Source: Amoebophrya sp. A120 (taxonomy: Eukaryota; Protista; Dinoflagellata). From it: a DNA stretch of 64,000 nt. This document shows positions 1 through 64,000 of this stretch, in pieces. The notes beneath the pieces were generated by a model. That model was not told where the DNA came from. It ran no database searches and saw only the letters and a list, made by a program, of their open reading frames with translations. The stretch lies in assembly GCA_905178155.1 (NCBI GenBank), contig CAJINV010000012.1:1740492-1804491 (forward strand), in the 5' to 3' direction. The translations under genes and the position numbers were made by a program. How positions within the stretch are numbered: the stretch's first letter is position 1; every line of letters begins with the position of its first letter.

Positions 1-227
1 AGGGATCGGCCAGCGCCTGGCGTGCCAGGTGATGATGCGAAGAAGGGGGCTGAGCGGAGAGGAATTGACTTGGGTGGTGCAGGTGTTTTTCGTCTCGGCA
101 ATGATTTACTATCTTCCAGTAATGCGTCGCTTCTTCGAAGTAAAAAAATGGGCAGAATTAATGGGAGAGATGGCGCTGACAATAGCAGAAACAATGGGGA
201 TGACAATGGAGGTCGTGGAGGAAAATA

Positions 228-2237
228 ATGAAAAGAACAGGAGCAGAAGCAGAGACGTTTTACAGGGTGGTCTTTGGCATGAACATGCTAGGGCTCGCGG
301 ATCCGTACACGATGGGGCTGAAAACGTTGCGGGCAACAGCGCAGGCCAACTACCTGACGGGCCCAAGTATTTTTGCGCCTCTAGCGACGACACCAGTAAA
401 GGTAGTGGGACAATCGAATGCGGGTATATCCAAAACAGATGAGCGCCAGATACTGAAAAGAAAAGAAGCAGGCCTCGCGCTCCTGCAGGCGCTTAGCGAC
501 GGGGCAAAAGTGAGGCTATCGCCTGGGAGCGACTTGCGAGCGTGTGGAATAGTAAAGCAGCGTAGCGCAGTAGGGAAACTGAGGACGGCGAGCCAATATA
601 CACACCGAGGCGACGCGAGCCTTATGGTTGATCGGGAAAGGCAGGGGGGATACGGAAAAAAGGGGCAAGCAGATAAAAAGCAAAAAATATGGGTGAAGCA
701 TTCGGAAAAGGCGGGCACGACGATAGTAACAATACAAGAGGAAAGCTCGAGAGCCGAGGCACACCTGTGGAAAATAGAAACAAAGGGGAGCCGCCTGAAG
801 TCGGAAGTAAGAGAAGAAGAGAGGAGCTTCGTGGCGTATTGCAATAATGCAATAAGAACAATCGAGAAGGTGAGGGAGAGAAGAATAGGCAAACAAGGTA
901 GGACAGAAATAATGCCACTGGACTATAACGAACTAAGGGAAAAGACGAGCGGCCTGCTGCGCAAAGGAAATGGCATAGGGCTGGAGCTACGAGAAACGAT
1001 CGAAAAGGCAGAAAGCGAGGATGCAGGGCTGACAGTCGAAAAGAGAAGAGGAAACGGAAGGAGGACGGAGGCGAAAAGGGATATAGAGAAGGAGATAACG
1101 GAACTGATCCCGCTTCGAGTAGCGAATGTGTTGAATCATGACAATGAATACACATGCTGGATTCGATTCGATTTTGGGAAAAAGTGTATAGGTATGGACC
1201 CTGTATGGGAGTGGCCGGAAAGGTCAAAAATAAAAAGGCAGGCTTGCATCCACAGGAAAATATTAGGCGAGAGCAAGAAAGAAGAGAGAGAAAACGACAA
1301 CGGAGAAGGTAACAAGGAGAAGGAAAAAGCAGGGGGCGAGGGAATGATGGAAAAAAGGGACAAGAAGAAGGGAAGAGGTGGAGAAAACGAGAATCGGGCC
1401 GCGAACGCGGGAGCGAGTTCGTCGGGGAGCAGCCAGGTAAATGCAAGAGGAAAACAGAAAAAAAAAAAAGAAGAAAGAGAAGAAAAATCGGACGAAACCC
1501 TTTCAGAAACGATTCCCAGATTGATAGAAAAAGAGAAGAAGGCAGCGGACCAAGGAGGGGAGGAAATGAAGCAGAGGGCTCTGGGAATAATCGAGAAGGC
1601 GACGCGACTCTTGAAAGAGGCCGAGGGATTAGACCACGACCGGGGAGAAGAGAAGAGCACAGGAATGGAAATTGATGGAGACGCAGAAAGCGCAGACGAG
1701 GGTGGAGAAATGGAAGTCGAAACGAAAAAAGAATCGGACGGGGGAGGCGAATTCTACAAGGCAGAGGCAGATACATACGAAGGCACACGGCGCGGATACG
1801 TTTTCAAATTAGGGAAAGCGGGGCAAGGGTATTACAAGGACAGGGGACCCGAGGAAGCCACCCGCGTCTTCTTTAGCTGCTGCGTAGGCTGGGGGGAGGA
1901 TGAAAAAAGGGAGGAAGCAAGAAGAAAGAGAGCAGAGCCGGCCTCAGACCCACAAATAGAAGAGGCGCCACGAAAAAGGCAACACAGAAAAGACGAAGAG
2001 GCGACTAACACAACAAAAAACGACGAGCGAGGAGAAAAGGAAGAAAGAAAAAAAGAAGAAAAAAAATTTCCGACACTGGAGGAACTACTGGGCGACGACT
2101 TTGAAACAAAGGAGGAGGAAGAGCAACAGCAAGAAGAAAGAAGAAAGAGAGAGGAGGAGAGGAAAAGGAGGAGGCAGGCGAAATATGAAACCCCTCTGCA
2201 AGAAGAACTGGCGAAAATGTTCAGGAGTTTAGACTAA
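228..2237 (+). CDS. C-terminal part of putative LINE ORF2 (post-RT region plus E/K/R-rich tail)
   Basis: 669-aa intronless purine-rich ORF. It joins the upstream RT-thumb-like frame if one A is removed from gaggaaaataatg. Confidence 0.5.
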   Translation: MKRTGAEAETFYRVVFGMNMLGLADPYTMGLKTLRATAQANYLTGPSIFAPLATTPVKVVGQSNAGISKTDERQILKRKEAGLALLQALSDGAKVRLSPGSDLRACGIVKQRSAVGKLRTASQYTHRGDASLMVDRERQGGYGKKGQADKKQKIWVKHSEKAGTTIVTIQEESSRAEAHLWKIETKGSRLKSEVREEERSFVAYCNNAIRTIEKVRERRIGKQGRTEIMPLDYNELREKTSGLLRKGNGIGLELRETIEKAESEDAGLTVEKRRGNGRRTEAKRDIEKEITELIPLRVANVLNHDNEYTCWIRFDFGKKCIGMDPVWEWPERSKIKRQACIHRKILGESKKEERENDNGEGNKEKEKAGGEGMMEKRDKKKGRGGENENRAANAGASSSGSSQVNARGKQKKKKEEREEKSDETLSETIPRLIEKEKKAADQGGEEMKQRALGIIEKATRLLKEAEGLDHDRGEEKSTGMEIDGDAESADEGGEMEVETKKESDGGGEFYKAEADTYEGTRRGYVFKLGKAGQGYYKDRGPEEATRVFFSCCVGWGEDEKREEARRKRAEPASDPQIEEAPRKRQHRKDEEATNTTKNDERGEKEERKKEEKKFPTLEELLGDDFETKEEEEQQQEERRKREEERKRRRQAKYETPLQEELAKMFRSLD

Positions 2238-3101
2238 GAAGGTAGAAGATAGGTAGTACGATCGAGGTTGATGCGATGAGAATTCAGACAATGAACACAG
2301 TGAAGGCATGTTGCGCAAATTTAATACGTTGAAGAAACACATAAAAAAAACTGTAAGGGAAAGGGTGGGCCGCTCTCGAAGCAAAAAAAAAAATATAAAC
2401 GAGGTGGGGGGTGTTCTGGCGGATGCGGAGGGAGGAGTGGAAACGGAAAGAGTATATACGAAAAAGCGAAATAATTCGTAAAAGATGGCACCAACGTCCC
2501 GCGCGTCTCATCTCGTCCCCGCCAGCCCAGGAGGCACGGCGCTGCTTGTCATCTCGTCCACGCTGGCCGCTTAGCCGCGGCCCGGCGCTGCTATCCCGCT
2601 GTAGAGAGCTAGTCGAAAAGAAGAAAATATATCAAAGTGGTGACAGGGTTGCTATTTTAAAAGTCTGTGCTAAAGCAGCGCCCCCCTTCCCCAAGGGGCC
2701 CCCTCGGGGCGGGCGCGATGGCGGCTCTGAGTAGGCGGAGCCCTGGGGCCCGATTCTTCGAAAACGCATGAAAAAGGTGCGCGGACTAAGGTCGGCTGAA
2801 GTGCTCGAAAGGGGTACGCTTCGGAGTTGTCCGTCATCGTAATAGGGTCATCGGGTATGATCGATAGACCCCCAGTATACGTACTAGCGCACAGCCGGCC
2901 ACAAATGTAAGTTTGCGATCAAGTTTGTAAGACTAACCCATCAAGGCCACGCCGAGTTTCCACCTTGCTCGCGGGCTTGGATGGTAAGGGGGTTCTGCCA
3001 CAAGTAGCGCCCACTGGTTGTAGTTACGCGTAAGCAATCGATAACGGTTCTGCGGCTGCGGCCGGGTGGTAGTTAGGAAGTGGATCGGGTATCCACCTAG
3101 G

Positions 3102-3169
3102 GGTATTGGCAGAGGCTAAATCTGTTCTAGCGCCCAGGTATTGGCAGAGGCTAAATCTGTTCTAACGCC
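3102..3169 (+). repeat. ~34-bp tandem duplication near the LINE 3' end
   Basis: ggtattggcagaggctaaatctgttctaRcgcc occurs twice in tandem. Confidence 0.85.
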
Positions 3170-3290
3170 AACCCGCCAGGAGTTAAATGGTTACTACTAC
3201 TACGATGCTGTGCCGCTCCAGCTTATTTTGCGGCACATCATCAAAACCGGTGTTGCAGCTGCGAACCAATTTCGTTCATGACTTCTACAG

Positions 3291-4252
3291 GATCTGTGGA
3301 AGTATGCATTGCAAAAGCATCGTACTAGTATAAATCGCATGACAAATTGACTTAGCATTACAAATGAAATTTGTAATGCGGATTTGCCTCAAGAAAAAGA
3401 TTTGTAATGCATAACTGCAATTAGAAGTACGAGTACGATAGTTTTGCAGTTCATAGGAAGGGTCCGAACGGGGAGTACGTCGCTCTTTCCAAAGTCGAAT
3501 CCGCGTATGAAAGTGCACAACTCCACCCCCTCCCCCTCATTTGTAAAGCAGGAACAGCATTAGAAGCATCAGCAGTAGCGCAGGTTCTGCATGACAAATC
3601 TGTACTTAGAGGATTACTGTGCTGTTCCAGCTGCCAGAACTTGTCATGCATAATAGTGACAGGAGGCAAGGCGTGAATTAGGTATTTTGCATGAGAAATG
3701 AGAACGAGGGGGAGTTGTGCAGTTTCATACCGCGTGCAAGCTCAGCCCCTACATCGACCAGTGCTGCGCGTACGGGAAAACCGGCGCGGCAACCCACATT
3801 CTGCTGGTCGTCGCGAACGATGTGAAGCTGAAGGAGCTGGGGAAGGAGCTGGGGCAGGGCGACGGTGATTTGGCGAAAATCAGAACCAATCCGGCGGTGA
3901 TTAACGCGGTGTATGGTTCTATGAAGGACTACTGCAAACAGTCCAAGATCCTCCCCTTCGAAACCCCGGCGAAGTTGCGGATTGTCGACATCGTCTGGAC
4001 ACCCGAGAACGAAATGCTGACTGCCGCGATGTATCCTGTGCAAAAGCATCGTACGCGTAGTAATCGCAGTCATGCATTACAAATCTCGATCCCAAGGTAA
4101 AACAGCATGACAAACTCCATTTCTCATGCTGAGTGAATTTGTCATGCGATTTCTACTAGTGCGATACCTTTGCAATGCATACGATGAAGATGAAGCGACC
4201 CCAGATCCAGAAACAGCACCAGGACTTGTTGGACGAGATGTATTCGGCGTGA
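3291..4252 (+). CDS. Long-chain acyl-CoA synthetase, C-terminal exons (5' part outside window)
   Basis: Splicing out 3 introners gives DLWK-GPNGEYVALSKVESA-CKLSPYIDQCCAYG...WTPENEMLTAAM-KMKRPQIQKQHQDLLDEMYSA* (420 nt, in frame), a typical ACSL/LACS C-terminus. Confidence 0.9.
3303..3455. mobile_element. Introner family A
   Basis: TIR tatgcattgcaaaag/ttttgcagttcata; DR GGAAG. Confidence 0.9.
3506..3729. mobile_element. Introner family D
   Basis: TIR tatgaaagtgcacaactcc; DR CCGCG. Confidence 0.9.
4032..4181. mobile_element. Introner family A
   Basis: TIR tatcctgtgcaaaag; DR CGATG. Confidence 0.9.
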
Positions 4253-5733
4253 AATCTTGATCTTGTTGAAAAATGATGACTGGTTGGGGGGCGGAGTAGG
4301 AGGTTTTTGGTCGAAATTAGAAGTAGACTAGAATTACTGTGATTCGTTGGCAAGGAGCGGCTGCTCACTTGCTGTACAAGTCGGAGATAAATTGCAGACT
4401 TTTTCAACTACAGAATAAAAATGAAAGGCGAAGTATAAAAATCTGGTGATGGTTGGTCACGGTGTTTGGAGTTTACACTACTTACACGTGGTTTTGGTTT
4501 CGTGATTTCCGAGAAGGCGAGTTGGAGTATAATCGGAATCTGGATCATCTTTCAAGTAGATGAATTGGGACGAGTTTTACTTCTAGAAGAAGAAGACTCC
4601 ACACCACTACAAGGACACACCTGTACATCATGTATCTGGAAATGAACCACCACTCCTGCTAGTAGTAACTAGAGGACCGAATTCGGAACTACCATTGGAG
4701 AATTCGCTTTCGCTACATCTAAATGCATGTTGACATTTCTCACGAATTAAAAAAAAAACCCTCCACAACATGATGAAAAGCAAGAAACTGTGCATATCAT
4801 ACGATAAAAAACTACAGCAACAGAACACCGCTGGTTGCCGTACCAAAAGAGAAAACCGTAATTGCCTTTTTTTCTTGCTCCCCCTTACAATACAAAAGCA
4901 AAGCTGCCCCTCAGCTATGTCAGAAAATCCACAATTCTACTCGTACCAGCGTGCTGCTGTACTAGTGTGCTAAAAAGGAGCTCACACTAGGTGCAAGCAT
5001 AGCATAATCGTGTATAATAATGTAACTCTAGCGCAATTAATATGGCCTAACTAAGGAACGAAAACGAAAGTCATTGTTTCGACATCACACTCTGCACAAG
5101 ATTCAAAAACCCCACACTTGTTTCTACATTTCAGAAAATAAAACATTTGCCGGAACAGATTCTGAGGCAGACAAGAGAACTGCGGACGATAGCATGATTC
5201 TGATTTTGCAAGGCGGTGGTCCTCGATTGTTCTGGTTCTAGCACGCAATCGCGCCTATATCTATTTCTTATTCTTACATCATGATTTTTTTTCCCGACCA
5301 CGGTCACGGATCGCGCCAAAAATCCAATCACAAAAAAGTTCCTTCTGACGAAGATGATTTTTCCATGTGTGTTGTTTGGTGTGACCACATAGAAGAGACA
5401 AGAAACAGACCACGCCGTGATAACCGCTTTTCACAGAAACAACACCACACGGATTATACCACCCCAGGCGATACAAGATCAAAAAGAGCTATGCCTATGT
5501 CAACTTCGAGATTTACAACCTCTTCCACGCAATAATTTTGATTGCGACCACGAGCTGCTAAAAATGTTTGGCATAGTAGTACTATGTATCGGTAATATCA
5601 GCACTGGAAACAAAACACTTTTAGATTTTTCAGTCTAGTCTCCAACCGTTGATATAGAAGTACTACGACACGACCGCACAAGAATTACCCCGTCTTTCCT
5701 TTGTAGAACACCACAAAAATTCCTACCACGACC

Positions 5734-7517
5734 ATGACCTCCGACCCACACGCCGACTTTTTCGGTCAGGACCCGCAGCTCCAGCAGTTAGGCGATGAGT
5801 TCGATAAACCACCGGAAGAGCGGACGAAACAGGTGGTCGCCTGGCCGCCCCCAGGTTACCGAACCGGCGACACCCTCCTCGACGCCCCGGTGCAAGCGAC
5901 CCATTTGGACGCCGCGGGCGCAAAGGCGGTGTGTGCGGATCTCGGGTATTTCCAGGACCCGTGGATTCGACAAATCGTCCCGGCTTACGTCTGCGGGCGG
6001 AAGAGTCCGATCATGCACCGGGGATACTACTTGCGGAACGTCGCGATGCGGCTGAAAGTGGAGCAGTTTATCAAGAACAGCAATCCCTCTATCAAATGTA
6101 AAAATGTCTGGGTCTGGAAGAGTCATGCTGTTTCTGCATGACACAGAAGGTCTGGCATGGAAGCTCTTGCGTCACAGGTTTCGAGAAGCTTCCGCAATGC
6201 CGAATCCGCATGACAAACCCCCCATTTTGGTGACAGAAAGTGAGCAGCTTTTGCTGCCTATGCATCAGAGATTTTTGTGTGTTCTGAAATGCGCATCACA
6301 AGTTGCATTCTTCCAGACCCAGACACTTTTGCACTTGATACCCTCCCTCCCGATTCAAATCGTGGACTTGGGCGCGTTATGCTCTGCAAAATTATCGTAC
6401 TCGTACTAATTGCAATCATGCATGACAAATCTCGTTTCTTACGCAACTCACCATTACAAACTCTATTTTTCCTTCTGGGAAAATTTGTATTGCGATTTAT
6501 AGATACTAGCGCGATGCTTTTGCAATGCATACGCGGGGCTGAACACCATGTATTTCTACACCTCCGCCATGATGGAGCAGTGGGGCCGGAAAAGATCGGA
6601 CTTGTTGTTCTTCGAGGTGGATTTCCCGGTGATTATCGCGAAGAAGACCAAAACGATCCTGCAGAAGAGGAGCCAACTCTTCAAGTTTGACGAACTAATT
6701 TTCGATAAACCGAGTGGAACGGTTCAGATCAACAACGCGACCGAGTGCACGGTGCGGAATACTGTGCACAAAGTAGAACAGTTGAAGCTCCCCTTCTACC
6801 GGCTGTGCGCGACCGACATGCGGCAGTCGGAAGAGTTTAAAACCGTGTTGAACGAGCAGGGGTTTAACGCGATGGCCAACACGTTGTTCTTGTCGGAGTG
6901 TGTGTTGATCTACATGCAGCCGCAATACGGGGACGCCATCATCCAGCAGTGCCGGGAATTGTCTTTAAACCCCACTTATCCAATGCAAAAGTACTTTATC
7001 GTACTAGTATAAATCGCATGACACATTGACTTAGCATTACAGATTGAATTTGTGATGCGGATTTGACTGAAGAAAAAGATTTGCCATGCATAAATGCGAT
7101 AATTAGTACGAGTAAGATACTTTTGCAATGCATACCACCGCTCTAACCATGTTTGCGACGTACGAGCAGTGTAACCCGGACACGAGCTTTGGAAGAATGA
7201 TGGTGAAGAATTTACAGGAACGGGGTTGTCCTTTAATGTCGATCCACGAGTACAAAACGATTGAGGACCAAATCAACCGGTACAAGAAGTTGGGCTTCAG
7301 CGAGTGCAAGGCGATTTCGATCAACGAGCACGTGAAGCAAACCATGAGCGACGCCGAAAAGGTGCGGATAGGGAAGTTGGAATTTCTAGACGAGGTGGAG
7401 GAGCTGAATCTGTTTTTGGATCACTATTTCTTGTTGACGGCTAGCAACAAAGAGTTGGTGGAGTTGGGGAAGGACGGTGCTGGTGTAGTTGGGACGATAA
7501 CGAGTACGACGGGTTGA
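5734..7517 (+). CDS. LCMT1: Leucine carboxyl methyltransferase 1 (PP2A methyltransferase), 4 exons, ~401 aa
   Basis: Motifs LGYFQDPW, RKSPIMHRGYYLR, QIVDLGAG, FFEVDFP, LSECVLIYM, YEQ..D.FG..M, LEFLDEVEE. The frame is restored by removing 3 introners plus one DR each (1206 nt). Confidence 0.93.
6090..6340. mobile_element. Introner family B
   Basis: TIR tatcaaatgtaaaaatgtctgggtctggaag; DR CCCTC. Confidence 0.9.
6378..6531. mobile_element. Introner family A
   Basis: TAT...ATA TIR; DR CGCGT/CGCGG. Confidence 0.88.
6977..7134. mobile_element. Introner family A
   Basis: TAT...ATA TIR; DR CCACT/CCACC. Confidence 0.88.
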
Positions 7518-8503
7518 CGGCGAGGAAAAAGCCATCCCTGATTTGATTTCTGCCCACCTACGACGAAAAAACTTTGTAAGTAAGACCAACGAGAAGAAAC
7601 CTATTCAGCACGACTTTTTGAAAAAAAATCTCTGAGACCACAGACACCGAGGTGCAACTCGCCGCAAACACGAGGACGCATGCGTTCGTAAAGATTTCCA
7701 TCCAAAAAAGTGTTGCACTTTCTTTCCGCAGAGTCGTTTTGCTTCAAAGTTGGTTTCGTGTCGTTGACGTTGGGAGAACCACCGAGGCTTTTGAATTACT
7801 ACCCGAGACGCAGGTGGTTTGTTAGTGGACTTGAGAACACTCGCACACACTTACACGCGTTTGCTCCACTGAGCTCGTTATCAACAGCAGTTCAATGAAT
7901 TCTCTCAATTGCAAGTAAGCGAGCAAGTGGCGCAAGTCTCTTGCTGCGTTACATCCTGTAGGTTCAATTCATCCAAATTCATCACATTCATATAGACCAG
8001 ACCTGGTCAGAGTCAAGTGGCAAAACAGCATGGGAGTCCACTCCTCAACCTGCTCAGATTGGTGCTCGACCCTGGCGGGAGTCAAGTCCCCCAGGGCGAC
8101 CATTCTGAACGCCTGGACCGAGCTGAGTCCATTCATTTCACTACGATCCTGATGGCTTTGCCTTCGTAGTATTTGGGGGATTCGCGGAACATGGTGAAGA
8201 GTTTCCTTTAGGATCTAGATAGATTCTGACCATTTCCCTAAGGATCTAGCTAGTTCAGGCCATTCAGAGCTGTCATTTCATTGAGGAACAGGCGTCATTT
8301 GGGGCGATCGTGTTACGTGTGTGCGGGATCGATTTCCATGACCAACATGGTTAAAAACCGAACTTCTACTAATATCTGTGTGGCCTCGAGCGAAAATTTT
8401 CTCGTTATTGATTCTCAACATTAGACTTTTGATTGCTCAACCGGACAACGTAAATCTGTACTGACAATTTTGGTTTCTTCTTGATTTATGATTTTGGAAT
8501 CTT

Positions 8504-9742
8504 TTGCACGACAACATTGTCGAATTATTGTCATTTCGTTTGCAAAAACTCAAAATGTCTTCAAACATTGTTTCGTCAGCATGTCCATGTTTCTTGCTTG
8601 GTCTGACAACCTTTCAAAAAGTTTGCTCCTATGTTTTGCTTCTCTCGTCTATCAACTATTTCTGCAACTCGCATGATGCCAAAGCCATCTGCGTCCAGGC
8701 ATTGAAACTCTCTTCGTCGCAACCATTCCGTGGTGGATGTTCTGGTGGTGTCACTGCCCCCACTCAGACGCAGACGGTGGTTGTGGGGGAAGAAGATCGT
8801 CGTGGCGACGCTGAGTCGCGTCCTCGTACTGGCAATTCAGCAAGTAGAAGCTCGAGTCGAATTACCTCGGTCTTCCATCCCGCGCCGCCGCGACGCGCTG
8901 GCGCGGTGGTCACCACGACATCAGGTGCTGATACACGAGCAGAGCCGAGATTTTGCAAGAATAAACCTGCTCCACCCAACAAGAGTAGCAGCAGTACCAG
9001 TAGCACTTCCACTTCGACCGCCGGTCAGAGGAATCTTCTAGATAAAGTGCCTACTACTTGTGATGTTACATCAGCAACGCGCGCGGCAACCGCCTCTGGG
9101 CGAACTGGTGCTTGCCCCGACCGCAGTGCCGCTAGTGAATTTTTACCCTGTAGTGGTCGCAGCGCCGAGGCATCTTCCGGTAGCAACAGAGACTCCCCCG
9201 TCCTCGAGAGAAACTCGCAGCGAAGAAAAAAGCATAAGCAGCCACAATCACAAAACCAACATAAGCAGGAAAACGATGACGCTCCTGAGGTTGTTGATTA
9301 TTCCGCACATTTTCGCCACGCCCGCGTCGGACCGATTTTGCCGCCAAGCGACCTTTTCAATTTTCTGACACCGTGGCCGTGGCCGCAGGATTCGCACACT
9401 CGTACCGATGCGAGCGCATCCTCGTCCGATAGTGGACGTGAAGCCGAAAAGCAAAAAAACAAACACGATGCGCGAGGACTGCAGAAGCCACCGCAATGCG
9501 ACATCGACGGGGAGGTTGTCTGCGAAAGATATATTCCCAGCGAACAAGATGAGGAGATGACGTCTTCCTGTACCGCCACTGTTTTCTCGCTATTTTGGGG
9601 CCCCTGCCACCGTAGTGGTCATGGAGGTTCGGGTCTTGATGTTTACAGAAAAAATATGGAATGGAAACAGGTGCTGTTACATCATCTTCGCGATTGGGCG
9701 GCTATTTGTCATGACGGCAAACCAGCAGACTTCTATGTCTAA
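8504..9742 (+). CDS. Hypothetical protein; hydrophobic N-terminus, S/T/R-rich low-complexity body (likely ATG at 8555)
   Basis: 412-aa open frame with no introners and no recognisable domain. It may be truncated by the downstream insertion-rich region. Confidence 0.45.
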   Translation: MHDNIVELLSFRLQKLKMSSNIVSSACPCFLLGLTTFQKVCSYVLLLSSINYFCNSHDAKAICVQALKLSSSQPFRGGCSGGVTAPTQTQTVVVGEEDRRGDAESRPRTGNSASRSSSRITSVFHPAPPRRAGAVVTTTSGADTRAEPRFCKNKPAPPNKSSSSTSSTSTSTAGQRNLLDKVPTTCDVTSATRAATASGRTGACPDRSAASEFLPCSGRSAEASSGSNRDSPVLERNSQRRKKHKQPQSQNQHKQENDDAPEVVDYSAHFRHARVGPILPPSDLFNFLTPWPWPQDSHTRTDASASSSDSGREAEKQKNKHDARGLQKPPQCDIDGEVVCERYIPSEQDEEMTSSCTATVFSLFWGPCHRSGHGGSGLDVYRKNMEWKQVLLHHLRDWAAICHDGKPADFYV

Positions 9743-10647
9743 CAATCACTATCTTACTTTCCCACCAGGACTCCAAAACCGAATCAAGCCCAACACACTT
9801 CTCGAAAATGCATGCGCATTGTGCACCCCATTCCATATTCTTTCCCTACTCGACATCGGAATCCGATCTGCAACGACCACTTTTGCTACATATTGTCGAC
9901 TGAATCACATGAAAAACTTAGCCTGACTTCAGGGGCGACCTGATGAAGAGATGAAGATCAAAATAAAAAAACTCAAACAAATAATTCATGAGCATGCATA
10001 GGTGTGGGAAGGTAGGATGGATTTCTAAAGGTAAATAGATGGATATATTTCCACATACGAACAGGACACCACACACCACGATATCAGAATCTCTCTCATC
10101 CCTTTTCATCACGAACCGAATCCATGATATGGATTGATGGATATATTTTCATTATGGATTCATCGAAAATCAATTTTTTTTTTTGATTTTTCAAAATTAA
10201 TTCGGATCGATATGTGGGATTCTTCATCTATATCTTTTGAGAGAGAATTTGATGATGATGATGAGAATGATGATCGATAATCTCGGGTGGATCGGATCAA
10301 AGATTTGCATCAGAAATATGTCATTAAAGAAAATAAGATGGATTTCTTCAGGGTCTTGATTGAATATATGCCCAGACACGACAAGAAAGATAAAAAGGAA
10401 AAAAAATGATCGATGGAAAATCAATCTTGGAAAATATTTATCATAGGGATTCGGAAATTAATATTTGAGAATCAGAAATTCATTGATTCCATGATAAAGC
10501 AGATTCATTCCAATAAATTCGGAAATTATTTTTGAAATCTCGTATCATCTTTACCATAATTTTTTTCATTTTTCTCGAGATACATATCATGTCTCATCTT
10601 TTCTCAGATAATTTCTCTTCATAATTTTTTTTTATGAATATTTGGAT

Positions 10648-10988
10648 CGTGCGTGCGTGCAAATGTCTTGTGCTGTGTCTTTTCTCTCGTTTTGCGGACG
10701 AAAACCGCGTGCAGCTGCCATAAACGGAATATGGATCACGACAAATGCGCCTCACCATGGGCGTTGGGGGCCGCCCGCAAGGAGTGGGTGTCCTCGGGAA
10801 GCACCTGCGCATACACGCCCAGGAACCCACGACGGTAGGATAGGATACGGCACTGCTGTGTCGTCCTGCACCCCCCCCGCGTATGCAGGTCCCAAGCCCG
10901 GTGATCCTGGGGCGGAAACCGGGGAAATGCCTAAGGGATCTTGGTTTGGCAGCAATCATACTGTAACACCATAGACCTAGAGTAGCAG
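10648..10988 (+). mobile_element. Short retroposed element (SINE or 5'-truncated LINE) with 15-bp target-site duplication
   Basis: GC-rich 341-bp insert in AT-rich DNA, flanked by TATGAATATTTGGAT at 10633-10647 and 10989-11003. Its 3' end resembles the LINE 3' end at ~3095-3200. Confidence 0.7.
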
Positions 10989-13661
10989 TATGAATATTTG
11001 GATATCGAGATATATTCAATTGCAATTAATTCGGATATTTCGACTCGATTGAAAATTTTCTCGATATTGAAATTATATTTTTTAAAATGACCCCTGTGCT
11101 TCCACACTGGCATAATCGAAGAAAACAATTCTATTTTCGTTTTTTGTGACAAATAAACTTTTTCAACGAGAGAAACAAAAGAAAACATCAGAATGGAAAA
11201 AGAACATGAACAATTTCCAATACAAAACCAACATGAAAACAATCTTTTGGGAATCTATCAATGCGCGAATTACCTTACTCCCTCTGCGGAGATTTGGTGT
11301 TCCAACAACCCCACACAATTATTATGATTTCGAATCTTTGATTGATATCATTACCAGACAATTGAAAAAATGATGGAATCAAAAGAAGAATCCTCTCCGA
11401 CCGATATTACGACGAATTTGGATCATCATTTCGATGATATCCAGACATGATGAAACAATCACATCAATAGATTCCTATTGATTCCAACAATACATCACCC
11501 AAGAATCGGATTTTTCGAATCCGAGATAAGAATATGAGAGAAATTTTTTCTATTTGGATTATGTTTTCAATGGTGATCGATATTGTGTCCGGTCGGACGA
11601 TAAAATCGGAATAATCATAGATGAGATCCATGCATTCATCCATATAAGATCTACCGAAAAAAAAAATAAAACACCATGCCGAGGCCTTCGGAACATATTA
11701 GCCGAAATATCAATGGCATCTCGCCTCATTATATGACCTGCAGCAGGATCGAGGATCACAATCCATAATTAGCGCTGCGCGCGCCTGTTGTTTTGGCAAA
11801 CAACATCGTCAGCCATGGGTTGATCCATGGATCGTTCATCGGCTGCCTGCCTGCCATGTGTGTGCTTGGCGCGGAGAAAATTGGGCGCGCCAACTTACTG
11901 CGGCGCGCTTCGTTTGCGAAGAAAATGCTTAGCCAGTTCGGTATTCGGGGCCCCACCCGCCCGACCCCCGAATGAACGGGGGTGATAGAGGCTCAGATGG
12001 GCGGCGACAGACGCAACCGCGTCGACCATTGTATGGGGCCGCAATGTGTTAGTGGGCCCACAACGGTCGAAGGAGAACGGAAGGGACGCGCGCGGCCTCA
12101 CGCGCCAACTGCAAAGAAACACTTGCAGGGGGGCCGCTTGTTTTCCGCGCCCCGACGCGGGCCGACGGCGCTGCCCGTTCTGGGCGGCGCGGCCCGGTTG
12201 TTCCCCTTGCGCGCGGAACTGTACGCGGCAAACTGGTCGGGGCCGTTATCCCTGACTCGCTTTATCGCGGCCGGAATGCCGGCGCGCGCCTCAAACGCCG
12301 CGAACGCTGCCCCCCGGGGAACTCCGCGGCGGTAGGAATCGAACCGCCAAACTACAAATCGCGAACCTTCTGCCTGGGCATCTTGCCCAGAAGCGACGAC
12401 CACTATTCGACGATAGGGCAGCTTTCCGCTAGCGGCGCCCTTCGGCTTTGCCGGGTCACCATGCAGATCGTCGACCCAGAACCGCGCTGGGCCCTCGGTG
12501 ACGCTGTGCGGGTCCTCTATGCAGTTGCTTGCACAGACAAGGGCGGCGCTCCAATAGCATAGCTGTCGCCTTATGTGGCCATTGTTTGACCTGACACAGC
12601 CCGTCTTGCTTCTTGTTGACGGCGCTGTAGCTGCTCAAGGGGACGCGCGTCGGCTGTGCAATCCATGCCATGGGTGTGGGAGATAGAACATCACGGCCGC
12701 CACGACCGGGCCGGTCATCCATGCGGAGCAGACAGGGCCGGGCAGAGAGAGTGGCGAAATATGTACACCACCGGCGCCAACAGTCGGGCACATCCACCTA
12801 CCTGCGGGCGTAAGCGAATAAAACCGCCCACGGCTCCCGCCACGAGGCTGTGACTGGCCCATGCGCCCGGAAACTCCTGACGAACAAGCCCACCACTGGG
12901 CGCGCGCGGCGCTGCACTGTCAACGTTCAGGGCGTCAAACTACGCTCCTCGTGTCTTGTTGGTTCTTGAATTCGTCGCTGAGAGCAGCATCGGCGTTGCA
13001 ACTAGGCTCGCCTCTCCTGCCATTCCATCCCGACTCTCAGACAAACATCCCTCCAGATTCGTTCGCAGGGCCCCCACCGGTCAAGAGCAATGCGCTAGGT
13101 TGGTTTCGTCCAGTTCTAGTTCCGTTCTCTTCACTTCTCGTCGCTCATGGTTCTCTCTCTGTACTCTGTCCCCCGAACAAACTAGTCAGTCATGGAGTTT
13201 TCCAGACTGAGGAAACAAAAGAAAGTAGCAGCTGTTGTTTATTTTCTTCGAAGGTGTTTCCCATAAAAGGCACAAACAAGGTTGAGTAAAACTAAAATAA
13301 GTAAGTACTTTCCCAAAAGTCGACGAAGGCAAGAGTTGTACGTGAAGATGGAGAAGGTGTCAAATAAGGACGATAGGATCAAGCCTGTCAAGATGAAGAT
13401 TTTCGTTTTATCAAACATAGAAAAGTTGCAAGCGTTGAAATTGCGTATTCCTTTATAGATACAGTTGAAATAGTTACATTTTGCAAACGTGGCAGCATCG
13501 TGACGTGTGTAACATAGAGATATTTTTGTTTCTTTCCAGCTGATCGATATCAACAAACGACGCAAATTCATCGGTGATCAAAAAAATTCAAAGTGTAACA
13601 AGTAGTCAAAAAGCACCACTGCTAGGACTAGCAGCTGCTGTCCGGCGGTGCCCACGACGTG

Positions 13662-16600
13662 TTACGCCAACGCCGCAGCCATAGTTGTGCCCAGCGTCGC
13701 AATCGCAAATGCACTCCACGCCAACCCAAATTTCCCCGTCGCGAAGCTGCTCACCGCCGCAGTTCCCCCGCTGCTCGCCGGCGTGCTGCTCGACAAAACC
13801 GCGGAGGCCGACTTCGCTTGAAAGTCCGAGGCAATGCCCGCATTCACCAGCGCCGCGCCGACGTGGGTCTGAAACGCGGAAGACACCGTCGCGGCGTTCG
13901 CGTTCTGCACCAGCGCGACGACAGAAGCTGCCTCTGCAGCGTCGGTGGTCGCCACCGTGTAGTCGACATCCAATGTCGGTTCGTTGGAGGTCGTGTTGGA
14001 TGTCAGCAGACGGAGGGAAAAGGCGTCTTCTTGGTCAGCAGTGTCCGTGTCGCTGTTTTTGCTTGTAGTTCTCACCGGTTCTTGTTGCTTTTCCATGAAC
14101 AGCTTTTCCTCCAACATTCGGCGGACTACGATGGTGACGCTATTAATCGTCACATCCGCGTCAGTGATACTTGCGGCGCCGAACATCGCGGCCAGTCCGG
14201 CCTTCAAAGCGGACACAAAGTTTGTGTTGGCCAGCAGCGTTTCCGAGGTCGACCCGGTCGGGACCTGCATCACGCAGCGCAGCGTTTGCCGGTACTCGCC
14301 AGCGGCGAAGGTCGTGGTGGCTGAAGTAGTACGGGGAAGTTTTGATGGTGTAGGATAGTACGATAAAACGTCAATTACGCATGGCAAGTTCATTATCATC
14401 TTCTAGAGTTTCTCATGCTATTTTTGAAACAAAACCGAAGACGCTTCTAACGTATTAATTAATACATGTGCTGGTCGTAGGCGATGTCGTGGTCGTCGTG
14501 CCACTGCTGCTGCTCGTCCCACCGCTTGCACTGGTCCCGGAAGTAGTGGTTGTCGTGAAATTATGCATTGCAAAAGCACAGCACTAAGTACAAATCGAAA
14601 TCGCGTGACAAATTTTGATTTTCTCAATGGGGAGAAAGCTTGTCGTTGTCATGCAGATTTCGGTAAAATAAAAATGCTAGATCTGTCATGCAAGACAGCA
14701 ACTTGAACTTCTTGTACTAGTTAGCACGATCTTTTGAGTAGGCGTGGGCCTGTAGGCCTAAATTCCGGTCGGTTGGTCGGTCGGTTGGTTGGTTTTGGAC
14801 AGACGACAATTGACCGAATTTCCGACTTATGGAAAAACGCATATCGGTTTCGGATTTAGAAGACAACCGCAACGGCAAGGAGGGCGAAACACGATAGGGG
14901 GGTGGTCGGGGCGCGCGGCGCACCTGCCTCCCTACCGGGGCTGCAGCCCGCCCCTGCGAGGCTGGTAGCGCCGCATCCTATCGCCGCCCAGTAGGCACTT
15001 CCGCCAGGGCGGCAGAAAGGTCTCGGCAGAAGGAGAGTTCGATGTGTCCACGCAACACAGACGCAAATCTGTGTTGATGCGTGGACGCCAATCTGTGTTG
15101 CGCGCGCCACAGATCTGTGCTGCGCGCAGCTCGCCGCAGACACAAATCTCCGCTGCGTGCGCGCAGCACAAATCGGCGCTGCGCGCAAATCTGTGCTGCG
15201 TGTTGCGCGCAAATCTGTGTTGCGCGCAGCTCGCCGGAGACACAAATCTGTGTTGCGTGGGCGCGCATCTGTGTTGCGCGCAACACAAAGCAGTGTTGCG
15301 CGCAGCTCGCTGCCGACACAGATCTGTGCTGCGTGGACGCAATCGGAGCTCCAGGGGGCCTCGTGAGAGTTTGCGCCTGTGAGATAGAAAGAGGTCGGGG
15401 CTCCAATGCTGCACTTTTCTCCAGCCACGGCCTGCGTTTCCTCAACCCAAGCAAAACACACTTGGGAAATAGAGACAAATTCGCGCAAAATTTGGATCAG
15501 CCCCCGCTTGGTCAAGCCGCGCGGGGGCTTTTTGCGCAACCCCTTGGCTTCGCGAGTCCCTTGCTTGCAAGCCCCCTGCTAATAGATTGGGCCATAGGCG
15601 ACGCACGCTCGCCCCACCCCCTCCCCCCCCGCTTGGCAGGTGGGCTGGTAGGTCGGTAGGCGTGGCCAATAGCCAACACACGCTCCCTCGCCCCCCCCCG
15701 CTTGGCAGCTGGGTGGGTGGGTCGGTAGGCGTAGCCAATAGGCAACGCACGCTCGCCCCGCCCCCCCCCACCAGGCAGGTGGGTGGGTAGGTCGGTAGGC
15801 GTGGCCAGTAGGCAGCGCACGCTCGCCCCACACCCCCACCTGCCTGGTGGGTGGGTAGGTCGCTCGGCAGCCCGGCCAATAGGCAGCGCGCGCTCGCTCC
15901 ACCCACCCACCAGGCAGGTGGGTGGGTAGGTCGGTAGGCGTGGCCAAGAGGCAACACACGCTCACCCCACCCACCCACCTGCGAGGTGGGCGGGTAGGTC
16001 GGTAGGCGTGGTCAATAGGCAGCGCACGCTCGCCCCACCCGCCCACCAGGCCCGTGGGTGGGTAGGTCGGTAGGCGTAGCCAAGGGGCAGCGCACGCTCG
16101 CCCCACCCACCCACCAGCGAGGTGGGTGGGTAGGTCGGTGGGCGTGGCCAATAGACAGCGTTTGCTCGCCGCACCCATCCACCAGGCTGGTGGGTGGGTA
16201 GGTCGGTAGGCGTGGCCAATACGCAGCGCACGCTCCCTCGCCCCACCCACCCACCAGCGAGGTGGGTGGGTAGGTCGGTAGGTGTGGCCAATAGGCAGCG
16301 AGCCCTGCCTCGCCCCACCCACCCACCAGGCTGGTGGGTCGGTAGGTCGGTAGGCGTGGCCAATAGGCAGCGCGCGCTCCCTCGCCCCACCTACCCACCA
16401 TGTGGGTGGGTAGGTCGGTAGGCGTGACCAGTAGGCAGCTGTCTCTGGGTGGCAAGGGATAGGTAGGTAGGTGGATCGGTGCGATCACGGTACTACAATG
16501 AATCGAAAAGACGCCAGGTAGGTGGGTAGGTCGGCAGCTTCAACAGTAATAATAGACGAATCTCAGAAAAACACAAAACACAATGGAGCGGGTTCGGTCA

Positions 16601-19600
16601 ATTGTCGTCTGTCCAAAACCAACCAACCGACCGACCAACCGACCGGAATTTAGGCCTACAGGCCCACGCCTATTGGATCTTTTTGCATTTGATACACAGT
16701 TTGCGCGATCAGAACCGTCTGATTCACCGTCACATTCCCGCCAACCGTTCCACTACTCACGTCGAAGGGCGGGCACGCCCCCCGAGTGTCCTTTGGCGCG
16801 TCCCCCTTGCAGGCGCCAACGCACTCGAACGCCGTCGGGCCGGAGCACGCGGTGCACGCGGAATCGCAGTTCACGCAATCACCAATCGAGGTTTCGAGGT
16901 AGGTTCCAGTAGCGCAATCCGAGGCGGTTTTCGGCGTGAAGTACTGCTGCCGGATGCAGAGTATGCAGTGCACAAGCATCGCACTCGTAGTAATTGCGTT
17001 TATGCATTACAAATCTTTTGCTTAAGGCAAATCCGCATTACAAATTCGATTCGTAAATGCTAAGTCGATTTGTAATGCAATTTGTATTAGTACGATACCT
17101 TTGGTGCAATGCATACAGAGTTTCGTTCCAGAAACCGTGACAGCACTGTCTTCGTTCGTCTTCCCGTTGACCAATTGCGTACCGGTCAAGGGGCCGCCGA
17201 GGTAGATCGTGTTGGTAACACCGTCGACGGTGAAAGAGGTTGAGGTCGTCAGTTTGCTGCAACTGGTCCACAAGGTCCCTCCAGAGGTGTACTGCCGGCA
17301 GCACATCAAGGCCGCGCACGAGCTGCTTGTGTCATCTGAATCCCGCAACGGAAACTGCGTTGCGCGTTCCGCCGTCACGGCCTCGCACTGCTTGTCCTTG
17401 GTCATGACACAGGTTTTCGCGTAGCAGGTAGAAGATTTCGAATCCGCAGCGTAGGTGCAACTCGTTCCCCACTGCTTGCCCTTGTCACTGGGGCAAACAC
17501 CAGAAGACCCGCTGCAGGTTTCCGCCTCGTCACACTGCGAATCCACCGCCGCCCGACAAACCGTTCCCGCCGCTTTGAACTGACAGGTGGAGGAATCGTA
17601 TCAAGTGCAAAAGTGTCTGGGACTGGAAGAGTGTAGACTTGTCATGCAGATTTTCCATGACCCATGAGGGCTGCAGTGCGGGACTTAGCATGACAGACTC
17701 TGCGAGGTCTCTGCCATGCCTATCCTGCACGAGAAATTCCTTTCCAACTTGGTCAAAAGTGGACAGCTTTTGGCACTCATGCAACACAGATTTGTGCATG
17801 CTTCGGATTTACCATGACAAGTTGCAACCTTCCAGACCCAGACATATTTGCAATGCATAAATCGCAGCACAGCTCTTGGCTGTTCCCGCCCGCGCACTGG
17901 GCGCCGGACTTCAGTTTGCAGGTGGGGCACTCACAGCACGTGTCGGTCGTCGCGCCGCCGCAGTCGCACTCCTCACCGTAATCAATCCCCCCATTCCCGC
18001 AAACGGGAGAAACGGCTAGCGCGGAGGGGAGAGTGCATTGATTCTGGAAGCACATCCCGTTCCGGACATCCCAGGGGTTCGATTTGTGCCAACAGGGGGT
18101 GCCATCGGGCACCGTCATTTGTTTCCCATGCGTGGAAAAGTACTGGCCGCATTCCGTCGACGCCTGCCCCTTCTCGTGGCAGACGAGACTCCCACACGGG
18201 TCGTTGTACCGCTCACAGGTGGTGGACAAATCCCAATTTTTCCCGGACGAGGCGGCGAACATGTTCTGGATGTCTACCGAACAGGTTTTGTTCATCGACC
18301 CGCACATGCCGCCCATACAGCTCCCACTGTAACTCACCCCCGTTTGCGCGTAGGTGGTCGTGCAGGCTTTCCCGGGGTACTCGTACGTGTCTTTTGGACA
18401 CTCTTTCGTTCCTCCCGCGCAGGTCTCCGCGATGTCGCAATCGTCGTTTTTCTTCGCCCGACAGACAAAATTCTCGCTGGCAGCCCGGAACATACAGTTG
18501 TTGCAGCACGGGCCAGTGGCGTCGGAGCACTGGTAGGAAGCTTGGGCGAACTTGCAGGTTGCGCCGTTGCAACAGGCGTCGATGGAACTGCAGTCGGAAG
18601 CGCCACAGTCGCAATCCTCCCCAGATTCCACGAGCCCGTTCCGGCACACCGGGTCACCCATCACGTAGGAGGGCTGGTTTTCCAGGCAAGGTCCGTTGTC
18701 CACGTAGGACTCTGTGAAAAACGTGTTGACATTGTTCGCTGAACAGTCGGAAAAGCGGGTGCTGTATCCATAGTAAATTTTCCGTGCAAGACGTACCAAT
18801 GCGGTTTGTGCATGACAAAAGTTTCTTTCAATCCCAATCAGCAACAGCATGACAGACGCTATGCCAATATAAGCTGGCGAAATTTGTGATGCATTTTGTA
18901 CGTGTACAGGATATTTGTATTGCATATGCTGGCATCGCCGCCACCAACTGCCTCCATAATGAAGCCGGACTGGGGGCAGGCGGAGTTGCTGCCGCCGCCA
19001 TCGTGATTCATGCCGAAGTTGTGACCGACCTCGTGGGCGATCACGGCGGCGCAGTCGGCCTGGGATTTTTTGCAGGGTTTTGGTGATGCGGTGGGGGTTT
19101 TTGCATTATCATGCAGGTTCTTTTCACAGAAGGATTACACTTTGTCATGCGAAGATGAACACCTTCACCTCTATACTCGGACTCCCAACCAAATAAATCA
19201 AGCACTTCTATACCTTCGCACTCTCGGTCTGCGCGCACATGTTGACGTTTCCACTCCGACTGACCAAGCACATCACCCCCATCCCCGCTAACCCGACCGT
19301 GCTCCCGTCGAAGTCCCGGCCACTCAACAACACCCGGTTGTCGTGCGCGACGACATTACCCGACTCCAAATTCGTCCGCGTCCACTCGTTGAATTTGGAC
19401 AACAGGTCGCTGCAATCCGTTTCCGACCCGACCTTCGTCACGGTCGCCTCGTACGGATCGCCATTGACGTATGTGTGCTGCCCGATCAACACGATCTTGA
19501 TGTTTTTCGCAAAGGTCCCGGCGGACGGGTTGCTGTTACTGTTTTCGTTGATGTAAATCGTGTTTACCAAGTTCATCACCGCGGTCGTGTGCGCCGCCAT

Positions 19601-20860
19601 GGTCGGCGTACTGGCAGGCGTGCCACCAAACAAATCGTACCGAGATTTGTCGTTGACCGCAAGCACCTCGACGTACTTCTCCGTTCCGGAAACGGAAAGC
19701 TGTCGGACGTAGGACTGCACATCGGTGTGGTATTCGGACGTGCGGTCGGTCGGGGAAAGGAAACGGAGGTTGTGCTTCAGAGGAGAATCTTCAGGAATTT
19801 CGATGTTGTAGTTTTTCGTGCTGCCTGCTCCCTTGCCGACATCCAATGCCGCGCTGTTGTTCATCGTGTCCGCATCGTCTGGCAACAAAGTGAAAATGAC
19901 AGTGGAAGAAGACAGCTCCTTCTGCAACTGCCGCTGCGCCCCGCTTTCCTCCAAAATGTTTTCAATTTCGTTTTCCACCACTTTCATCCGCACCAACGCG
20001 TCCAACCCCTTCGGGTTGCAGCTGTGTGCGCCGATCACCAAATGCGCAGATTTTTGCTTCTTCCCGGTTGCAACGAGCTTCTCTTGATCCATCTCCACTC
20101 CCGTTCCCTGGTAGTAGCACAGCTCCTTCACCTATCCAGGAAAAAAACTGTGTAAGTGTAAATTTGTAGGAAAAGCAGCATCACAAACTCGCCTTGCATT
20201 ACAGGGAAAACCTGTCATGCGCAGCTGGTACGTGGAAACACATATTAAAGCTGCCTATGACGCACATCCAGCATGACGCGCGTAAACAATTTTGCATTTT
20301 CTGCATCACAGACTATACACTCACACAGCTTTTTTCTTGCATATCACCATCGGCTGTCTTTCCACCTGTCCGTTCCCGTAGTCCAGGACGTGCTCGGCGT
20401 TGGCAGTCACCAGCTGGCGGTTTTTCTTCAAGTGGACGTCAAATTTTTTGGTTCCAATGGTCATCTCGATGTTCAAATCTTCCGGGTGGGTGGAGATGTG
20501 GGACCGGTTCAGGAGCTGACGCTTCTTCGCAGATGTTGTTGAATGGGATTTAGCCCTGCTTGTTTCCCGTTTCTGCTTGTCTGCTTCCTCATCCACCAGC
20601 TGTCTCTCATGCGCGCCGATCCAACGCAGCTCCACATTTGGCGAGTGCTCCCCGAAGAAGTCTTGCAGCAGCTGGCGACGTGTTTCCGAGGCCTCTTCCG
20701 CTTCGTGTTCGGAGTGGTGGTGACTGTGGTCGTGGTCTCGGTCGTGGGCAGAAGCTTCATGTGCGGACGAGAGGAAAAGGAGAAGTGCCGGGAGATGACG
20801 GAGCTGTTTGGAGGACCGGTGGCAGCAAAGGCCGTGGAGGTAGTGCGGCGTGGCTGCCAT
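13662..20860 (-). CDS. ADAM-like (M12B reprolysin) metalloprotease-disintegrin, 8 exons, ~1317 aa, probably membrane/GPI-anchored
   Basis: Signal-like N-terminus, prodomain, [11 protein letters not shown], zinc motif [12 protein letters not shown] plus Met-turn, disintegrin starts [16 protein letters not shown] and [16 protein letters not shown], furin-like [14 protein letters not shown], hydrophobic C-terminus. Spliced length is 3954 nt, in frame. Confidence 0.9.
14321..14465 (-). other. Canonical GT-AG intron in ADAM gene
   Basis: Minus strand aca t|gtatta...ttcag|cc acc keeps frame. Confidence 0.65.
15044..15345. repeat. Degenerate tandem repeat (aatctgtgttgcgcgc) inside hAT-like element
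   Basis: About a dozen imperfect copies. Confidence 0.8.
15590..16440. repeat. ~60-64-bp GC-rich minisatellite inside hAT-like element
   Basis: Unit ggtgggtaggtcggtaggcgtggccaataggcagcgcacgctcgccccacccacccacca, ~13 copies. Confidence 0.9.
16962..17115. mobile_element. Introner family A
   Basis: DR CAGAG. Confidence 0.9.
17599..17859. mobile_element. Introner family B
   Basis: DR AATCG. Confidence 0.9.
18765..18926. mobile_element. Introner family G (degenerate TIR)
   Basis: TAT...ATA; DR TGCTG. Confidence 0.82.
19060..19213 (-). other. GT-AG intron in ADAM gene, possibly a decayed introner
   Basis: aag|gtatag...cccag|gcc gives [17 protein letters not shown]; contains the ttgtcatgc motif. 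Confidence 0.8.
20133..20343. mobile_element. Introner family C
   Basis: TIR tatccaggaaaaaaactgtg; DR TCACC. Confidence 0.9.
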
Positions 20861-23800
20861 CTTGATCTCGATAAGGTCTGTATCAGAAAAATATTAGCTG
20901 TTCCTCGCCTGCTGCCGGTGTTTGGATGAGGGATGCGAGTTTTGTTGGCGCCTGCGGAGCGGCGAACGAAAAGGGCGCGCGGTGAGGGCTCACTAGCCCT
21001 AGGAGCGGACACTGTCACTGGTTGACGTTGCTCGCCGGCCGAACAGTAATTCTGGTAGGAAATAGTAGGAATACGCCGCAAGCCCCATCCCTTATTGTTC
21101 GGGTAGCTTGTGTTTTTTTGACAACAAAGCAATAGCATACGCCAATTGACAAGCCGGCGCGAACAGAATGTATGGTCGCGCGACCCAGGCTGACGGAGGG
21201 AGCGTGGCACGGGCTAGGAGCCTTTCCACGCGCTCAGTTACCAGAAAAAAGGCGCCCACGCGCCTAACCCACCAAGATGAAGTTCCGGCCGCGGGCGCGC
21301 GGAAAAGAACTACAATAAGCGCACGCCCCTCCGTCGGGGCCACGAACGCGGGCGCGGCGGGGGGGCCCCAAAGGTAGGCTCGGGGGGGGGGCAAAACAAA
21401 AGAAACGCCGCCCCGGTCTGACGGGAGCGAGGGGGAGGTGGGGCGGCCGGCGGCCCGGCCGGCCAACTCGCTCAGGCCTACACCTTGGGGGCCCGCGCGC
21501 GGCGCGGGCCCACTGGCAGGCGCGCCACTATCGCGGGGGCCCTTGGTGGGCTGGCTCCGTCTCTCGTCTCCACGCCGGTGAGAACCCACAGCGCGGGGGC
21601 GTTTTCCCAGCCTCCGGCACCACGAGGCCGCTCCGCGCCCGCCTGGCACTTCTTTAGCAGGCCACTCGCCAGCCCGCGGGCGCCCAGTCGGTCGCTCGCC
21701 AACACGGGCCCGGCGTCCGTCGTTGCGATGGATCGACGGCGCGCCACAATAGCGAAGGAAATATGGCGCAACGCAGCCAATCACGCCTCTCACCATAATT
21801 GCGCGCCACGAACCAGATCGCAGGAAGCCACGCGAACAATGACGAGGGCTCTTCTACGCGGCACGCAGCAGCACGCCATGCCTTGTCTCTATCATGTCTT
21901 TACTTTGCTCTATATCGCCATCTCATCACTTATTATGCATGCACGATGAGGCTCCCACTGGAACAGACATACTGCGCTCTTCGCAATCTCTTCGCTCACG
22001 TCACGTACAACATTGATCTCGGTTTCGCTTTTTCCCCCCTCGTTCACGGATGTATAGGTGCCTACGTACACGTCGTAGTGAGTTCCCCCTCAAGTCGTGC
22101 GACTTCTGACAAGACCATCTGATGAGCCTACTGGACGTACATCACATGTGGACGATTCAGATGAGTTCGCTCATCTTGTAATATGGTATGAGTTTGCCAC
22201 TGGCACTGGTATGAGTTTGCCACGACGATGAGGAGCACCTTGCTGCTTTTTCACACAATAGACGCAACTCGCAAACACGAAGCAGGTCTCAAAGCGCAGC
22301 CATGTGCGTCAATTTGCCAGGGGGCGGAGGCCTCATCATTGGCACCCAAGGGCCTCCATCCTTCACCGGGCTTGTGGGAACACTTATTCGACCGTTTCTT
22401 TGGAAAACGACAAACGGCGGACCAACGGTTGTCGAGGGCGCCTCTAAGTTTTGACTTCCTTTTGTTTCTTTCATATGCATTGCCGGCGAAAGGGCAACAA
22501 CCTATCGACCATGCATCCAGGCCAATGCAGGTCCACGGGCCCAACGATCAGACTGTGTCGGAGGGAGCCAGGCAAGGAAGGTAGGCGCCCACCCGCAGGG
22601 GGGCGGCATGAAAGAATTTGAATGCGCGCGGCGCGCGTGCGACCGAACGATCGAAACAATGGCGCGCACAGACGCACCCACACGCACGGCCCCCCCGCCG
22701 CCCAACCAGGGGGCGAGGGGCGGGGCGGGCGGCCAAACACGCCCGAAGGGGCTGCGCGCGCGGGGTCGGTTCTGTAAGTGTGTGGCGGGGGCCTGGCGTT
22801 TGCCAGGCAAATGCGCGACCGAAGGAATGCCCACGCCCGCGGCCGGCTAAACCACGCGGGCCCGGCAATCGCGCCCGCCAAAGAGCCGCCCGCCCGGGAC
22901 ACTTCGGCGGGCGCGCGCGCGGGGGATCAGAACAGACCGCAGACGCTTGCCGCCCGCCCTCTTTTCGGTGGGCGGGAAACAAGCACGACGGCGCCGCCCA
23001 TTCAAAACGATGGGCGGGCCAAAGAACGACCGAACAGACCAGGGGAAGCGCCGGGCGGGCCTCGCGCGCGCCGCCTTCTGCAGCTCCGGTGGACGTGTAT
23101 GCTTGCACGTTTTTCGGCGCGGTTTCGCACGCCGGCCGCGGCCGCCCGGAGGTCGCGGCGCGCTTGCTGGTCATACATAATTCTGAAGAAGAATTCTGAC
23201 AGCCCCGGGCCGATAGACATAACCGCGAAGGCCGCCGCGGGCTCCTTGTGCACGCTGCGGCCGAGGCCGTCGGCCATACGGTCCAACCGCACCCCCTAGG
23301 CCCACCGACACAGATGCCCGGAACTACGCGCACACAAACAGCGCACGCACTGCGTTAGCCCCCGGCAGCGCGCTCAATCTTTTCACGATGACAATGCTTT
23401 CTTGAAGACGAAGCGGATAGCACGTAGTTTTCACTTTCCTCTCGATCACATTTATCACTCATCTTGGTGTCCATTGATAACGTCTCCCGTCTTTCCACCG
23501 CGGCTCTCATTTTCATTGGTCTCTCAATTTCTTTACTCTGGCATTGAATGGAGAAGAGAATTATAGACGAACAGTGTGCTTTTTCATTCACCTAGAAAGG
23601 AAATCCGACCCCTGCCGCAGCTGCATTTCGTTCTGTGCAAGTCTGCTGTCGAAAAGAAAACCCACACTCTTCGAGAAACTGATAGTATCTGGGCTATCGC
23701 TATCCAAACAAATACGTAACTGGGACACTCGCTTGGAAGCCAGTTGTCCAATTGCTTTTCGATACGATAAGTGGGAACGGACGAAATCCACGTTGAGGTA

Positions 23801-24326
23801 CGTATTAGAACGTGAGCAGTGAAACAACTGCGATAAAAATTGGGAAAAGTAATCATGTGTTTTTTTTTCTTCTGCATCAGTATACAAATACACAACCAAA
23901 AACTACAAAATTTACTGCTCTACTCGACGGCTCCCAAACAGTTTGGTACATGTTATCTGCTAATCTCTTTTTCCTACGAAACCAATTTGCTAAAAATCAT
24001 CTTCAAGCACAAGCTGCGCGCTGTAGTGGGCCATCGATGTCAACACCTGACGGCCAAGTAACGTACGAAGCTAGAAACAAAAGTCAATGCAAGTCAATTC
24101 TACTCTCTAACGGTAATGGGTAGAAACTTCAAGTGAAAAGCTAAAGCTAGTGTCTGTAGTTGCTGTTTGAGTACGACAATATCTCGCCTATTTTCAATGG
24201 TAATATTCATAAGAGCGATTGGGATAGCGAAAAGCTTGTAGGAGATAGGAGAAATACTCATCAGAAAATTTGAAAAAAATCAGACCTACATTCTCCTGGT
24301 TATACGAACTTCTTCCCTACTGGTAT

Positions 24327-27300
24327 TCACACCGCCCTAAACACCGTTCTGGGACTAAACGGCCCCTGTCCCACTTCTGAGTATGCGGCCACCCGGACTT
24401 GATACAGTTCGTTCGCGGTCAAGCCCGTCAGTGTGCAGTTTGTTGCCGTTTCATCCAGAGTGCCACAGCTCGTTATCGGTTCCGCGAGAATGGGCTGAGT
24501 TTTGTTGTTTTTGAATAAATGAGTGGAAGTGCAATGCGTTAGAAGTCAACCGAAATAAATTTCCAAACGAACCGTTCTTGTGCCTCACAAAAAAGTCATC
24601 AGTTTCATCAAAAGAAAACAAATTTCTCTACCGCCGTCGCACTCGTGCTGTTTCTGCCCATATCTCTAAAAACCCGGAATCCCAGCCCGCTGCTACTTCC
24701 GCCCCAACTGACCGGCGTCGACCACACGACCGTGTTGGTACTCATTACCACTCTCGGCTTCGTCACCTGTGCCGGGAGTGTCATGAATTTCAGTTCCCTG
24801 ACTACCGAGTCCTGGTAATAGCTATCCGTTGCAGTGAACTTCGCTTTGAAAGAATACGACCGGAGGAATCCGTTGAAGGTTTTATCAAATGCAAATATGT
24901 CTGGGTCTGGAAGGATGCGAGGTCTGTCATGCACATTTTGCATGACTTCTGATGTCTGTGATGCATGCCCTAGCATCACAGATTTTGTGAGGGATTCCTG
25001 ATGCCTATACCGCATGAGAAATGCCCTCTCGCCGTGGCAAAAACTGGACTGCTTTTCCTTTTGCTGTTCATGCAATACAGATTTTTGTAGAATCCAAAGT
25101 CAGCATCACAAGTTGCATCCTTGCTTCCAGACCGAGACATATTTGCAATGCATAGGTTTTTCCCAAAAGCAAATCAAATTTGCTCCTCTCCCTCACCACA
25201 AACTCGGTTTTCCGCGGGCCACGGAGCGCGCAATCTGGGATCAAATTCTCTTCCCTCTCCTTCTCCGTTGGATACAGCATCGTGTGTTTGTAGCTCGGCC
25301 ACACCTCTTGAAAATCGGCCGCGGCGGCGTTGTCTGCCGTTTCGGTCAAATACAAACGGAACCCGCTCGGGCCACCGCAAGAACTATCCAACCCGGAAAC
25401 GGCTGTTGGCCAGGAGACGATGAGCTTCTTGGATTCGTAGGTGGTTGGCTTAATACTTGGGATGACATTGGCAACGTCTGGTGGGCGGCAAGGGGTTGTT
25501 AGGCCGCTGGTTGCCGTTATGACCTCCTCGATTAGAAAGTTCGAGGCATTTTTACTATTCCCAGCGGTTAAAGAAGCAAACGTCGGCGCAGTGTTTTGTC
25601 CAAATTGGCTGTTTTCTGGGTTTAACAGATCGAAAAAATCCCGCATGCCGTATTTTGACTGCTCGACTTGCCCAGTTTCCGACTCCGCCAAAATCAAAAT
25701 TCTCGTCGCGTGCGGCGGTATTTTGTTCAGAATGTCAGCCTCGTAGCGCCGCTGTGCGATAGAAGCTGAAGAAGAAGAAGAATCACCAGCAGTTGTACTT
25801 GTCACGACACTCACGTCCTCGATCTTCTCAAACGGCCTTTCAAACAGGCAATTTGTCGTGTAGAATTGCCATGTTGTTTGTTGCTGTGTAGAAGTAGAAG
25901 TTGCAGCACTACTACTACTTGATGCAGCATTACCTCCAGTGCTTCTCTTCGTCCCAGAGAATTTCAATTTCCCGCTACTCACATCCAGTGAAACCGCGGT
26001 CGCTTTATCAAAGTAATCCCTCACCGGGATTGGTTGCTCACTGAAAACCACATTTCTCGGTTTGTGCACCAACTGAATCGACAAAGTGCTCCGACTGCCG
26101 TAAATCACCGGCGTGTTCGGCGGAATGGCGATTTCCACCTTCGAATCGGTTTGGTAACTCGTCGAAATCAAATTCGCTACCGCGTATTCTAAGACCACTG
26201 CGTGTTCGTAATCTTTGACGATTTTGTTCGTCGACACCGAAGCGGACACCAAGTCGTTTAGAACCCCGTTGGTCTGTTTCGTTCTCGTGGTGCGCGCACC
26301 CGTCGGGTACTCCTGACTGTCAAACATGGACTCGTCGTGACTCATCGGTTTTATCAGTAATTTCTGCTGCTCTAGTTCATCGTCAAAAACCACCGTTTCA
26401 TTGAACCTCGGGATCGGGGTCATCGCCATGGTCGCGGAAGAATCGTAGCCGGAGTGTTGCATTATCGTTTGTTTTGTCGTGTTGATCTCCAATCGCATCA
26501 CTTGTTCATATTGATTCTCTACTTTCTTCATATCCGACCCCGGAACGAACAAAACCCTTAAAACCAAATCTTTCGCAATCGATTCCCACGTGGCGGAGGA
26601 CTTGTAGCTGTTCGCGTTAAAAACGTTTTTCATGTTTTTCGCTTTTTGTAAATTGATTTCGACATTATTCTGCTCGTTGTCGAAAGTGGGAGTTTTCGAT
26701 TTGTACTTATCGAATTCCGACCTCGTCGCCGCGTTTTCCTCCAACCCAGTTGCTAATCTAAACTCCCCCGACTCAGGCGACATGGGGCCGTAGAAAGTCC
26801 GTGGGTTTGTCAAAGGCGTCGATGATTGAAACGGGGCGAAAAGTGGCAAAATCGACCCTCTCTCTTGCTTCACTTTCGCCTGATCCTCCGCTCTTAGTAA
26901 ATCCGCGTAGGTTTTCATCCATTCTTCAAGTAAGCTGTTCCTCCCGGGCACTGTGTCGTTCTTTGTCTGTAAGTCGTTGGGGAAGTCTCCATACCCGCTT
27001 TTCAATTGCTCCGATTCCCCTGGTGGAAATTTAAAGCTTAACTTCCCCCCGACCTCGTGCAAATCCGGGTCTTCGTCTAAAAATTCCAAGTCGCGTAGTG
27101 TGAATCTCCGGTCGCACTCCTTGATTCTTTTCCGCGCCAGCTGGACTTTTGCGTTCCCGGCCAGCATTCGCGCGTTTGTCGCGTACAATACCAAATCGGA
27201 ATACGTGTTGGACCAAGTGGGCAAATTTATCTCCACCTCCGCTGTGTAGAATAACTCATTCCTGTCCACAATATTCAACTCCGATTTCTTCACTTTCTTC

Positions 27301-30300
27301 ACCACAATCTGCTTCCTTTTCGCCTGCCTCGAATCCTCCGGAACTTGCTTCTTTTCATAGTCCGGGATTCGGCTGACCACCGTTGTTATTCACTGCAAAT
27401 ATGTCTGGGTCCTCTGGAAGAACCAGGTCTGTCATGCGTATTTTGCATGACCCATGATGCCTGTAATGCATGATCTAGCATCACCAATTTTTTGGGGGCT
27501 TGCTCATGCTATTCCGCATGAGAAATTCCCTCTCTGCGACGTAGTGCAAACTGGGCTCCTGTTGCTGGTCATGCAATACAGAGTTTTTTAGAATCCAAAA
27601 ACAGCATCACAAGTTCCAACCTTCCAGACCCAGACACATGTGCATTTAATAGTTGTCTCAACCAACCTTTCGGTCTTCTCACTGGTCACGTGCGTTTTCG
27701 CAGCAGGATTCTCGTTAGACCGAAAGGGGTTCAGCTCCGCGACTCTTGGGTGGCAGTCTCGGTACTGGTTCATAGGGATGGATTTGGAATGGGGTAGATG
27801 TTGCGTCTCCGTCACGGTTGCATCCCCAGAGTAGAACATCGGAACGTAGGGATAATTTTCCGTCAAAACGTACCCGTACCCCTCCATCGGCACCTCGTTT
27901 ACATCAACAAAATTTTCGCTCGTGAAATCAAACCCGTTCGCCTCGTCTAAGTGACAGGCCCCGAGTGGGACCTGCATGTTGTTCGGAGAGCTCCCGACAC
28001 CTCGATAGATATAATCGGACTCACTGTCCCCTTGCAGCGTGTTGGAGTCGGATTGTGCCTGCATGGAGTTATCTGGGTAGAAAATTGTCGTGTCGTTGTT
28101 TATTAAACTCGTGGTTATAGTAGTGCTGTTCCCTAAATTCAGATTGCCCATCGAGTCCTTCACAATTTCCCGTGTACTCGCGTGGACAGCATCATGCGCG
28201 TTGAAGTCGAAGTTGGAAAATTGGGTTTTCAAGTAGTAATATGCATTGCAAATAGTAAGCGTACTAGTCGAAATAGCAGGGCAAATTTCTCCAGAAAGAA
28301 AAATGCAATTTGTAATGCTGAACTAGCTAAGAAACCAGATCTGTCATGCTGTATTGCAATTATCAGTACGAGTACGATACTTTTTCTTTTGCTGCGGATA
28401 AGTAACAGGACTTGAACAGCGCGTGATCGCAGTTCGCGTAGACCTATCGCAAGAAAAAACTGTTTCGCTGTATCTGTAAACTTGTTGTGCATAAAATGGA
28501 ACACAGAACTATTTGTCTTGCTACACCTACAAGACCTTGACTCTTTAAGGGTGTTTTCCCTTTGGAGGGAGCATGGCAAATTTTCTGTGTCATCTGTAAG
28601 AAACTTGTGATGCAGGCCTTGCAAAACCATCACAGTGAAACAGTTTTTTCGTGGGATAAGACCGGAAACCCGTCTAGTAACCACCCGACGTGATTGCAGC
28701 CGGATTTCTTGTAACTACCCGCCTTGGAGGAACTGGAAAGAGTACTGATAGAAGCGGTGTTTGTCGTGCTAGAGCTGCTACTCCTGGTAGATGTAGAACT
28801 CCGACTATTTTTACTTCTGTCAAAGCAATCAAAAGAACAAGCCCTCACCTGCGCGTTGACGAAATGGTGGTGGTAAACGCACTGTTCATCCGCGTGCCCG
28901 GCGCAGTTGTCCAGAAACTGCAGCTCGTTACTCGGATGAAAAGCGACACTACCTTATCATTTGTAAAAACGCCCCCACTCCAGAGCTGTAATGCAAATCT
29001 GCATGCTGGCAATGTTTCTCATGCGGGGACCCATGCATAGTAAGCAGTTTCTATTGGTGCTTTGAGATTTGTGATGCTCAAATCCGCGTGGTATGCTCGA
29101 CCTGTGATGCTGCTGCACTAGCTGAACCCGACTACATTACGACCCCAGATTTGTCATGCGAAACAGCCAAAGCCTGGCGATTCGTCTAGCAGATCTCCCA
29201 TCTTGACTCTGGGGTGGGGACGTTTTTGCTCACCATATCCCTTCTCGGTTCGCGAACGGGTTGTAGAGAAAAGCGCCGGTTCGTAATACCCCGATCACAC
29301 CCAGTGGCGTTTTCTTCTTCGGAATTGTATTGGAGATTCTCACTGGTTTTAATTTCAGTTTATACTCCCGCGGCTGCTCGCAGATCTCGTTTGGCGCAGC
29401 GGGGTTCTGGCCATACAAATGGTTCGGGATACCGTTTGTTCTGATCACCCGAACTTTTTCATTACTGGTGATGTCAGACTTTTCCACTAATTCTTGGTAC
29501 CTCGATCGCACCGCATCCCCGCACGCCCTGGCGGACGTTGCTCTGCAAGACAACGGCGTGTTAGTGGAGTGTTTATTTTCACTACTGCTGTGCGCATGCG
29601 CGGTATTCGGACTGGTTACTAGAGACGATGTCACAACAGTGGACTTTTCCACTTTCAACCCACCGGAATTTTCTATCGATTCCTCTACCACGAAATACAG
29701 CCTATCGATCTTCTCTTCCAAAAACGCGAAGTTTTGAATAGTGACCAGCAAGTTTAACTGATTCGGTTCGCAATTCCGGTCGTTGAAACTCATGAAGGAA
29801 AAAGCGTCCAGCTTGGTCAGTGCGTCCTGCTGGTCGAAATAGAGGAATTTTTGCGGGTTGTAGATTGCAGTCGACGGTGTGGTACTAGAAATTGCTGCAC
29901 CGTTCATCTTTTCTGTCACTGTCCACTTGTCCTGATAACTCCCAGCCGGTCTTTTGAACACCGAATCCTCCACAATCGGCGCGTCACTGGCTGCTAATGT
30001 TCTCCTACTCTCTACTTCCCGAAGCGACCTAGATCTGGTGTGCACTGACCCGTGTTTCGTGTCATAAAACAAATTCGCTTGCGACTGCTTCGTCTTCGCG
30101 GAGGACCTTTCAAAACTGTCCTTCACCCCAGGGAGTCCCGCGTTTGCCAAATCATTCAACTTCTCTTCCAATTTCTCCAACTTATCCCCTGAAAACGTGC
30201 CGGAGCTTGTTGTAAAAGACCACAAATCACTTCTCTTCGACTTTTCCAGCTCGAGACTCACATCGAGTAACGGAATTGCGGAATAAGCTCTTCTCTCCTT

Positions 30301-33300
30301 ATTCGACGCCAAGATCAAATACTTCGCCCACTTCGGCTTTTCCATCACGGGGAGCTGCACGGGGGGTTTCCGGACTTTCCCGATCAACTCTTTGGATAAA
30401 TCCAGAATCCTCGGTTTCTCATAGGGGTGTCTGTGTCCCTGGTATTCGGGTTGCAAAATCCCGTCTCCCCCGTAGTTTAAATTCATGTTATTGTTCCCGG
30501 CTTGGTCCACCTCGAAGTTGTTGTTTTCTTTCAGCGTTTTCTGCTCCGCGCCACCGATCTCTTTATCATAATCCTCCCCGAAAGGGTCTTGCTTCATCAC
30601 CTTCACATCCGTGTTGAAACCGAAAGAGCTGGAGAAAGTCTGCGGGGTGGTTTGGTATTCCGTTAGTCTGCTGGTGAATTGCGTTGGCTCTAAGAAAACC
30701 GTTTTGTAATTCAAATTCGCGGACTCGGAGAAATAGAGTTTCAAATAATCCTCCGGATCGTGCTGGTTCGCCGCGTCAAACATGTAGGAAAACGTCACAT
30801 CCCCGGCGATGAAGTCTTTTCGTAAGTCGAAATCCTCAAACTGCAGATCCGCGACGAGATTTTTCACCACATCATACACTTCCGTCGTGGAAAAGGAGTC
30901 CGTCGGGATTTTGTTCTCGTGGTTCGTCTATGAAATGGAAATATGTCTGGGTCTGGAAGATTGCATGTCTGTCATGCTTGTCTGGCGTGAGTCTTCAATC
31001 TCTCATGCACATTACCCAAGCGCTGCACTTTTTTGTCATGCAGAATTAGGCAACACCTAGAAGCTCAGAAACTTGTCATGCTGAGCCAGCACTTGTGGCC
31101 TGCTCGTGATACGCCACCCAGCATCACAAGTTTCCAGACCACCCAGTCATACTTGCAATGCATATCGTCCTTTTGTCCGCAATTCTGACCGCGAAGAAGT
31201 TTTGGTGGAGTAGAGAAACTTTTGGGTTGAACAAGTGTTCTCCCGTTTTCAAGTTTTCCCTCAGTTTTCCGAAATCCGCAGGGCCGGTGTTGGCGGAATC
31301 GAGGTCCTCAATAATCGCGTATGATTTTTTTTCCGTAGGAATCGTGTGGTATGCAACTACACAAATTATCACTTCCGCACACGTAGTACAAAAAGCATGA
31401 CAAATAACTCGGCCAACTTGGATCATGTAATTTGTCATGCTGAATTGGATTGATGGAAAGTTTTGTCATGGAGGAACCGCATGTTTTTGTACGTCGTGTA
31501 CGGAACAAGTAGATTTACTGTTGATATGTGCCTCCTGGAATAGCCCACATCCGGGTTCAAACCCACAGCGGTGTAACGGGGATGCTTCGCGGTTTCACCC
31601 GCAATTCCAGACGGCGTGAAGTTGTAGGCTTCATACGTGATCTTATCCGTCGTTATGGATTGCAGAAGTGTCTGGGTCTGGAAAGTTGGAACTTGTGATG
31701 CTGCATTTGGATTCTAAAAAAATCTGTATTGCATGAGCAGCAAAGAGAGTCCAAGTTTTGCTACACGGAATGCGCATTTGTCATGCGGTATAGGCATCAG
31801 GAAGCCCTCACAAAATCTGTGATGCTAGGGCATGCATCACAGACATCAGGAGTCATGCAAAATGTGCATGACAAACCTTGGATCCTTCCAGACCCAGACA
31901 TTTTTGCATTTGATAGTCGTGAACTCCTTGCAATTGGACCCATCCGCAGCGCAACTCGGGTCTGTTGTCGTCTCAAACGCTCTTGTCACCCCAGAAGCGC
32001 TCGCGTTCACCAACAACTGCTCGACCTTCAGCGACTCGAGTCCGATAAAGTGCATCCCCTCCAAGGAATTCTGGTTGCTTAAGCTCGCGTAATCCAATTC
32101 CGCGACCAAATTCGGCCTTATCAAGTCTCCGAAAGCATCGACGTTATCTGCCTGGTAGATCTCGACCTTGCAGTGCGGGATCAAATCCTTTCTGATCAAG
32201 GGGTTCGACCACTGCAGCAAACCAGAGATGTACCCATAGTTCGGATTCAAGTCTTTGAAAAGCAAATTGCTCACAGTGGAGGTTTGGTCGAAAATCGACA
32301 CAGATAAACCGTTGGATTTTATCCTCTTCGAAGGGTTGTTGCTTGTTCCGGATGTTTGTTTGCTCACTTTTCCGATTTTCACCGTCACCACGGTCGCGCG
32401 GGGAGAAGTCAGATACGTGTTGTATTCGAAGGTAAACGCAGTACTACCGTTGTAAGCGGAGCCGATGTACCTCTGGACGGATTCCGCGTTGAAATCGCCA
32501 AGGAAGATATCATAGCGGATGTTGCTGTACTGTTTCTTGCTGTAGTCGGTCGCGGGGTCTAGTGTTTCGGTCTCATCTCCTGTCATCAACCCGTCTTCAG
32601 TTTTGTCTAACTTGCTGGATCTGTGCAGCAGTTCCCAGGTCAACTTTCCCTTAATCAGCCCCGTTTGGTAATCCTCGTCGAGAAACTGCAGATTTTTCAC
32701 GGAATAGTCCTCATCGGTAATCTCCAAAATCCGCACTTTGGTCTGATAAAAATCGTTCAAGTCGTACGACAAGTCCGCTTTTTGGTAATAAGGCTGCGAG
32801 GACACCTGCTGGCCTTTGCTGGTCAACGCCGACAAGAACAGATTCGGGAGAAAAGGAGTAGCTGTTTCTTCAACCACAGAGGAGTGCGCCACGTGGTTCC
32901 CATCGCCGGTCGCCGCGTGGTCGACGATCCGGGTTAGGGAGTGCCCGTACGGATTGTAACTCGCCAAGACTGGGATAGGTTCGACCTGCCCGGATGTTGT
33001 ACTGCTAGAAGAACTATCCACTTCACCCAAATCCAATTCCGTTTTTCCCGCATCCACCACGCCGAGCACCCTTTTATCCGTCCCAAATTCATCCTTCGCC
33101 GCTTCGACGAGGATTTTGTCCACAAACAGCACATCGGAGTGTTTCGGGACAAAATTCTTCCGCCAGAGATTTTGTTGCGCGGTCGTGTCTAAAGATTCCC
33201 CGTCGGGGGAAAAGTAGGAGAGCACGGAGGAAAACATGGTGGTTGATTCCCCAGTTGTAGCAGGCTGTCCGTACGCAGACTCGGATCCAGCGGGTAAAAC

Positions 33301-36300
33301 ACTGGTCGAAAAAGCGTCCTTCTGGACCGCTTCCACCGCAAACGGGTTGATGGTTCCATCTAACGTCGAATGCTCCAAGAAATACGCGGAACTTTTTTCT
33401 GTTCTCCCGAACTCGCTGCTTGTCATATCCTCGATGAACTTCGTCATGTTCTGCTTCAACAACCGGAATTTTACCTGCCCGTCCATCTCGTTTTCATCGA
33501 TATCGGTGTCTGTGAAAGAAACCTGCTCCATATGACAGCGCACAACTCGAACTCCCCCTCCTACTGATTTGTCATGCAAAATAGCCAATCCGCCCTTTGA
33601 CTCTTAGCACTGTTTGCATGACAAGTTCTGGTTGGTGCCCAAATAGCACTACACGCTAGTGCAAATTTGTCATGCAAAACCGACATTCTTGCTTAGGCTT
33701 GTATTGCCGTTCATGCGATACAAATGAGGGGGAGGGGGAGTTGTGCACTGTCATACTCCAGCGCCAAATGCCTGTCGTTGATGAACGTCGAGGCGTATCC
33801 TGTGCAAAAGTATCGCACTCGTACTAATCGCAGTCATGCAAGACAAATTTCTTTTTGAAGCGAAATCAGCATGACAAGTTCCATTTGTCATGCTGAGCTA
33901 ATTTGTATTGCAATACTACGAGTACGATGCTTTTGCAGTGCATAAAGCGAAAGGGGTTTGAGTCGCTGCCGGTAAAGTGTCCACCGCGGAACTACTGCCG
34001 AAGGGATAAGCGACCAAAAAGCTGTAGTTCCCGGGAGTTGCTCCTCTTCCGGTGCTAATCTTCGTGTCCTCAAGGATTTCGAATTTGAGACTTTTCGTCA
34101 AATCCTGAGACGTGGCAGTGTAGGAGAATTGTCCGAGTTTTAGCAGGTCCGCATTCGGATTCGTTTTCCTCCCATCAGCCTCCTGCGACAAAAACAAGCC
34201 AACGCCGTGGCTGCTGGATGGTGTAGGGATTTGAACCACGCCCGCGATTTCGCCTAAGTCCAAATCCAAATCATCGAAGTACAAACTGCGCATCGTCGGA
34301 GTAGTACTGGTAGCCGGCTGCGTCAACTCCGCATTCCAATCCTCCACGCGGATGGCAAACCCCATCTGCTTCGCGTACAGCGTTTCCATCAGAAGCTTTT
34401 TCTCATGCGCGTTCGCTAGTTGTGCGCTGTCGAGAAAGGTGCTAAGCGGGCTGGTGAAGTTCTCATACGCGGTCAAAATTGTGTCAACTTGCGGATCCAA
34501 TAGCCGCAACTCCGCGATCTCCTCGCTGCTTCTCGACCGGATGGGGAAAATGACCAGTGTATCCTGACTTGTGAAATCCGCGTTTTCGATCTGCAACAAA
34601 CTCGTAAACCGCAGCTTCTCCGACTCCCAGAACAAGCCTGTGGCTTGGTGGCTTGTTTATCCTGTGCAAAAGCATCGCAGTCGTATTGCAATCATGCATT
34701 ACAAATCTTTTTCTTATAGGTCAATCAGCATTACAAATTTTATTTCTCATGCTGAGGACATTTGTAATGCATTTATACGAGTACTACTTACGATACTTTT
34801 GCATTTCATATTGTTTCCTGCTCGACAACTTCCGGAAAATCGTTCTTGATGAGCGCCGTTTCCGGGATAATTGGCATCACTTCCTCCTTCATAAACGCGA
34901 CGAGAAAGTTGTTCGAAGAAGTACTAGACTGCTGCACTACTCCCGCCTGTAGTTGGTTGTCTGGCGAGTTGTAATTTTCCACTAAATCGTAGCTCAGGGA
35001 AGAATTCGCGATAAACCTGTAGTCCGCGACAGAGGAGGACACCGCATGGACGCCCGGCTTAATTACTTCGGTTTGGTTGATGATATCGAAGCCCGTTGTG
35101 GAGCTCATGACTGACTGCAAACGGCTAGCGCTGATGTCCGCAATTGTTGTCGAAAGTAGACCTGCTGAGGAAGAAGCACCACTATTCGACGGTGGCGGGA
35201 CATAGCTCATCTCGTGCCGGAACAGCGTCTCCCCAAATCCAGCACCATACCTCTGCTCACGGTCTTCGTCTTTGACAGTGGTGGTCCTGTTTTGAAAAGC
35301 AGTACTTCCTCCGGCCATCCACCCGTTACCGGATTCGACGTCGTGAGTTATGAATTGCAAGCGTGTCTGGGTCAGGAAGATTGCCAGGTTTGTTTATGCA
35401 TTTTTTGCATGACCCATGATGTCTGTAATGCCTAACCTAGCATCACAGATATTTAGAGGGCTCCCTGATGCCGATTCCGCATGAGAAATGCCCTCTCCGC
35501 GGATCACAAACTGGCACTGGGCTCCTGCTCTTGCTGGTCATGCAGTAAAGATTTTTTGGGAATCTACGGACAGCATCACAAGTTGCGACCTGCCAGATCC
35601 AGACACATTTGCATTTCATATGAATAAAAGTGGAGCTATTCGTGCTGTAGACCAAATACCCGACGATCAATGGGTTCGCATTGCCGTTCGCGATTTGTTT
35701 TCGTTCCAGTTCTTGGTTGAGAATTTTGCGTAGCCTATATCAAAAGGAAAAATCCGCCCTCCCCGTATCGAAAAGGAAATTTGTGATACTGTTTTTGAGT
35801 TATACCAGTCGAGGTCGACTTGCAATGCTAGAAGGCCAAGAGCCGCAGCCGTGGCCTCGTTTGCAGGCAATTTGTCATGCTGTTTCCCACTTCCAGCCGC
35901 CTCCTGTCATGCTGAAGACGCAAGGCTTTCCCACGCCAGCCAGCACTACAGTCCGCATCTTTTCCCTTCTAGCATGACAAAGCTGATTTGTGGCCACAAA
36001 TCTGCATCACAGATTTCCGTTTTGATATGGGGAGGGGGGATTTTTCTTCTTGATAACCTACAGTTGATATCTTTCTTCCGCAAAGCCGTCGTTTCGCACT
36101 CCTTCTTGTCGAAAGCATAGAAAAATGAACTGCAAAAGTATCGCACTCGTATAAATGCATTACAAATTTTCGCAGCATGAGAAAGAAAATTTGTAATGCG
36201 GATTGATCTTAAAAAAGGGATTTGTAATGCATGATTGCAATACGAGTACGATACTTTTTCACAGGATAAGAGGCGGTTCTTGCTCTGAGTAGTTGTTACA

Positions 36301-39300
36301 ACCGGATAAGCCCTGGTTGCGAGAGTTCCAAACGTCTGGCTGGAACTACTGTACCCACTGCTCGGCTTTTCATCCTCGATCAATTTCTGATAAGTTGAAA
36401 TCGGCTGGGCGTGCCTTAAATCCCCGGAAATCTTGTTTTCCTTCACATTCTTATCCGTGAAATGCGAAATCGTCTCGGACATCTGGAGAAACGCGGCGGG
36501 AGAGGATTGCTGAAAGAATTTCGACTTCGCGTAAATCAGGAAGTACTTGCTTCTTGCTAAAAACTTCTCCTCGTTCTCCTTCAAAGACAAGAACGGGTTG
36601 TAGAAATTCGCCGCGGTTCGAACATTATCGACCGATAAACTGTTCACATTCTCAAAAACCTCCCGTCTGGCGATGTTGCTCGCCCCGCCGTAGAAATTCA
36701 CCAGAGAGGGGCACTGGAAGGAGGATAAAGTTGCGTGTCTCCTCGCGTTAGTGACAGAAATCGTTGTGTCCAAGCTGAAATCCTCTGCTGCCGTCGCCGT
36801 GGTTGAAGATACAGCAGTTGAGTAGGACTTCGTGTATGGTTTCAAAAGATTTCCGCTATCCGCAAACTTTTCCTTCTTCACCAGTTCCGTGCTTTTATCC
36901 TGTGCAAAACTATCGCACTCGTAGTAATTGCATTCATGCATTACAAATTTTTTTCTTAAGGTAAATCCGCATGACAAATTTTATTTCTCATGCTGGGGAA
37001 ATTCGTAATGCATTTATACGAGTACGATACTTGTGCACAGGATAGTTTTCCGGCAGAAACAACTTCACGGGGAACTCCGGGAAGGGAGTTTTGAAAACAA
37101 ACTTCGTCAGCCCAAACTCTTTCTGCTTTGTTGAATTTGACAAAAGAAGCAGGTTTGGATTCCCACCGGAATAGTCGCTGGTCGTCACGTCAATGACGGT
37201 GGCGAATTCTTCTGTTGTTAGTCCGTCTGGCATAGTCTTGTTGTAGGAGAAAACTTCTTTAAACCCGCCAAAAGCCATCTCCTCCGCCGTGTGCGCGTGA
37301 ATCGCATTGTAGAGATACTCTTGGGTCACCTGCGAGTCCTCGACAGCACTTGTCATGCTGGACTGACTGGATGAAAACCCTTTTTCCAGCACAAAGTTCC
37401 GCCCCAAAGGGTTGTTCGCCGTCCAATTTGGATACAAGGCAATAACATCCTGGACGAAGGAAGAGAACTTCCCTTCGGAGCTCTCAAAATAACTGGACAA
37501 CTGCGGTTGCACCCGCATCGCATTTGCGAGAGCCGCTGCATTTGGAACAATTTGCTCTGCCGTGATTTTCTGCGCATTTTCCTTGCTCCTTTCGGAAAGA
37601 ATGGTAACCGGATAGCCCTCCAATAAATACCTCTCATCGTCCGTCGGAACTCCGAAAATTGCTGGTTCAACAGCACTTGTAGTGCCACCACCACTACCTG
37701 CTTTCAACCCCATCGGCGGAAGCCCTTGTAAGTCCTGCAATATCTCCCGTTTCCCGCTCTTCGAGAGCGAAAAAGGCGAGTAGAAAAACGTGTAATTGTG
37801 CGCATCCCTCTGACTGTTCCGCACGTCCCCCGGAGGCCAGAACTCCTGCGCAGAATCAAACCCGGAGATCTTGCTGGCGAGTTCGTTCAACCGTTTGTCC
37901 TCAAACACCACTGTGCTGTAGATCTGATTTCTATTCCCGAAGTTTTTGTCCATTGGATTCATGTTCATCCTTTGCTGGACAGTCAATGCGGCTAGTTTGT
38001 TCGCATCCAAGTAATTCGCCGGGTTGTTTTCCTCCTCTATTCGGATTACCCTTGTGTTCCGCCCGGTCGTACTGTTCGAAGTGTAAATGGCTAATTCCGA
38101 GATCGTATCAAATGCAAAAATATCTGGGAGGTCTAGACACTTGTAATGCTAAAAGTGAATGAGACGAGTTCCACTGCAATATGGAGCCAAGCATGGCAAA
38201 TTTTTGGGCTCCAGTGTGTTGCGTGTTCCGCATGGCAAGAAACTGCGTTTTTGCATGACAGGTAAGAAGACAGCTTCGTGCCCATGCGTCACAGATTCTT
38301 GAGCCATGTCAGACATGCATGACAAATGTAGCAATCTTCCAGACGCAGACACTTTTGCATTTGATAGATCAAATTCTGCGAAAACTCATCCACCGTTTGT
38401 CCCCAATTCAAGAACCCGGAAATCTCGTTGAAATCTGGATCCGTGTCCACGGCGAAGAAATCTTTGAAGGAGACAAAATTATCCCGAAGGATTGTCCCGC
38501 CGGCTGTCGGGTCTTGCTTCGAAGGGACAGATATCAAGTGCAAATATATCTGCGATGGAAGGTTGCCGGGTTTGTCATGTATATTTTTCATGACCCATCG
38601 TGCCTGTAATGCATGACTTAGCATCGCAGATTTTTGGAAAGCTTTCTGATGCCTACTCCGCATGACAAATGCCCTCCTCGCGTAGCACAATCCGGGCTCC
38701 TCTTGTTGGTCATGCAATACAGATTTTTTTAGAATCCAAAGACAGCATGACAAGTTTGGATCCTTCCAGACCCCGACATATTTGCAATGTATAACAGAAT
38801 TCGCGTACACGTAGCTGGACTCGGAAATCAAACTCGCGTAGTCGGAAGCGACGCCGTATCATGTGCAAAAGTATCGCACTCGTACAGATGCAAGTCTTGC
38901 ATTACAAATCTTGTTTCCATGGCAAATCTGCATTACGAATTTTATTTCTCATGCTGGGGAAATTTGTAAATGTAATGCATCTATACGAGCACGATGCTTT
39001 TGCAATTCATAGGCCGCCGGCCACATTGATGATCTTGGATTTCGAGGGGGAAGCGGAGTAGAGAGAGGAGATATGCTGGCTACTAGTACTGGAAGATGCT
39101 GCTGCTGCGCTGGCTGAAGGTGCAGTCGCTCCTCCCAGCGCTGCGACGTTCCAGGTCTCTTTCGACCCCCCGTGATTCGCTTTCAAGTGTGTCACTGTCG
39201 TGACTGTTCTTTCACTTTCCACTTCAAAATCACCCTCGTAAACCACCGTCGCTTTCTTTTCAAATTCCGTGTCATTCATTAACTGGGAAAAGACCAGACT

Positions 39301-42300
39301 GCCCATCGAAGAAGCACCTTGCTGAACAATTCCCGTGGAGTTTATGCAACACAAATCTTCCGTTCCCGTACAGCAGACACAAAATGTTGCATCCCAAATT
39401 TTTCCCCAGCTGAAAGCACGCCACTTGCCATGCTGAATAGGCTTGAAGGAAAAGGTTTGTCATGCACAAACCGCGTGCGTATGTGTGCGGGAACATGAAA
39501 TTCGCTGTGCATAAGGTTTGTCTCCATCACAGCGTAGCTTCTACTCTGCTTTTCCTGAAACCAATTCCCGGCGAAAATTTCCCACTTCTCATTCCCCGAA
39601 AAGTACGTGTTTTCTGGGATCTTCAACGAAAGCGCAACAACCGGGTACGCCACTTTTCCGGCGGCGCAGTACTGTTTCAAATATCGTGAGCAAAAACGAC
39701 CCTACCCCAGAGTTGTCATGCAGATTTGGAATGACAGGAAAACTTCAACTTGTGATGCGCACCCCCATGGTAGATATTTAGAGTCGTGTTTTGGAATTTG
39801 TCATGCTGCAAACAGGATAAGCGCATGGATTTGTAACGCGGCTGTCCTTGCTAACGTGCACTGCACTACGGACTGCAACTTGTCATGCGTGACTGCCAAC
39901 ACTTTTCGGCTTGTGTTGCAAAGTCTCCATCTTGACTATGGGGCGCGGACGTTTCTTTTCCTCAGGATATCAAAAGGTCGAAGGTTTCGGTGTCGTCCTC
40001 TGTCTGTGCGAGAAAATCTGTGTTTATCATGAGAAAAAAGTGTTACAGTTACACACTCAGATGCAAGACCAGCAAGACAGGAAACCTCTGTCATGCAGGA
40101 AATGCTTCCCAGCCCCATTTCATAGGTGTTTTCCCTTAGAGTCTGCGCATTACAAGTTTTCTTTGCTATGCGGACCAACTTTGTGATGCTGTAATTGCAA
40201 TAGACAATAGAGCTGATGCTGTAATTGCAACAAATGTGTAACCGTAACACTTTTTTCGTGCGATAGTGTTGCTGGAGGAAGTACTTCTAGGGGACGAAGA
40301 ACTGTAGCTCAATTTCACTGCGCTGACGCGTAGTTGTGCGGTAGAAACAGCAACTCGCGTGCTGTTCATGTAGGACTTCAACTTGATCACGTTGCTGCCG
40401 ACCTTCATGAAGCTACTGCCAGCACCCCTTGGAATCTGGATTGCGGTCGGTAAAAAGCTGTAGCTGGACATAGACTCTAATTGTCCTCCGCTCGTCGGTG
40501 GGAATTCGACCAGATTCCCAATACTCCGCCCGTTGACCAAAACCTGTGCGTAGAAACTTTCCGTTGTATCGTGAGAAAAAACTGTTACAGTTACACACCC
40601 TGATGCAAGACCAGCAAGACAGATAACCTCTGTCATGCAGGAAATGCTTGCCAGCCTCATTTCGTGCGTGTTTTCCCTTATAGTCTGCGCATTACAAGTT
40701 TTCTTGACCATGCAGAGCAACTTTGTTATGCTAAAATTGCAACATCTGTGTAACTGTAGCACTTTTTTCCTGTGATACGTTGCGGCGGAGTCATAGTAGT
40801 ACTCGAAATTCACTTCGTAGAAGAAATCCCCAGACGAACTTATGACACGCTCAGACGTTACAATCTCAACTGTTACAATAGAGTCTGGATTTTGTGATGC
40901 AAGAAGTGCATGATGATCTAGCCAAGTCGCATAGGATTGCGCATGACAAGTTCTGGAGTGCCAAACCGCACTAGAATCTGGCAAAATTTGTATTGCGAAA
41001 AGCGCAAGACTCTGCACGTTCCTCATGCGTTTCATGCGAAGGCAAGTTCCTGACTCTATTGCAACGTCTGAGATTGTAACACCTGAGCAGGTTATAAATC
41101 TTGAGCGACTCGACGGAGGTGCAGGCGCGCAATCCGGAATCTCCCACTGCAAGTAGTCGGTCGTGTCTGCCTGTAAGGTCGCGCGCACAACACTGCCACC
41201 ATCCACTGCTTGTAAGTGCTATCGTATGAAAAAAGTGTTTCACTGTAAGGATTTTGCAAGTTTTGCATCACAAGTTTGTTCTACATCACAGAGAAAATTT
41301 GCCATGCAAGATTCCTAAGGGAATACACAGCTAAAAATCCACTGTCTTGCATGTGTAGCAAGACAAATACTTCTCAGATACATTTTCTGCATTACAAGTT
41401 TACAGTGAAACAGTTTTTTCTTGCGATAAGTGCTGCGAGTACCCCTGCAGGTATTTTCCGTGCTTCGCGAGAATATCAGAATTCCTCACCACCTTCCCGT
41501 TGTTCAACTTTGCGTTCGTTAATTTCAGCTCTTCCTGCTTCTCGGACGGGCGGCTGGATTTGTAACTGAACCCGAGATCCACGACAGAAAAGGTCCCGCT
41601 GCAATTCCCCGCAGAGGAGAAGATCGATTTTTGATCCACACCCCCACCAGACTGTAAGTTATTCCCGTACTTCGCGTAGGAATGGTGGTTTTTGTTGCCC
41701 GATAGCACGTCGCTCATCTTCAGCCCGTCGCCCTGCAAGTTCGGGCACGTCATGTTGGGAAAAAAAGGGCCAACGTAGTCGATTCCGTTCCAGGTGCCGT
41801 AGAAGGAATTCGCCAGCTCTTCGTCCGCGATGGGTTTGTAGGTGAGGCCGGGAAGAGTTGATAAGACTTTCAAGTCTGAGAAGTCTGTCGTGGTTAGATT
41901 CAAGTAAATTTTCCCGAACAGCTCTTTCTCGTTCGTACTGCTATCCAAAAACGTCCTTTCCACGGTGAACTGCTGTACATACTTGATTGCATCCAGAGAG
42001 ACATTCCAAGTCAAGAACCCTGCGTATGGCGTTCTCAACTGTTACATTCTCAACCGCTGCATGAATTTGTGATGCAAGCATGGCAAAAGTGCAAGAGGTC
42101 ACCTTGCGCGTCTTGCATGACAGATCTGGCAAAGGCCCCCAGACTGTTCGGCTCTTCGAGAATTTGTCATGCGAAGCAGCTTGATCGTGTCGATTCTGAT
42201 TGTGATTTTGCATTACAAATCATGTAACAGTTGAGAATGTAACGTTTGAGAACGCCATACAGCGATTTCCGTTTGATCCAGGTCGTGATCCAAAAACCGC

Positions 42301-45300
42301 GGGGTGATCGGGCTCGCGTCGCGGTCGGACAGAGTCAGGTAGTAGGGGGAATCTTGAGTCCAGGTCTGCATTTGCTGGGCAGCACCAGCAGCCGCTGTGC
42401 TAGTACTAGTACTGCTTGCTGTAGAAGTTGTTGCTAATGGTTCCACCTTCGCTGCAGCGGAGAGCTCGAAATAGCCGTAGTTCACGCGTAATTCCTGTTT
42501 CGTGATGGCGGAAATGTAGCCCGAATCTTGTGCGGCGAAAATGTCCACGTCCGCCGGGATCGTCAGGTTGAGTTCGTGCGGCTTGTGGGTTCTCAGCGTT
42601 TGCAGACTGGACGCGGAGGAGAACGCGGAATGGGTTTGAGGGTGAAAAATTTCTGCTGAACACAGGGCTAGCTTCTTGTGAGTTTGGCGGGGCTGTCTGC
42701 CAGCAGTACGGAAACACACACCTGCGCCTGGCGTCACATCGGGGACCTTGTCTGGCGCCAAATGGCGTCACGGGGACCTTGCGTGGCGCCACGTGGATCC
42801 TGCGTGGCGCCACGTGGCGTCACGGAGATCCTGCGTGGCGCCACGGGAAACCTGCGTGGCGCCACGTGGCGTCACGGGGACCTGGCGTGGCGCCACGTGG
42901 CGTCACGGGGATTCTGCGTGGCGTCACGGGAATCCTGCGTGGCGCCACGTGGCGTCACGGGGACCTGGCGTGGCGCCACGTGGCGTCACGGGGATCCTGC
43001 GTGGCGTCACGGGGACCTGGCGTGGCGCCACGTGGCGTCACGGGGATCCTGCGTGGCGTCACGGGAATCCTGCGTGGCGCCACGTGGCGTCACGGGGACC
43101 TTGCGTGGCGTCACGGGAATCCTGCGTGGCGCCACGTGGCGTCACGGGGACCTTGCGTGGCGCCACGTGGCGTCACGCGGACCCTGCGTGGCGCCACGGG
43201 GATCCTGCGTGGCGTCACGGGAATCCTGCGTGGCGCCACGTGGCGTCACGGGGATCCTGCGTGGCGTCACGGGAATCCTGCGTGGCGCCACGTGGCGTCA
43301 CGGGGACCTTGCGTGGCGTCACGGGGCGTCACGCGGACCCTGCGTGGCGCCACGGGGATCCTGCGTGGCGTCACGGGAATCCTGCGTGGCGCCACGTGGC
43401 GTCACGGGGATCCTGCGTGGCGTCACGGGAATCCTGCGTGGCGCCACGTGGCGTCACGGGGACCTTGCGTGGCGTCACGGGGCGTCACGCGGACCCTGCG
43501 TGGCGCCACGGGGATCCTGCGTGGCGTCACGGGAATCCTGCGTGGCGCCACGTGGCGTCACGGGGATCCTGCGTGGCGTCACGGGAATCCTGCGTGGCGC
43601 CACGTGGCGTCACGGGGACCTTGCGTGGCGCCACGTGGCGTCACGCGGACCCTGCGTGGCGCCACGGGGATCCTGCGTGGCGTCACGGGAATCCTGCGTG
43701 GCGCCACGTGGCGTCACGGGGATCCTGCGTGGCGTCACGGGAATCCTGCCTGGCGCCACGTGGCGTCACGGGGACCTTGCGTGGCGTCACGGGGACCTGG
43801 CGTGGCGCCACGTGGCGTCACGGAGATCTTGCGTGGCGCCACGGGAAACCTGCGTGGCGCCACGTGGCGTCACGGAGGTCCTGCGTGGCGCCACGGGAAA
43901 CCTGCGTGGCGCCACGGGGATCCTGCGTGGCGCCACGTGGCGTCACGTGCTGGACCTGAATTCAGGTCTTCGACTAGACCTGAACTCAGGTCCCCGACTA
44001 GACCTGAATTCAGGTCTCCGGCTGGACCTGAATTCAGGTCTCCGACTAGACCTGAATTCAGGTCTCCGGCTGGACCTGAATTCAGGTCCCCGGCTGGACC
44101 TGAATTCAGGTCTCCGACTAGACCTGAATTCAGGTCCCCGACTAGACCTGAATTCAGGTCCCCGGCTGGACCTGAATTCAGGTCTCCGACTAGACCTGAA
44201 TTCAGGTCCCCGACTAGACCTGAATTCAGGTCCCCGGCTGGACCTGAATTCAGGTCTCCGACTAGACCTGAATTCAGGTCCCCGACTAGACCTGAATTCA
44301 GGTCCCCGGCTGGACCTGAATTCAGGTCTCCGACTAGACCTGAATTCAGGTCTCCGGCTGCACCTGAATTCAGGTCCCCGGCTGGACCTGAATTCAGGTC
44401 TCCGACTAGACCTGAATTCAGGTCCCCGACTAGACCTGAATTCAGGTCTCCGGCTAGACCTGAATTCAGGTCTCCGACTAGACCTGAATTCAGGTCCCCG
44501 ACTAGACCTGAATTCAGGTCCCCGACTGGACCTGAATTCAGGTCCCCGACTGGACCTGAATTCATGTCCCCGGCTGGACCTGAATTCAGGTTCTCCGCTG
44601 GGCCGGAATTCAGGTTCCCGCCGGACCCGATTGAATTCATGTCGCCCTGACGTTGGGGTGACGCTCTTGACTTCCCGAACGCCCGAAGATAATCGTCAAA
44701 ATTTTTCACCTTCATACGGCAACCCAGACGTGCTTAATAGCAAGCTCGCATTGTACGACCCATCCGCAGCTCCAGTGGCGACGCCCATTACAACCGCTAC
44801 TGCTGAAGTGGTTGCACTGGCACCGGTTGGCGAAAAGTAGCTGGAATAAGTCGAGACGAAAGCCGCGGCGCCGTCGTCGCTGCTCGATACATCAGCTGCT
44901 GATGATGTCGCAGTTAGCCACTCGGTGTAATTGTCGATCTTCGCTATTGGTACCTCGAAAACCAGTTTCTTCTTCGACAAAACTGCGTAGTCCTCGGCGT
45001 AGTAAGTTGGAAATTCGAACGTTGGAACAACGGTAGTCGTGACCGTCACACTCGCATTCAGTGTTGCGTTCGGGTCGAATTCCACCCCTGTCGCGTTTGG
45101 ATCTATCTCCACTACCGGAGTCGCAACGAACGGCAGCTGCAAATACAGCCCCCTCTGGTCACTCGCGTTCACGGCCCACACCTGCATGGAGACCTGCAGA
45201 CTCTCCACGTGGGAAGCAAGATTGGTCACGCCCTGGTCGAACTTCATACTCGTCGTGTTCTCGTACAAAGGGAGAACGGATAACTCCAGCTGCCCTCCGA

Positions 45301-48300
45301 TTTCCCGCTGGTCTAAATCGAGATCCTCGAACACCGGCTCGGTTATAACCGCGTGGTTGTCGTAAAACAATCGGTGAAATTTCCGCGCCTCCACCGCGTA
45401 GAGAAAGTTCTGCTCGCCGAGGACGTTTTCGGCGAGGCAAATGATGTGTGTGTATTCTTTCGTCGCGGAAAGAGTTCGGTTTTGGTTTCTTATCGATTCT
45501 TGGACGAGTGTCGATTTTGGAATTTCGTATTGCTGGATAAATTCCGTGTTGTACAAACTTGTGTTGCTGTTCGCCGTTATTGTTGTTGTACTGGCATAGT
45601 AGCCTCCGATTCTTTCTGGATCGACACTGATCCCACTCGCCGCAGCAACGGAAGCTTTCGTGTAGCTTTTCACAATGAAGTATCAAATGTAAAAATGTCT
45701 GGGTCTGGAAGATTTTTAGATTTGTCATGCACATTTTCCATGACCCATGACGTCTGTGATGCATGCCGTAGCATCACAGATTTTTAGAGCGCTTTCTGAT
45801 GCCTCTACCGCATGACAAATGCCCTCTCCGCGTAGCCAAAATTGCATTCTTTTTGCTGGTCATACAATACAGATTTTTTTGGAATCCAAATGCAGCATCA
45901 CAAGTTCGGACACTTCCAGACCCAGACATTTTTACATTTGATATGAAGTCCTTGTAATTCTTCAAGCTGCTGGTTTCCGTCACCGGGCCTATCAAATGTA
46001 AAAATGTCTGGGTCTGGAAAATTGCTACATTTGTCATGCATGTCTGATATGGCTCAAGAATCTGTGATGCATGGGCACAAAGCTGTCCTCTTACCTGTCA
46101 TGCAAAAACGCAGTTTGCTATGCGGAACACGCAACACATAGGAGCCCAAAAATTTGTCATGCTTGGCTCCGTATTGCAGTGGAACTCCCATTCACTTTTA
46201 GCATTACAAATTTCCAGACCCAGACATTTTTACATTTCATAGGTCCTGTCGACGTGCTATTCACCCCACCCGTGTCGTCGTGGAAATCGACGGAAAAGAG
46301 GAGTTTTTTATCCTCGACCAAGCCTGCATCTCCTTCCGTTGCGAAGATCATCGGGTAGTCGATACCCGGAGGTTATCAAATGCAAATATGTCTGGGTCTG
46401 GAAAGTTGTGATGCTAATGTCCGAATGATACGCAACCTGTATTAGGGGGCCGCGCATGACACGTTTCTGAGGAGCTATGTCTCGCATGACACATGGCTTT
46501 TTGCATGGCAAACAAGCGGCACGACTGTAGCGCACCAAGCATGACAGACTTTTCTGTCTTGTCAGCCAAGCATGACAGACTTGCACTCTTCCAGACCCCG
46601 ACGTACTTATTTGCCGTGGATAGGGGTAGCTGCATCTGCTCTGCTGCGTACATCTGCAGAGGTGATAATTTGTACGGTAGCTCCCCCAGCACTTTCGACG
46701 ATTTCGTGTACAATATGCATTGCAAAAGTATCGTACTAGTATAAAACGCATTACAAATTTTCCCAAGAAAAAAAATTCAATTTGTCATGCTATTTCAGGT
46801 AGAAAGTTGGATTTGTCATGCATATCTGCAATTAGTACGAGTACGATACTTTTGCACAGGATATACAAGCTCTCCTCGCAAATCTCCGAGTTGTTGTAGA
46901 AACACAGCGGCTTGGGACTGCTCGCAGCATTGGAAGTTATGGTAGATGTGTTGCTAGTCAGCAAGTTCGGTCCGGGGAGAATTTTCGCCAAATAGAAGTT
47001 CAATCTTTCCACCACCGGTTGTTTCGTTTTAATCCTGTAATCGTCCAACAAACTCGTTATGTTCTTGGTACTCGTCGTTTCAAAATTGCCGACCTGCAAA
47101 TAGTAGTCCAAGTACCCGCCGATCTCGTTTTTGTCAAAATCTAAGTCGATGAAGTTCGTGATATTCGCTGTTAGATCCAAATCGTTGAACTCAAAAGTCT
47201 GCCGATCGCCCGAAAACCACTTGATAGATAAAGCGTCGGTCTGCTTGTACGTCGGATCGGTGGTTTTCGCGACTTGTAGCAGATTATTCCACTGGCCCAC
47301 CGGGCTGGTACTAGTTCCGGCAGAGTACTTGTCCGCGGTCGCGGAGCCGGCGATTCTGATATCCACCCCGACTACTTTATTCAACAAATTCGACTTCCCG
47401 TAGAGGAGTATCCACTGCAAATCTGTCTGGGTCTGGAGGGATGCAAGATTTGTCATGCATCTCGCGGACGACAGACAACATGGGCTGTAGTGCACGCAGA
47501 AACATCATAGATTTTACGAGTCCTTCCTGATTCCTATCCCGCATGACAAATCTGTCTTTCGCTTAGCAAGAAGTGGGCAGCTTTTTGGTTTCATGCAACA
47601 CAGATTTTGTTGTAGTTGAGAGTTCGCATGACAAGTTCCATCCTTCCAGACCCAGACATATTTGCATTGGATAAGCAGGGATCCGGCTTGATCGATCCCC
47701 GTCGGCTGGTTGGTGACGTTTGCCAAAAAGGAGGACTCTGGGTATAACCCGCTCAGGTGTTACAATCTCAAACGTTACAATAGAGTCCGGGATTTGTCTT
47801 GCATCATGAGCATGACAGACACGCAGACCGTTCCACTTTCTGCAATACAAATTTCGCCAGATTGTAGTGCGGTTTGGGACTCCGACTCCGGAACTTGTCA
47901 TGCGCAGTCCTATCAGAGTTGGCTAGATCATGCATTTCTTGCATCACAGATTTCCAGATTCTATTCGTAACGTTTGAGATGGTAACTTTTGAGCAGGTCA
48001 TACTGGATCCGCGTACGCGGCTTTGAAGGATTGCAAATCGGTAAATTCTATGGATTGCACCAAATAGGGCTGGGTTTGGAAGAGTGCATGTTTCTCATGC
48101 TTGTCTGGCATGACTCTTAAATCTGTCACGCACCTTACCCAAGAGCCCCACCTTGCTGCCATGCAGAAGCGCAGTTTGTCATGCAGAATAGGCAACACCT
48201 AGAAGCTCAAAAGCTTGTCATGCTGTGCCAGCACTTGTGGCCTCTTCATGATACGCCACCCAGCATCACAAGTTTCCAGACCCAGACATTTTTACAATCC

Positions 48301-51300
48301 ATAAATTCCACATCCTTCCAAAAATTCTTGTCCGCCGAACTAAACCCAGCCGACAAATCCTTCCGAAAATCCACGACCGTGAAGTTTTTCTGCCCGTTCA
48401 ACTATCAAGAGCAAATATGTCTGGGTCTGAAAACTTGTGATGCATGTCAGTGAACAGAATGTGCACTGTAATGCAGAGCCAAGCATGACAGATTTCTTCG
48501 TGGCTCTGTGTTGCGTATTCCACATGAGAAACATCGCTTTCGCATGACAGACAAGGGGAGGCCTTCCTGGCCACGCAGTACAGAGTTCAGAGTCATGCCA
48601 AACTAGCATGAGAAGTCTCGCAATCTTCCAGACCCAGACACATTTGCAACGCATATCAACAACGCCCGGACGATCGCGTTGGACTGTCTATCCGCAGGAT
48701 TGTACTTACTCGTCAAAATCGACGTGTCTTTCGGTACCGGAATCGTTAAAGTCGGCGTTGCGTCCACCGCGCAACTGGTGGTGACAACGGGAATTAACTC
48801 GGATTCATTTGTTGTCAAATTTGTTTGGTTTTGCAGAGTTGTGTTCTCGGTGCAGGTTGTGTAGTCTCTTGTGATATTCGGGGTTAGCTCCGCCACGTAG
48901 TTCACTGTGGTTGTGTTGTCACTTGCCGCCGCTTGGGACTCCGCTAGAAAAACCGCGTAGGTGACTGTGAAGGAAGGGGCTTTGGTGATAATCAGGCTGA
49001 TATTCCCTCCCACTTCCAACGGGTCCAAATCGTAATCCATAAAATGGGATTTCGACGTGTCCACACCCCCGGTTTCGTCGATCGGCTTCACGTAGGCTAT
49101 TGGTAGTTGCGTTTCGGAAAAAGTGTCTTCTGTTGTTGATGCTAACACCTTACTCGACTTCTCCAACTTCCCACTTGCGTACACCGCTAAGTAGTGCTTT
49201 TTCCCGGATAGTAATTCTGTCCTCTGAAACTCCTGCTTCAGCTCCGTTCCTATTGGTAAAACGAAGTAACTGTTGTCTGTCAAAGGGAGGCCAGTGGTCT
49301 CGTAGTTTGCTCTTTCGGATAACAGTTGCTTCGTGGTACACTGGTAGCCAGTGAAACCGGTTACAGGGTCGACAACCGCATTATTCCCAACGTTCGACCC
49401 GGTGATTGAGTAAGAATTTCTCTGCAAGAACTGGACCGCGACATTGTTCACCGTGAAACTGCTTCCCAACCCATCCAAATCATGGACAAAAGCGGAAGTT
49501 TGTGATGCGAAGTCAGAAACAGTCGCGGAGAAATCAGGAACAGCCACTGAAGCCGAAAAATTTCCACTACTCGCTATCAAGCCCGTCGCGGAATTCGGAG
49601 AGGTGCTGTTATCCTGAGTAAAAACGTACCCACGCCAGAGTTGTAATGCAGATTTGCAAAGACAGGAAGACTTGTAATGCGCATCCCCATGAGAGCCATT
49701 TCCCATCGTGTTTTGAAATTTGTGATGCTGTGAACAGGATGAGCAGATGAATCTGTAATGCGGCTGCACTTGCTAACGACCTGCACTACACTGCATAGCG
49801 CAACTTGTCATGCGTGACTCACAAAACTCCTAGGTTTGTGTTGCAAAATACCCATCCTGACTCTGGTGTGGGTACGTTTTTACTCAGGATAGCTGTAGTA
49901 GTGCGCGTAGTACTTCTCTGCGCCGTAATATCCAAGAAGAAAACATTGCAGGTGTAACTTTTTTGGAGGAACAGCATTACAAATTTGTCCGGCATGACAG
50001 CAAAAACCTGTCATGCGCAGATAGTATGTGAAAACGCCCTTAAATGGACCCTACGATGCATGCCAAGCATGACAGACGTAATCATCTTGCATGCTGCGCA
50101 TCACAAATTTACACTAACAACGCTTTTTTCCTGGATACGTAAAGGTTGCTGTTCGTAGTTTTCGCCGGAGGTGTTTTCTGTTGCGCAGAAGTGAGCGCAA
50201 GGTTGTAGTTGGTCGCGACAGAATAGCTGGAGTAGAACTCTGTGTTGTTCAAAATCTGCCTGTATTCTGCCCCAAACACCGGCTCTAAATAGATCAAGTA
50301 GTTTTTCAAATCGACCAAACCGCTATTCGCACACGCTTTCAGCTGAATGGTCTGCTCCGTCGGGAAAACCTTGGAAAAAACCGCGGATTTTGTCCCTCCG
50401 AAATACGCCGCGCCGTTGTTTTGGGAAACTATTGGGCCTCTTTTACTCACATCCAGAAACCAGTTCTCGGATAGCAGCCACGGGCAGTCGATTTGCGTTT
50501 GGTACTTGATTCCCGACTGGAGTTGTGAAGACGCCACGATTATCACATGCAAATGTGCCTGGGTCCGGAAGATTGCAGGACTTGTCATGCAGGTTTAACA
50601 TGATCCATGAGGTCTAGAATGCAGGACCAAGCGTCACAGATTCTGTGGGATCTACGCCATGTTGCCTATCCTGCACGAGAAACTCCCTCCGAACTTGGTC
50701 ATAGCATGACAAGCTGCAAGCACCCTTCCAGACCCAGGCATATTTGCAGTTGATAGCGGTGTTTGAAACTGGACTGTCGTAGTAGGAGAGAAATTGCAAG
50801 TAAACCCGCACTGCTTTGACATTCCCGTAGTTCCCGATTGATAAGCTCGCTCTCAAACTGTTCATGGAAATTGTTTTGTCGTCCGCAAAGCCCTTGACAA
50901 ACACAATGGATTTGCTCGCAAAGGAGTTCAACGCCTGGAGATTTTCAAAACTGCCGTACACCGACGTCCTGTCTGCGAAGATTGGTACGTCCGCGGTCGC
51001 GGCCGCAACGGTCGTGTACAAGTCTATCGCGACGAAGGCCGGCCGCACGTCGCCGACGGCAGTGACGTCTTTCGCCTGGAAAATGTTGAGATTTTCCTTC
51101 TGGTAGTACACCAAATCAAAAACCGGGCTAAGGCCTGAACTGCTGTTCGTGTACCCCTCCAATTTCTTCTTCCCGGCGATGATTGCGTAGTAGTCGTGTT
51201 TGGATAAACCATATCACAAGAAAAAACTGCTTCACTGTGATGACTTTGCAAGACCTGCGTCACAAGTTTGCTACACATGACACTGAAAATTTGTCACGCG

Positions 51301-54300
51301 CGCTTCCCAAGGGAAGACACGCTTGCAAATGCAATGCCTTGCAGGTGTAGCAAGACAAATAATTCTGTCTGCCATTTTGTGCATCACAAGTTCACAGTGA
51401 AACACTTTTTTCGTACGATAAACCATTCTGCGATTGGAGGCTGTTTGGATAGAAGGAGTTGAAGACACAGTCCTCCGACACCGCGTAGATTTTGTAGTGG
51501 TAATCCGATACGTAGTAATCCCTGTCGGCGACGTTCGAAGTCAAGCCGGATGCGGTGGTATGCTCTGCAAGAGTATCGCACTCGTAGTAATTGCAGTCAT
51601 GCATTACAAATCATTATCTGAAGGCAAATCCGCATTACAAAGTTTATTTTTCATGCTGAGGAAATTTGTCATGCGATTTCTACTAGCGCGATGCTTTTGC
51701 ATTTCATAGGTGGTATCGTCCAACAAATCGGCGTGGTTCTGGCACACATTCTGGTCCGAGTTTTTTGCACAGCAGACTTCCAGATTTGCGGACCCACGCT
51801 TCAGGTCCCCGTTCTCCACGCTTGCGGTGGTTGCGTAGTTGAAGCCGTTGTTCACATTGAACTGATTTTTCACGTTGTTCCCGCCCTCATCCTGATAAGC
51901 ATTTGACCCCCCGTCGGGTAAGATTGATGATAATCCGGGAAAGAGCAGTCTGTTGCTCTTTATCGGACAGGACCCCCGCGATTCCTTCCACTCGATAAAT
52001 CCGCCGACGGAATCTGTAAACAGATCCAAATCGAAGAAATCGAGCTCCAGAGACGCGAATCGGTCGGTGACTGGGGTGGAAAAATCAGACGTGGTTAGAG
52101 AAGTGGAAATCCGCTGCGAGCCGAAGGAATTCACCGCGACGATTCGCAAAAACCGGGTGGAAGCGCCCGTGTTCGCGACTCTTTTTGTAGTTGAACTTGT
52201 CATGATGTCGATTGTGGTGTTCAGATTGCTGAAATGCAAATCCTCCAATACCCCCAAATCGTGGTCCGTGTTTTTCGTGATCGAGCCGAGGAAAGTGTTA
52301 TCCGGAATGGGGAAGACAAAATTCGTGACTTCCGCCACGGGATCTTCACTTGCGGTAGAAACTACACTTCCGCCGAGCTTTTTGGTTGAACACCGCTCGC
52401 TCATTGCCAAATTCGATCCGCTTTCGGCGTAAATACCATCGAGACCACCACTTGCTGCTGCTGCAGAAGATGTATGAGCTGCAAAAGTATCGCACTCGTA
52501 TAAATGCATTACAAATTTTCTCAGCATGAGAAATACAATTTGCAATGTGGATTTACTTTAAGAAAGAGATTTGTAATGCGTGACTGCAATACAAGTACGA
52601 TACTTTAACTTTTGCACAGGATAAGATGAAACCCGATTCACACACGGCGACAAACTGCTGTAGCTTAAGCTAGTGGACGCCGTTATAGGAGTGTCAGGAT
52701 TGAAATCGAAAAAGTTGTAATGCATAAAACCGATACCAGTTGGAAGACCAACGACCAAGCGGCGCATGACAAATTTCGGCACTGTCTAAATCCAGTTTGT
52801 CATGCTGTTTAGGCACAGAAGGCTGCTTTTGTCATACTTACTACTTCAGCAACTCTATGATCTCAAAGCCCAAACAGGGTTACAGTTGGCCTCTCTTGCA
52901 ATCCCTGCAAGACAGTCACTTCGGGCCTTGCGTTTTGTGCATGGGAAACTCTTTCAACAACTTTGACGATTTCGATCCTGACGCTCCCATAGTCGTAATC
53001 CCGACGCTGTGCTCGGCACTGGTCGCTTTGCCCACAAACCAGACGTTGGAAGTGTAGAAGGTTGTGTTGTAGCCGTTTGCTGCAGTAACGTCGTCGAGGG
53101 AATGCGGATAAACATCGAAGTCCTGGTTCTCGGCGATCCCATCGACCAAATAGATCAAATACTCGACGGCATGGTAAGGAAAAATCCCCCCTCTCCGTAT
53201 TGAAAGCGCATCTTTCTAAGCAAAAACTTGCGATGCAGATTTGTGGCCACAAATCGGGTCTGTCGTGCAAGAAGGCACGCTCAGAGTGCCCGCCACGTTA
53301 TGCATGCGATTTGTAACGCTGTAAGACGTCCAGGGTAGCCGTCTACCATGCTAGGCGCCTACACCACAAGGTCCCAGCTTAGGCCAAGGACCTGCGTGCA
53401 TTCCTCTACTGCAACACAAATCATAATATGATTTGTGTTCCCAAATCCAGCATCAGAAATTTCGTTTTGATATGGGGGGGGATTTTTCGTTTTGATAGAC
53501 GGCGTGGTCTCCTGCTGCTGTTGGAGGCTTCATCGCCGAAAAGGTCAAATTCCCCGCGATCTGGTCCACATCCGGGTCGTAATCGACAAACTCCTGAACA
53601 TCAAACGCCTGCCCGTTGAAATTCAATAAAGTCGCAAACCCTGTCGGAAACGCGGTTTCCGTGTACATTGTGTTGGTATTCGAATCGAACGTGGAAGAAT
53701 AGACCGCAATGTACATCTCCCCCGGCGGGAAATTTGTGTCTTTCGATATCGCTTTCGTGACCTGCTGGACGAAACTGGCGCTGTTTGTCGTGGATAAAAA
53801 CTCAAAATCCGTGAAAATTTGATTCGCCCCGACCGGCCCGATTTTTGTCGTGCAAACGTAGCTCGGATGGTTGTAGTTCCGCAAACAATCCTCCGAAACG
53901 ACGTAGACGGAGTGAAAAACCCGGGTCTGTGCCGGGAAAAAATCAGAAGACGAACTAACTGCGGTGCAAGCAGAACTTTGCGAACAGCAAATCTCGTTCC
54001 CAGCCCCCCCAGTAGTGTTCCCCCCCGGATGAAGCGGCACATCACCGGACAGTCTGCCAGAACTGATCCCTCGGGGGCAGGTCGCTGCACCTAAACTAAA
54101 ATCTATACTGCCCCCGATCTCGTCCAAATCGACGTCTTTGTCGGTAAAATTCCCGATGGCCAACGAAACAAACGAGTCCTTCACTTCCACATTGGAAACC
54201 GTGACATTGGTCAACTGCTGTCTCTATCAAATGCAAATATGTAGTCTGGGTCTGGAAGAGTGCAGACTTCTCATGCATGTTTTCTATGCCCCATGAGGTT

Positions 54301-57300
54301 TGGAATGCCGGATCTAGAAGCATGACAGGGTCTGCGACGTCTCTATCATGCCTATCCTGCAAGACAGACTGTCTCTAAACTTGTTCAAAAGTGAACAGCT
54401 TTTGGTAGTCATGCAACGCAAATTCTTGTACGATCCAGACTTAGCATGACAAGTTCGCGTCCTCCCAGACTCAGACATAATTGCAATGCATAGTCTTCCG
54501 TAGTCCGTGACCGCGAGGATTCGTAACTGCCGGTAGGACTTACCGCTCGCTTGGTCTACAGAGTTCGCAAAAGAGGAGGAAACGAGGACCGTGTTGTCCG
54601 GAATCTGTAAGGTATATGAAAGCCTCAGGTTGGAAATCCTCAAAGTGGAAATTACTATCTATTATATTCATGCGAAAATATTGGCTAGAGAGGGTAAACG
54701 AGAGGTGGCCGGGAGGTCAAAAAGAGGTCAAAAAGAGGTCGACAGAGGTGGGGAGGTGGCGCGGGAGGTAGTTCGGGAGGGTGGCCGAGAGGTGGCGCGA
54801 GTATAGCCCGCCGAAGGGGTCGCACTTTGGGGCCGCTAAGCGGCACGGAGGTGGCCGAGAGGTAAAAAAGAGGGCGCGCGAGAGGTGGGCAGAGGTGCCG
54901 AGAGGTTGCGCGAATAAGGGCGAACCTCTCGCGCACCCTCTGGGCCACCTCTCGGCCACCTCTGTCGACCTCTACCGGCGAGTATAGCCGGATTATTAGC
55001 AACACCTCTCGGAGAAGGTGAAAAAGAGGGTCTGCGAGAGGGGTGCAAAAACTCGAATCCGCCCGGCACGCGGCCAATTTTGCTTGGGCCTTTTCATCGC
55101 GCAGGCCCGCACCCTTTCGCGCCACCCTCCCGCGCTACCCTCTCGCGCCACCCTTTCGCGCCACCCTCTCGCGCCACCCTCTCGCGCCAGCGATTTCCGC
55201 CGAGAAGCAAATAGGGCGGGGGCGGGTGGGTGATCAAAAAAGGGCATTGCGGCCCCCGTTCTGTTTCCTTCGGCATCTATGTCGGAGCGGCTTCTCTTCG
55301 CCCCCAAGCTTCGCTGCAGCTGCTCCCTGCGCATAGCGCCTGAAGGCGCGGGAAGCGCGCAGGAGGCCCAGCGGGTTGAGATGGCGCAAACCGGCGCCAG
55401 TATTTCCTTCGAACTATCACGCCATGCGCAAAGCTCTGGCGCTGTGGCGCGATCCGCAAATAGTCCTGCCCCGCCACAACAGCCGCTCGCCCCGGCGTCA
55501 GCCGGGGCATGGCTGGTAATTTGTAATGCAAAAAAACGACTCCAGTTGAAGCGCCATTTGTAGTCGGCGCATGACAAATTTCCCGGGCACTCAAAGCGTG
55601 TCTGTCATGCTAGTTAGGCAAAGGGGTGCCCTTCTGTCGTGCTAATCAGCACTCCAATTCTTAACCCGTAGCAGGACAATAGTCGGCTTCCCTTGCATCC
55701 TCTGCAATACAGTCTTTTATGCGTCGCATTTCATGCATCACAAATTATTTCCACGTTGAGGATTTCCATTCTGAGGCTTTCATAAGGTAAACGTTAAGTT
55801 CGTCTGCCCATCACTGTTCATGCTGGTCTATGCAATGCAAAAGCATCGTACTACTATGACTTGCATTACAAATTAGCTCAGCATTACAAATTCAATTTGT
55901 AATGCTAATTTACTTTGAGAAAGAGATTTGTCATGCATAACTGCAATTACTACGAATACGATACTTTTGCACAGGATATGGTCACAGCAGGAGTCAAGCT
56001 GGAAAAAGAACCGACGTACCAGGCGTTCTTCGAGTACGTTGTGTCGGTCTTGTAGTAGCTACTTGCGTCGGTCAAGTTCGCCGGGTAGTCATCTACAAAT
56101 TCTGTCTGCGACACAACATTTGCGCTCGCAGACCCGCCATCCACCGCGATCGCGGTATTGGAAGCTAAGCCTCCAGAAGTCTCCAACTTGTACCGTTTCG
56201 CCGTCGTGTCGTACCAGAGACCGGGGTACTGGTTCGGTAATAAGTAGTTCGGACAAGAAGAACTGCTAGCGCAGCTGGCGTAAGAGAATTTCCCAGTTAC
56301 ACTCGTGTCGTAGTTCGGATCCACGAGATACACAAAATACCCGACCTCCACATTATCCTGCCGGCCCGGCATATCCAAGAAAAAAACTGTGTTAGTGTAA
56401 CTTTCCTTGGCTGACAGCATCACAAATTTGCTCTACATGACAGCGAAAACCTGTCATGCGTGGCTTGTAAGGGAAAACACACTTGAAAAGAGGACTTATG
56501 GTTGTCTGGCATGACAGGTGTAACTCTGTTGCATGTTCTGCATCACAAAGTTACACTTACACAGTTTTTTTCTTCCATACGGCACGGTGAAATTCACCGA
56601 GCCCGCAAACTGCCCCACATCCGGGTCGAAATCACCAGTGACAGCCACATTGCTGCCGGACATGCTTGAGTCTGTGTGGATTATAACGTTGTCTTCGTTT
56701 TTCACCTTTACGTACGCTATTGGCGTCGCTGTTTCCGCGAAGGTGGTTAGAGCGCCGTTGATGGTCGTGGTCATCTTTGTGTACACTGCAAGGTAGTTTT
56801 CCGCGGCGAAACTGTAGCTGTTCAATGGGAGCAAGATCTCCTGCAAAACTGTTGCATCGCTGGTGAAAGTATTGAATGTTGTATCAAATGCAAAAGTGTC
56901 TGGGTCTGGAAGATTCTGAGACTTGTCATGCAGTTTTTCCAAGCTCCGCCAAGTCTCGAATGCAGGGCCTAGCATCACAAGTTCTGCAGACCCTAGGTGA
57001 TGCCTATTCTGCATGAGAAATGCCCCCTCGGCATGGCTAGAAATGGGGACCTTTTGCAAGTCATGCAACGCAGATTTTTCTATGATCCGCAACACGCATC
57101 ACAAGTTCGCATCCTTCCAGACCCAGACATTTTTACATTTGATACGTTGTGATGTCTTGCAACATGGCGTTCTTCGTTGTGCAAGGGGACAGCGGCGATT
57201 GGATACAGTCCGCGGACACTTCGTAAAAAGCGAAGGTCAAGTATGCAGGAAAAAACACGACCCATCCGCATCCAATTTGTCATGCAAAACACCCATGCAC

Positions 57301-60300
57301 TCCAGTGTTTGTGATGCAAAAAAAGGATGGGGATGGGTGTTTTTTCTTGGATATCAAGGAGTCAGAATCCGCGGAATTTTCGGCGATGGTCACTATCAAA
57401 TGTAAAAACGTCTGGGTCTGGAAACTTGTGATGCAAGCCCGTGAACAGTAAGTGTTCTGTAATGCACCGCCAAGCATGACAAGTTTTTTCGTGCTCTTGT
57501 GCTGCGTATTTCGCATGAGAAACTGCGCTTTTGCATGACAGGCAAGAGAGCCTCTTGGTGGCCACGCAATACAGAGTGCGGAGTCATGCCAGACTAGCAT
57601 GACAAATCTTGCAATCTTCCAGACCCGGACATTTTTACAATGCATAGTCACTGGCGTGGTGCAATACAGATTTGCGGTAAACGGGTCGCAACAAAGCGAG
57701 AACCCCTGGCTCCCGGAGTTCAGGTTTGTCGTCTGATGATGTGAAGGTTTTTTTTATACAGGAAATTTTTGATGCCATGATGCACAAACACCAACGAGAT
57801 CATACAGTTCTTACAGACACTACAACTTTCGTCAGTCGCGAAAACGAATACGATACAGTGACACCATAAATATGTAAGTTGTTACGAAAAACATCATGAA
57901 TATCTTCATACCGTCGTCTCATTCATCGGGCAGCTTCTGGGCGCGCTGTGCACGCTGTATCGAATGCAAACATATCTGGGTCTGGAAATAAAGTGGAATT
58001 TGTGTTGCATGTCTAGCATTTCTGAAAAATTAAAATGACCTGTGTTGCGTAGGCAGCAATGGTGTTGCTTTTTTGTCATGCAAAGACGCAGTTTGCCATG
58101 CTTGCTGCGCATCAGACGGCGTTAGGTGAACTTGTCATGCTTCGCTGCACTTGAAAGCACCAGACTCATCCACGCTCTAGCATCACAAGCTTCCAGACCC
58201 AGATCGATATTTGCAACCCATACGCTGACCGGGCCGCCAATCTTGTCTCCATCCACGTCGTAGTCGGTGAAGTTTTTCTATCCTGATAAAAAACGTCCCC
58301 ACCCCGTACTTGTAATGCAAATCTGCATGCTGAAAATGTTTCTCATGTGGAGCCCCATGAGAAAACACCTGCTAGTTGTGTTTGGCTATTTGTCATAGTC
58401 ATACTCCAGTCAGCATGATATGCTGGATCTGTAACACTGCTAAACTAGCTAAACAGGACTACTACACTGCGAGGCCATATGATTTGTTATGCGCACCAGC
58501 CAAAGCTTGTTGATTTGTCTAGCAGATTTCATCCCATCTTGACTACAGGGCGAAGACATTTATTTTACACAGGATATCTTCAGTCCGAGCGACATGAGCC
58601 GATCGGTGGCGAAATAACCGTATGCAAGAAAAAAACTGCGTAAGTGTAAACCTGGATATGCAGAACATGCAACAGATTTACGCCTGTCATGCCAGACAGC
58701 CATGAAGCCCTCTTCTCATGTGTGTTTTTCCTTACAAGCCACGCATGACAGGTTCTGCTCTGTCATGTAGAGCAAATTTGTCATGCTGTCACCCAAAGAT
58801 AGTTACACTAACACAGTTTTTTAATTTGGATAACCCACTCGGCGTAATCACTATCGGTTTCCCGTACACCTTATCCTGTGCAAAAGTATCGTGCTCGTAT
58901 TGCAGTCATGCATTACAAATCTTCTTCTTAAGGCGAATCCCCATGACAAATTTCATTTCTCATGCTAAGGAAATTTGTAATGCATTTATAGGACGAGTAC
59001 GATACTTTTGCAGTTCATACACCTCAATCTCACACAGCGATAACTTCTTCCCGACCGTAGATACCTGAACGGTTATCTTCGTTCCGACCAAATTGCAGTC
59101 GCGACTCACCTGCACGCCGTCAGTATTCGCGTCGTAGGAGCTTGATGAACTTGATGTTCCGCTGCAACTTGTCCCGTCGACAAACAGCTCGAATCCGTTC
59201 AAATCGGTTTTTATCAAATGCAAAAGTGTCTAGGTCTGGAAGAATGCAGGTTTGTCATGCATGTCTGGCATGCCTCGAGCATCTGTGTTGCATAGGCACG
59301 AAAAAGCCCTCGTACCTGTCCTGCAAAAACGCAGTTTGCCATGCGCAATACGTAAGTAAGACATGGGCATGGCAGCCAAAAAAAATATCATGCATAGCTG
59401 CGTATTGCAGTGCGTCTATCATTCACTTTTAGCATTACAAGTTTCCAGACCCAGACGTATTTGATGCAATCCATAGTTTTCAAGCTGTCGTTTCTGTTCG
59501 TCAACCGCACAGCAGAAACGTTGAACGGTAATTGCAATTGCAGATTCAGTTGCTGCGGGCTCGTCGAATCCGCAACGGGGTCAGTTTCGCTGCAATATCC
59601 AGAGAAAAAAGTGTGTAAGTGTAACTTTCTTTGAGGAACAGCATCACAAATTTGCTCTACATGACAGAGAAAACCTGTCATGCGTGGCTTGTAAGGCAAA
59701 ACACACATGAAAACAAGGCTTCATGGCTGTCTGGCATGACAGGTGCAACTCTGTTGCATGTTCTGCAACACAAATTTGCACTTACACAGGTGTTTTCTTG
59801 CATATGCAACTTGGCAAAATCAGTCCAGGGCTGCTGTCGTTGTACGTGGCAAGGTTGTACTCCAAATCGTCTTGAAAGTTCGTGTTTCCATCCACCGCGA
59901 GCTCCGCATCGTTCCGCTGGTCGCCGTTGGCAAAAGTGGACGTCTGGCTGACGATTGCAACGCCACCGGAGGATAAATCCAGCCAGGAGAAACCTGTGTT
60001 CCACTCCGCAGAAAATTTCTCCGGTAGGTACCTGACCGAGCAGATCGCGGGTAGCCTCGTATTGCATATCAATGCGAAAAATCTCCCCTCCCCGTATTGA
60101 AGCGGAGATTTCTGTTGCTGGATTTGTGTACACAGATCAGCTCGGTCTTGCAGTGAGGCACTGCAGCCGAAGCCTAAACCTGCGCGGGGGTGTTTTGCGG
60201 TAGGAGCTTAGCATAGCAGAGGCCTGCCATGTAGGCGCAACAGCATCACAAATCGCCTGCGTAAGTCGGCGGATTATTTGAATTTGCCCTCTTGCAAGAA

Positions 60301-63300
60301 AGACAAGGTTTGTGGTCACAAGTCAACATCACAAATTTTCAAAAACATTCCTTTTCAGTACGAGGACGGGGGATTTTTCCTCATGATATTACACGGTCTA
60401 TCCCGAAAGCCGGTGATGCTGTGCGTCACACAACCGGTATTACTATTCGGCTGGCCGCGGCTATGCGAGTGCACAACTCCCCCTCGTTCTCATTTCTCAT
60501 GCAAAATCCCAAAGCCAAGTGCTTCCCTGTGGCACTGTTTGCATCTCAGATTCCGGAAGTACTAGCGCAAACAATACTACACTAGGCGCAGGAATTTGTC
60601 ATGCACAGGCTCCGCGCGTGCAGGTGCTTGTATGGCTTTTCATGCAATACAAATGAGGGGGAGGGGGAGTTGTGCACTGTCATAGCTGCGCCATTTGGAG
60701 GCGAGGGAAAAGCTGGGTTTCCGCTGCACGTCTTCGAGGAACCGGAAATCGCCCGTGCCGTCGCTATTGGTAGTGGTCAAGCCTATATCAAGTGCAAATA
60801 GAAATATGTCTGGGTCTGGAAGAATGCATGTTTGTCATGCTTGTCTGGCATGACTCTTACATCTGTCATGCACGTTACCCAAGGGCCCCGGTGTTCTGTC
60901 ATGCAGAAACGCAGTTTGTCATGCAGAATAGGCAACACCTAGAAGTAGCTCAAAAAGAACTTGTCATGCTGAGCCAGCACTTGTGGCCTCCTCATGATAC
61001 GCCACCCAGCATCACAAGTTGAAGTTTCCAGACCCAGACATATTTGCAATGCATAGCCTATCCACGCCTGCTGCCCCGAAGACATCAACCCGGCGGACTG
61101 GAGAAAATCGTAGTCCGCCGTTGTATATCCTGTGCAAAAGTATCGCACTCGTAGTAATCGCAGTCATGCATGACGTGGCCTAGGTACGCACATACGACTC
61201 GGTGCGCCAAATCGTATGCGCGTTACAATTTTCGCGCTTTTTTCATTGAGAAAACCCGCCAAAAAGCAGCACCGAGCCCGGTGCGGTTTGTAACGTATGG
61301 CAGCACCGAGCCCGCCAGAGTATGTCTTTTTGCCCACCTACAAAATTGGTATTGTAGCGGCGCGCCTTCACAATACATTTTGGCGCACCGAGGCGGCGCG
61401 CAAAAACGTCCCATTGCGCGCCTTTCCCAGGTGGCGCAGGCGCCTTCGCCTCCTGCGTTTTTTACCTTGCCCTCGAACGCGGGCCAGGGTCCGGGTTTTG
61501 TTTTTCTGGCCACCAAGGCCCGCGCGCGTGGCCTCGCGAATTAGCCTATGGGCCCCCCCGGTCCCCCCCCTCCCCCCCCCCGCGTGCGTTTTTTCGCTTC
61601 GTACACGCCCGCGCCTGCGTCGCCCCCTGCCTTCCGCGGGAGCTTCTGCTCGCGGCGTCGCGCGACGAGCACTACCTCGGACGCACGGCAACAGCACCGA
61701 ATTTGTTTCACGTGTCTCACCGTCTCACCCCAAAAAAAACCAATCTTGGCACCGCCGCGCCCCGAGCGCTTTTTTCCATTTCTGTTGCTGTGTTCCGCCC
61801 GTCTGCTGCTTTATTCCCGCCTACAATTTGGCGTACCGAGGCCGTCCGCCTCGGTGCACCGAGGCGGCCACTCCGAAAAACTGGCATTTTTGGCCTCGGT
61901 GCGCCATTTTGTATGCGCGTCCTGAAGAAACTTCTTCTAGCCTCGGTGCGCCAACTTGTAGTGGCGTACCGAGGCCACGACACTACCGAGGCGACGTCAT
62001 GCATTACAAATTTCTTTCTCAAGGTAAATCCGCATTACAAATTTTATTTCTCATGCTGCGGAAATTTGTTATGCGATTTATACTAGTACGATGCTTTTGC
62101 ATTTCGTATTGTATCCACCGTCGCGAGAACTGATTCGCCGGGAATCAATTTCGCACAGTAATTCACCGCTTCGTCCCGAGAGAAATCAGACGCGGACGAT
62201 GCTATCGAGACCTTCCGAAACGCCATCCCGGTGGCCTCGCTGCAGGAAAAGCCAGCAGGACAGGCGTTGAGTGTGGAGTCTGCGTTAGTTCCTGTAGCTT
62301 ATGCTCTACAAAAGTATCGCACTCGTACTAATTGCAACCATGCATGACAAATCTTGTTTCTTCGCCAAATCAGCATTACAAACTCCATTTTTTTCTGAAA
62401 GAACTTGTATTGCGATTTATACTAGTACGATGCTTTTGCAATGCATATAGCTCCTGTTGTTCCGACCACTATATCGTTGTTCGCATTCGGGTGCTTCTCG
62501 ACAAATTGCCCCTCCTCAAGCTCCAGGCTGTCGAGCGCGAAACTGACGAACGGAAAGATTACGTCGCTTGTCGCGATGTCGAGCGTAATTTGACTAGACC
62601 CAGCGGGGAGAGACACCGCAACTGGTTTCGTGTAGGCCCAGGACCTGGTGTTTTCTCCTTGAGTGGAGGACGTGGTGGAGAAAGTACTTTGGAAGGAAAC
62701 AAACTCCCCATTGCTGGCGTTGTTGGAAGCGGGGAGGATCACGGTCGAGTTTAACTGTTATGAAAGCCTCAGGTTGGAAATTCTCAAAGTTGAAATAATT
62801 TGTAATGCAAAAAAACGATCCCGGTCGACGCCCCCCTTCTAGTCGGCGCATGACAAATCTCCGGGGCACGTGAGGCGTGTCTGTCATGCTGTTTAGTGCA
62901 AAGGGGTGCCCCTTCTGTCATGCTAGTCAGCAACCCAATCCTTAGCACGTAGCAGGACAATAGTCAGCCCCCATTGCGATTGCGTGCTCTGCAATACAGT
63001 CAGTCTATGCGTCGCATTTCATGCATTACAAGTCATTTCAACTTTGAGCATTTCCAACCTGAGGCTTCCTTAACTGTAGGCTTGCGGACAGGGTGGCTTG
63101 CGACAAGTACTGGGCATTCGCCGTGTTTGAGGTGTCAACGGCTAAGGAGTAGCGGAGTCGTATCATATGCAAAGACGTCCCCCCCCATAGTCAAGTTGGG
63201 AACGTAGCAACACAAATCCAGAAGTTTTGGGAGCCACGCATGACAAGTTGCGGTCCGTAGTGTCGTGCATGTTAGCAAGAACAGCCGCATCACAAATCCA

Positions 63301-64000
63301 TCTGCTTATCCTGTTTGCAGCATTACAAGTGCCAAAACACGATTGGAAATGCCTCCCTTGGAGACGCGCATTACAAATGTTCCTGCAATTGCAAATCTGC
63401 ATGACAACTCTGGGGTGGGGACGTTTTTACACAGGATAAACCGAACCAAATAGATTTTCGCGGTGCAGGTGCTCGTCTGAAAGGTCAACGAGAATCCTAT
63501 GGAGAGGAAAAAACCCCCCTCCCCATATCGAAAAGGTATGTTTGCGAAAATTTGTCTTGCTGACTTGAGACCACAAATCACGTCTGTCTTGCAAGAAGAC
63601 AACTCCACAGGCTCTGCCGCATTGTGCAGGCGGTTTGTGATGCTGTTGGGCCTACAGCATAGACGTTTCTCATGCTAAGCGCTAGGCCAAAACTTCTCTA
63701 CTCAGGCTTGGCAGGAGCCTGCAGTCCTCTACTGCAAGACAAACGTGATTTGTATACGCAAATCCAGCATCAGAAACTTCCGTTTGATAATGGGAGGGGG
63801 GATTTTCCCTTGTGATAAATCCGCCAAAGCTGGTTCCCGAGACCTGCACATACCCCGACCCAGAGAACCCGTCTGCGAAATAGCCGCCCGGGGTGGTTGC
63901 AGCCGCGTTTTGCTTGGTCGCTAGAGTCGTGGAGCCGAATATGGCCGGAGTGACCGCACTCGTCTGCTCGGCTTGGTATACCCCGTCGCAGAAGTCTTGC
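24327..64000 (-). CDS. Giant modular extracellular/lectin-like protein, 5' end outside window (~6,970 codons in window, ~66 exons)
   Basis: Removing 63 introners (+5-nt DR each) and 2 GT-AG introns leaves 20,914 nt, in phase with the open frame at 64000. Order N to C: CBM6/35-like (YQAEQ...GFSGSGYV), C-type-lectin-like (AVNYC...AWIG), FTP/fucolectin-like (AELAVDGN...VRLTNR...LSLCEIEVYG), ~17 F.D.D.D..EI.G repeats, second CBM-like, YHYH domain, FN3-like C-terminus ending VFRAV*. Confidence 0.8.
24495..24631 (-). other. Canonical GT-AG intron (no TIR)
   Basis: gcg|gtagag...actcag|ccc keeps frame. Confidence 0.75.
24883..25154. mobile_element. Introner family B
   Basis: DR GGTTT. Confidence 0.9.
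27387..27651. mobile_element. Introner family B
   Basis: DR GTTGT. Confidence 0.9.
28240..28400. mobile_element. Introner family A
   Basis: DR AGTAA. Confidence 0.88.
28445..28658. mobile_element. Introner family C
   Basis: DR AGACC; interrupts YHYH motif LDGFPV|Y. Confidence 0.9.
28955..29237. mobile_element. Introner family E
   Basis: TIR ...aaaaacgYccccacYccagag; DR TACCT/TCCCT. Confidence 0.87.
30929..31164. mobile_element. Introner family B
   Basis: DR TCGTC. Confidence 0.9.
31350..31526. mobile_element. Introner family G
   Basis: DR TGTGG/TGTGC. Confidence 0.82.
31654..31915. mobile_element. Introner family B
   Basis: DR GTCGT. Confidence 0.9.
33531..33755. mobile_element. Introner family D
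   Basis: DR CTCCA. Confidence 0.9.
33796..33944. mobile_element. Introner family A
   Basis: DR AGGCG/AAGCG. Confidence 0.88.
34658..34810. mobile_element. Introner family A
   Basis: DR TTGTT. Confidence 0.9.
35349..35620. mobile_element. Introner family B
   Basis: DR TGAGT/TGAAT. Confidence 0.88.
35738..36055. mobile_element. Introner family F
   Basis: TIR tatcaaaaggaaaatccgccctcccc; DR GCCTA/ACCTA. Confidence 0.87.
36124..36268. mobile_element. Introner family A (left TAT mutated to AAT)
   Basis: DR AGAAA/AGAGG; frame restored. Confidence 0.83.
36896..37044. mobile_element. Introner family A
   Basis: DR GCTTT/GTTTT. Confidence 0.88.
38106..38366. mobile_element. Introner family B
   Basis: DR GATCG/GATCA. 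Confidence 0.88.
38532..38793. mobile_element. Introner family B
   Basis: DR ACAGA. Confidence 0.9.
38857..39011. mobile_element. Introner family A
   Basis: DR CGCCG/GGCCG. Confidence 0.88.
39343..39513. mobile_element. Introner family G
   Basis: DR GAGTT/AGGTT; degenerate TIR. Confidence 0.78.
39682..39969. mobile_element. Introner family E
   Basis: DR TCAAA. Confidence 0.88.
40025..40265. mobile_element. Introner family C (with internal ~30-bp duplication)
   Basis: DR GTGTT. Confidence 0.9.
40567..40777. mobile_element. Introner family C
   Basis: DR CGTTG; close relative of the 40025 copy. Confidence 0.9.
40841..41096. mobile_element. Introner family H
   Basis: Long TIR tatgacacgctcag..gttacaatctca; DR GAACT/AATCT. 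Confidence 0.85.
41220..41428. mobile_element. Introner family C
   Basis: DR AGTGC. Confidence 0.9.
42025..42259. mobile_element. Introner family H-related
   Basis: TIR tatggcgttctcaa..gttacattctcaac; DR CTGCG/CAGCG. Confidence 0.87.
42725..43948. repeat. GC-rich modular minisatellite with GCCACGTGGC palindromes
   Basis: Units of ~20/30 bp built from gcgtggcgc, cacgtggcgt, cacgggga, tcct. Confidence 0.93.
43953..44600. repeat. 24-bp tandem repeat with a perfect 16-bp palindrome GACCTGAATTCAGGTC (~27 copies)
   Basis: Unit gacctgaattcaggtc plus YccgRctR. Confidence 0.95.
45681..45943. mobile_element. Introner family B
   Basis: DR TGAAG. Confidence 0.9.
45990..46241. mobile_element. Introner family B
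   Basis: DR GGGCC/GGTCC. Confidence 0.88.
46374..46622. mobile_element. Introner family B
   Basis: DR GAGGT/GGGGT. Confidence 0.87.
46714..46863. mobile_element. Introner family A
   Basis: DR TACAA. Confidence 0.9.
47409..47673. mobile_element. Introner family B
   Basis: DR AGGAG/AGCAG. Confidence 0.88.
47743..48002. mobile_element. Introner family H
   Basis: DR CTGGG/CTGGA; inverted relative of the 40841 copy. Confidence 0.88.
48049..48303. mobile_element. Introner family B
   Basis: DR AATTC. Confidence 0.9.
48403..48655. mobile_element. Introner family B
   Basis: DR TCAAC. Confidence 0.9.
49610..49891. mobile_element. Introner family E
   Basis: Near-perfect TIR tatcctgagtaaaaacgtacccac; DR GCTGT. 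Confidence 0.92.
49929..50137. mobile_element. Introner family C
   Basis: DR CGTAA. Confidence 0.9.
50541..50755. mobile_element. Introner family B
   Basis: DR ACGAT/GCGGT. Confidence 0.85.
51212..51420. mobile_element. Introner family C
   Basis: DR AACCA. Confidence 0.9.
51559..51708. mobile_element. Introner family A
   Basis: DR GGTGG. Confidence 0.9.
52473..52623. mobile_element. Introner family A
   Basis: DR AGATG. Confidence 0.9.
52684..52991. mobile_element. Introner family I-related
   Basis: TIR tataggagtgtcaggattgaaatcg; DR GCCGT/GTCGT. Confidence 0.87.
53170..53497. mobile_element. Introner family F (left terminus CAT)
   Basis: DR GACGG. Confidence 0.87.
54225..54492. mobile_element. 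Introner family B
   Basis: DR GTCTC/GTCTT. Confidence 0.88.
54615..55784. mobile_element. Introner family I hosting a nested Helitron-like element
   Basis: TIR tatgaaagcctcag..tggaaatcctcaa; DR AGGTA; an uninterrupted sister copy lies at 62759. Confidence 0.9.
54652..55516 (+). mobile_element. Non-autonomous Helitron-like element
   Basis: Inserted between A and T with no TSD (empty site seen in 62759 copy). 3' hairpin GCCCCGGC-gtca-GCCGGGGC (55489-55508) followed by CTGG; 5' end TTACTATCTATT. Confidence 0.72.
55829..55978. mobile_element. Introner family A
   Basis: DR TGGTC. Confidence 0.9.
56372..56579. mobile_element. Introner family C
   Basis: DR CGGCA. Confidence 0.9.
56882..57144. 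mobile_element. Introner family B
   Basis: DR TGTTG/CGTTG. Confidence 0.88.
57242..57353. mobile_element. Short introner (112 bp, C-like termini)
   Basis: DR TCAAG. Confidence 0.87.
57394..57646. mobile_element. Introner family B
   Basis: DR GTCAC. Confidence 0.9.
57733..57911 (-). other. GT-AG intron, possibly a decayed introner
   Basis: acg|gtatga...catcag|acg keeps frame; residual DR GACGG/GACGA. Confidence 0.72.
57958..58222. mobile_element. Introner family B
   Basis: DR CGCTG. Confidence 0.9.
58279..58576. mobile_element. Introner family E
   Basis: DR TTTTC/TCTTC. Confidence 0.86.
58621..58832. mobile_element. Introner family C
   Basis: DR AACCG/ACCCA. Confidence 0.85.
58872..59019. 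mobile_element. Introner family A
   Basis: DR CACCT; interrupts CEIEV|YG. Confidence 0.9.
59212..59475. mobile_element. Introner family B
   Basis: DR GTTTT. Confidence 0.9.
59596..59804. mobile_element. Introner family C
   Basis: DR TGCAA. Confidence 0.9.
60067..60388. mobile_element. Introner family F
   Basis: DR TTGCA/TTACA. Confidence 0.87.
60462..60684. mobile_element. Introner family D
   Basis: DR GCGGC/GCTGC. Confidence 0.88.
60786..61055. mobile_element. Introner family B
   Basis: DR GCCTA. Confidence 0.9.
61126..62108. mobile_element. Introner family A hosting a nested TIR element
   Basis: DR TTGTA; the family A sequence resumes after the insert. Confidence 0.88.
61171..61999. 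mobile_element. Non-autonomous TIR element with 4-bp TSD TGCA
   Basis: TIR tgacgtggcctaggta / taccgaggcgacgtca; internal caccgagg/cctcggtg subterminal motifs. Confidence 0.78.
62300..62447. mobile_element. Introner family A
   Basis: DR TAGCT. Confidence 0.9.
62759..63072. mobile_element. Introner family I
   Basis: DR ACTGT. Confidence 0.9.
63161..63438. mobile_element. Introner family E
   Basis: DR AGTCG/AACCG. Confidence 0.85.
63498..63817. mobile_element. Introner family F
   Basis: DR AATCC. Confidence 0.9.

Follow-up and report, generated by a model that had tools for sequence, protein, structure and literature searches.

The window considered here, the whole 64,000-nucleotide stretch of Amoebophrya sp. 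A120 DNA that was analysed, raises the question of how genes crowded with inverted-repeat elements can still encode intact proteins.

Inverted-repeat elements in coding sequence

We catalogued 74 entries (Table 1), of which 72 are clear TAT...ATA inverted-repeat elements and two are doubtful (57734-57910 and 42635-44716); one further element, which carries a long insertion nested inside it (14562-16694), was counted outside the catalogue, giving 72 clear and three degenerate or nested elements. Lengths fall within 112-328 bp for 71 of the 74 (median 238.5), the three long outliers measuring 983, 1170 and 2082 bp, and the elements divide into three length classes (27/24/23). The clear elements form 10 multi-member clusters and 6 singletons; the number, size range and roughly ten families given in the first-pass annotation were all recovered. 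Its 5-bp direct repeat (DR) holds as to length, but is perfect in only 45 of the 74 (one mismatch in 22, two in 6, four in 1). TAT...ATA pairs of at most 400 bp with a perfect flanking repeat number 45 for a repeat of 5 bp, 5 for 4 bp and 2 for 6 bp, while a block-shuffle control (20 shuffles) gave 2-9; the pairs with a 5-bp repeat are not due to chance. Third codon positions carry an excess of the DR mismatches (18/34), which shows that selection acts on the spliced product.

The copies at 40841 and 47743 are, as had been claimed, sisters in opposite orientation (79.5% identity), and flipped copies make up 26/54 within four families. Since the RNA-confirmed copies within any one family all share a single orientation, we base orientation independence on two other sources described below, the reading frames that stay open and the public gene model.

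Table 1 Genes, canonical introns and elements of the window. Rows named by family, pair or singleton are elements; DR, direct repeat; TIR, terminal inverted repeat; mm, mismatch; skips in nt
Feature	Positions	Strand	Remarks
Acyl-CoA-synthetase-like gene, last exons	3291..4252	+	3 elements; open frame after removal; LACS label presumptive
LCMT1 (leucine carboxyl methyltransferase) gene	5734..7517	+	3 elements
ADAM metalloprotease-disintegrin gene, 5' part	16696..20860	-	4 elements, 1 GT-AG intron; likely extends to about 13662
Giant gene, 6,969 aa or more	24327..64000	-	64 catalogue entries, 1 GT-AG intron; 5' end outside window
GT-AG intron, ADAM	19060..19213	-	RNA-derived X8 contig junction
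GT-AG intron, giant gene	24495..24631	-	X8 contig junction; protein P0016
150-nt family	3303..3455	+	DR perfect
224-nt family	3506..3729	+	DR perfect
150-nt family	4032..4181	+	DR perfect; opposite to 3303
260-nt family	6090..6340	+	DR perfect
150-nt family	6378..6531	+	DR mm at position 5; conserved LGAG requires downstream copy
150-nt family	6977..7134	+	1 DR mm
Degenerate element, 1.9-kb nested insert	14562..16694	-	DR lost; outside the 74; may be spliced as GT-AG
150-nt family	16962..17115	-	RNA junction skips 159
260-nt family	17599..17859	-	RNA junction skips 266
Singleton	18765..18926	-	RNA junction skips 167
209-nt family	20133..20343	-	RNA junction skips 216; readable as GT-AG
260-nt family	24883..25154	-	RNA junction skips 277; P0016
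260-nt family	27387..27651	-	RNA junction skips 270; P0016
150-nt family	28240..28400	-	Absent from P0016; opposite to 16962
209-nt family	28445..28658	-	Absent from P0016; opposite to 20133; readable as GT-AG
283-nt family	28955..29237	-	Absent from P0016; 1 DR mm
260-nt family	30929..31164	-	Absent from P0016
Singleton	31350..31526	-	DR mm at position 1, upstream copy kept in P0016; no predicted end pairing
260-nt family	31654..31915	-	Absent from P0016; opposite to 24883
224-nt family	33531..33755	-	
150-nt family	33796..33944	-	1 DR mm
150-nt family	34658..34810	-	
260-nt family	35349..35620	-	1 DR mm
Singleton within window	35738..36055	-	1 DR mm; readable as GT-AG
150-nt family	36124..36268	-	2 DR mm; one end triplet altered
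150-nt family	36896..37044	-	1 DR mm
260-nt family	38106..38366	-	1 DR mm
260-nt family	38532..38793	-	
150-nt family	38857..39011	-	1 DR mm
Singleton	39343..39513	-	2 DR mm
283-nt family	39682..39969	-	
209-nt-related pair	40025..40265	-	
209-nt-related pair	40567..40777	-	
258-nt pair	40841..41096	-	2 DR mm; opposite to 47743
209-nt family	41220..41428	-	
Singleton	42025..42259	-	1 DR mm
Doubtful element, two tandem arrays inside	42635..44716	-	4 DR mm; in-frame GT-AG alternative
260-nt family	45681..45943	-	20-bp TIR perfect
260-nt family	45990..46241	-	1 DR mm
260-nt family	46374..46622	-	1 DR mm
150-nt family	46714..46863	-	
260-nt family	47409..47673	-	1 DR mm
258-nt pair	47743..48002	-	1 DR mm
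260-nt family	48049..48303	-	
260-nt family	48403..48655	-	
283-nt family	49610..49891	-	20-bp TIR perfect
209-nt family	49929..50137	-	
260-nt family	50541..50755	-	2 DR mm
209-nt family	51212..51420	-	
150-nt family	51559..51708	-	
150-nt family	52473..52623	-	
310-nt family	52684..52991	-	1 DR mm
322-nt family	53170..53497	-	One end triplet altered
260-nt family	54225..54492	-	1 DR mm
310-nt family, 1,170 nt	54615..55784	-	Additional internal sequence
150-nt family	55829..55978	-	
209-nt family	56372..56579	-	
260-nt family	56882..57144	-	1 DR mm
Singleton, shortest (112 nt)	57242..57353	-	
260-nt family	57394..57646	-	
Doubtful element, TIR not clear	57734..57910	-	More likely a GT-AG intron, 57733-57911
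260-nt family	57958..58222	-	
283-nt family	58279..58576	-	1 DR mm
209-nt family	58621..58832	-	2 DR mm
150-nt family	58872..59019	-	Readable as GT-AG
260-nt family	59212..59475	-	
209-nt family	59596..59804	-	
322-nt family	60067..60388	-	1 DR mm
224-nt family	60462..60684	-	1 DR mm
260-nt family	60786..61055	-	
150-nt family, nested insert about 0.83 kb	61126..62108	-	One end triplet altered
150-nt family	62300..62447	-	
310-nt family	62759..63072	-	One end triplet altered
283-nt family	63161..63438	-	2 DR mm
322-nt family	63498..63817	-	

Transcript junctions and reading frame

In RNA-derived contigs of X8, one sequencing run whose RNA status is an automated guess, junctions were seen for 6 of the 18 elements examined, and all six fall at the element plus exactly 5 nt (skips of 159-277 nt, Table 1), as the first-pass annotation had predicted. 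The ADAM contig contains no other letters and also lacks the GT-AG intron, and is hence mRNA-like; several consecutive elements are missing from single contigs. Where the junction is informative, each side having only one open frame, the number of extra bases removed is 2 modulo 3 in 23/23 cases; because the frame alone cannot separate 2, 5 and 8, the value of 5 is fixed by the repeat length together with the RNA contigs.

The claim that the frame is kept across a 40-kb gene was borne out: removal of 64 entries and one GT-AG intron leaves 6,969 aa, stop-free, across 24.3-64.0 kb, including elements of 983 and 1,170 nt. Residues 4600-6969 (the last 2,370) are identical to the public protein P0016 (2370/2370), named 'Amoebophrya sp. 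A120' at NCBI, over a region spanning 8 elements. Among the proteins said to be rebuilt, two were confirmed by domain matches on single exons, LCMT1 through Pfam LCM (E 7e-11) and ADAM through Reprolysin and Disintegrin, while the 97-aa exon of the LACS candidate had no match in Pfam, NCBIfam or PDB, and its label is presumed from a motif.

Precise DNA excision gives exact loss of an element and one target duplication in either orientation, and would thus fit these junctions if it occurred in the expressing stage, as with ciliate internal eliminated sequences, so that transcripts never carried the elements. We consider this very unlikely: we know of no germline/soma split in Amoebophrya, of the words in a 9.9-kb stretch rich in elements, a fraction of 0.75 is present in run X1, a second assembly has the same families in coding frames, and no transposase is reported in A120 (PMC7789003). 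We rate as slightly less likely again that reverse transcriptase switched template from one direct repeat to the other across a hairpin, in which case the transcripts would retain the elements and the genes would be dead. Short direct repeats flanking structured RNA are a known signature of this artefact (accessible part of PMC8240250), the RNA evidence here and in PMC7789003 is all cDNA-based, and the accessible main text of the latter has no passage on it; yet the 6,969-codon frame is open after 64 entries, drawn from all three length classes, are taken out, and both the third-position enrichment of DR mismatches and the loss of successive elements from single contigs are at odds with such an origin.

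Splice signals and element ends

That the elements lack GT-AG, as first described, is correct in so far as they show no dependence on it: GT-AG-readable elements number 12/202 against 7.6 expected (p 0.07), which is near chance. It is too absolute in that four of the 74 (20133, 28445, 35738 and 58872) allow a GT-AG reading in one register or another, and ordinary GT-AG introns coexist with elements within the same genes (19060-19213, 24495-24631).

One could envisage a modified, U1-less spliceosome that removes the elements as lariats, with a hairpin or adaptor protein replacing U1/U2AF, a reading to which we give somewhat less than even chances. With a cut one base before TAT, the donor N-TAT would keep the invariant +2 U and resemble the local GTAT donors (canonical donors in the window are GTATAG, GTAGAG and GTATTA), and an alternative cut one base after ATA would keep the -2 A of AG. 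These registers, 1 and 4, lie within the range r = 1 to 4 that we obtain from two weak points, and either of them would place the enriched insertion class in phase 0. In each of the three degenerate elements a G precedes TAT and an in-frame AG lies close by, but among 140 phased elements G is not enriched before TAT and the 3' side lacks AG, no branch-point or AG enrichment is found on the sense strand of the elements, and 5' and 3' ends, equally conserved, are indistinguishable in transcript orientation at 20/20 positions tested. A120 retains 83/89 spliceosomal proteins and U2, U4, U5 and U6, with U1 snRNA not detected (PMC7789003), and an altered spliceosome is reported to process non-GT-AG introns in tunicates; the NT-AN dinucleotides of Table S4 in PMC7789003 could, however, reflect aligner preference within a repeat.

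Predicted end-to-end pairing is 0.68 for the elements versus 0.009 in exon controls, and is the same on both strands. TIR positions 4-7 are paired in only 23-47 of 72 elements, and non-Watson-Crick TIR positions comprise 34 G-U versus 33 A-C, which indicates that pairing on the transcribed strand is not selected for; element 31350 has a predicted end pairing of 0.00, yet is missing from P0016. Terminal triplets appear conserved in the window (4/432 changed, p 2.5e-4 against the repeat clock), a result that was not replicated in the second assembly (14/840 vs 26/1400, p 0.87). In loci of that assembly, 217/296 elements identified independently of both TAT and the repeat are flanked by a perfect 5-bp repeat. 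Symmetric ends and hairpins are in any case expected for any TIR transposon, whatever removes it.

Known introners and a proposed route of removal

By end motif, size and repeats, the elements match the already published A120 introner elements, which Farhat et al. (2021) described with TAT + 7 nt + AAA ends, about 240 nt and 3-5 nt repeats, tens of thousands of copies being supported by RNA-seq (PMC7789003), and among which Gozashti et al. (2025) found TIR introners with integrase-like ORFs (PMC12130899). Inverted and direct repeats, many families, insertion into coding exons and non-canonical borders are all shared, and the last 2,370 residues encoded by the giant gene are identical to an A120 protein whose gene model already omits 8 elements; the first-pass annotation thus pointed to the right system but understated the match. 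The difference is one of refinement, not of kind: we add the uniform 5-bp repeat directly outside TAT/ATA, the removal of element plus 5 nt, both orientations (on which the accessible main text of PMC7789003 has no passage) and the symmetric ends.

Nonconventional introns of euglenids share a proposed MITE-like origin, coexistence with GT-AG introns and a paired terminal motif at fixed junction spacing (PMC12501133). In Euglena the motif is CAG/CTG, the spacers measure 3 and 5-6, and the exon begins with a purine, whereas here the motif is TAT/ATA with spacers summing to 5, an exon-base preference is not seen, elements with one altered triplet lie within open frames, and the lineages are unrelated. 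In SOS splicing (AKAP17A-CAAP1-RTCB; PMC12779559, which does not mention Amoebophrya), TIR DNA transposons leave the mRNA without GU-AG, triggered by end pairing, but imprecisely, with indels, whereas the window elements are exact at 6/6 junctions. IS3EU/GingerRoot transposons have similar TA..TA termini, in line with the integrase-like ORFs of A120 TIR introners, although their duplication is usually 6 bp rather than 5 (PMC10045372). The spliceosomal introners of Aureococcus, Micromonas and Polarella (PMC7789003, PMC11282704) are likewise transposon-derived introns spreading through exons, but carry or co-opt recognisable splice dinucleotides, unlike the window elements.

The MITE-like origin first suggested is supported, and we put at about even chances the full proposal that the elements are non-autonomous DNA transposons by origin, excised from pre-mRNA by machinery recognising the paired ends without GT-AG chemistry. 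Stem-triggered excision has precedents in SOS splicing and in the paired Euglena triplet with its fixed spacers, and paired-end excision with cut-and-ligate catalysis, itself evenly balanced, is favoured over the U1-less spliceosome. Counting against it are the missing strand-specific selection, the weak pairing at positions 4-7, element 31350, the unreplicated triplet conservation, the imprecision of SOS splicing, the spliceosome parts kept in A120, and RNA junctions confined to 6/18 elements, one run and one orientation per family.

Under the paired-end proposal, a DDE transposase acting in trans (none was found) would almost certainly have inserted the elements near-randomly into exons, facing either way and with a 5-bp duplication each time. 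The TIRs are predicted to pair in the transcript, closing a stem whose end, rather than the flanking dinucleotides, would quite probably position the two cuts, one r and the other 5-r bases beyond it. An endonuclease and an RNA ligase might equally well or not supply the catalysis, by analogy with SOS splicing, the spliceosome still handling GT-AG introns. The element and 5 nt leave, as seen at six junctions and presumably at the others, and since the pre-insertion mRNA would thereby be restored, insertions would be nearly neutral and accumulate.

Element catalogue and transposon features

A scan of the window for TAT...ATA pairs of at most 400 bp flanked by perfect direct repeats (DRs) returned 45 at k=5, 5 at k=4 and 2 at k=6, against 2-9 pairs in 20 block shuffles. 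With a profile of the element ends, BLAST searches inside the window and reading-frame checks, we extended this set to 74 entries with a median length of 238.5 nt, 72 of them clear elements with terminal inverted repeats (TIRs) and two doubtful, so that the first-pass annotation's tally of some 74 elements in coding sequence stands. Its statement that a 5-bp DR flanks every element holds for the length of the repeat and less so for its integrity, the DR being perfect in only 45 of the 74; a single mismatch is present in 22 others, while 6 have two and one has four. The clear elements sort into 10 clusters and leave 6 singletons (identity reaches 90%), and sister copies do occur in both orientations as had been claimed: 26 of 54 copies across four families are flipped, and the opposite-orientation sisters 40841 and 47743 (elements are named by their start) are 79.5% identical. 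The seed-end consensus is T1 A2 T3 at 98% and A11-13 at 87-89%, and TAT is intact at 140 of 144 element ends. An internal motif, AT[GT]ACAA, is present in both orientations in 58 of the 72 elements, in unrelated families, at 6.9 per kb vs 0.36 in exons; in the elements of the window and of the loci described below it is a possible transposase-binding site.

Features of the window, in window coordinates
Feature	Position	Strand	Length	Remark
ORF	204-2234	+	677 aa	upstream of LACS-like exon, in strongly purine-skewed sequence
LACS-like gene	3291-4252	+
LCMT1	5734-7517	+
ORF	8492-9739	+	416 aa
Degenerate element	about 14330-14470			G before TAT, in-frame AG nearby
Introner with nested element	14562-16694		insert ~1.9 kb	insert with ~120-bp TIRs, 68-bp tandem array and apparent 8-bp duplication, inside introner TIR; introner outside the 74, its DR lost
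Same, with G-TAT	14562-16695			G before TAT, in-frame AG nearby
ADAM	16696-20860	-
GT-AG intron	19060-19213
Giant gene	24327-64000	-	at least 6,969 aa open	5' end beyond window
GT-AG intron	24495-24631
Degenerate element	42607-44717			G before TAT, in-frame AG nearby
Doubtful entry	42635-44716
Two adjoining tandem arrays	42753-44620			52-bp and 24-bp units, within giant-gene intron
Enlarged element	54615-55784		1,170 nt	internal insert
Degenerate element	57733-57911			G before TAT, in-frame AG nearby
Doubtful entry	57734-57910
Enlarged element	61126-62108		983 nt	internal insert flanked by 5-bp repeat, GGC...GGC-type ends

In metagenome contigs the end pattern matched 160 loci, of which the listed 80 all come from one public assembly; it gave no match in viral contigs. 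In the 159 loci analysed (414 kb), 296 elements were detected without use of TAT or DR; 217 of these carry a perfect 5-bp DR and one a perfect 6-bp DR, and of the 250 that have no more than one DR mismatch, 229 show TAT at both ends. Another detection in the same assembly yielded 320 elements, 140 of which could be phased in coding frames, and full-length relatives of most window elements are present in other loci. The elements thus have the features of MITEs or non-autonomous TIR transposons, being short, non-coding and numerous, with TIRs and a target-site duplication (TSD) of constant length and free sequence; no autonomous or transposase-coding element was found in the window or the 159 loci. 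From the TIRs, the fixed length of the duplication, the lack of a set target sequence and the occurrence of either orientation, we infer that a trans-acting DDE transposase inserts them. The TA..TA termini of IS3EU/GingerRoot match those of the window elements, and its TSD, usually 6 bp in the passages of PMC10045372 that describe it, differs from the 5 bp seen here. Across the giant gene and loci L001-L160 in the metagenome contigs, codon position 3 is where 100 of 202 target duplications start (p 7e-6); a symmetric target preference, fitted to these same sites, predicts 41%, and no strong base preference was seen within the DR. The nested element is, from its apparent 8-bp duplication, one that we take to be hAT-like.

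Host genes and RNA junctions

Taking out each element together with 5 nt restores LCMT1, the protease gene ADAM, the giant gene and the last part of a gene resembling acyl-CoA synthetases. Pfam finds LCM, Reprolysin and Disintegrin on single exons, which confirms two of the conserved proteins that the first-pass annotation had seen rebuilt, LCMT1 and ADAM, but not the third, the LACS-like exon having no family match in Pfam, NCBIfam or PDB; its name, acyl-CoA synthetase (LACS), is therefore one that we assume. The lengths removed fall into all three frame classes (27/24/23), and unspliced transcripts would therefore be dead. In the giant gene the extra removal equals 2 mod 3 at all 23 junctions where each flank has a single open frame, and once a single GT-AG intron is also removed the frame runs to 6,969 aa, in agreement with the earlier claim of a frame kept across a gene of about 40 kb. 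The sole protein found with one giant-gene exon, the public 'unnamed protein product [Amoebophrya sp. A120]' (P0016), is identical to residues 4600-6969 of the reconstruction (2370/2370) over a stretch that spans 8 elements as well as the GT-AG intron, a match that points to Amoebophrya A120 or a very close strain as the host. Exon 48663-49604 had no match among public proteins of 551-2000 aa.

Since P0016 begins at residue 4600 of a longer open frame, the giant gene is likely cut short or divided in the public model. The gene carries a repeated D-x-D-x-D...(I/V)GG motif, precomputed Pfam assignments place YHYH and FN3 domains in the C-terminal region of P0016, and the start region presumably holds lectin-like cysteine motifs. 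Neither of the two ORFs on the forward strand has a family match in Pfam or NCBIfam, nor does the 677-aa one in the Atlas; the latter may be a retroelement remnant.

Four runs, three of raw RNA reads (X5-X7) and one of contigs whose RNA origin is presumed from the tool's classification (X8), were compared with 16450-36400, a region holding 18 elements. Junctions for six of them appear in X8 contigs, with skips of 159, 266, 167, 216, 277 and 270 nt, in each case the element plus exactly 5 nt, as the annotation had anticipated; for the other 12 no junction was displayed, and nine weaker joints were hidden. The same contigs also lack the two GT-AG introns at 19060 and 24495, and the ADAM contig has no differing letters, from which we conclude that the contigs derive from spliced RNA of this locus. 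Excision at the DNA level, which would likewise give sequences free of the elements, is very unlikely, and template switching by reverse transcriptase (PMC8240250) is a shade less probable still. The remaining displayed joints fall inside elements and have short sides; they likely stem from sister copies, which would also mask any retention. Within each family the RNA-confirmed copies all point one way, and for the opposite-orientation sisters 28240, 28445 and 31654 what backs removal is the frame and P0016 only.

The raw reads of X5-X7 cover no exon of this region, consist of partial element-like matches and say nothing either way. Likewise uninformative, no RNA data set was listed as matching 45000-54900. 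In X7, hundreds of RNA reads match element interiors or ends at 90-99% (20194-20241, 33824-33915) and no locus exon; these are sister copies in RNA, in retained, untranslated-region or excised form. The match of the ADAM contig stops one base outside the element at 14562-16694, with 1,180 bases more beyond, so that the gene likely extends as far as about 13662, where it would encode a Ser/Thr stalk and a membrane anchor.

Splice signals, end pairing and the mode of excision

Depending on how many of the 5 extra bases are taken before TAT rather than after ATA, each element can be read in six registers, and GT-AG is readable in any of these for only 4 of the 74 entries and in no register within the DR for five of the six RNA-confirmed elements. 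At phased sites GT-AG occurs in 12 of 202 cases vs 7.6 expected (p 0.07), which bears out the first-pass statement that consistent donor and acceptor dinucleotides are lacking. U2-type GT/GC donors with AG acceptors do not, as a rule, delimit the elements. Their 5' and 3' ends, read along the transcript, show no difference at the 20 positions compared, and their sense strand has no excess of branch motifs.

Where the DR is perfect all six registers yield identical mRNA, and mismatched DRs number two among the LCMT1 and LACS-like junctions. The LGAG of LCMT1 (LG[ACS]G in 11 of 15 homologues) requires the downstream DR copy at position 5, and P0016, a gene-model protein, retains the upstream copy at position 1; from these two weak bounds, the intron takes 1-4 bases before TAT. 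Stop-creating alleles gave no register, as none of the 29 window and 22 locus cases with mismatched DRs makes a stop, and polarising mismatched DRs by GC-to-AT bias, in a hand tally, gave no preferred one; the NT-AN dinucleotides of Farhat Table S4 were not adopted as the true register.

Terminal triplets in the window show 4 changes in 432 sites vs 34 DR mismatches, one of them from a doubtful entry (p 2.5e-4), and private changes at 1/324 vs 4.3% internally. In the second, metagenome assembly, triplet changes (14/840) equal the clock given by DR mismatches (26/1400, p 0.87) and a changed triplet is present in 14 of the 140 phased elements; we therefore no longer put TAT forward firmly as a strict splice code. 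The conservation of TAT/ATA relative to internal positions could be transposase-driven.

Among the 70 elements shorter than 400 nt, predicted end-to-end pairing over TIR positions 1-14 averages 0.68 in sense and 0.65 in antisense orientation, against 0.009 in exon controls. Counting against a model based on pairing, G-U and A-C are equally frequent at TIR mismatches (34 vs 33), TIR positions 4-7 pair poorly, and element 31350, with no predicted end pairing, is nevertheless removed in P0016. As spliceosomal information is absent from the ends, the flanks and the orientation alike, we favour a scheme in which paired element ends would define both cuts, which is probable, and in which the elements would be removed by cut-and-ligate catalysis, for which the chances are evenly balanced. 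The main rival, a relaxed, U1-less spliceosome, is a serious possibility that we lean against; it gains from the resemblance of N-TAT to local donors and from three degenerate elements that all have G-TAT with an in-frame AG nearby. Judged from their sequence, the degenerate and nested elements 57733, 42607, 14562 and ~14330 may be introners turned GT-AG introns. The structure-guided, orientation-independent excision proposed in the first-pass annotation thus agrees with the lack of spliceosomal signal at ends and flanks, while its orientation independence has RNA backing in one direction per family.

Excision guided by paired ends has precedents that differ from the present case. SOS splicing, as described in passages of PMC12779559, is pairing-triggered, dependent on RTCB, AKAP17A and CAAP1, and imprecise, whereas pairing here is predicted and the junctions are exact in 6 of 6, free of the heterogeneous, indel-leaving SOS type, though contigs drop rare variants. 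The nonconventional introns of Euglena require a paired triplet at fixed spacers, in the form N3-CDG ... CH'G-N5-6 then purine (PMC12501133, in part), a pattern absent here, where TAT/ATA stand with spacers summing to 5. It could well be, although we stop just short of expecting it, that A120 has a second splicing system: a nucleotide-exact, spliceosome-independent endonuclease-ligase that would measure from the end of the TIR stem and remove any TAT...ATA transposon in either orientation, with one target-site copy. Such a system, used for about 30,000 introns, would be the exact-cutting equivalent of the SOS splicing of animals and convergent with the Euglena nonconventional introns.

Relation to known introners

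Passages of Farhat et al. (2021, PMC7789003) describe, for A120, introner inverted repeats that start with TAT, followed by seven variable bases and at least three A, direct repeats of 3-5 nt, non-canonical introns averaging 240 nt, and 29,850 repeated introns in 1,954 families; they also report that U1 snRNA was not detected and state the splicing mechanism as unknown. The window elements share with these introners the TAT, ~7 nt, AAA ends, the 8-20 nt inverted and 3-5 nt direct repeats at their borders, the organization in families of about 240 nt and the removal in RNA-seq with non-GT-AG borders. Single A120 genes with tens of introners appear in passages of Gozashti et al. (2025, PMC12130899). 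According to bioRxiv 2024.09.05.611473, GT-AG is used by both strain AT5 and strain ex Karlodinium, and ex Karlodinium also has U1, so that only some members of the genus have the trait. The splicing mechanism is treated as open in sections of a review (PMC11282704), and no paper resolving it was found in the freely accessible literature searched.

Overall, the observation is real, well supported and already known, the elements and their splicing being in print and the window adding detail. What is added, a sharpened rule (element plus exactly 5 nt, either orientation, free flanks) and a test, is of modest value, and the orientation and 5-bp points may already be in print. The rule makes the mechanism testable, since at elements whose two DR copies differ, as in 29 of the 74, ordinary RNA-seq shows where the cut falls. 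If precise, stem-guided cut-and-ligate removal is true, it would explain the near cost-free filling of exons by transposons and would constitute a second general route for nuclear mRNA splicing.

Follow-up and report, generated by a model that had tools for sequence, protein, structure and literature searches.

The locus raises the question of why introners that appear otherwise unrelated carry the same short motif, and what this motif does. According to the available sections of the genome paper (Farhat et al. 2021, PMC7789003), Amoebophrya sp. A120 contains tens of thousands of introners in about 2000 families without a shared origin, and no transposase was found in it. The accessible text of this paper and of Gozashti et al. 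(2025, PMC12130899) regards the origin of the families as unknown or mixed and describes inverted repeats of TAT, seven variable bases and As, direct repeats of 3-5 nt and non-canonical removal. The elements in the window, by which we mean the whole 64-kb stretch of A120 DNA analysed, have the same ends, direct repeats and non-canonical removal, and their family lengths near 107, 149, 209, 252-261, 278 and 305-321 bp fit the published table. In strain A25, the ends are TTA instead. The termini are described in the available portions of both papers, which contain no internal motif, mirror half-site or phasing, and our literature search found no report of this motif.

The 74 elements in the window were defined by TAT..ATA ends and 5-bp direct repeats. 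Sixty-six were called without the motif, from TAT..ATA ends, an inverted-repeat score and a flanking repeat, after 12 of the 78 automatic calls had been judged by eye to be chance and removed. The remaining eight were added by hand and are not motif-blind, because the regions inspected included uncovered motif matches. The family letters A-K are our own and may differ from those of an earlier, sequence-only reading of this DNA. Copies were also collected in a metagenome scan that listed at least 158 loci, most of them in a second assembly (JACKZZ01); it was seeded with a family B pattern, and family B counts among the matches listed are biased for that reason; key tests were rerun without family B where stated. 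Nine of the 158 listed loci, which lay outside JACKZZ01 and lacked the motif, were discarded as chance matches.

Family A (about 150 bp) has 18 copies, at 3303-3455, 4032-4181, 6378-6531, 6977-7134, 16962-17115, 28240-28400, 33796-33944, 34658-34810, 36124-36268, 36896-37044, 38857-39011, 46714-46863, 51559-51708, 52473-52623, 55829-55978, 58872-59019, 61126-62108 (with a nested insert) and 62300-62447. Its sites lie 35 and 53 bp from one end and 43 and 74 bp from the other, all directed inward. In family B (about 252-265 bp), the first site lies 41 or 48-50 bp from the end and is directed outward; the 22 copies are at 6090-6340, 17599-17859, 24883-25154, 27387-27651, 30929-31164, 31654-31915, 35349-35620, 38106-38366, 38532-38793, 45681-45943, 45990-46241, 46374-46622, 47409-47673, 48049-48303, 48403-48655, 50541-50755, 54225-54492, 56882-57144, 57394-57646, 57958-58222, 59212-59475 and 60786-61055. 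The ten copies of family C (about 209 bp) are at 20133-20343, 28445-28658, 40025-40265, 40567-40777, 41220-41428, 49929-50137, 51212-51420, 56372-56579, 58621-58832 and 59596-59804. Family D (about 280 bp) has three 31-33-bp doublets with every site on one strand, and five copies, at 28955-29237, 39682-39969, 49610-49891, 58279-58576 and 63161-63438, the last of which is reversed relative to its host gene.

The smaller families are E (about 224 bp; 3506-3729, 33531-33755, 60462-60684), F (about 310 bp; 52684-52991, 54615-55784 with a nested insert, 62759-63072), G (about 320 bp; 35738-36055, 53170-53497, 60067-60388, 63498-63817), H (235-260 bp; 40841-41096, 42025-42259, 47743-48002), I (162-177 bp; 18765-18926, 31350-31526, 39343-39513), which joins A in a larger clustering, and K (112 bp; 57242-57353), which has one 32-bp doublet on one strand. 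An A-like element at 14562-16694 has its right inverted repeat broken by a 1.9-kb foreign insert (14739-16672), and a decayed element with one site (19061-19212, minus strand) can be read as an intron with GT..AG ends spanning 19060-19213. Two sites are retained in a decayed intron near 14340-14465.

The strict form of the motif, GCATNACAAA, has 105 matches in the window, while the mean expected by chance is 0.69 and none of 100 shuffles exceeds 4. All matches except one, at position 49499 in the 43.8 kb outside the elements, lie inside the 74 elements (104 matches in 16.6 kb), and none lies in the 3.6 kb of nested foreign inserts. Motif density is 18.1 per kb inside elements and 0.23 per kb outside, and the corresponding values among the matches listed for the second assembly are 15.7 and 0.49. 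The sharing of a motif across families, and its rarity elsewhere according to a frequency check laid down beforehand by the sequence-only reading, are thus borne out, and we take the motif shared by introners to be confirmed as real. The site is wider and more degenerate than the 9-mers in which it was first written, of which at least one occurs in 73 of the 74 elements and at least two in 48. The fuller form GCAWNA(C/G)ARR, with T or A at position 4, G, T or C at position 5, C or G at position 7 and purines at positions 9-10, is present in 309 of the 311 second-assembly elements among the matches listed. Nearly all window elements contain 2-7 copies; in the family A copy at 46714-46863, for example, sites are located at 46748-46757 on the plus strand and at 46781-46790 and 46812-46821 on the minus strand, the minus pair being 31 bp apart.

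The terminal TAT and 5-bp direct repeat proposed as universal are very common rather than invariant: 69 of the 74 elements have exact TAT..ATA termini, and the repeat is perfect in 45 and has one mismatch in 21. Among 395 homology-placed copies, the 5-bp repeat is perfect in 288 and has one mismatch in 77. Sixth-base matches (77 and 65 of the 311 listed elements) are at chance level, and the repeat is exactly 5 bp. No target preference was found at the insertion sites of the second-assembly elements among the matches listed. In the family-weighted terminal profile, T, A and T reach 0.99-1.0, followed by G or C at position 4 and A (0.65-0.89) at positions 11-14, so that TAT-S-N6-A-rich ends are common to all families. 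The left and right terminal repeats show only a small excess of covariation, and the element lengths show no periodicity (P 0.90, 23 lengths).

The description of the families as otherwise unrelated holds in so far as they are nearly unalignable once sites are masked, most cross-family scores differing from shuffled ones by no more than about one standard deviation. It fails for the common ends, for groups A and I, which merge in the larger set, and for the weak masked similarity retained between D and E, E and G, and D and G (21-23 vs 17-18). The families are not fully independent votes, because remote shared ancestry is possible. These same links are what would be expected if the motif were a functionless relic of a single ancestral repeat behind all families. 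However, among sister copies the core is conserved at 0.78-0.93 and the interior at 0.55-0.71 in all eight families; each site was located in one copy and its conservation read from the remaining copies. The core thus stands well above neighbouring bases, with a free position inside it, so that the second check named by the sequence-only reading does not refute its idea either, and site number, order and orientation differ across families while the phase is kept. The contrast in conservation has already largely refuted the relic reading, which we consider highly improbable.

The arrangement of the sites suggests what they may bind. Each is an imperfect palindrome in which T-G-S and 7 bp precede a strong half, GCAWNACARR. 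At position -8, in the mirror half, 38 of 42 family sites carry C or G, as does the majority of sites within each of eight families; the base is weaker in new clusters (20 of 34). The reverse-strand site score is -3.2 at exactly 8 bp upstream and -7.4 to -11.3 at 19 other offsets. Of the 10 window families, 6.4 per draw have a same-orientation pair 31-33 bp apart, a range picked after seeing the window data, against 0.98 after randomisation (P 0.0003). Among the matches listed, the corresponding values are 4.6 of 8 vs 0.72 for second-assembly copies and 3.0 of 11 vs 0.59 (P 0.01) for clusters not in the window, where same-orientation periodicity alone is weak (P 0.18). When dyad centres in any orientation are considered in 20 clusters, the in-phase cosine is 0.39 at 10.4 bp against a null median of 0.08, and none of 400 null draws is as high, the dyad offset and phasing being measured on the same sequences. 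A site is located 34-64 bp from the tip at 661 of 746 ends, and none at 21-33 bp. The mirror half 8 bp upstream, the 31-33-bp same-orientation spacing and the 10.4-bp dyad phasing are new here.

Judged from this arrangement, the motif probably serves one protein common to all families, most likely their transposase, as a binding site on double-stranded DNA. The 10.4-bp phasing and the quasi-palindrome would suit a dimer of whatever kind bound along one face of the DNA, and the site could instead belong to a host DNA-binding or chromatin protein recruited as a bending or wrapping helper, with a transposase that reads only the tips. The available text of the genome paper, which reports no transposase in A120 (PMC7789003), is compatible with such a helper. 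Host exons and intergenic DNA, however, contain almost no sites (six matches at score 12 in 43.8 kb), so that a role elsewhere in the host is not visible in the window, and we regard a recruited host protein as unlikely.

Copies in both orientations, which had been expected to let the motif work on either strand, are present in 35 of the 74 elements when the 9-mers are counted, but families D and K have sites on one strand only. In genes, these one-strand families sit both ways round (D 15:6, K 2:3), and the requirement for two orientations was dropped for this reason. Of 442 copies, 266 have a called host strand; those among them shorter than 345 bp carry 550 sense and 576 antisense sites, with no overall preference.

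Alternatively, the motif may act in RNA, as hairpin arms, as a branch point (it contains U-N-A-C) or as the site of an RNA-binding protein. Pairing of opposite copies is predicted in families A, E and F (0.46-0.63), and family D leans to the sense orientation (12 of 13 copies under strict strand calls; 15 of 21, P 0.08, under looser calls). Family D is unable to pair, however (0.03), and opposite copies do not covary: a match at the variable dinucleotide occurs in 224 of 756 such pairs, where 223.3 are expected, and for family A taken by itself in 43 of 124, where 43.3 are expected, in a test of low power where subgroups vary little. Hairpin pairing of motif copies was rejected on these grounds. 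Nineteen copies lack a sense site, including six of D, three of which have strand calls backed by codon use in both flanks, and three of K. The distance between the last sense site and the 3' end ranges over 40-138 nt, varying with family and orientation, and the would-be branch A, with 4.1% change, is less conserved than C2 or A8. A spliceosomal branch point, prompted by the 12:1 skew in family D, was dropped, since the sites are not sense-only, occupy no fixed 3' zone and have no invariant A. Helical phasing also has no clear meaning in RNA, and a role at the RNA level appears very unlikely.

The elements interrupt host genes. A plus-strand gene of the leucine carboxyl methyltransferase family (5707-7514) reads through 410 open codons when its three elements are taken out, each together with 5 nt, and all three skips are present in probable-RNA contigs. 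On the minus strand, a gene with reprolysin and disintegrin domains (14458-20893) has 1111 open codons after element removal, and a long coding region (24611-63999) has open runs of 4154 (42767-24611), 2239 (57753-44699) and 589 codons (63999-57909) after removal of element plus 5 nt; five exon pieces of it gave no Pfam match. Skips of 229, 155, 256, 159 and 163 nt in contigs of runs X8/X9, one sample whose RNA nature is a guess and whose depth is zero between genes, correspond to element plus 5. An exact skip is seen in five of six assessable elements, and none for the element at 3303. Open frames do not discriminate +5 from +2, whereas the five observed skips do. The raw RNA runs X5-X7 barely cover the stretches 45-64 kb and 3-7.8 kb and contain element ends from other loci only; removal in the long gene is for that reason read from open frames. 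Excision at the DNA level is not indicated, as X1 DNA contigs cross element junctions, with no exact skip among the joints listed.

A DNA-bound factor, either a domesticated transposase or a host protein, might also mark the element for removal during transcription and so replace the missing U1 snRNA, which the available text reports as not found in A120 (PMC7789003). Private changes at C2 affect 9 of 1116 sites (0.8%), while interior C in a GCA context outside sites changes at 4.3%. Direct repeats show mismatches at 5.6% overall and at 3.5% (10 of 284) where the base is a second codon position; changes at C2, and at G1, A3 and A8 (2.2-3.2%), are rarer than this, so that some selection following insertion is conceivable. 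Elements are removed whichever way round they lie, the direct repeats have no GT/AG enrichment, and the retention of two sites in the decayed intron described above also fits a marking factor. On the other hand, an age test gives the pattern predicted for decay of the site once inserted: private changes at G1, C2, A3 and A8 amount to 1.8%, but to 3.7% where the direct repeat is imperfect (difference CI 0.8-2.9 points), while TAT changes stay constant at 1.3%. Furthermore, as judged by frames and not by RNA, frames stay open across three copies with nested inserts of 0.8-1.9 kb that displace sites and across two copies without a scored site, as well as across copies with sites on one strand only. 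Marking for removal is thus a rather unlikely function, though the motif may still have a role in intron removal. The proposal of one shared trans-acting factor is supported by helical phasing and the mirror half-site. Its transposase half is favoured; its excision-factor half is unsupported, because frames stay open with no site or displaced sites.

For the preferred reading, in which the sites bind a transposase, the closest likeness is to hAT subterminal repeats, where multiple short conserved sites also lie inward of the tips in both orientations; hAT target duplications are 8 bp. In Hermes, the available text describes BED-domain sites that are likewise many, arranged differently at the two ends and include a quasi-palindromic pair (PMC10368747). 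Those sites are 4 bp and their binding is demonstrated, whereas here a 10-bp half with a weak mirror half and 10.4-bp phasing is a presumed binding site, and the A120 elements are introns with a 5-bp duplication. Euglenid nonconventional introns are also transposon-like: their termini pair, repeats lie at their junctions and their ends are not GT-AG. They lack a shared phased internal site in the text available (PMC11282704). By analogy with hAT, the phased sites are best read as a candidate binding array for one mobilising protein.

At each end, a number of protein dimers would occupy one face of the DNA, beginning 34-64 bp from the tip, and draw the TAT tips into the active site, where a 5-bp staggered cut would yield the direct repeat. 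If only tips and phased sites matter, the DNA between them could drift freely, and many unalignable families could be moved by one enzyme, as we propose. Removal from RNA would rely on the tips and the terminal hairpin, not on the motif. The elements have MITE-like traits, being short (the longest complete one among the 311 listed is 1104 bp), without coding capacity, with terminal inverted repeats and target duplications, and present in many copies (bins that contain elements reach a summed contig depth of up to 1e5, compared with about 30 for bins that lack them).

The TA..TA ends and 5-bp duplication suggest an integrase-like enzyme of Ginger, IS3EU or GingerRoot type. IS3EU and GingerRoot have TA..TA ends and no base-specific target, as here, but usually duplicate 6 bp, while identity here ends at 5 bp; the 4-5-bp duplications of Ginger2 are compatible, but Ginger ends are TG..CA and not TAT..ATA (PMC10045372, PMC6839031). 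The word 'subterminal' is absent from the GingerRoot paper. Supplement 8 of PMC12130899 describes one A120 family, of 808 bp, as 'Ginger, 5-bp TSD, TA/TA termini', and the accessible text of the genome paper, with no transposase, argues against general mobilisation by transposases (PMC7789003). No transposase domain was found in 37 long frames (35 of 116 from the loci and two from the window), nor was the binding protein or an autonomous element found in the window and about 0.5 Mb of JACKZZ01, and two viral-contig scans found nothing.

The presence of a single phased site in nearly all examined families means that one protein likely serves them. The site offers a probe for protein pull-down and a signature for finding the autonomous parent, and two signals, TAT tips apparently kept after insertion and internal sites apparently decaying, can be mutated apart. 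It is a doubtful but conceivable extension that one protein on the phased array both mobilises the elements and marks them out for precise removal from transcripts in this organism, in which U1 was not found; if true, this would be a transposon-derived, DNA-level intron definition independent of orientation and insertion site.

The window consists of eukaryotic DNA in which the genes are broken up by short repeats. These elements were searched for by their TAT..ATA ends, terminal inverted repeats and flanking repeat, and the motif was not used in the search. Inspection by eye removed 12 of the 78 automatic calls and eight were added by hand, giving 74 elements in about 11 groups. Frames of 4154, 2239, 1111, 589 and 410 codons are open when each element is taken out together with 5 nt, and stay shut when 0, 3, 4 or 6 nt are removed with it. 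Contigs from two probable RNA runs of one sample skip exactly the element plus 5 nt at 3506, 4032, 6090, 6378 and 6977, including family A elements in both orientations. The direct repeats of 6378 and 6977 differ at the base preceding TAT and this base is absent after removal, which places the cut one base or more upstream of TAT. The elements agree in these features with the introners of Amoebophrya strain A120 as described in the genome paper (PMC7789003).

A decayed introner at 19060-19213 is now readable as a GT..AG intron whose GT combines the final base of the repeat with the first T. AT-rich interruptions that lack clear terminal repeats are located at 14340-14465 and 57755-57905; the former has kept two copies of the motif, spaced 39 bp apart, and could be an introner of older date. 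Two GC-rich tandem arrays at 42700-44640, in which neither TAT..ATA ends nor the motif were found, interrupt a long coding region on the minus strand and separate its 2239-codon run from the 4154-codon run. The lysine- and glutamate-rich open frame of 677 residues at 204-2237 (+) contains no introner, while the coding piece at 3140-4250 (+) resembles the C-terminal portion of an acyl-CoA synthetase; neither has a Pfam match. One stop is left in the latter piece directly before element 3303, and skipping of this element was not seen in the probable-RNA contigs.

The strict motif has 105 matches in the window, against 0.69 expected, and 104 of these are inside elements. A k-mer count ranked GCATGACA first, with occurrences in all 14 groups (111 inside elements and one outside). 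The refined matrix reads G-C-A-T/A-N-A-C/G-A-R-R-T and gives, at a score of 12, 300 matches in 16.6 kb of elements, five in nested inserts and six in the 43.8 kb outside, which bears out the sequence-only reading that the motif is rare outside introners. The proposed conservation above the rest of the element also held: when one copy served to call the sites and the remaining copies to score identity, the core reached 0.78-0.93 versus 0.55-0.71 for the interior in eight of eight families tested. Position 5 of the site was no better conserved than the interior in the larger families.

A metagenome scan seeded with the family B pattern yielded at least 158 loci, at least 149 of them from a second assembly, JACKZZ01, where the window's families recur at other loci with up to 95% identity. 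Element calling that made no use of the motif gave 311 elements among the metagenome loci listed, and the window-trained matrix found the site in 309. Its density in the second-assembly set was 15.7 per kb inside elements versus 0.49 per kb outside, and sites were present in 10 of 11 clusters without a window member. The direct repeat is exactly 5 bp in these elements, and the target has no base preference. With the sites and the outer 14 bp masked, cross-family alignment scores were near those of shuffles, except for D-E, E-G and D-G, while within-family scores were 42-126. The site is real and well supported as a cis-element of introners that belong to a known class.

Sites in the same orientation are most commonly spaced 31-33 bp apart, in nine of ten window families and again out of sample, and where the first site points outward, its distance from the tip tends to be 40-42, 48-52 or 60-63 bp. 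Upstream of each site there is a weak patch with T at -10, G at -9 and C or G at -8 (the last in 38 of 42 family sites), and reverse-strand matches peak at 8 bp upstream only, which makes the site an imperfect palindrome whose halves are separated by 7 bp. Between palindrome centres, irrespective of site orientation, the spacings follow a 10.4-bp phase (cosine 0.39 over 20 clusters, reached in 0 of 400 null draws that kept site number and order with uniform positions), a statistic to which families of common ancestry would contribute fewer independent votes.

Pairing between opposite copies predicts that their variable bases match. Matches occurred in 224 of 756 cases versus 223.3 expected, with no sign of pairing. 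Nearly all elements carry the site, as had been claimed, but not always in both orientations, since families D and K have every site on one strand. Both families are nevertheless inserted in either orientation in genes, at 15:6 (D) and 2:3 (K); because a stricter first count of D gave 12:1, a mild strand effect is kept in consideration for this family. The pattern fits double-stranded DNA. A reading as branch point fails on both the position and the conservation of the site.

Changes private to one copy affect 6.6% of interior bases, 1.3% of TAT, 0.8% of C2 and 2.2-3.2% of G1, A3 and A8 in the core. Mismatches between direct repeats, which date the insertion, affect 5.6% of all bases, with a rate of 3.5% for second codon positions and 11.2% for third positions. 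Core damage is 3.7% in copies with imperfect direct repeats versus 1.8% in the others, while TAT damage is equal, although with a wide interval, and interior private changes rise by 0.8 points (CI -0.1 to 1.8). Our reading is that the sites decay once the element has inserted and that the tips are kept up, but the C2 rate, low in absolute terms, speaks against it and would agree with selection on the site after insertion. Open frames contain three copies in the window whose large nested inserts displace sites or split a terminal repeat, as well as two metagenome copies in which no site was scored. On balance, the site serves movement. Element positions 4-8 are the most variable, with 10% private changes versus 6.6% for the interior, and a small set of identical variants recurs across families. 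Insertion shows a skew in codon phase: among 188 copies from the window and the metagenome loci, 92 have a direct repeat that begins at the third codon position, against 51 and 45 for the other positions.

A foreign element of 1.9 kb at 14739-16672, which has long inverted ends, lies inside an introner's terminal repeat and contains tandem arrays; in one of these (15052-15280) six GCAACACA-type matches occur. Another foreign insert, of about 820 bp (61175-61996), is bordered by a short duplication and lies between the terminal repeat and first site of a family A copy. A family F copy has an insert of about 850 bp (54661-55513). Since the second assembly holds a similar long copy elsewhere (L027:505-1608), 83-86% identical over two stretches, the long F form may itself have moved; no Pfam match was obtained for the 238-residue frame of this form.

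A single transposase and/or excision factor had been proposed to serve all families; of these the movement side is favoured on balance, and no binding or mobilising protein was found in the searched frames, elements and viral contigs. The A120 genome paper likewise reports no transposase (PMC7789003), so an integrase-like enzyme as the mobiliser is an inference. IS3EU/GingerRoot shares the TA..TA ends but usually duplicates 6 bp rather than 5 bp (PMC10045372), Ginger2 duplicates 4-5 bp but ends in TG..CA, unlike TAT..ATA (PMC6839031), and one 808-bp A120 family, which has homology to retrotransposon frames, is listed as duplicating 5 bp and ending in TA/TA (PMC12130899). The site probably works like the subterminal repeats of transposons, from which its phased quasi-palindromic layout sets it apart. 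Neither an internal motif nor a phased quasi-palindromic design was reported for introners in the text covered by our literature search, and figures or other papers could hold one. The phased motif makes the mobility of these introners directly testable.
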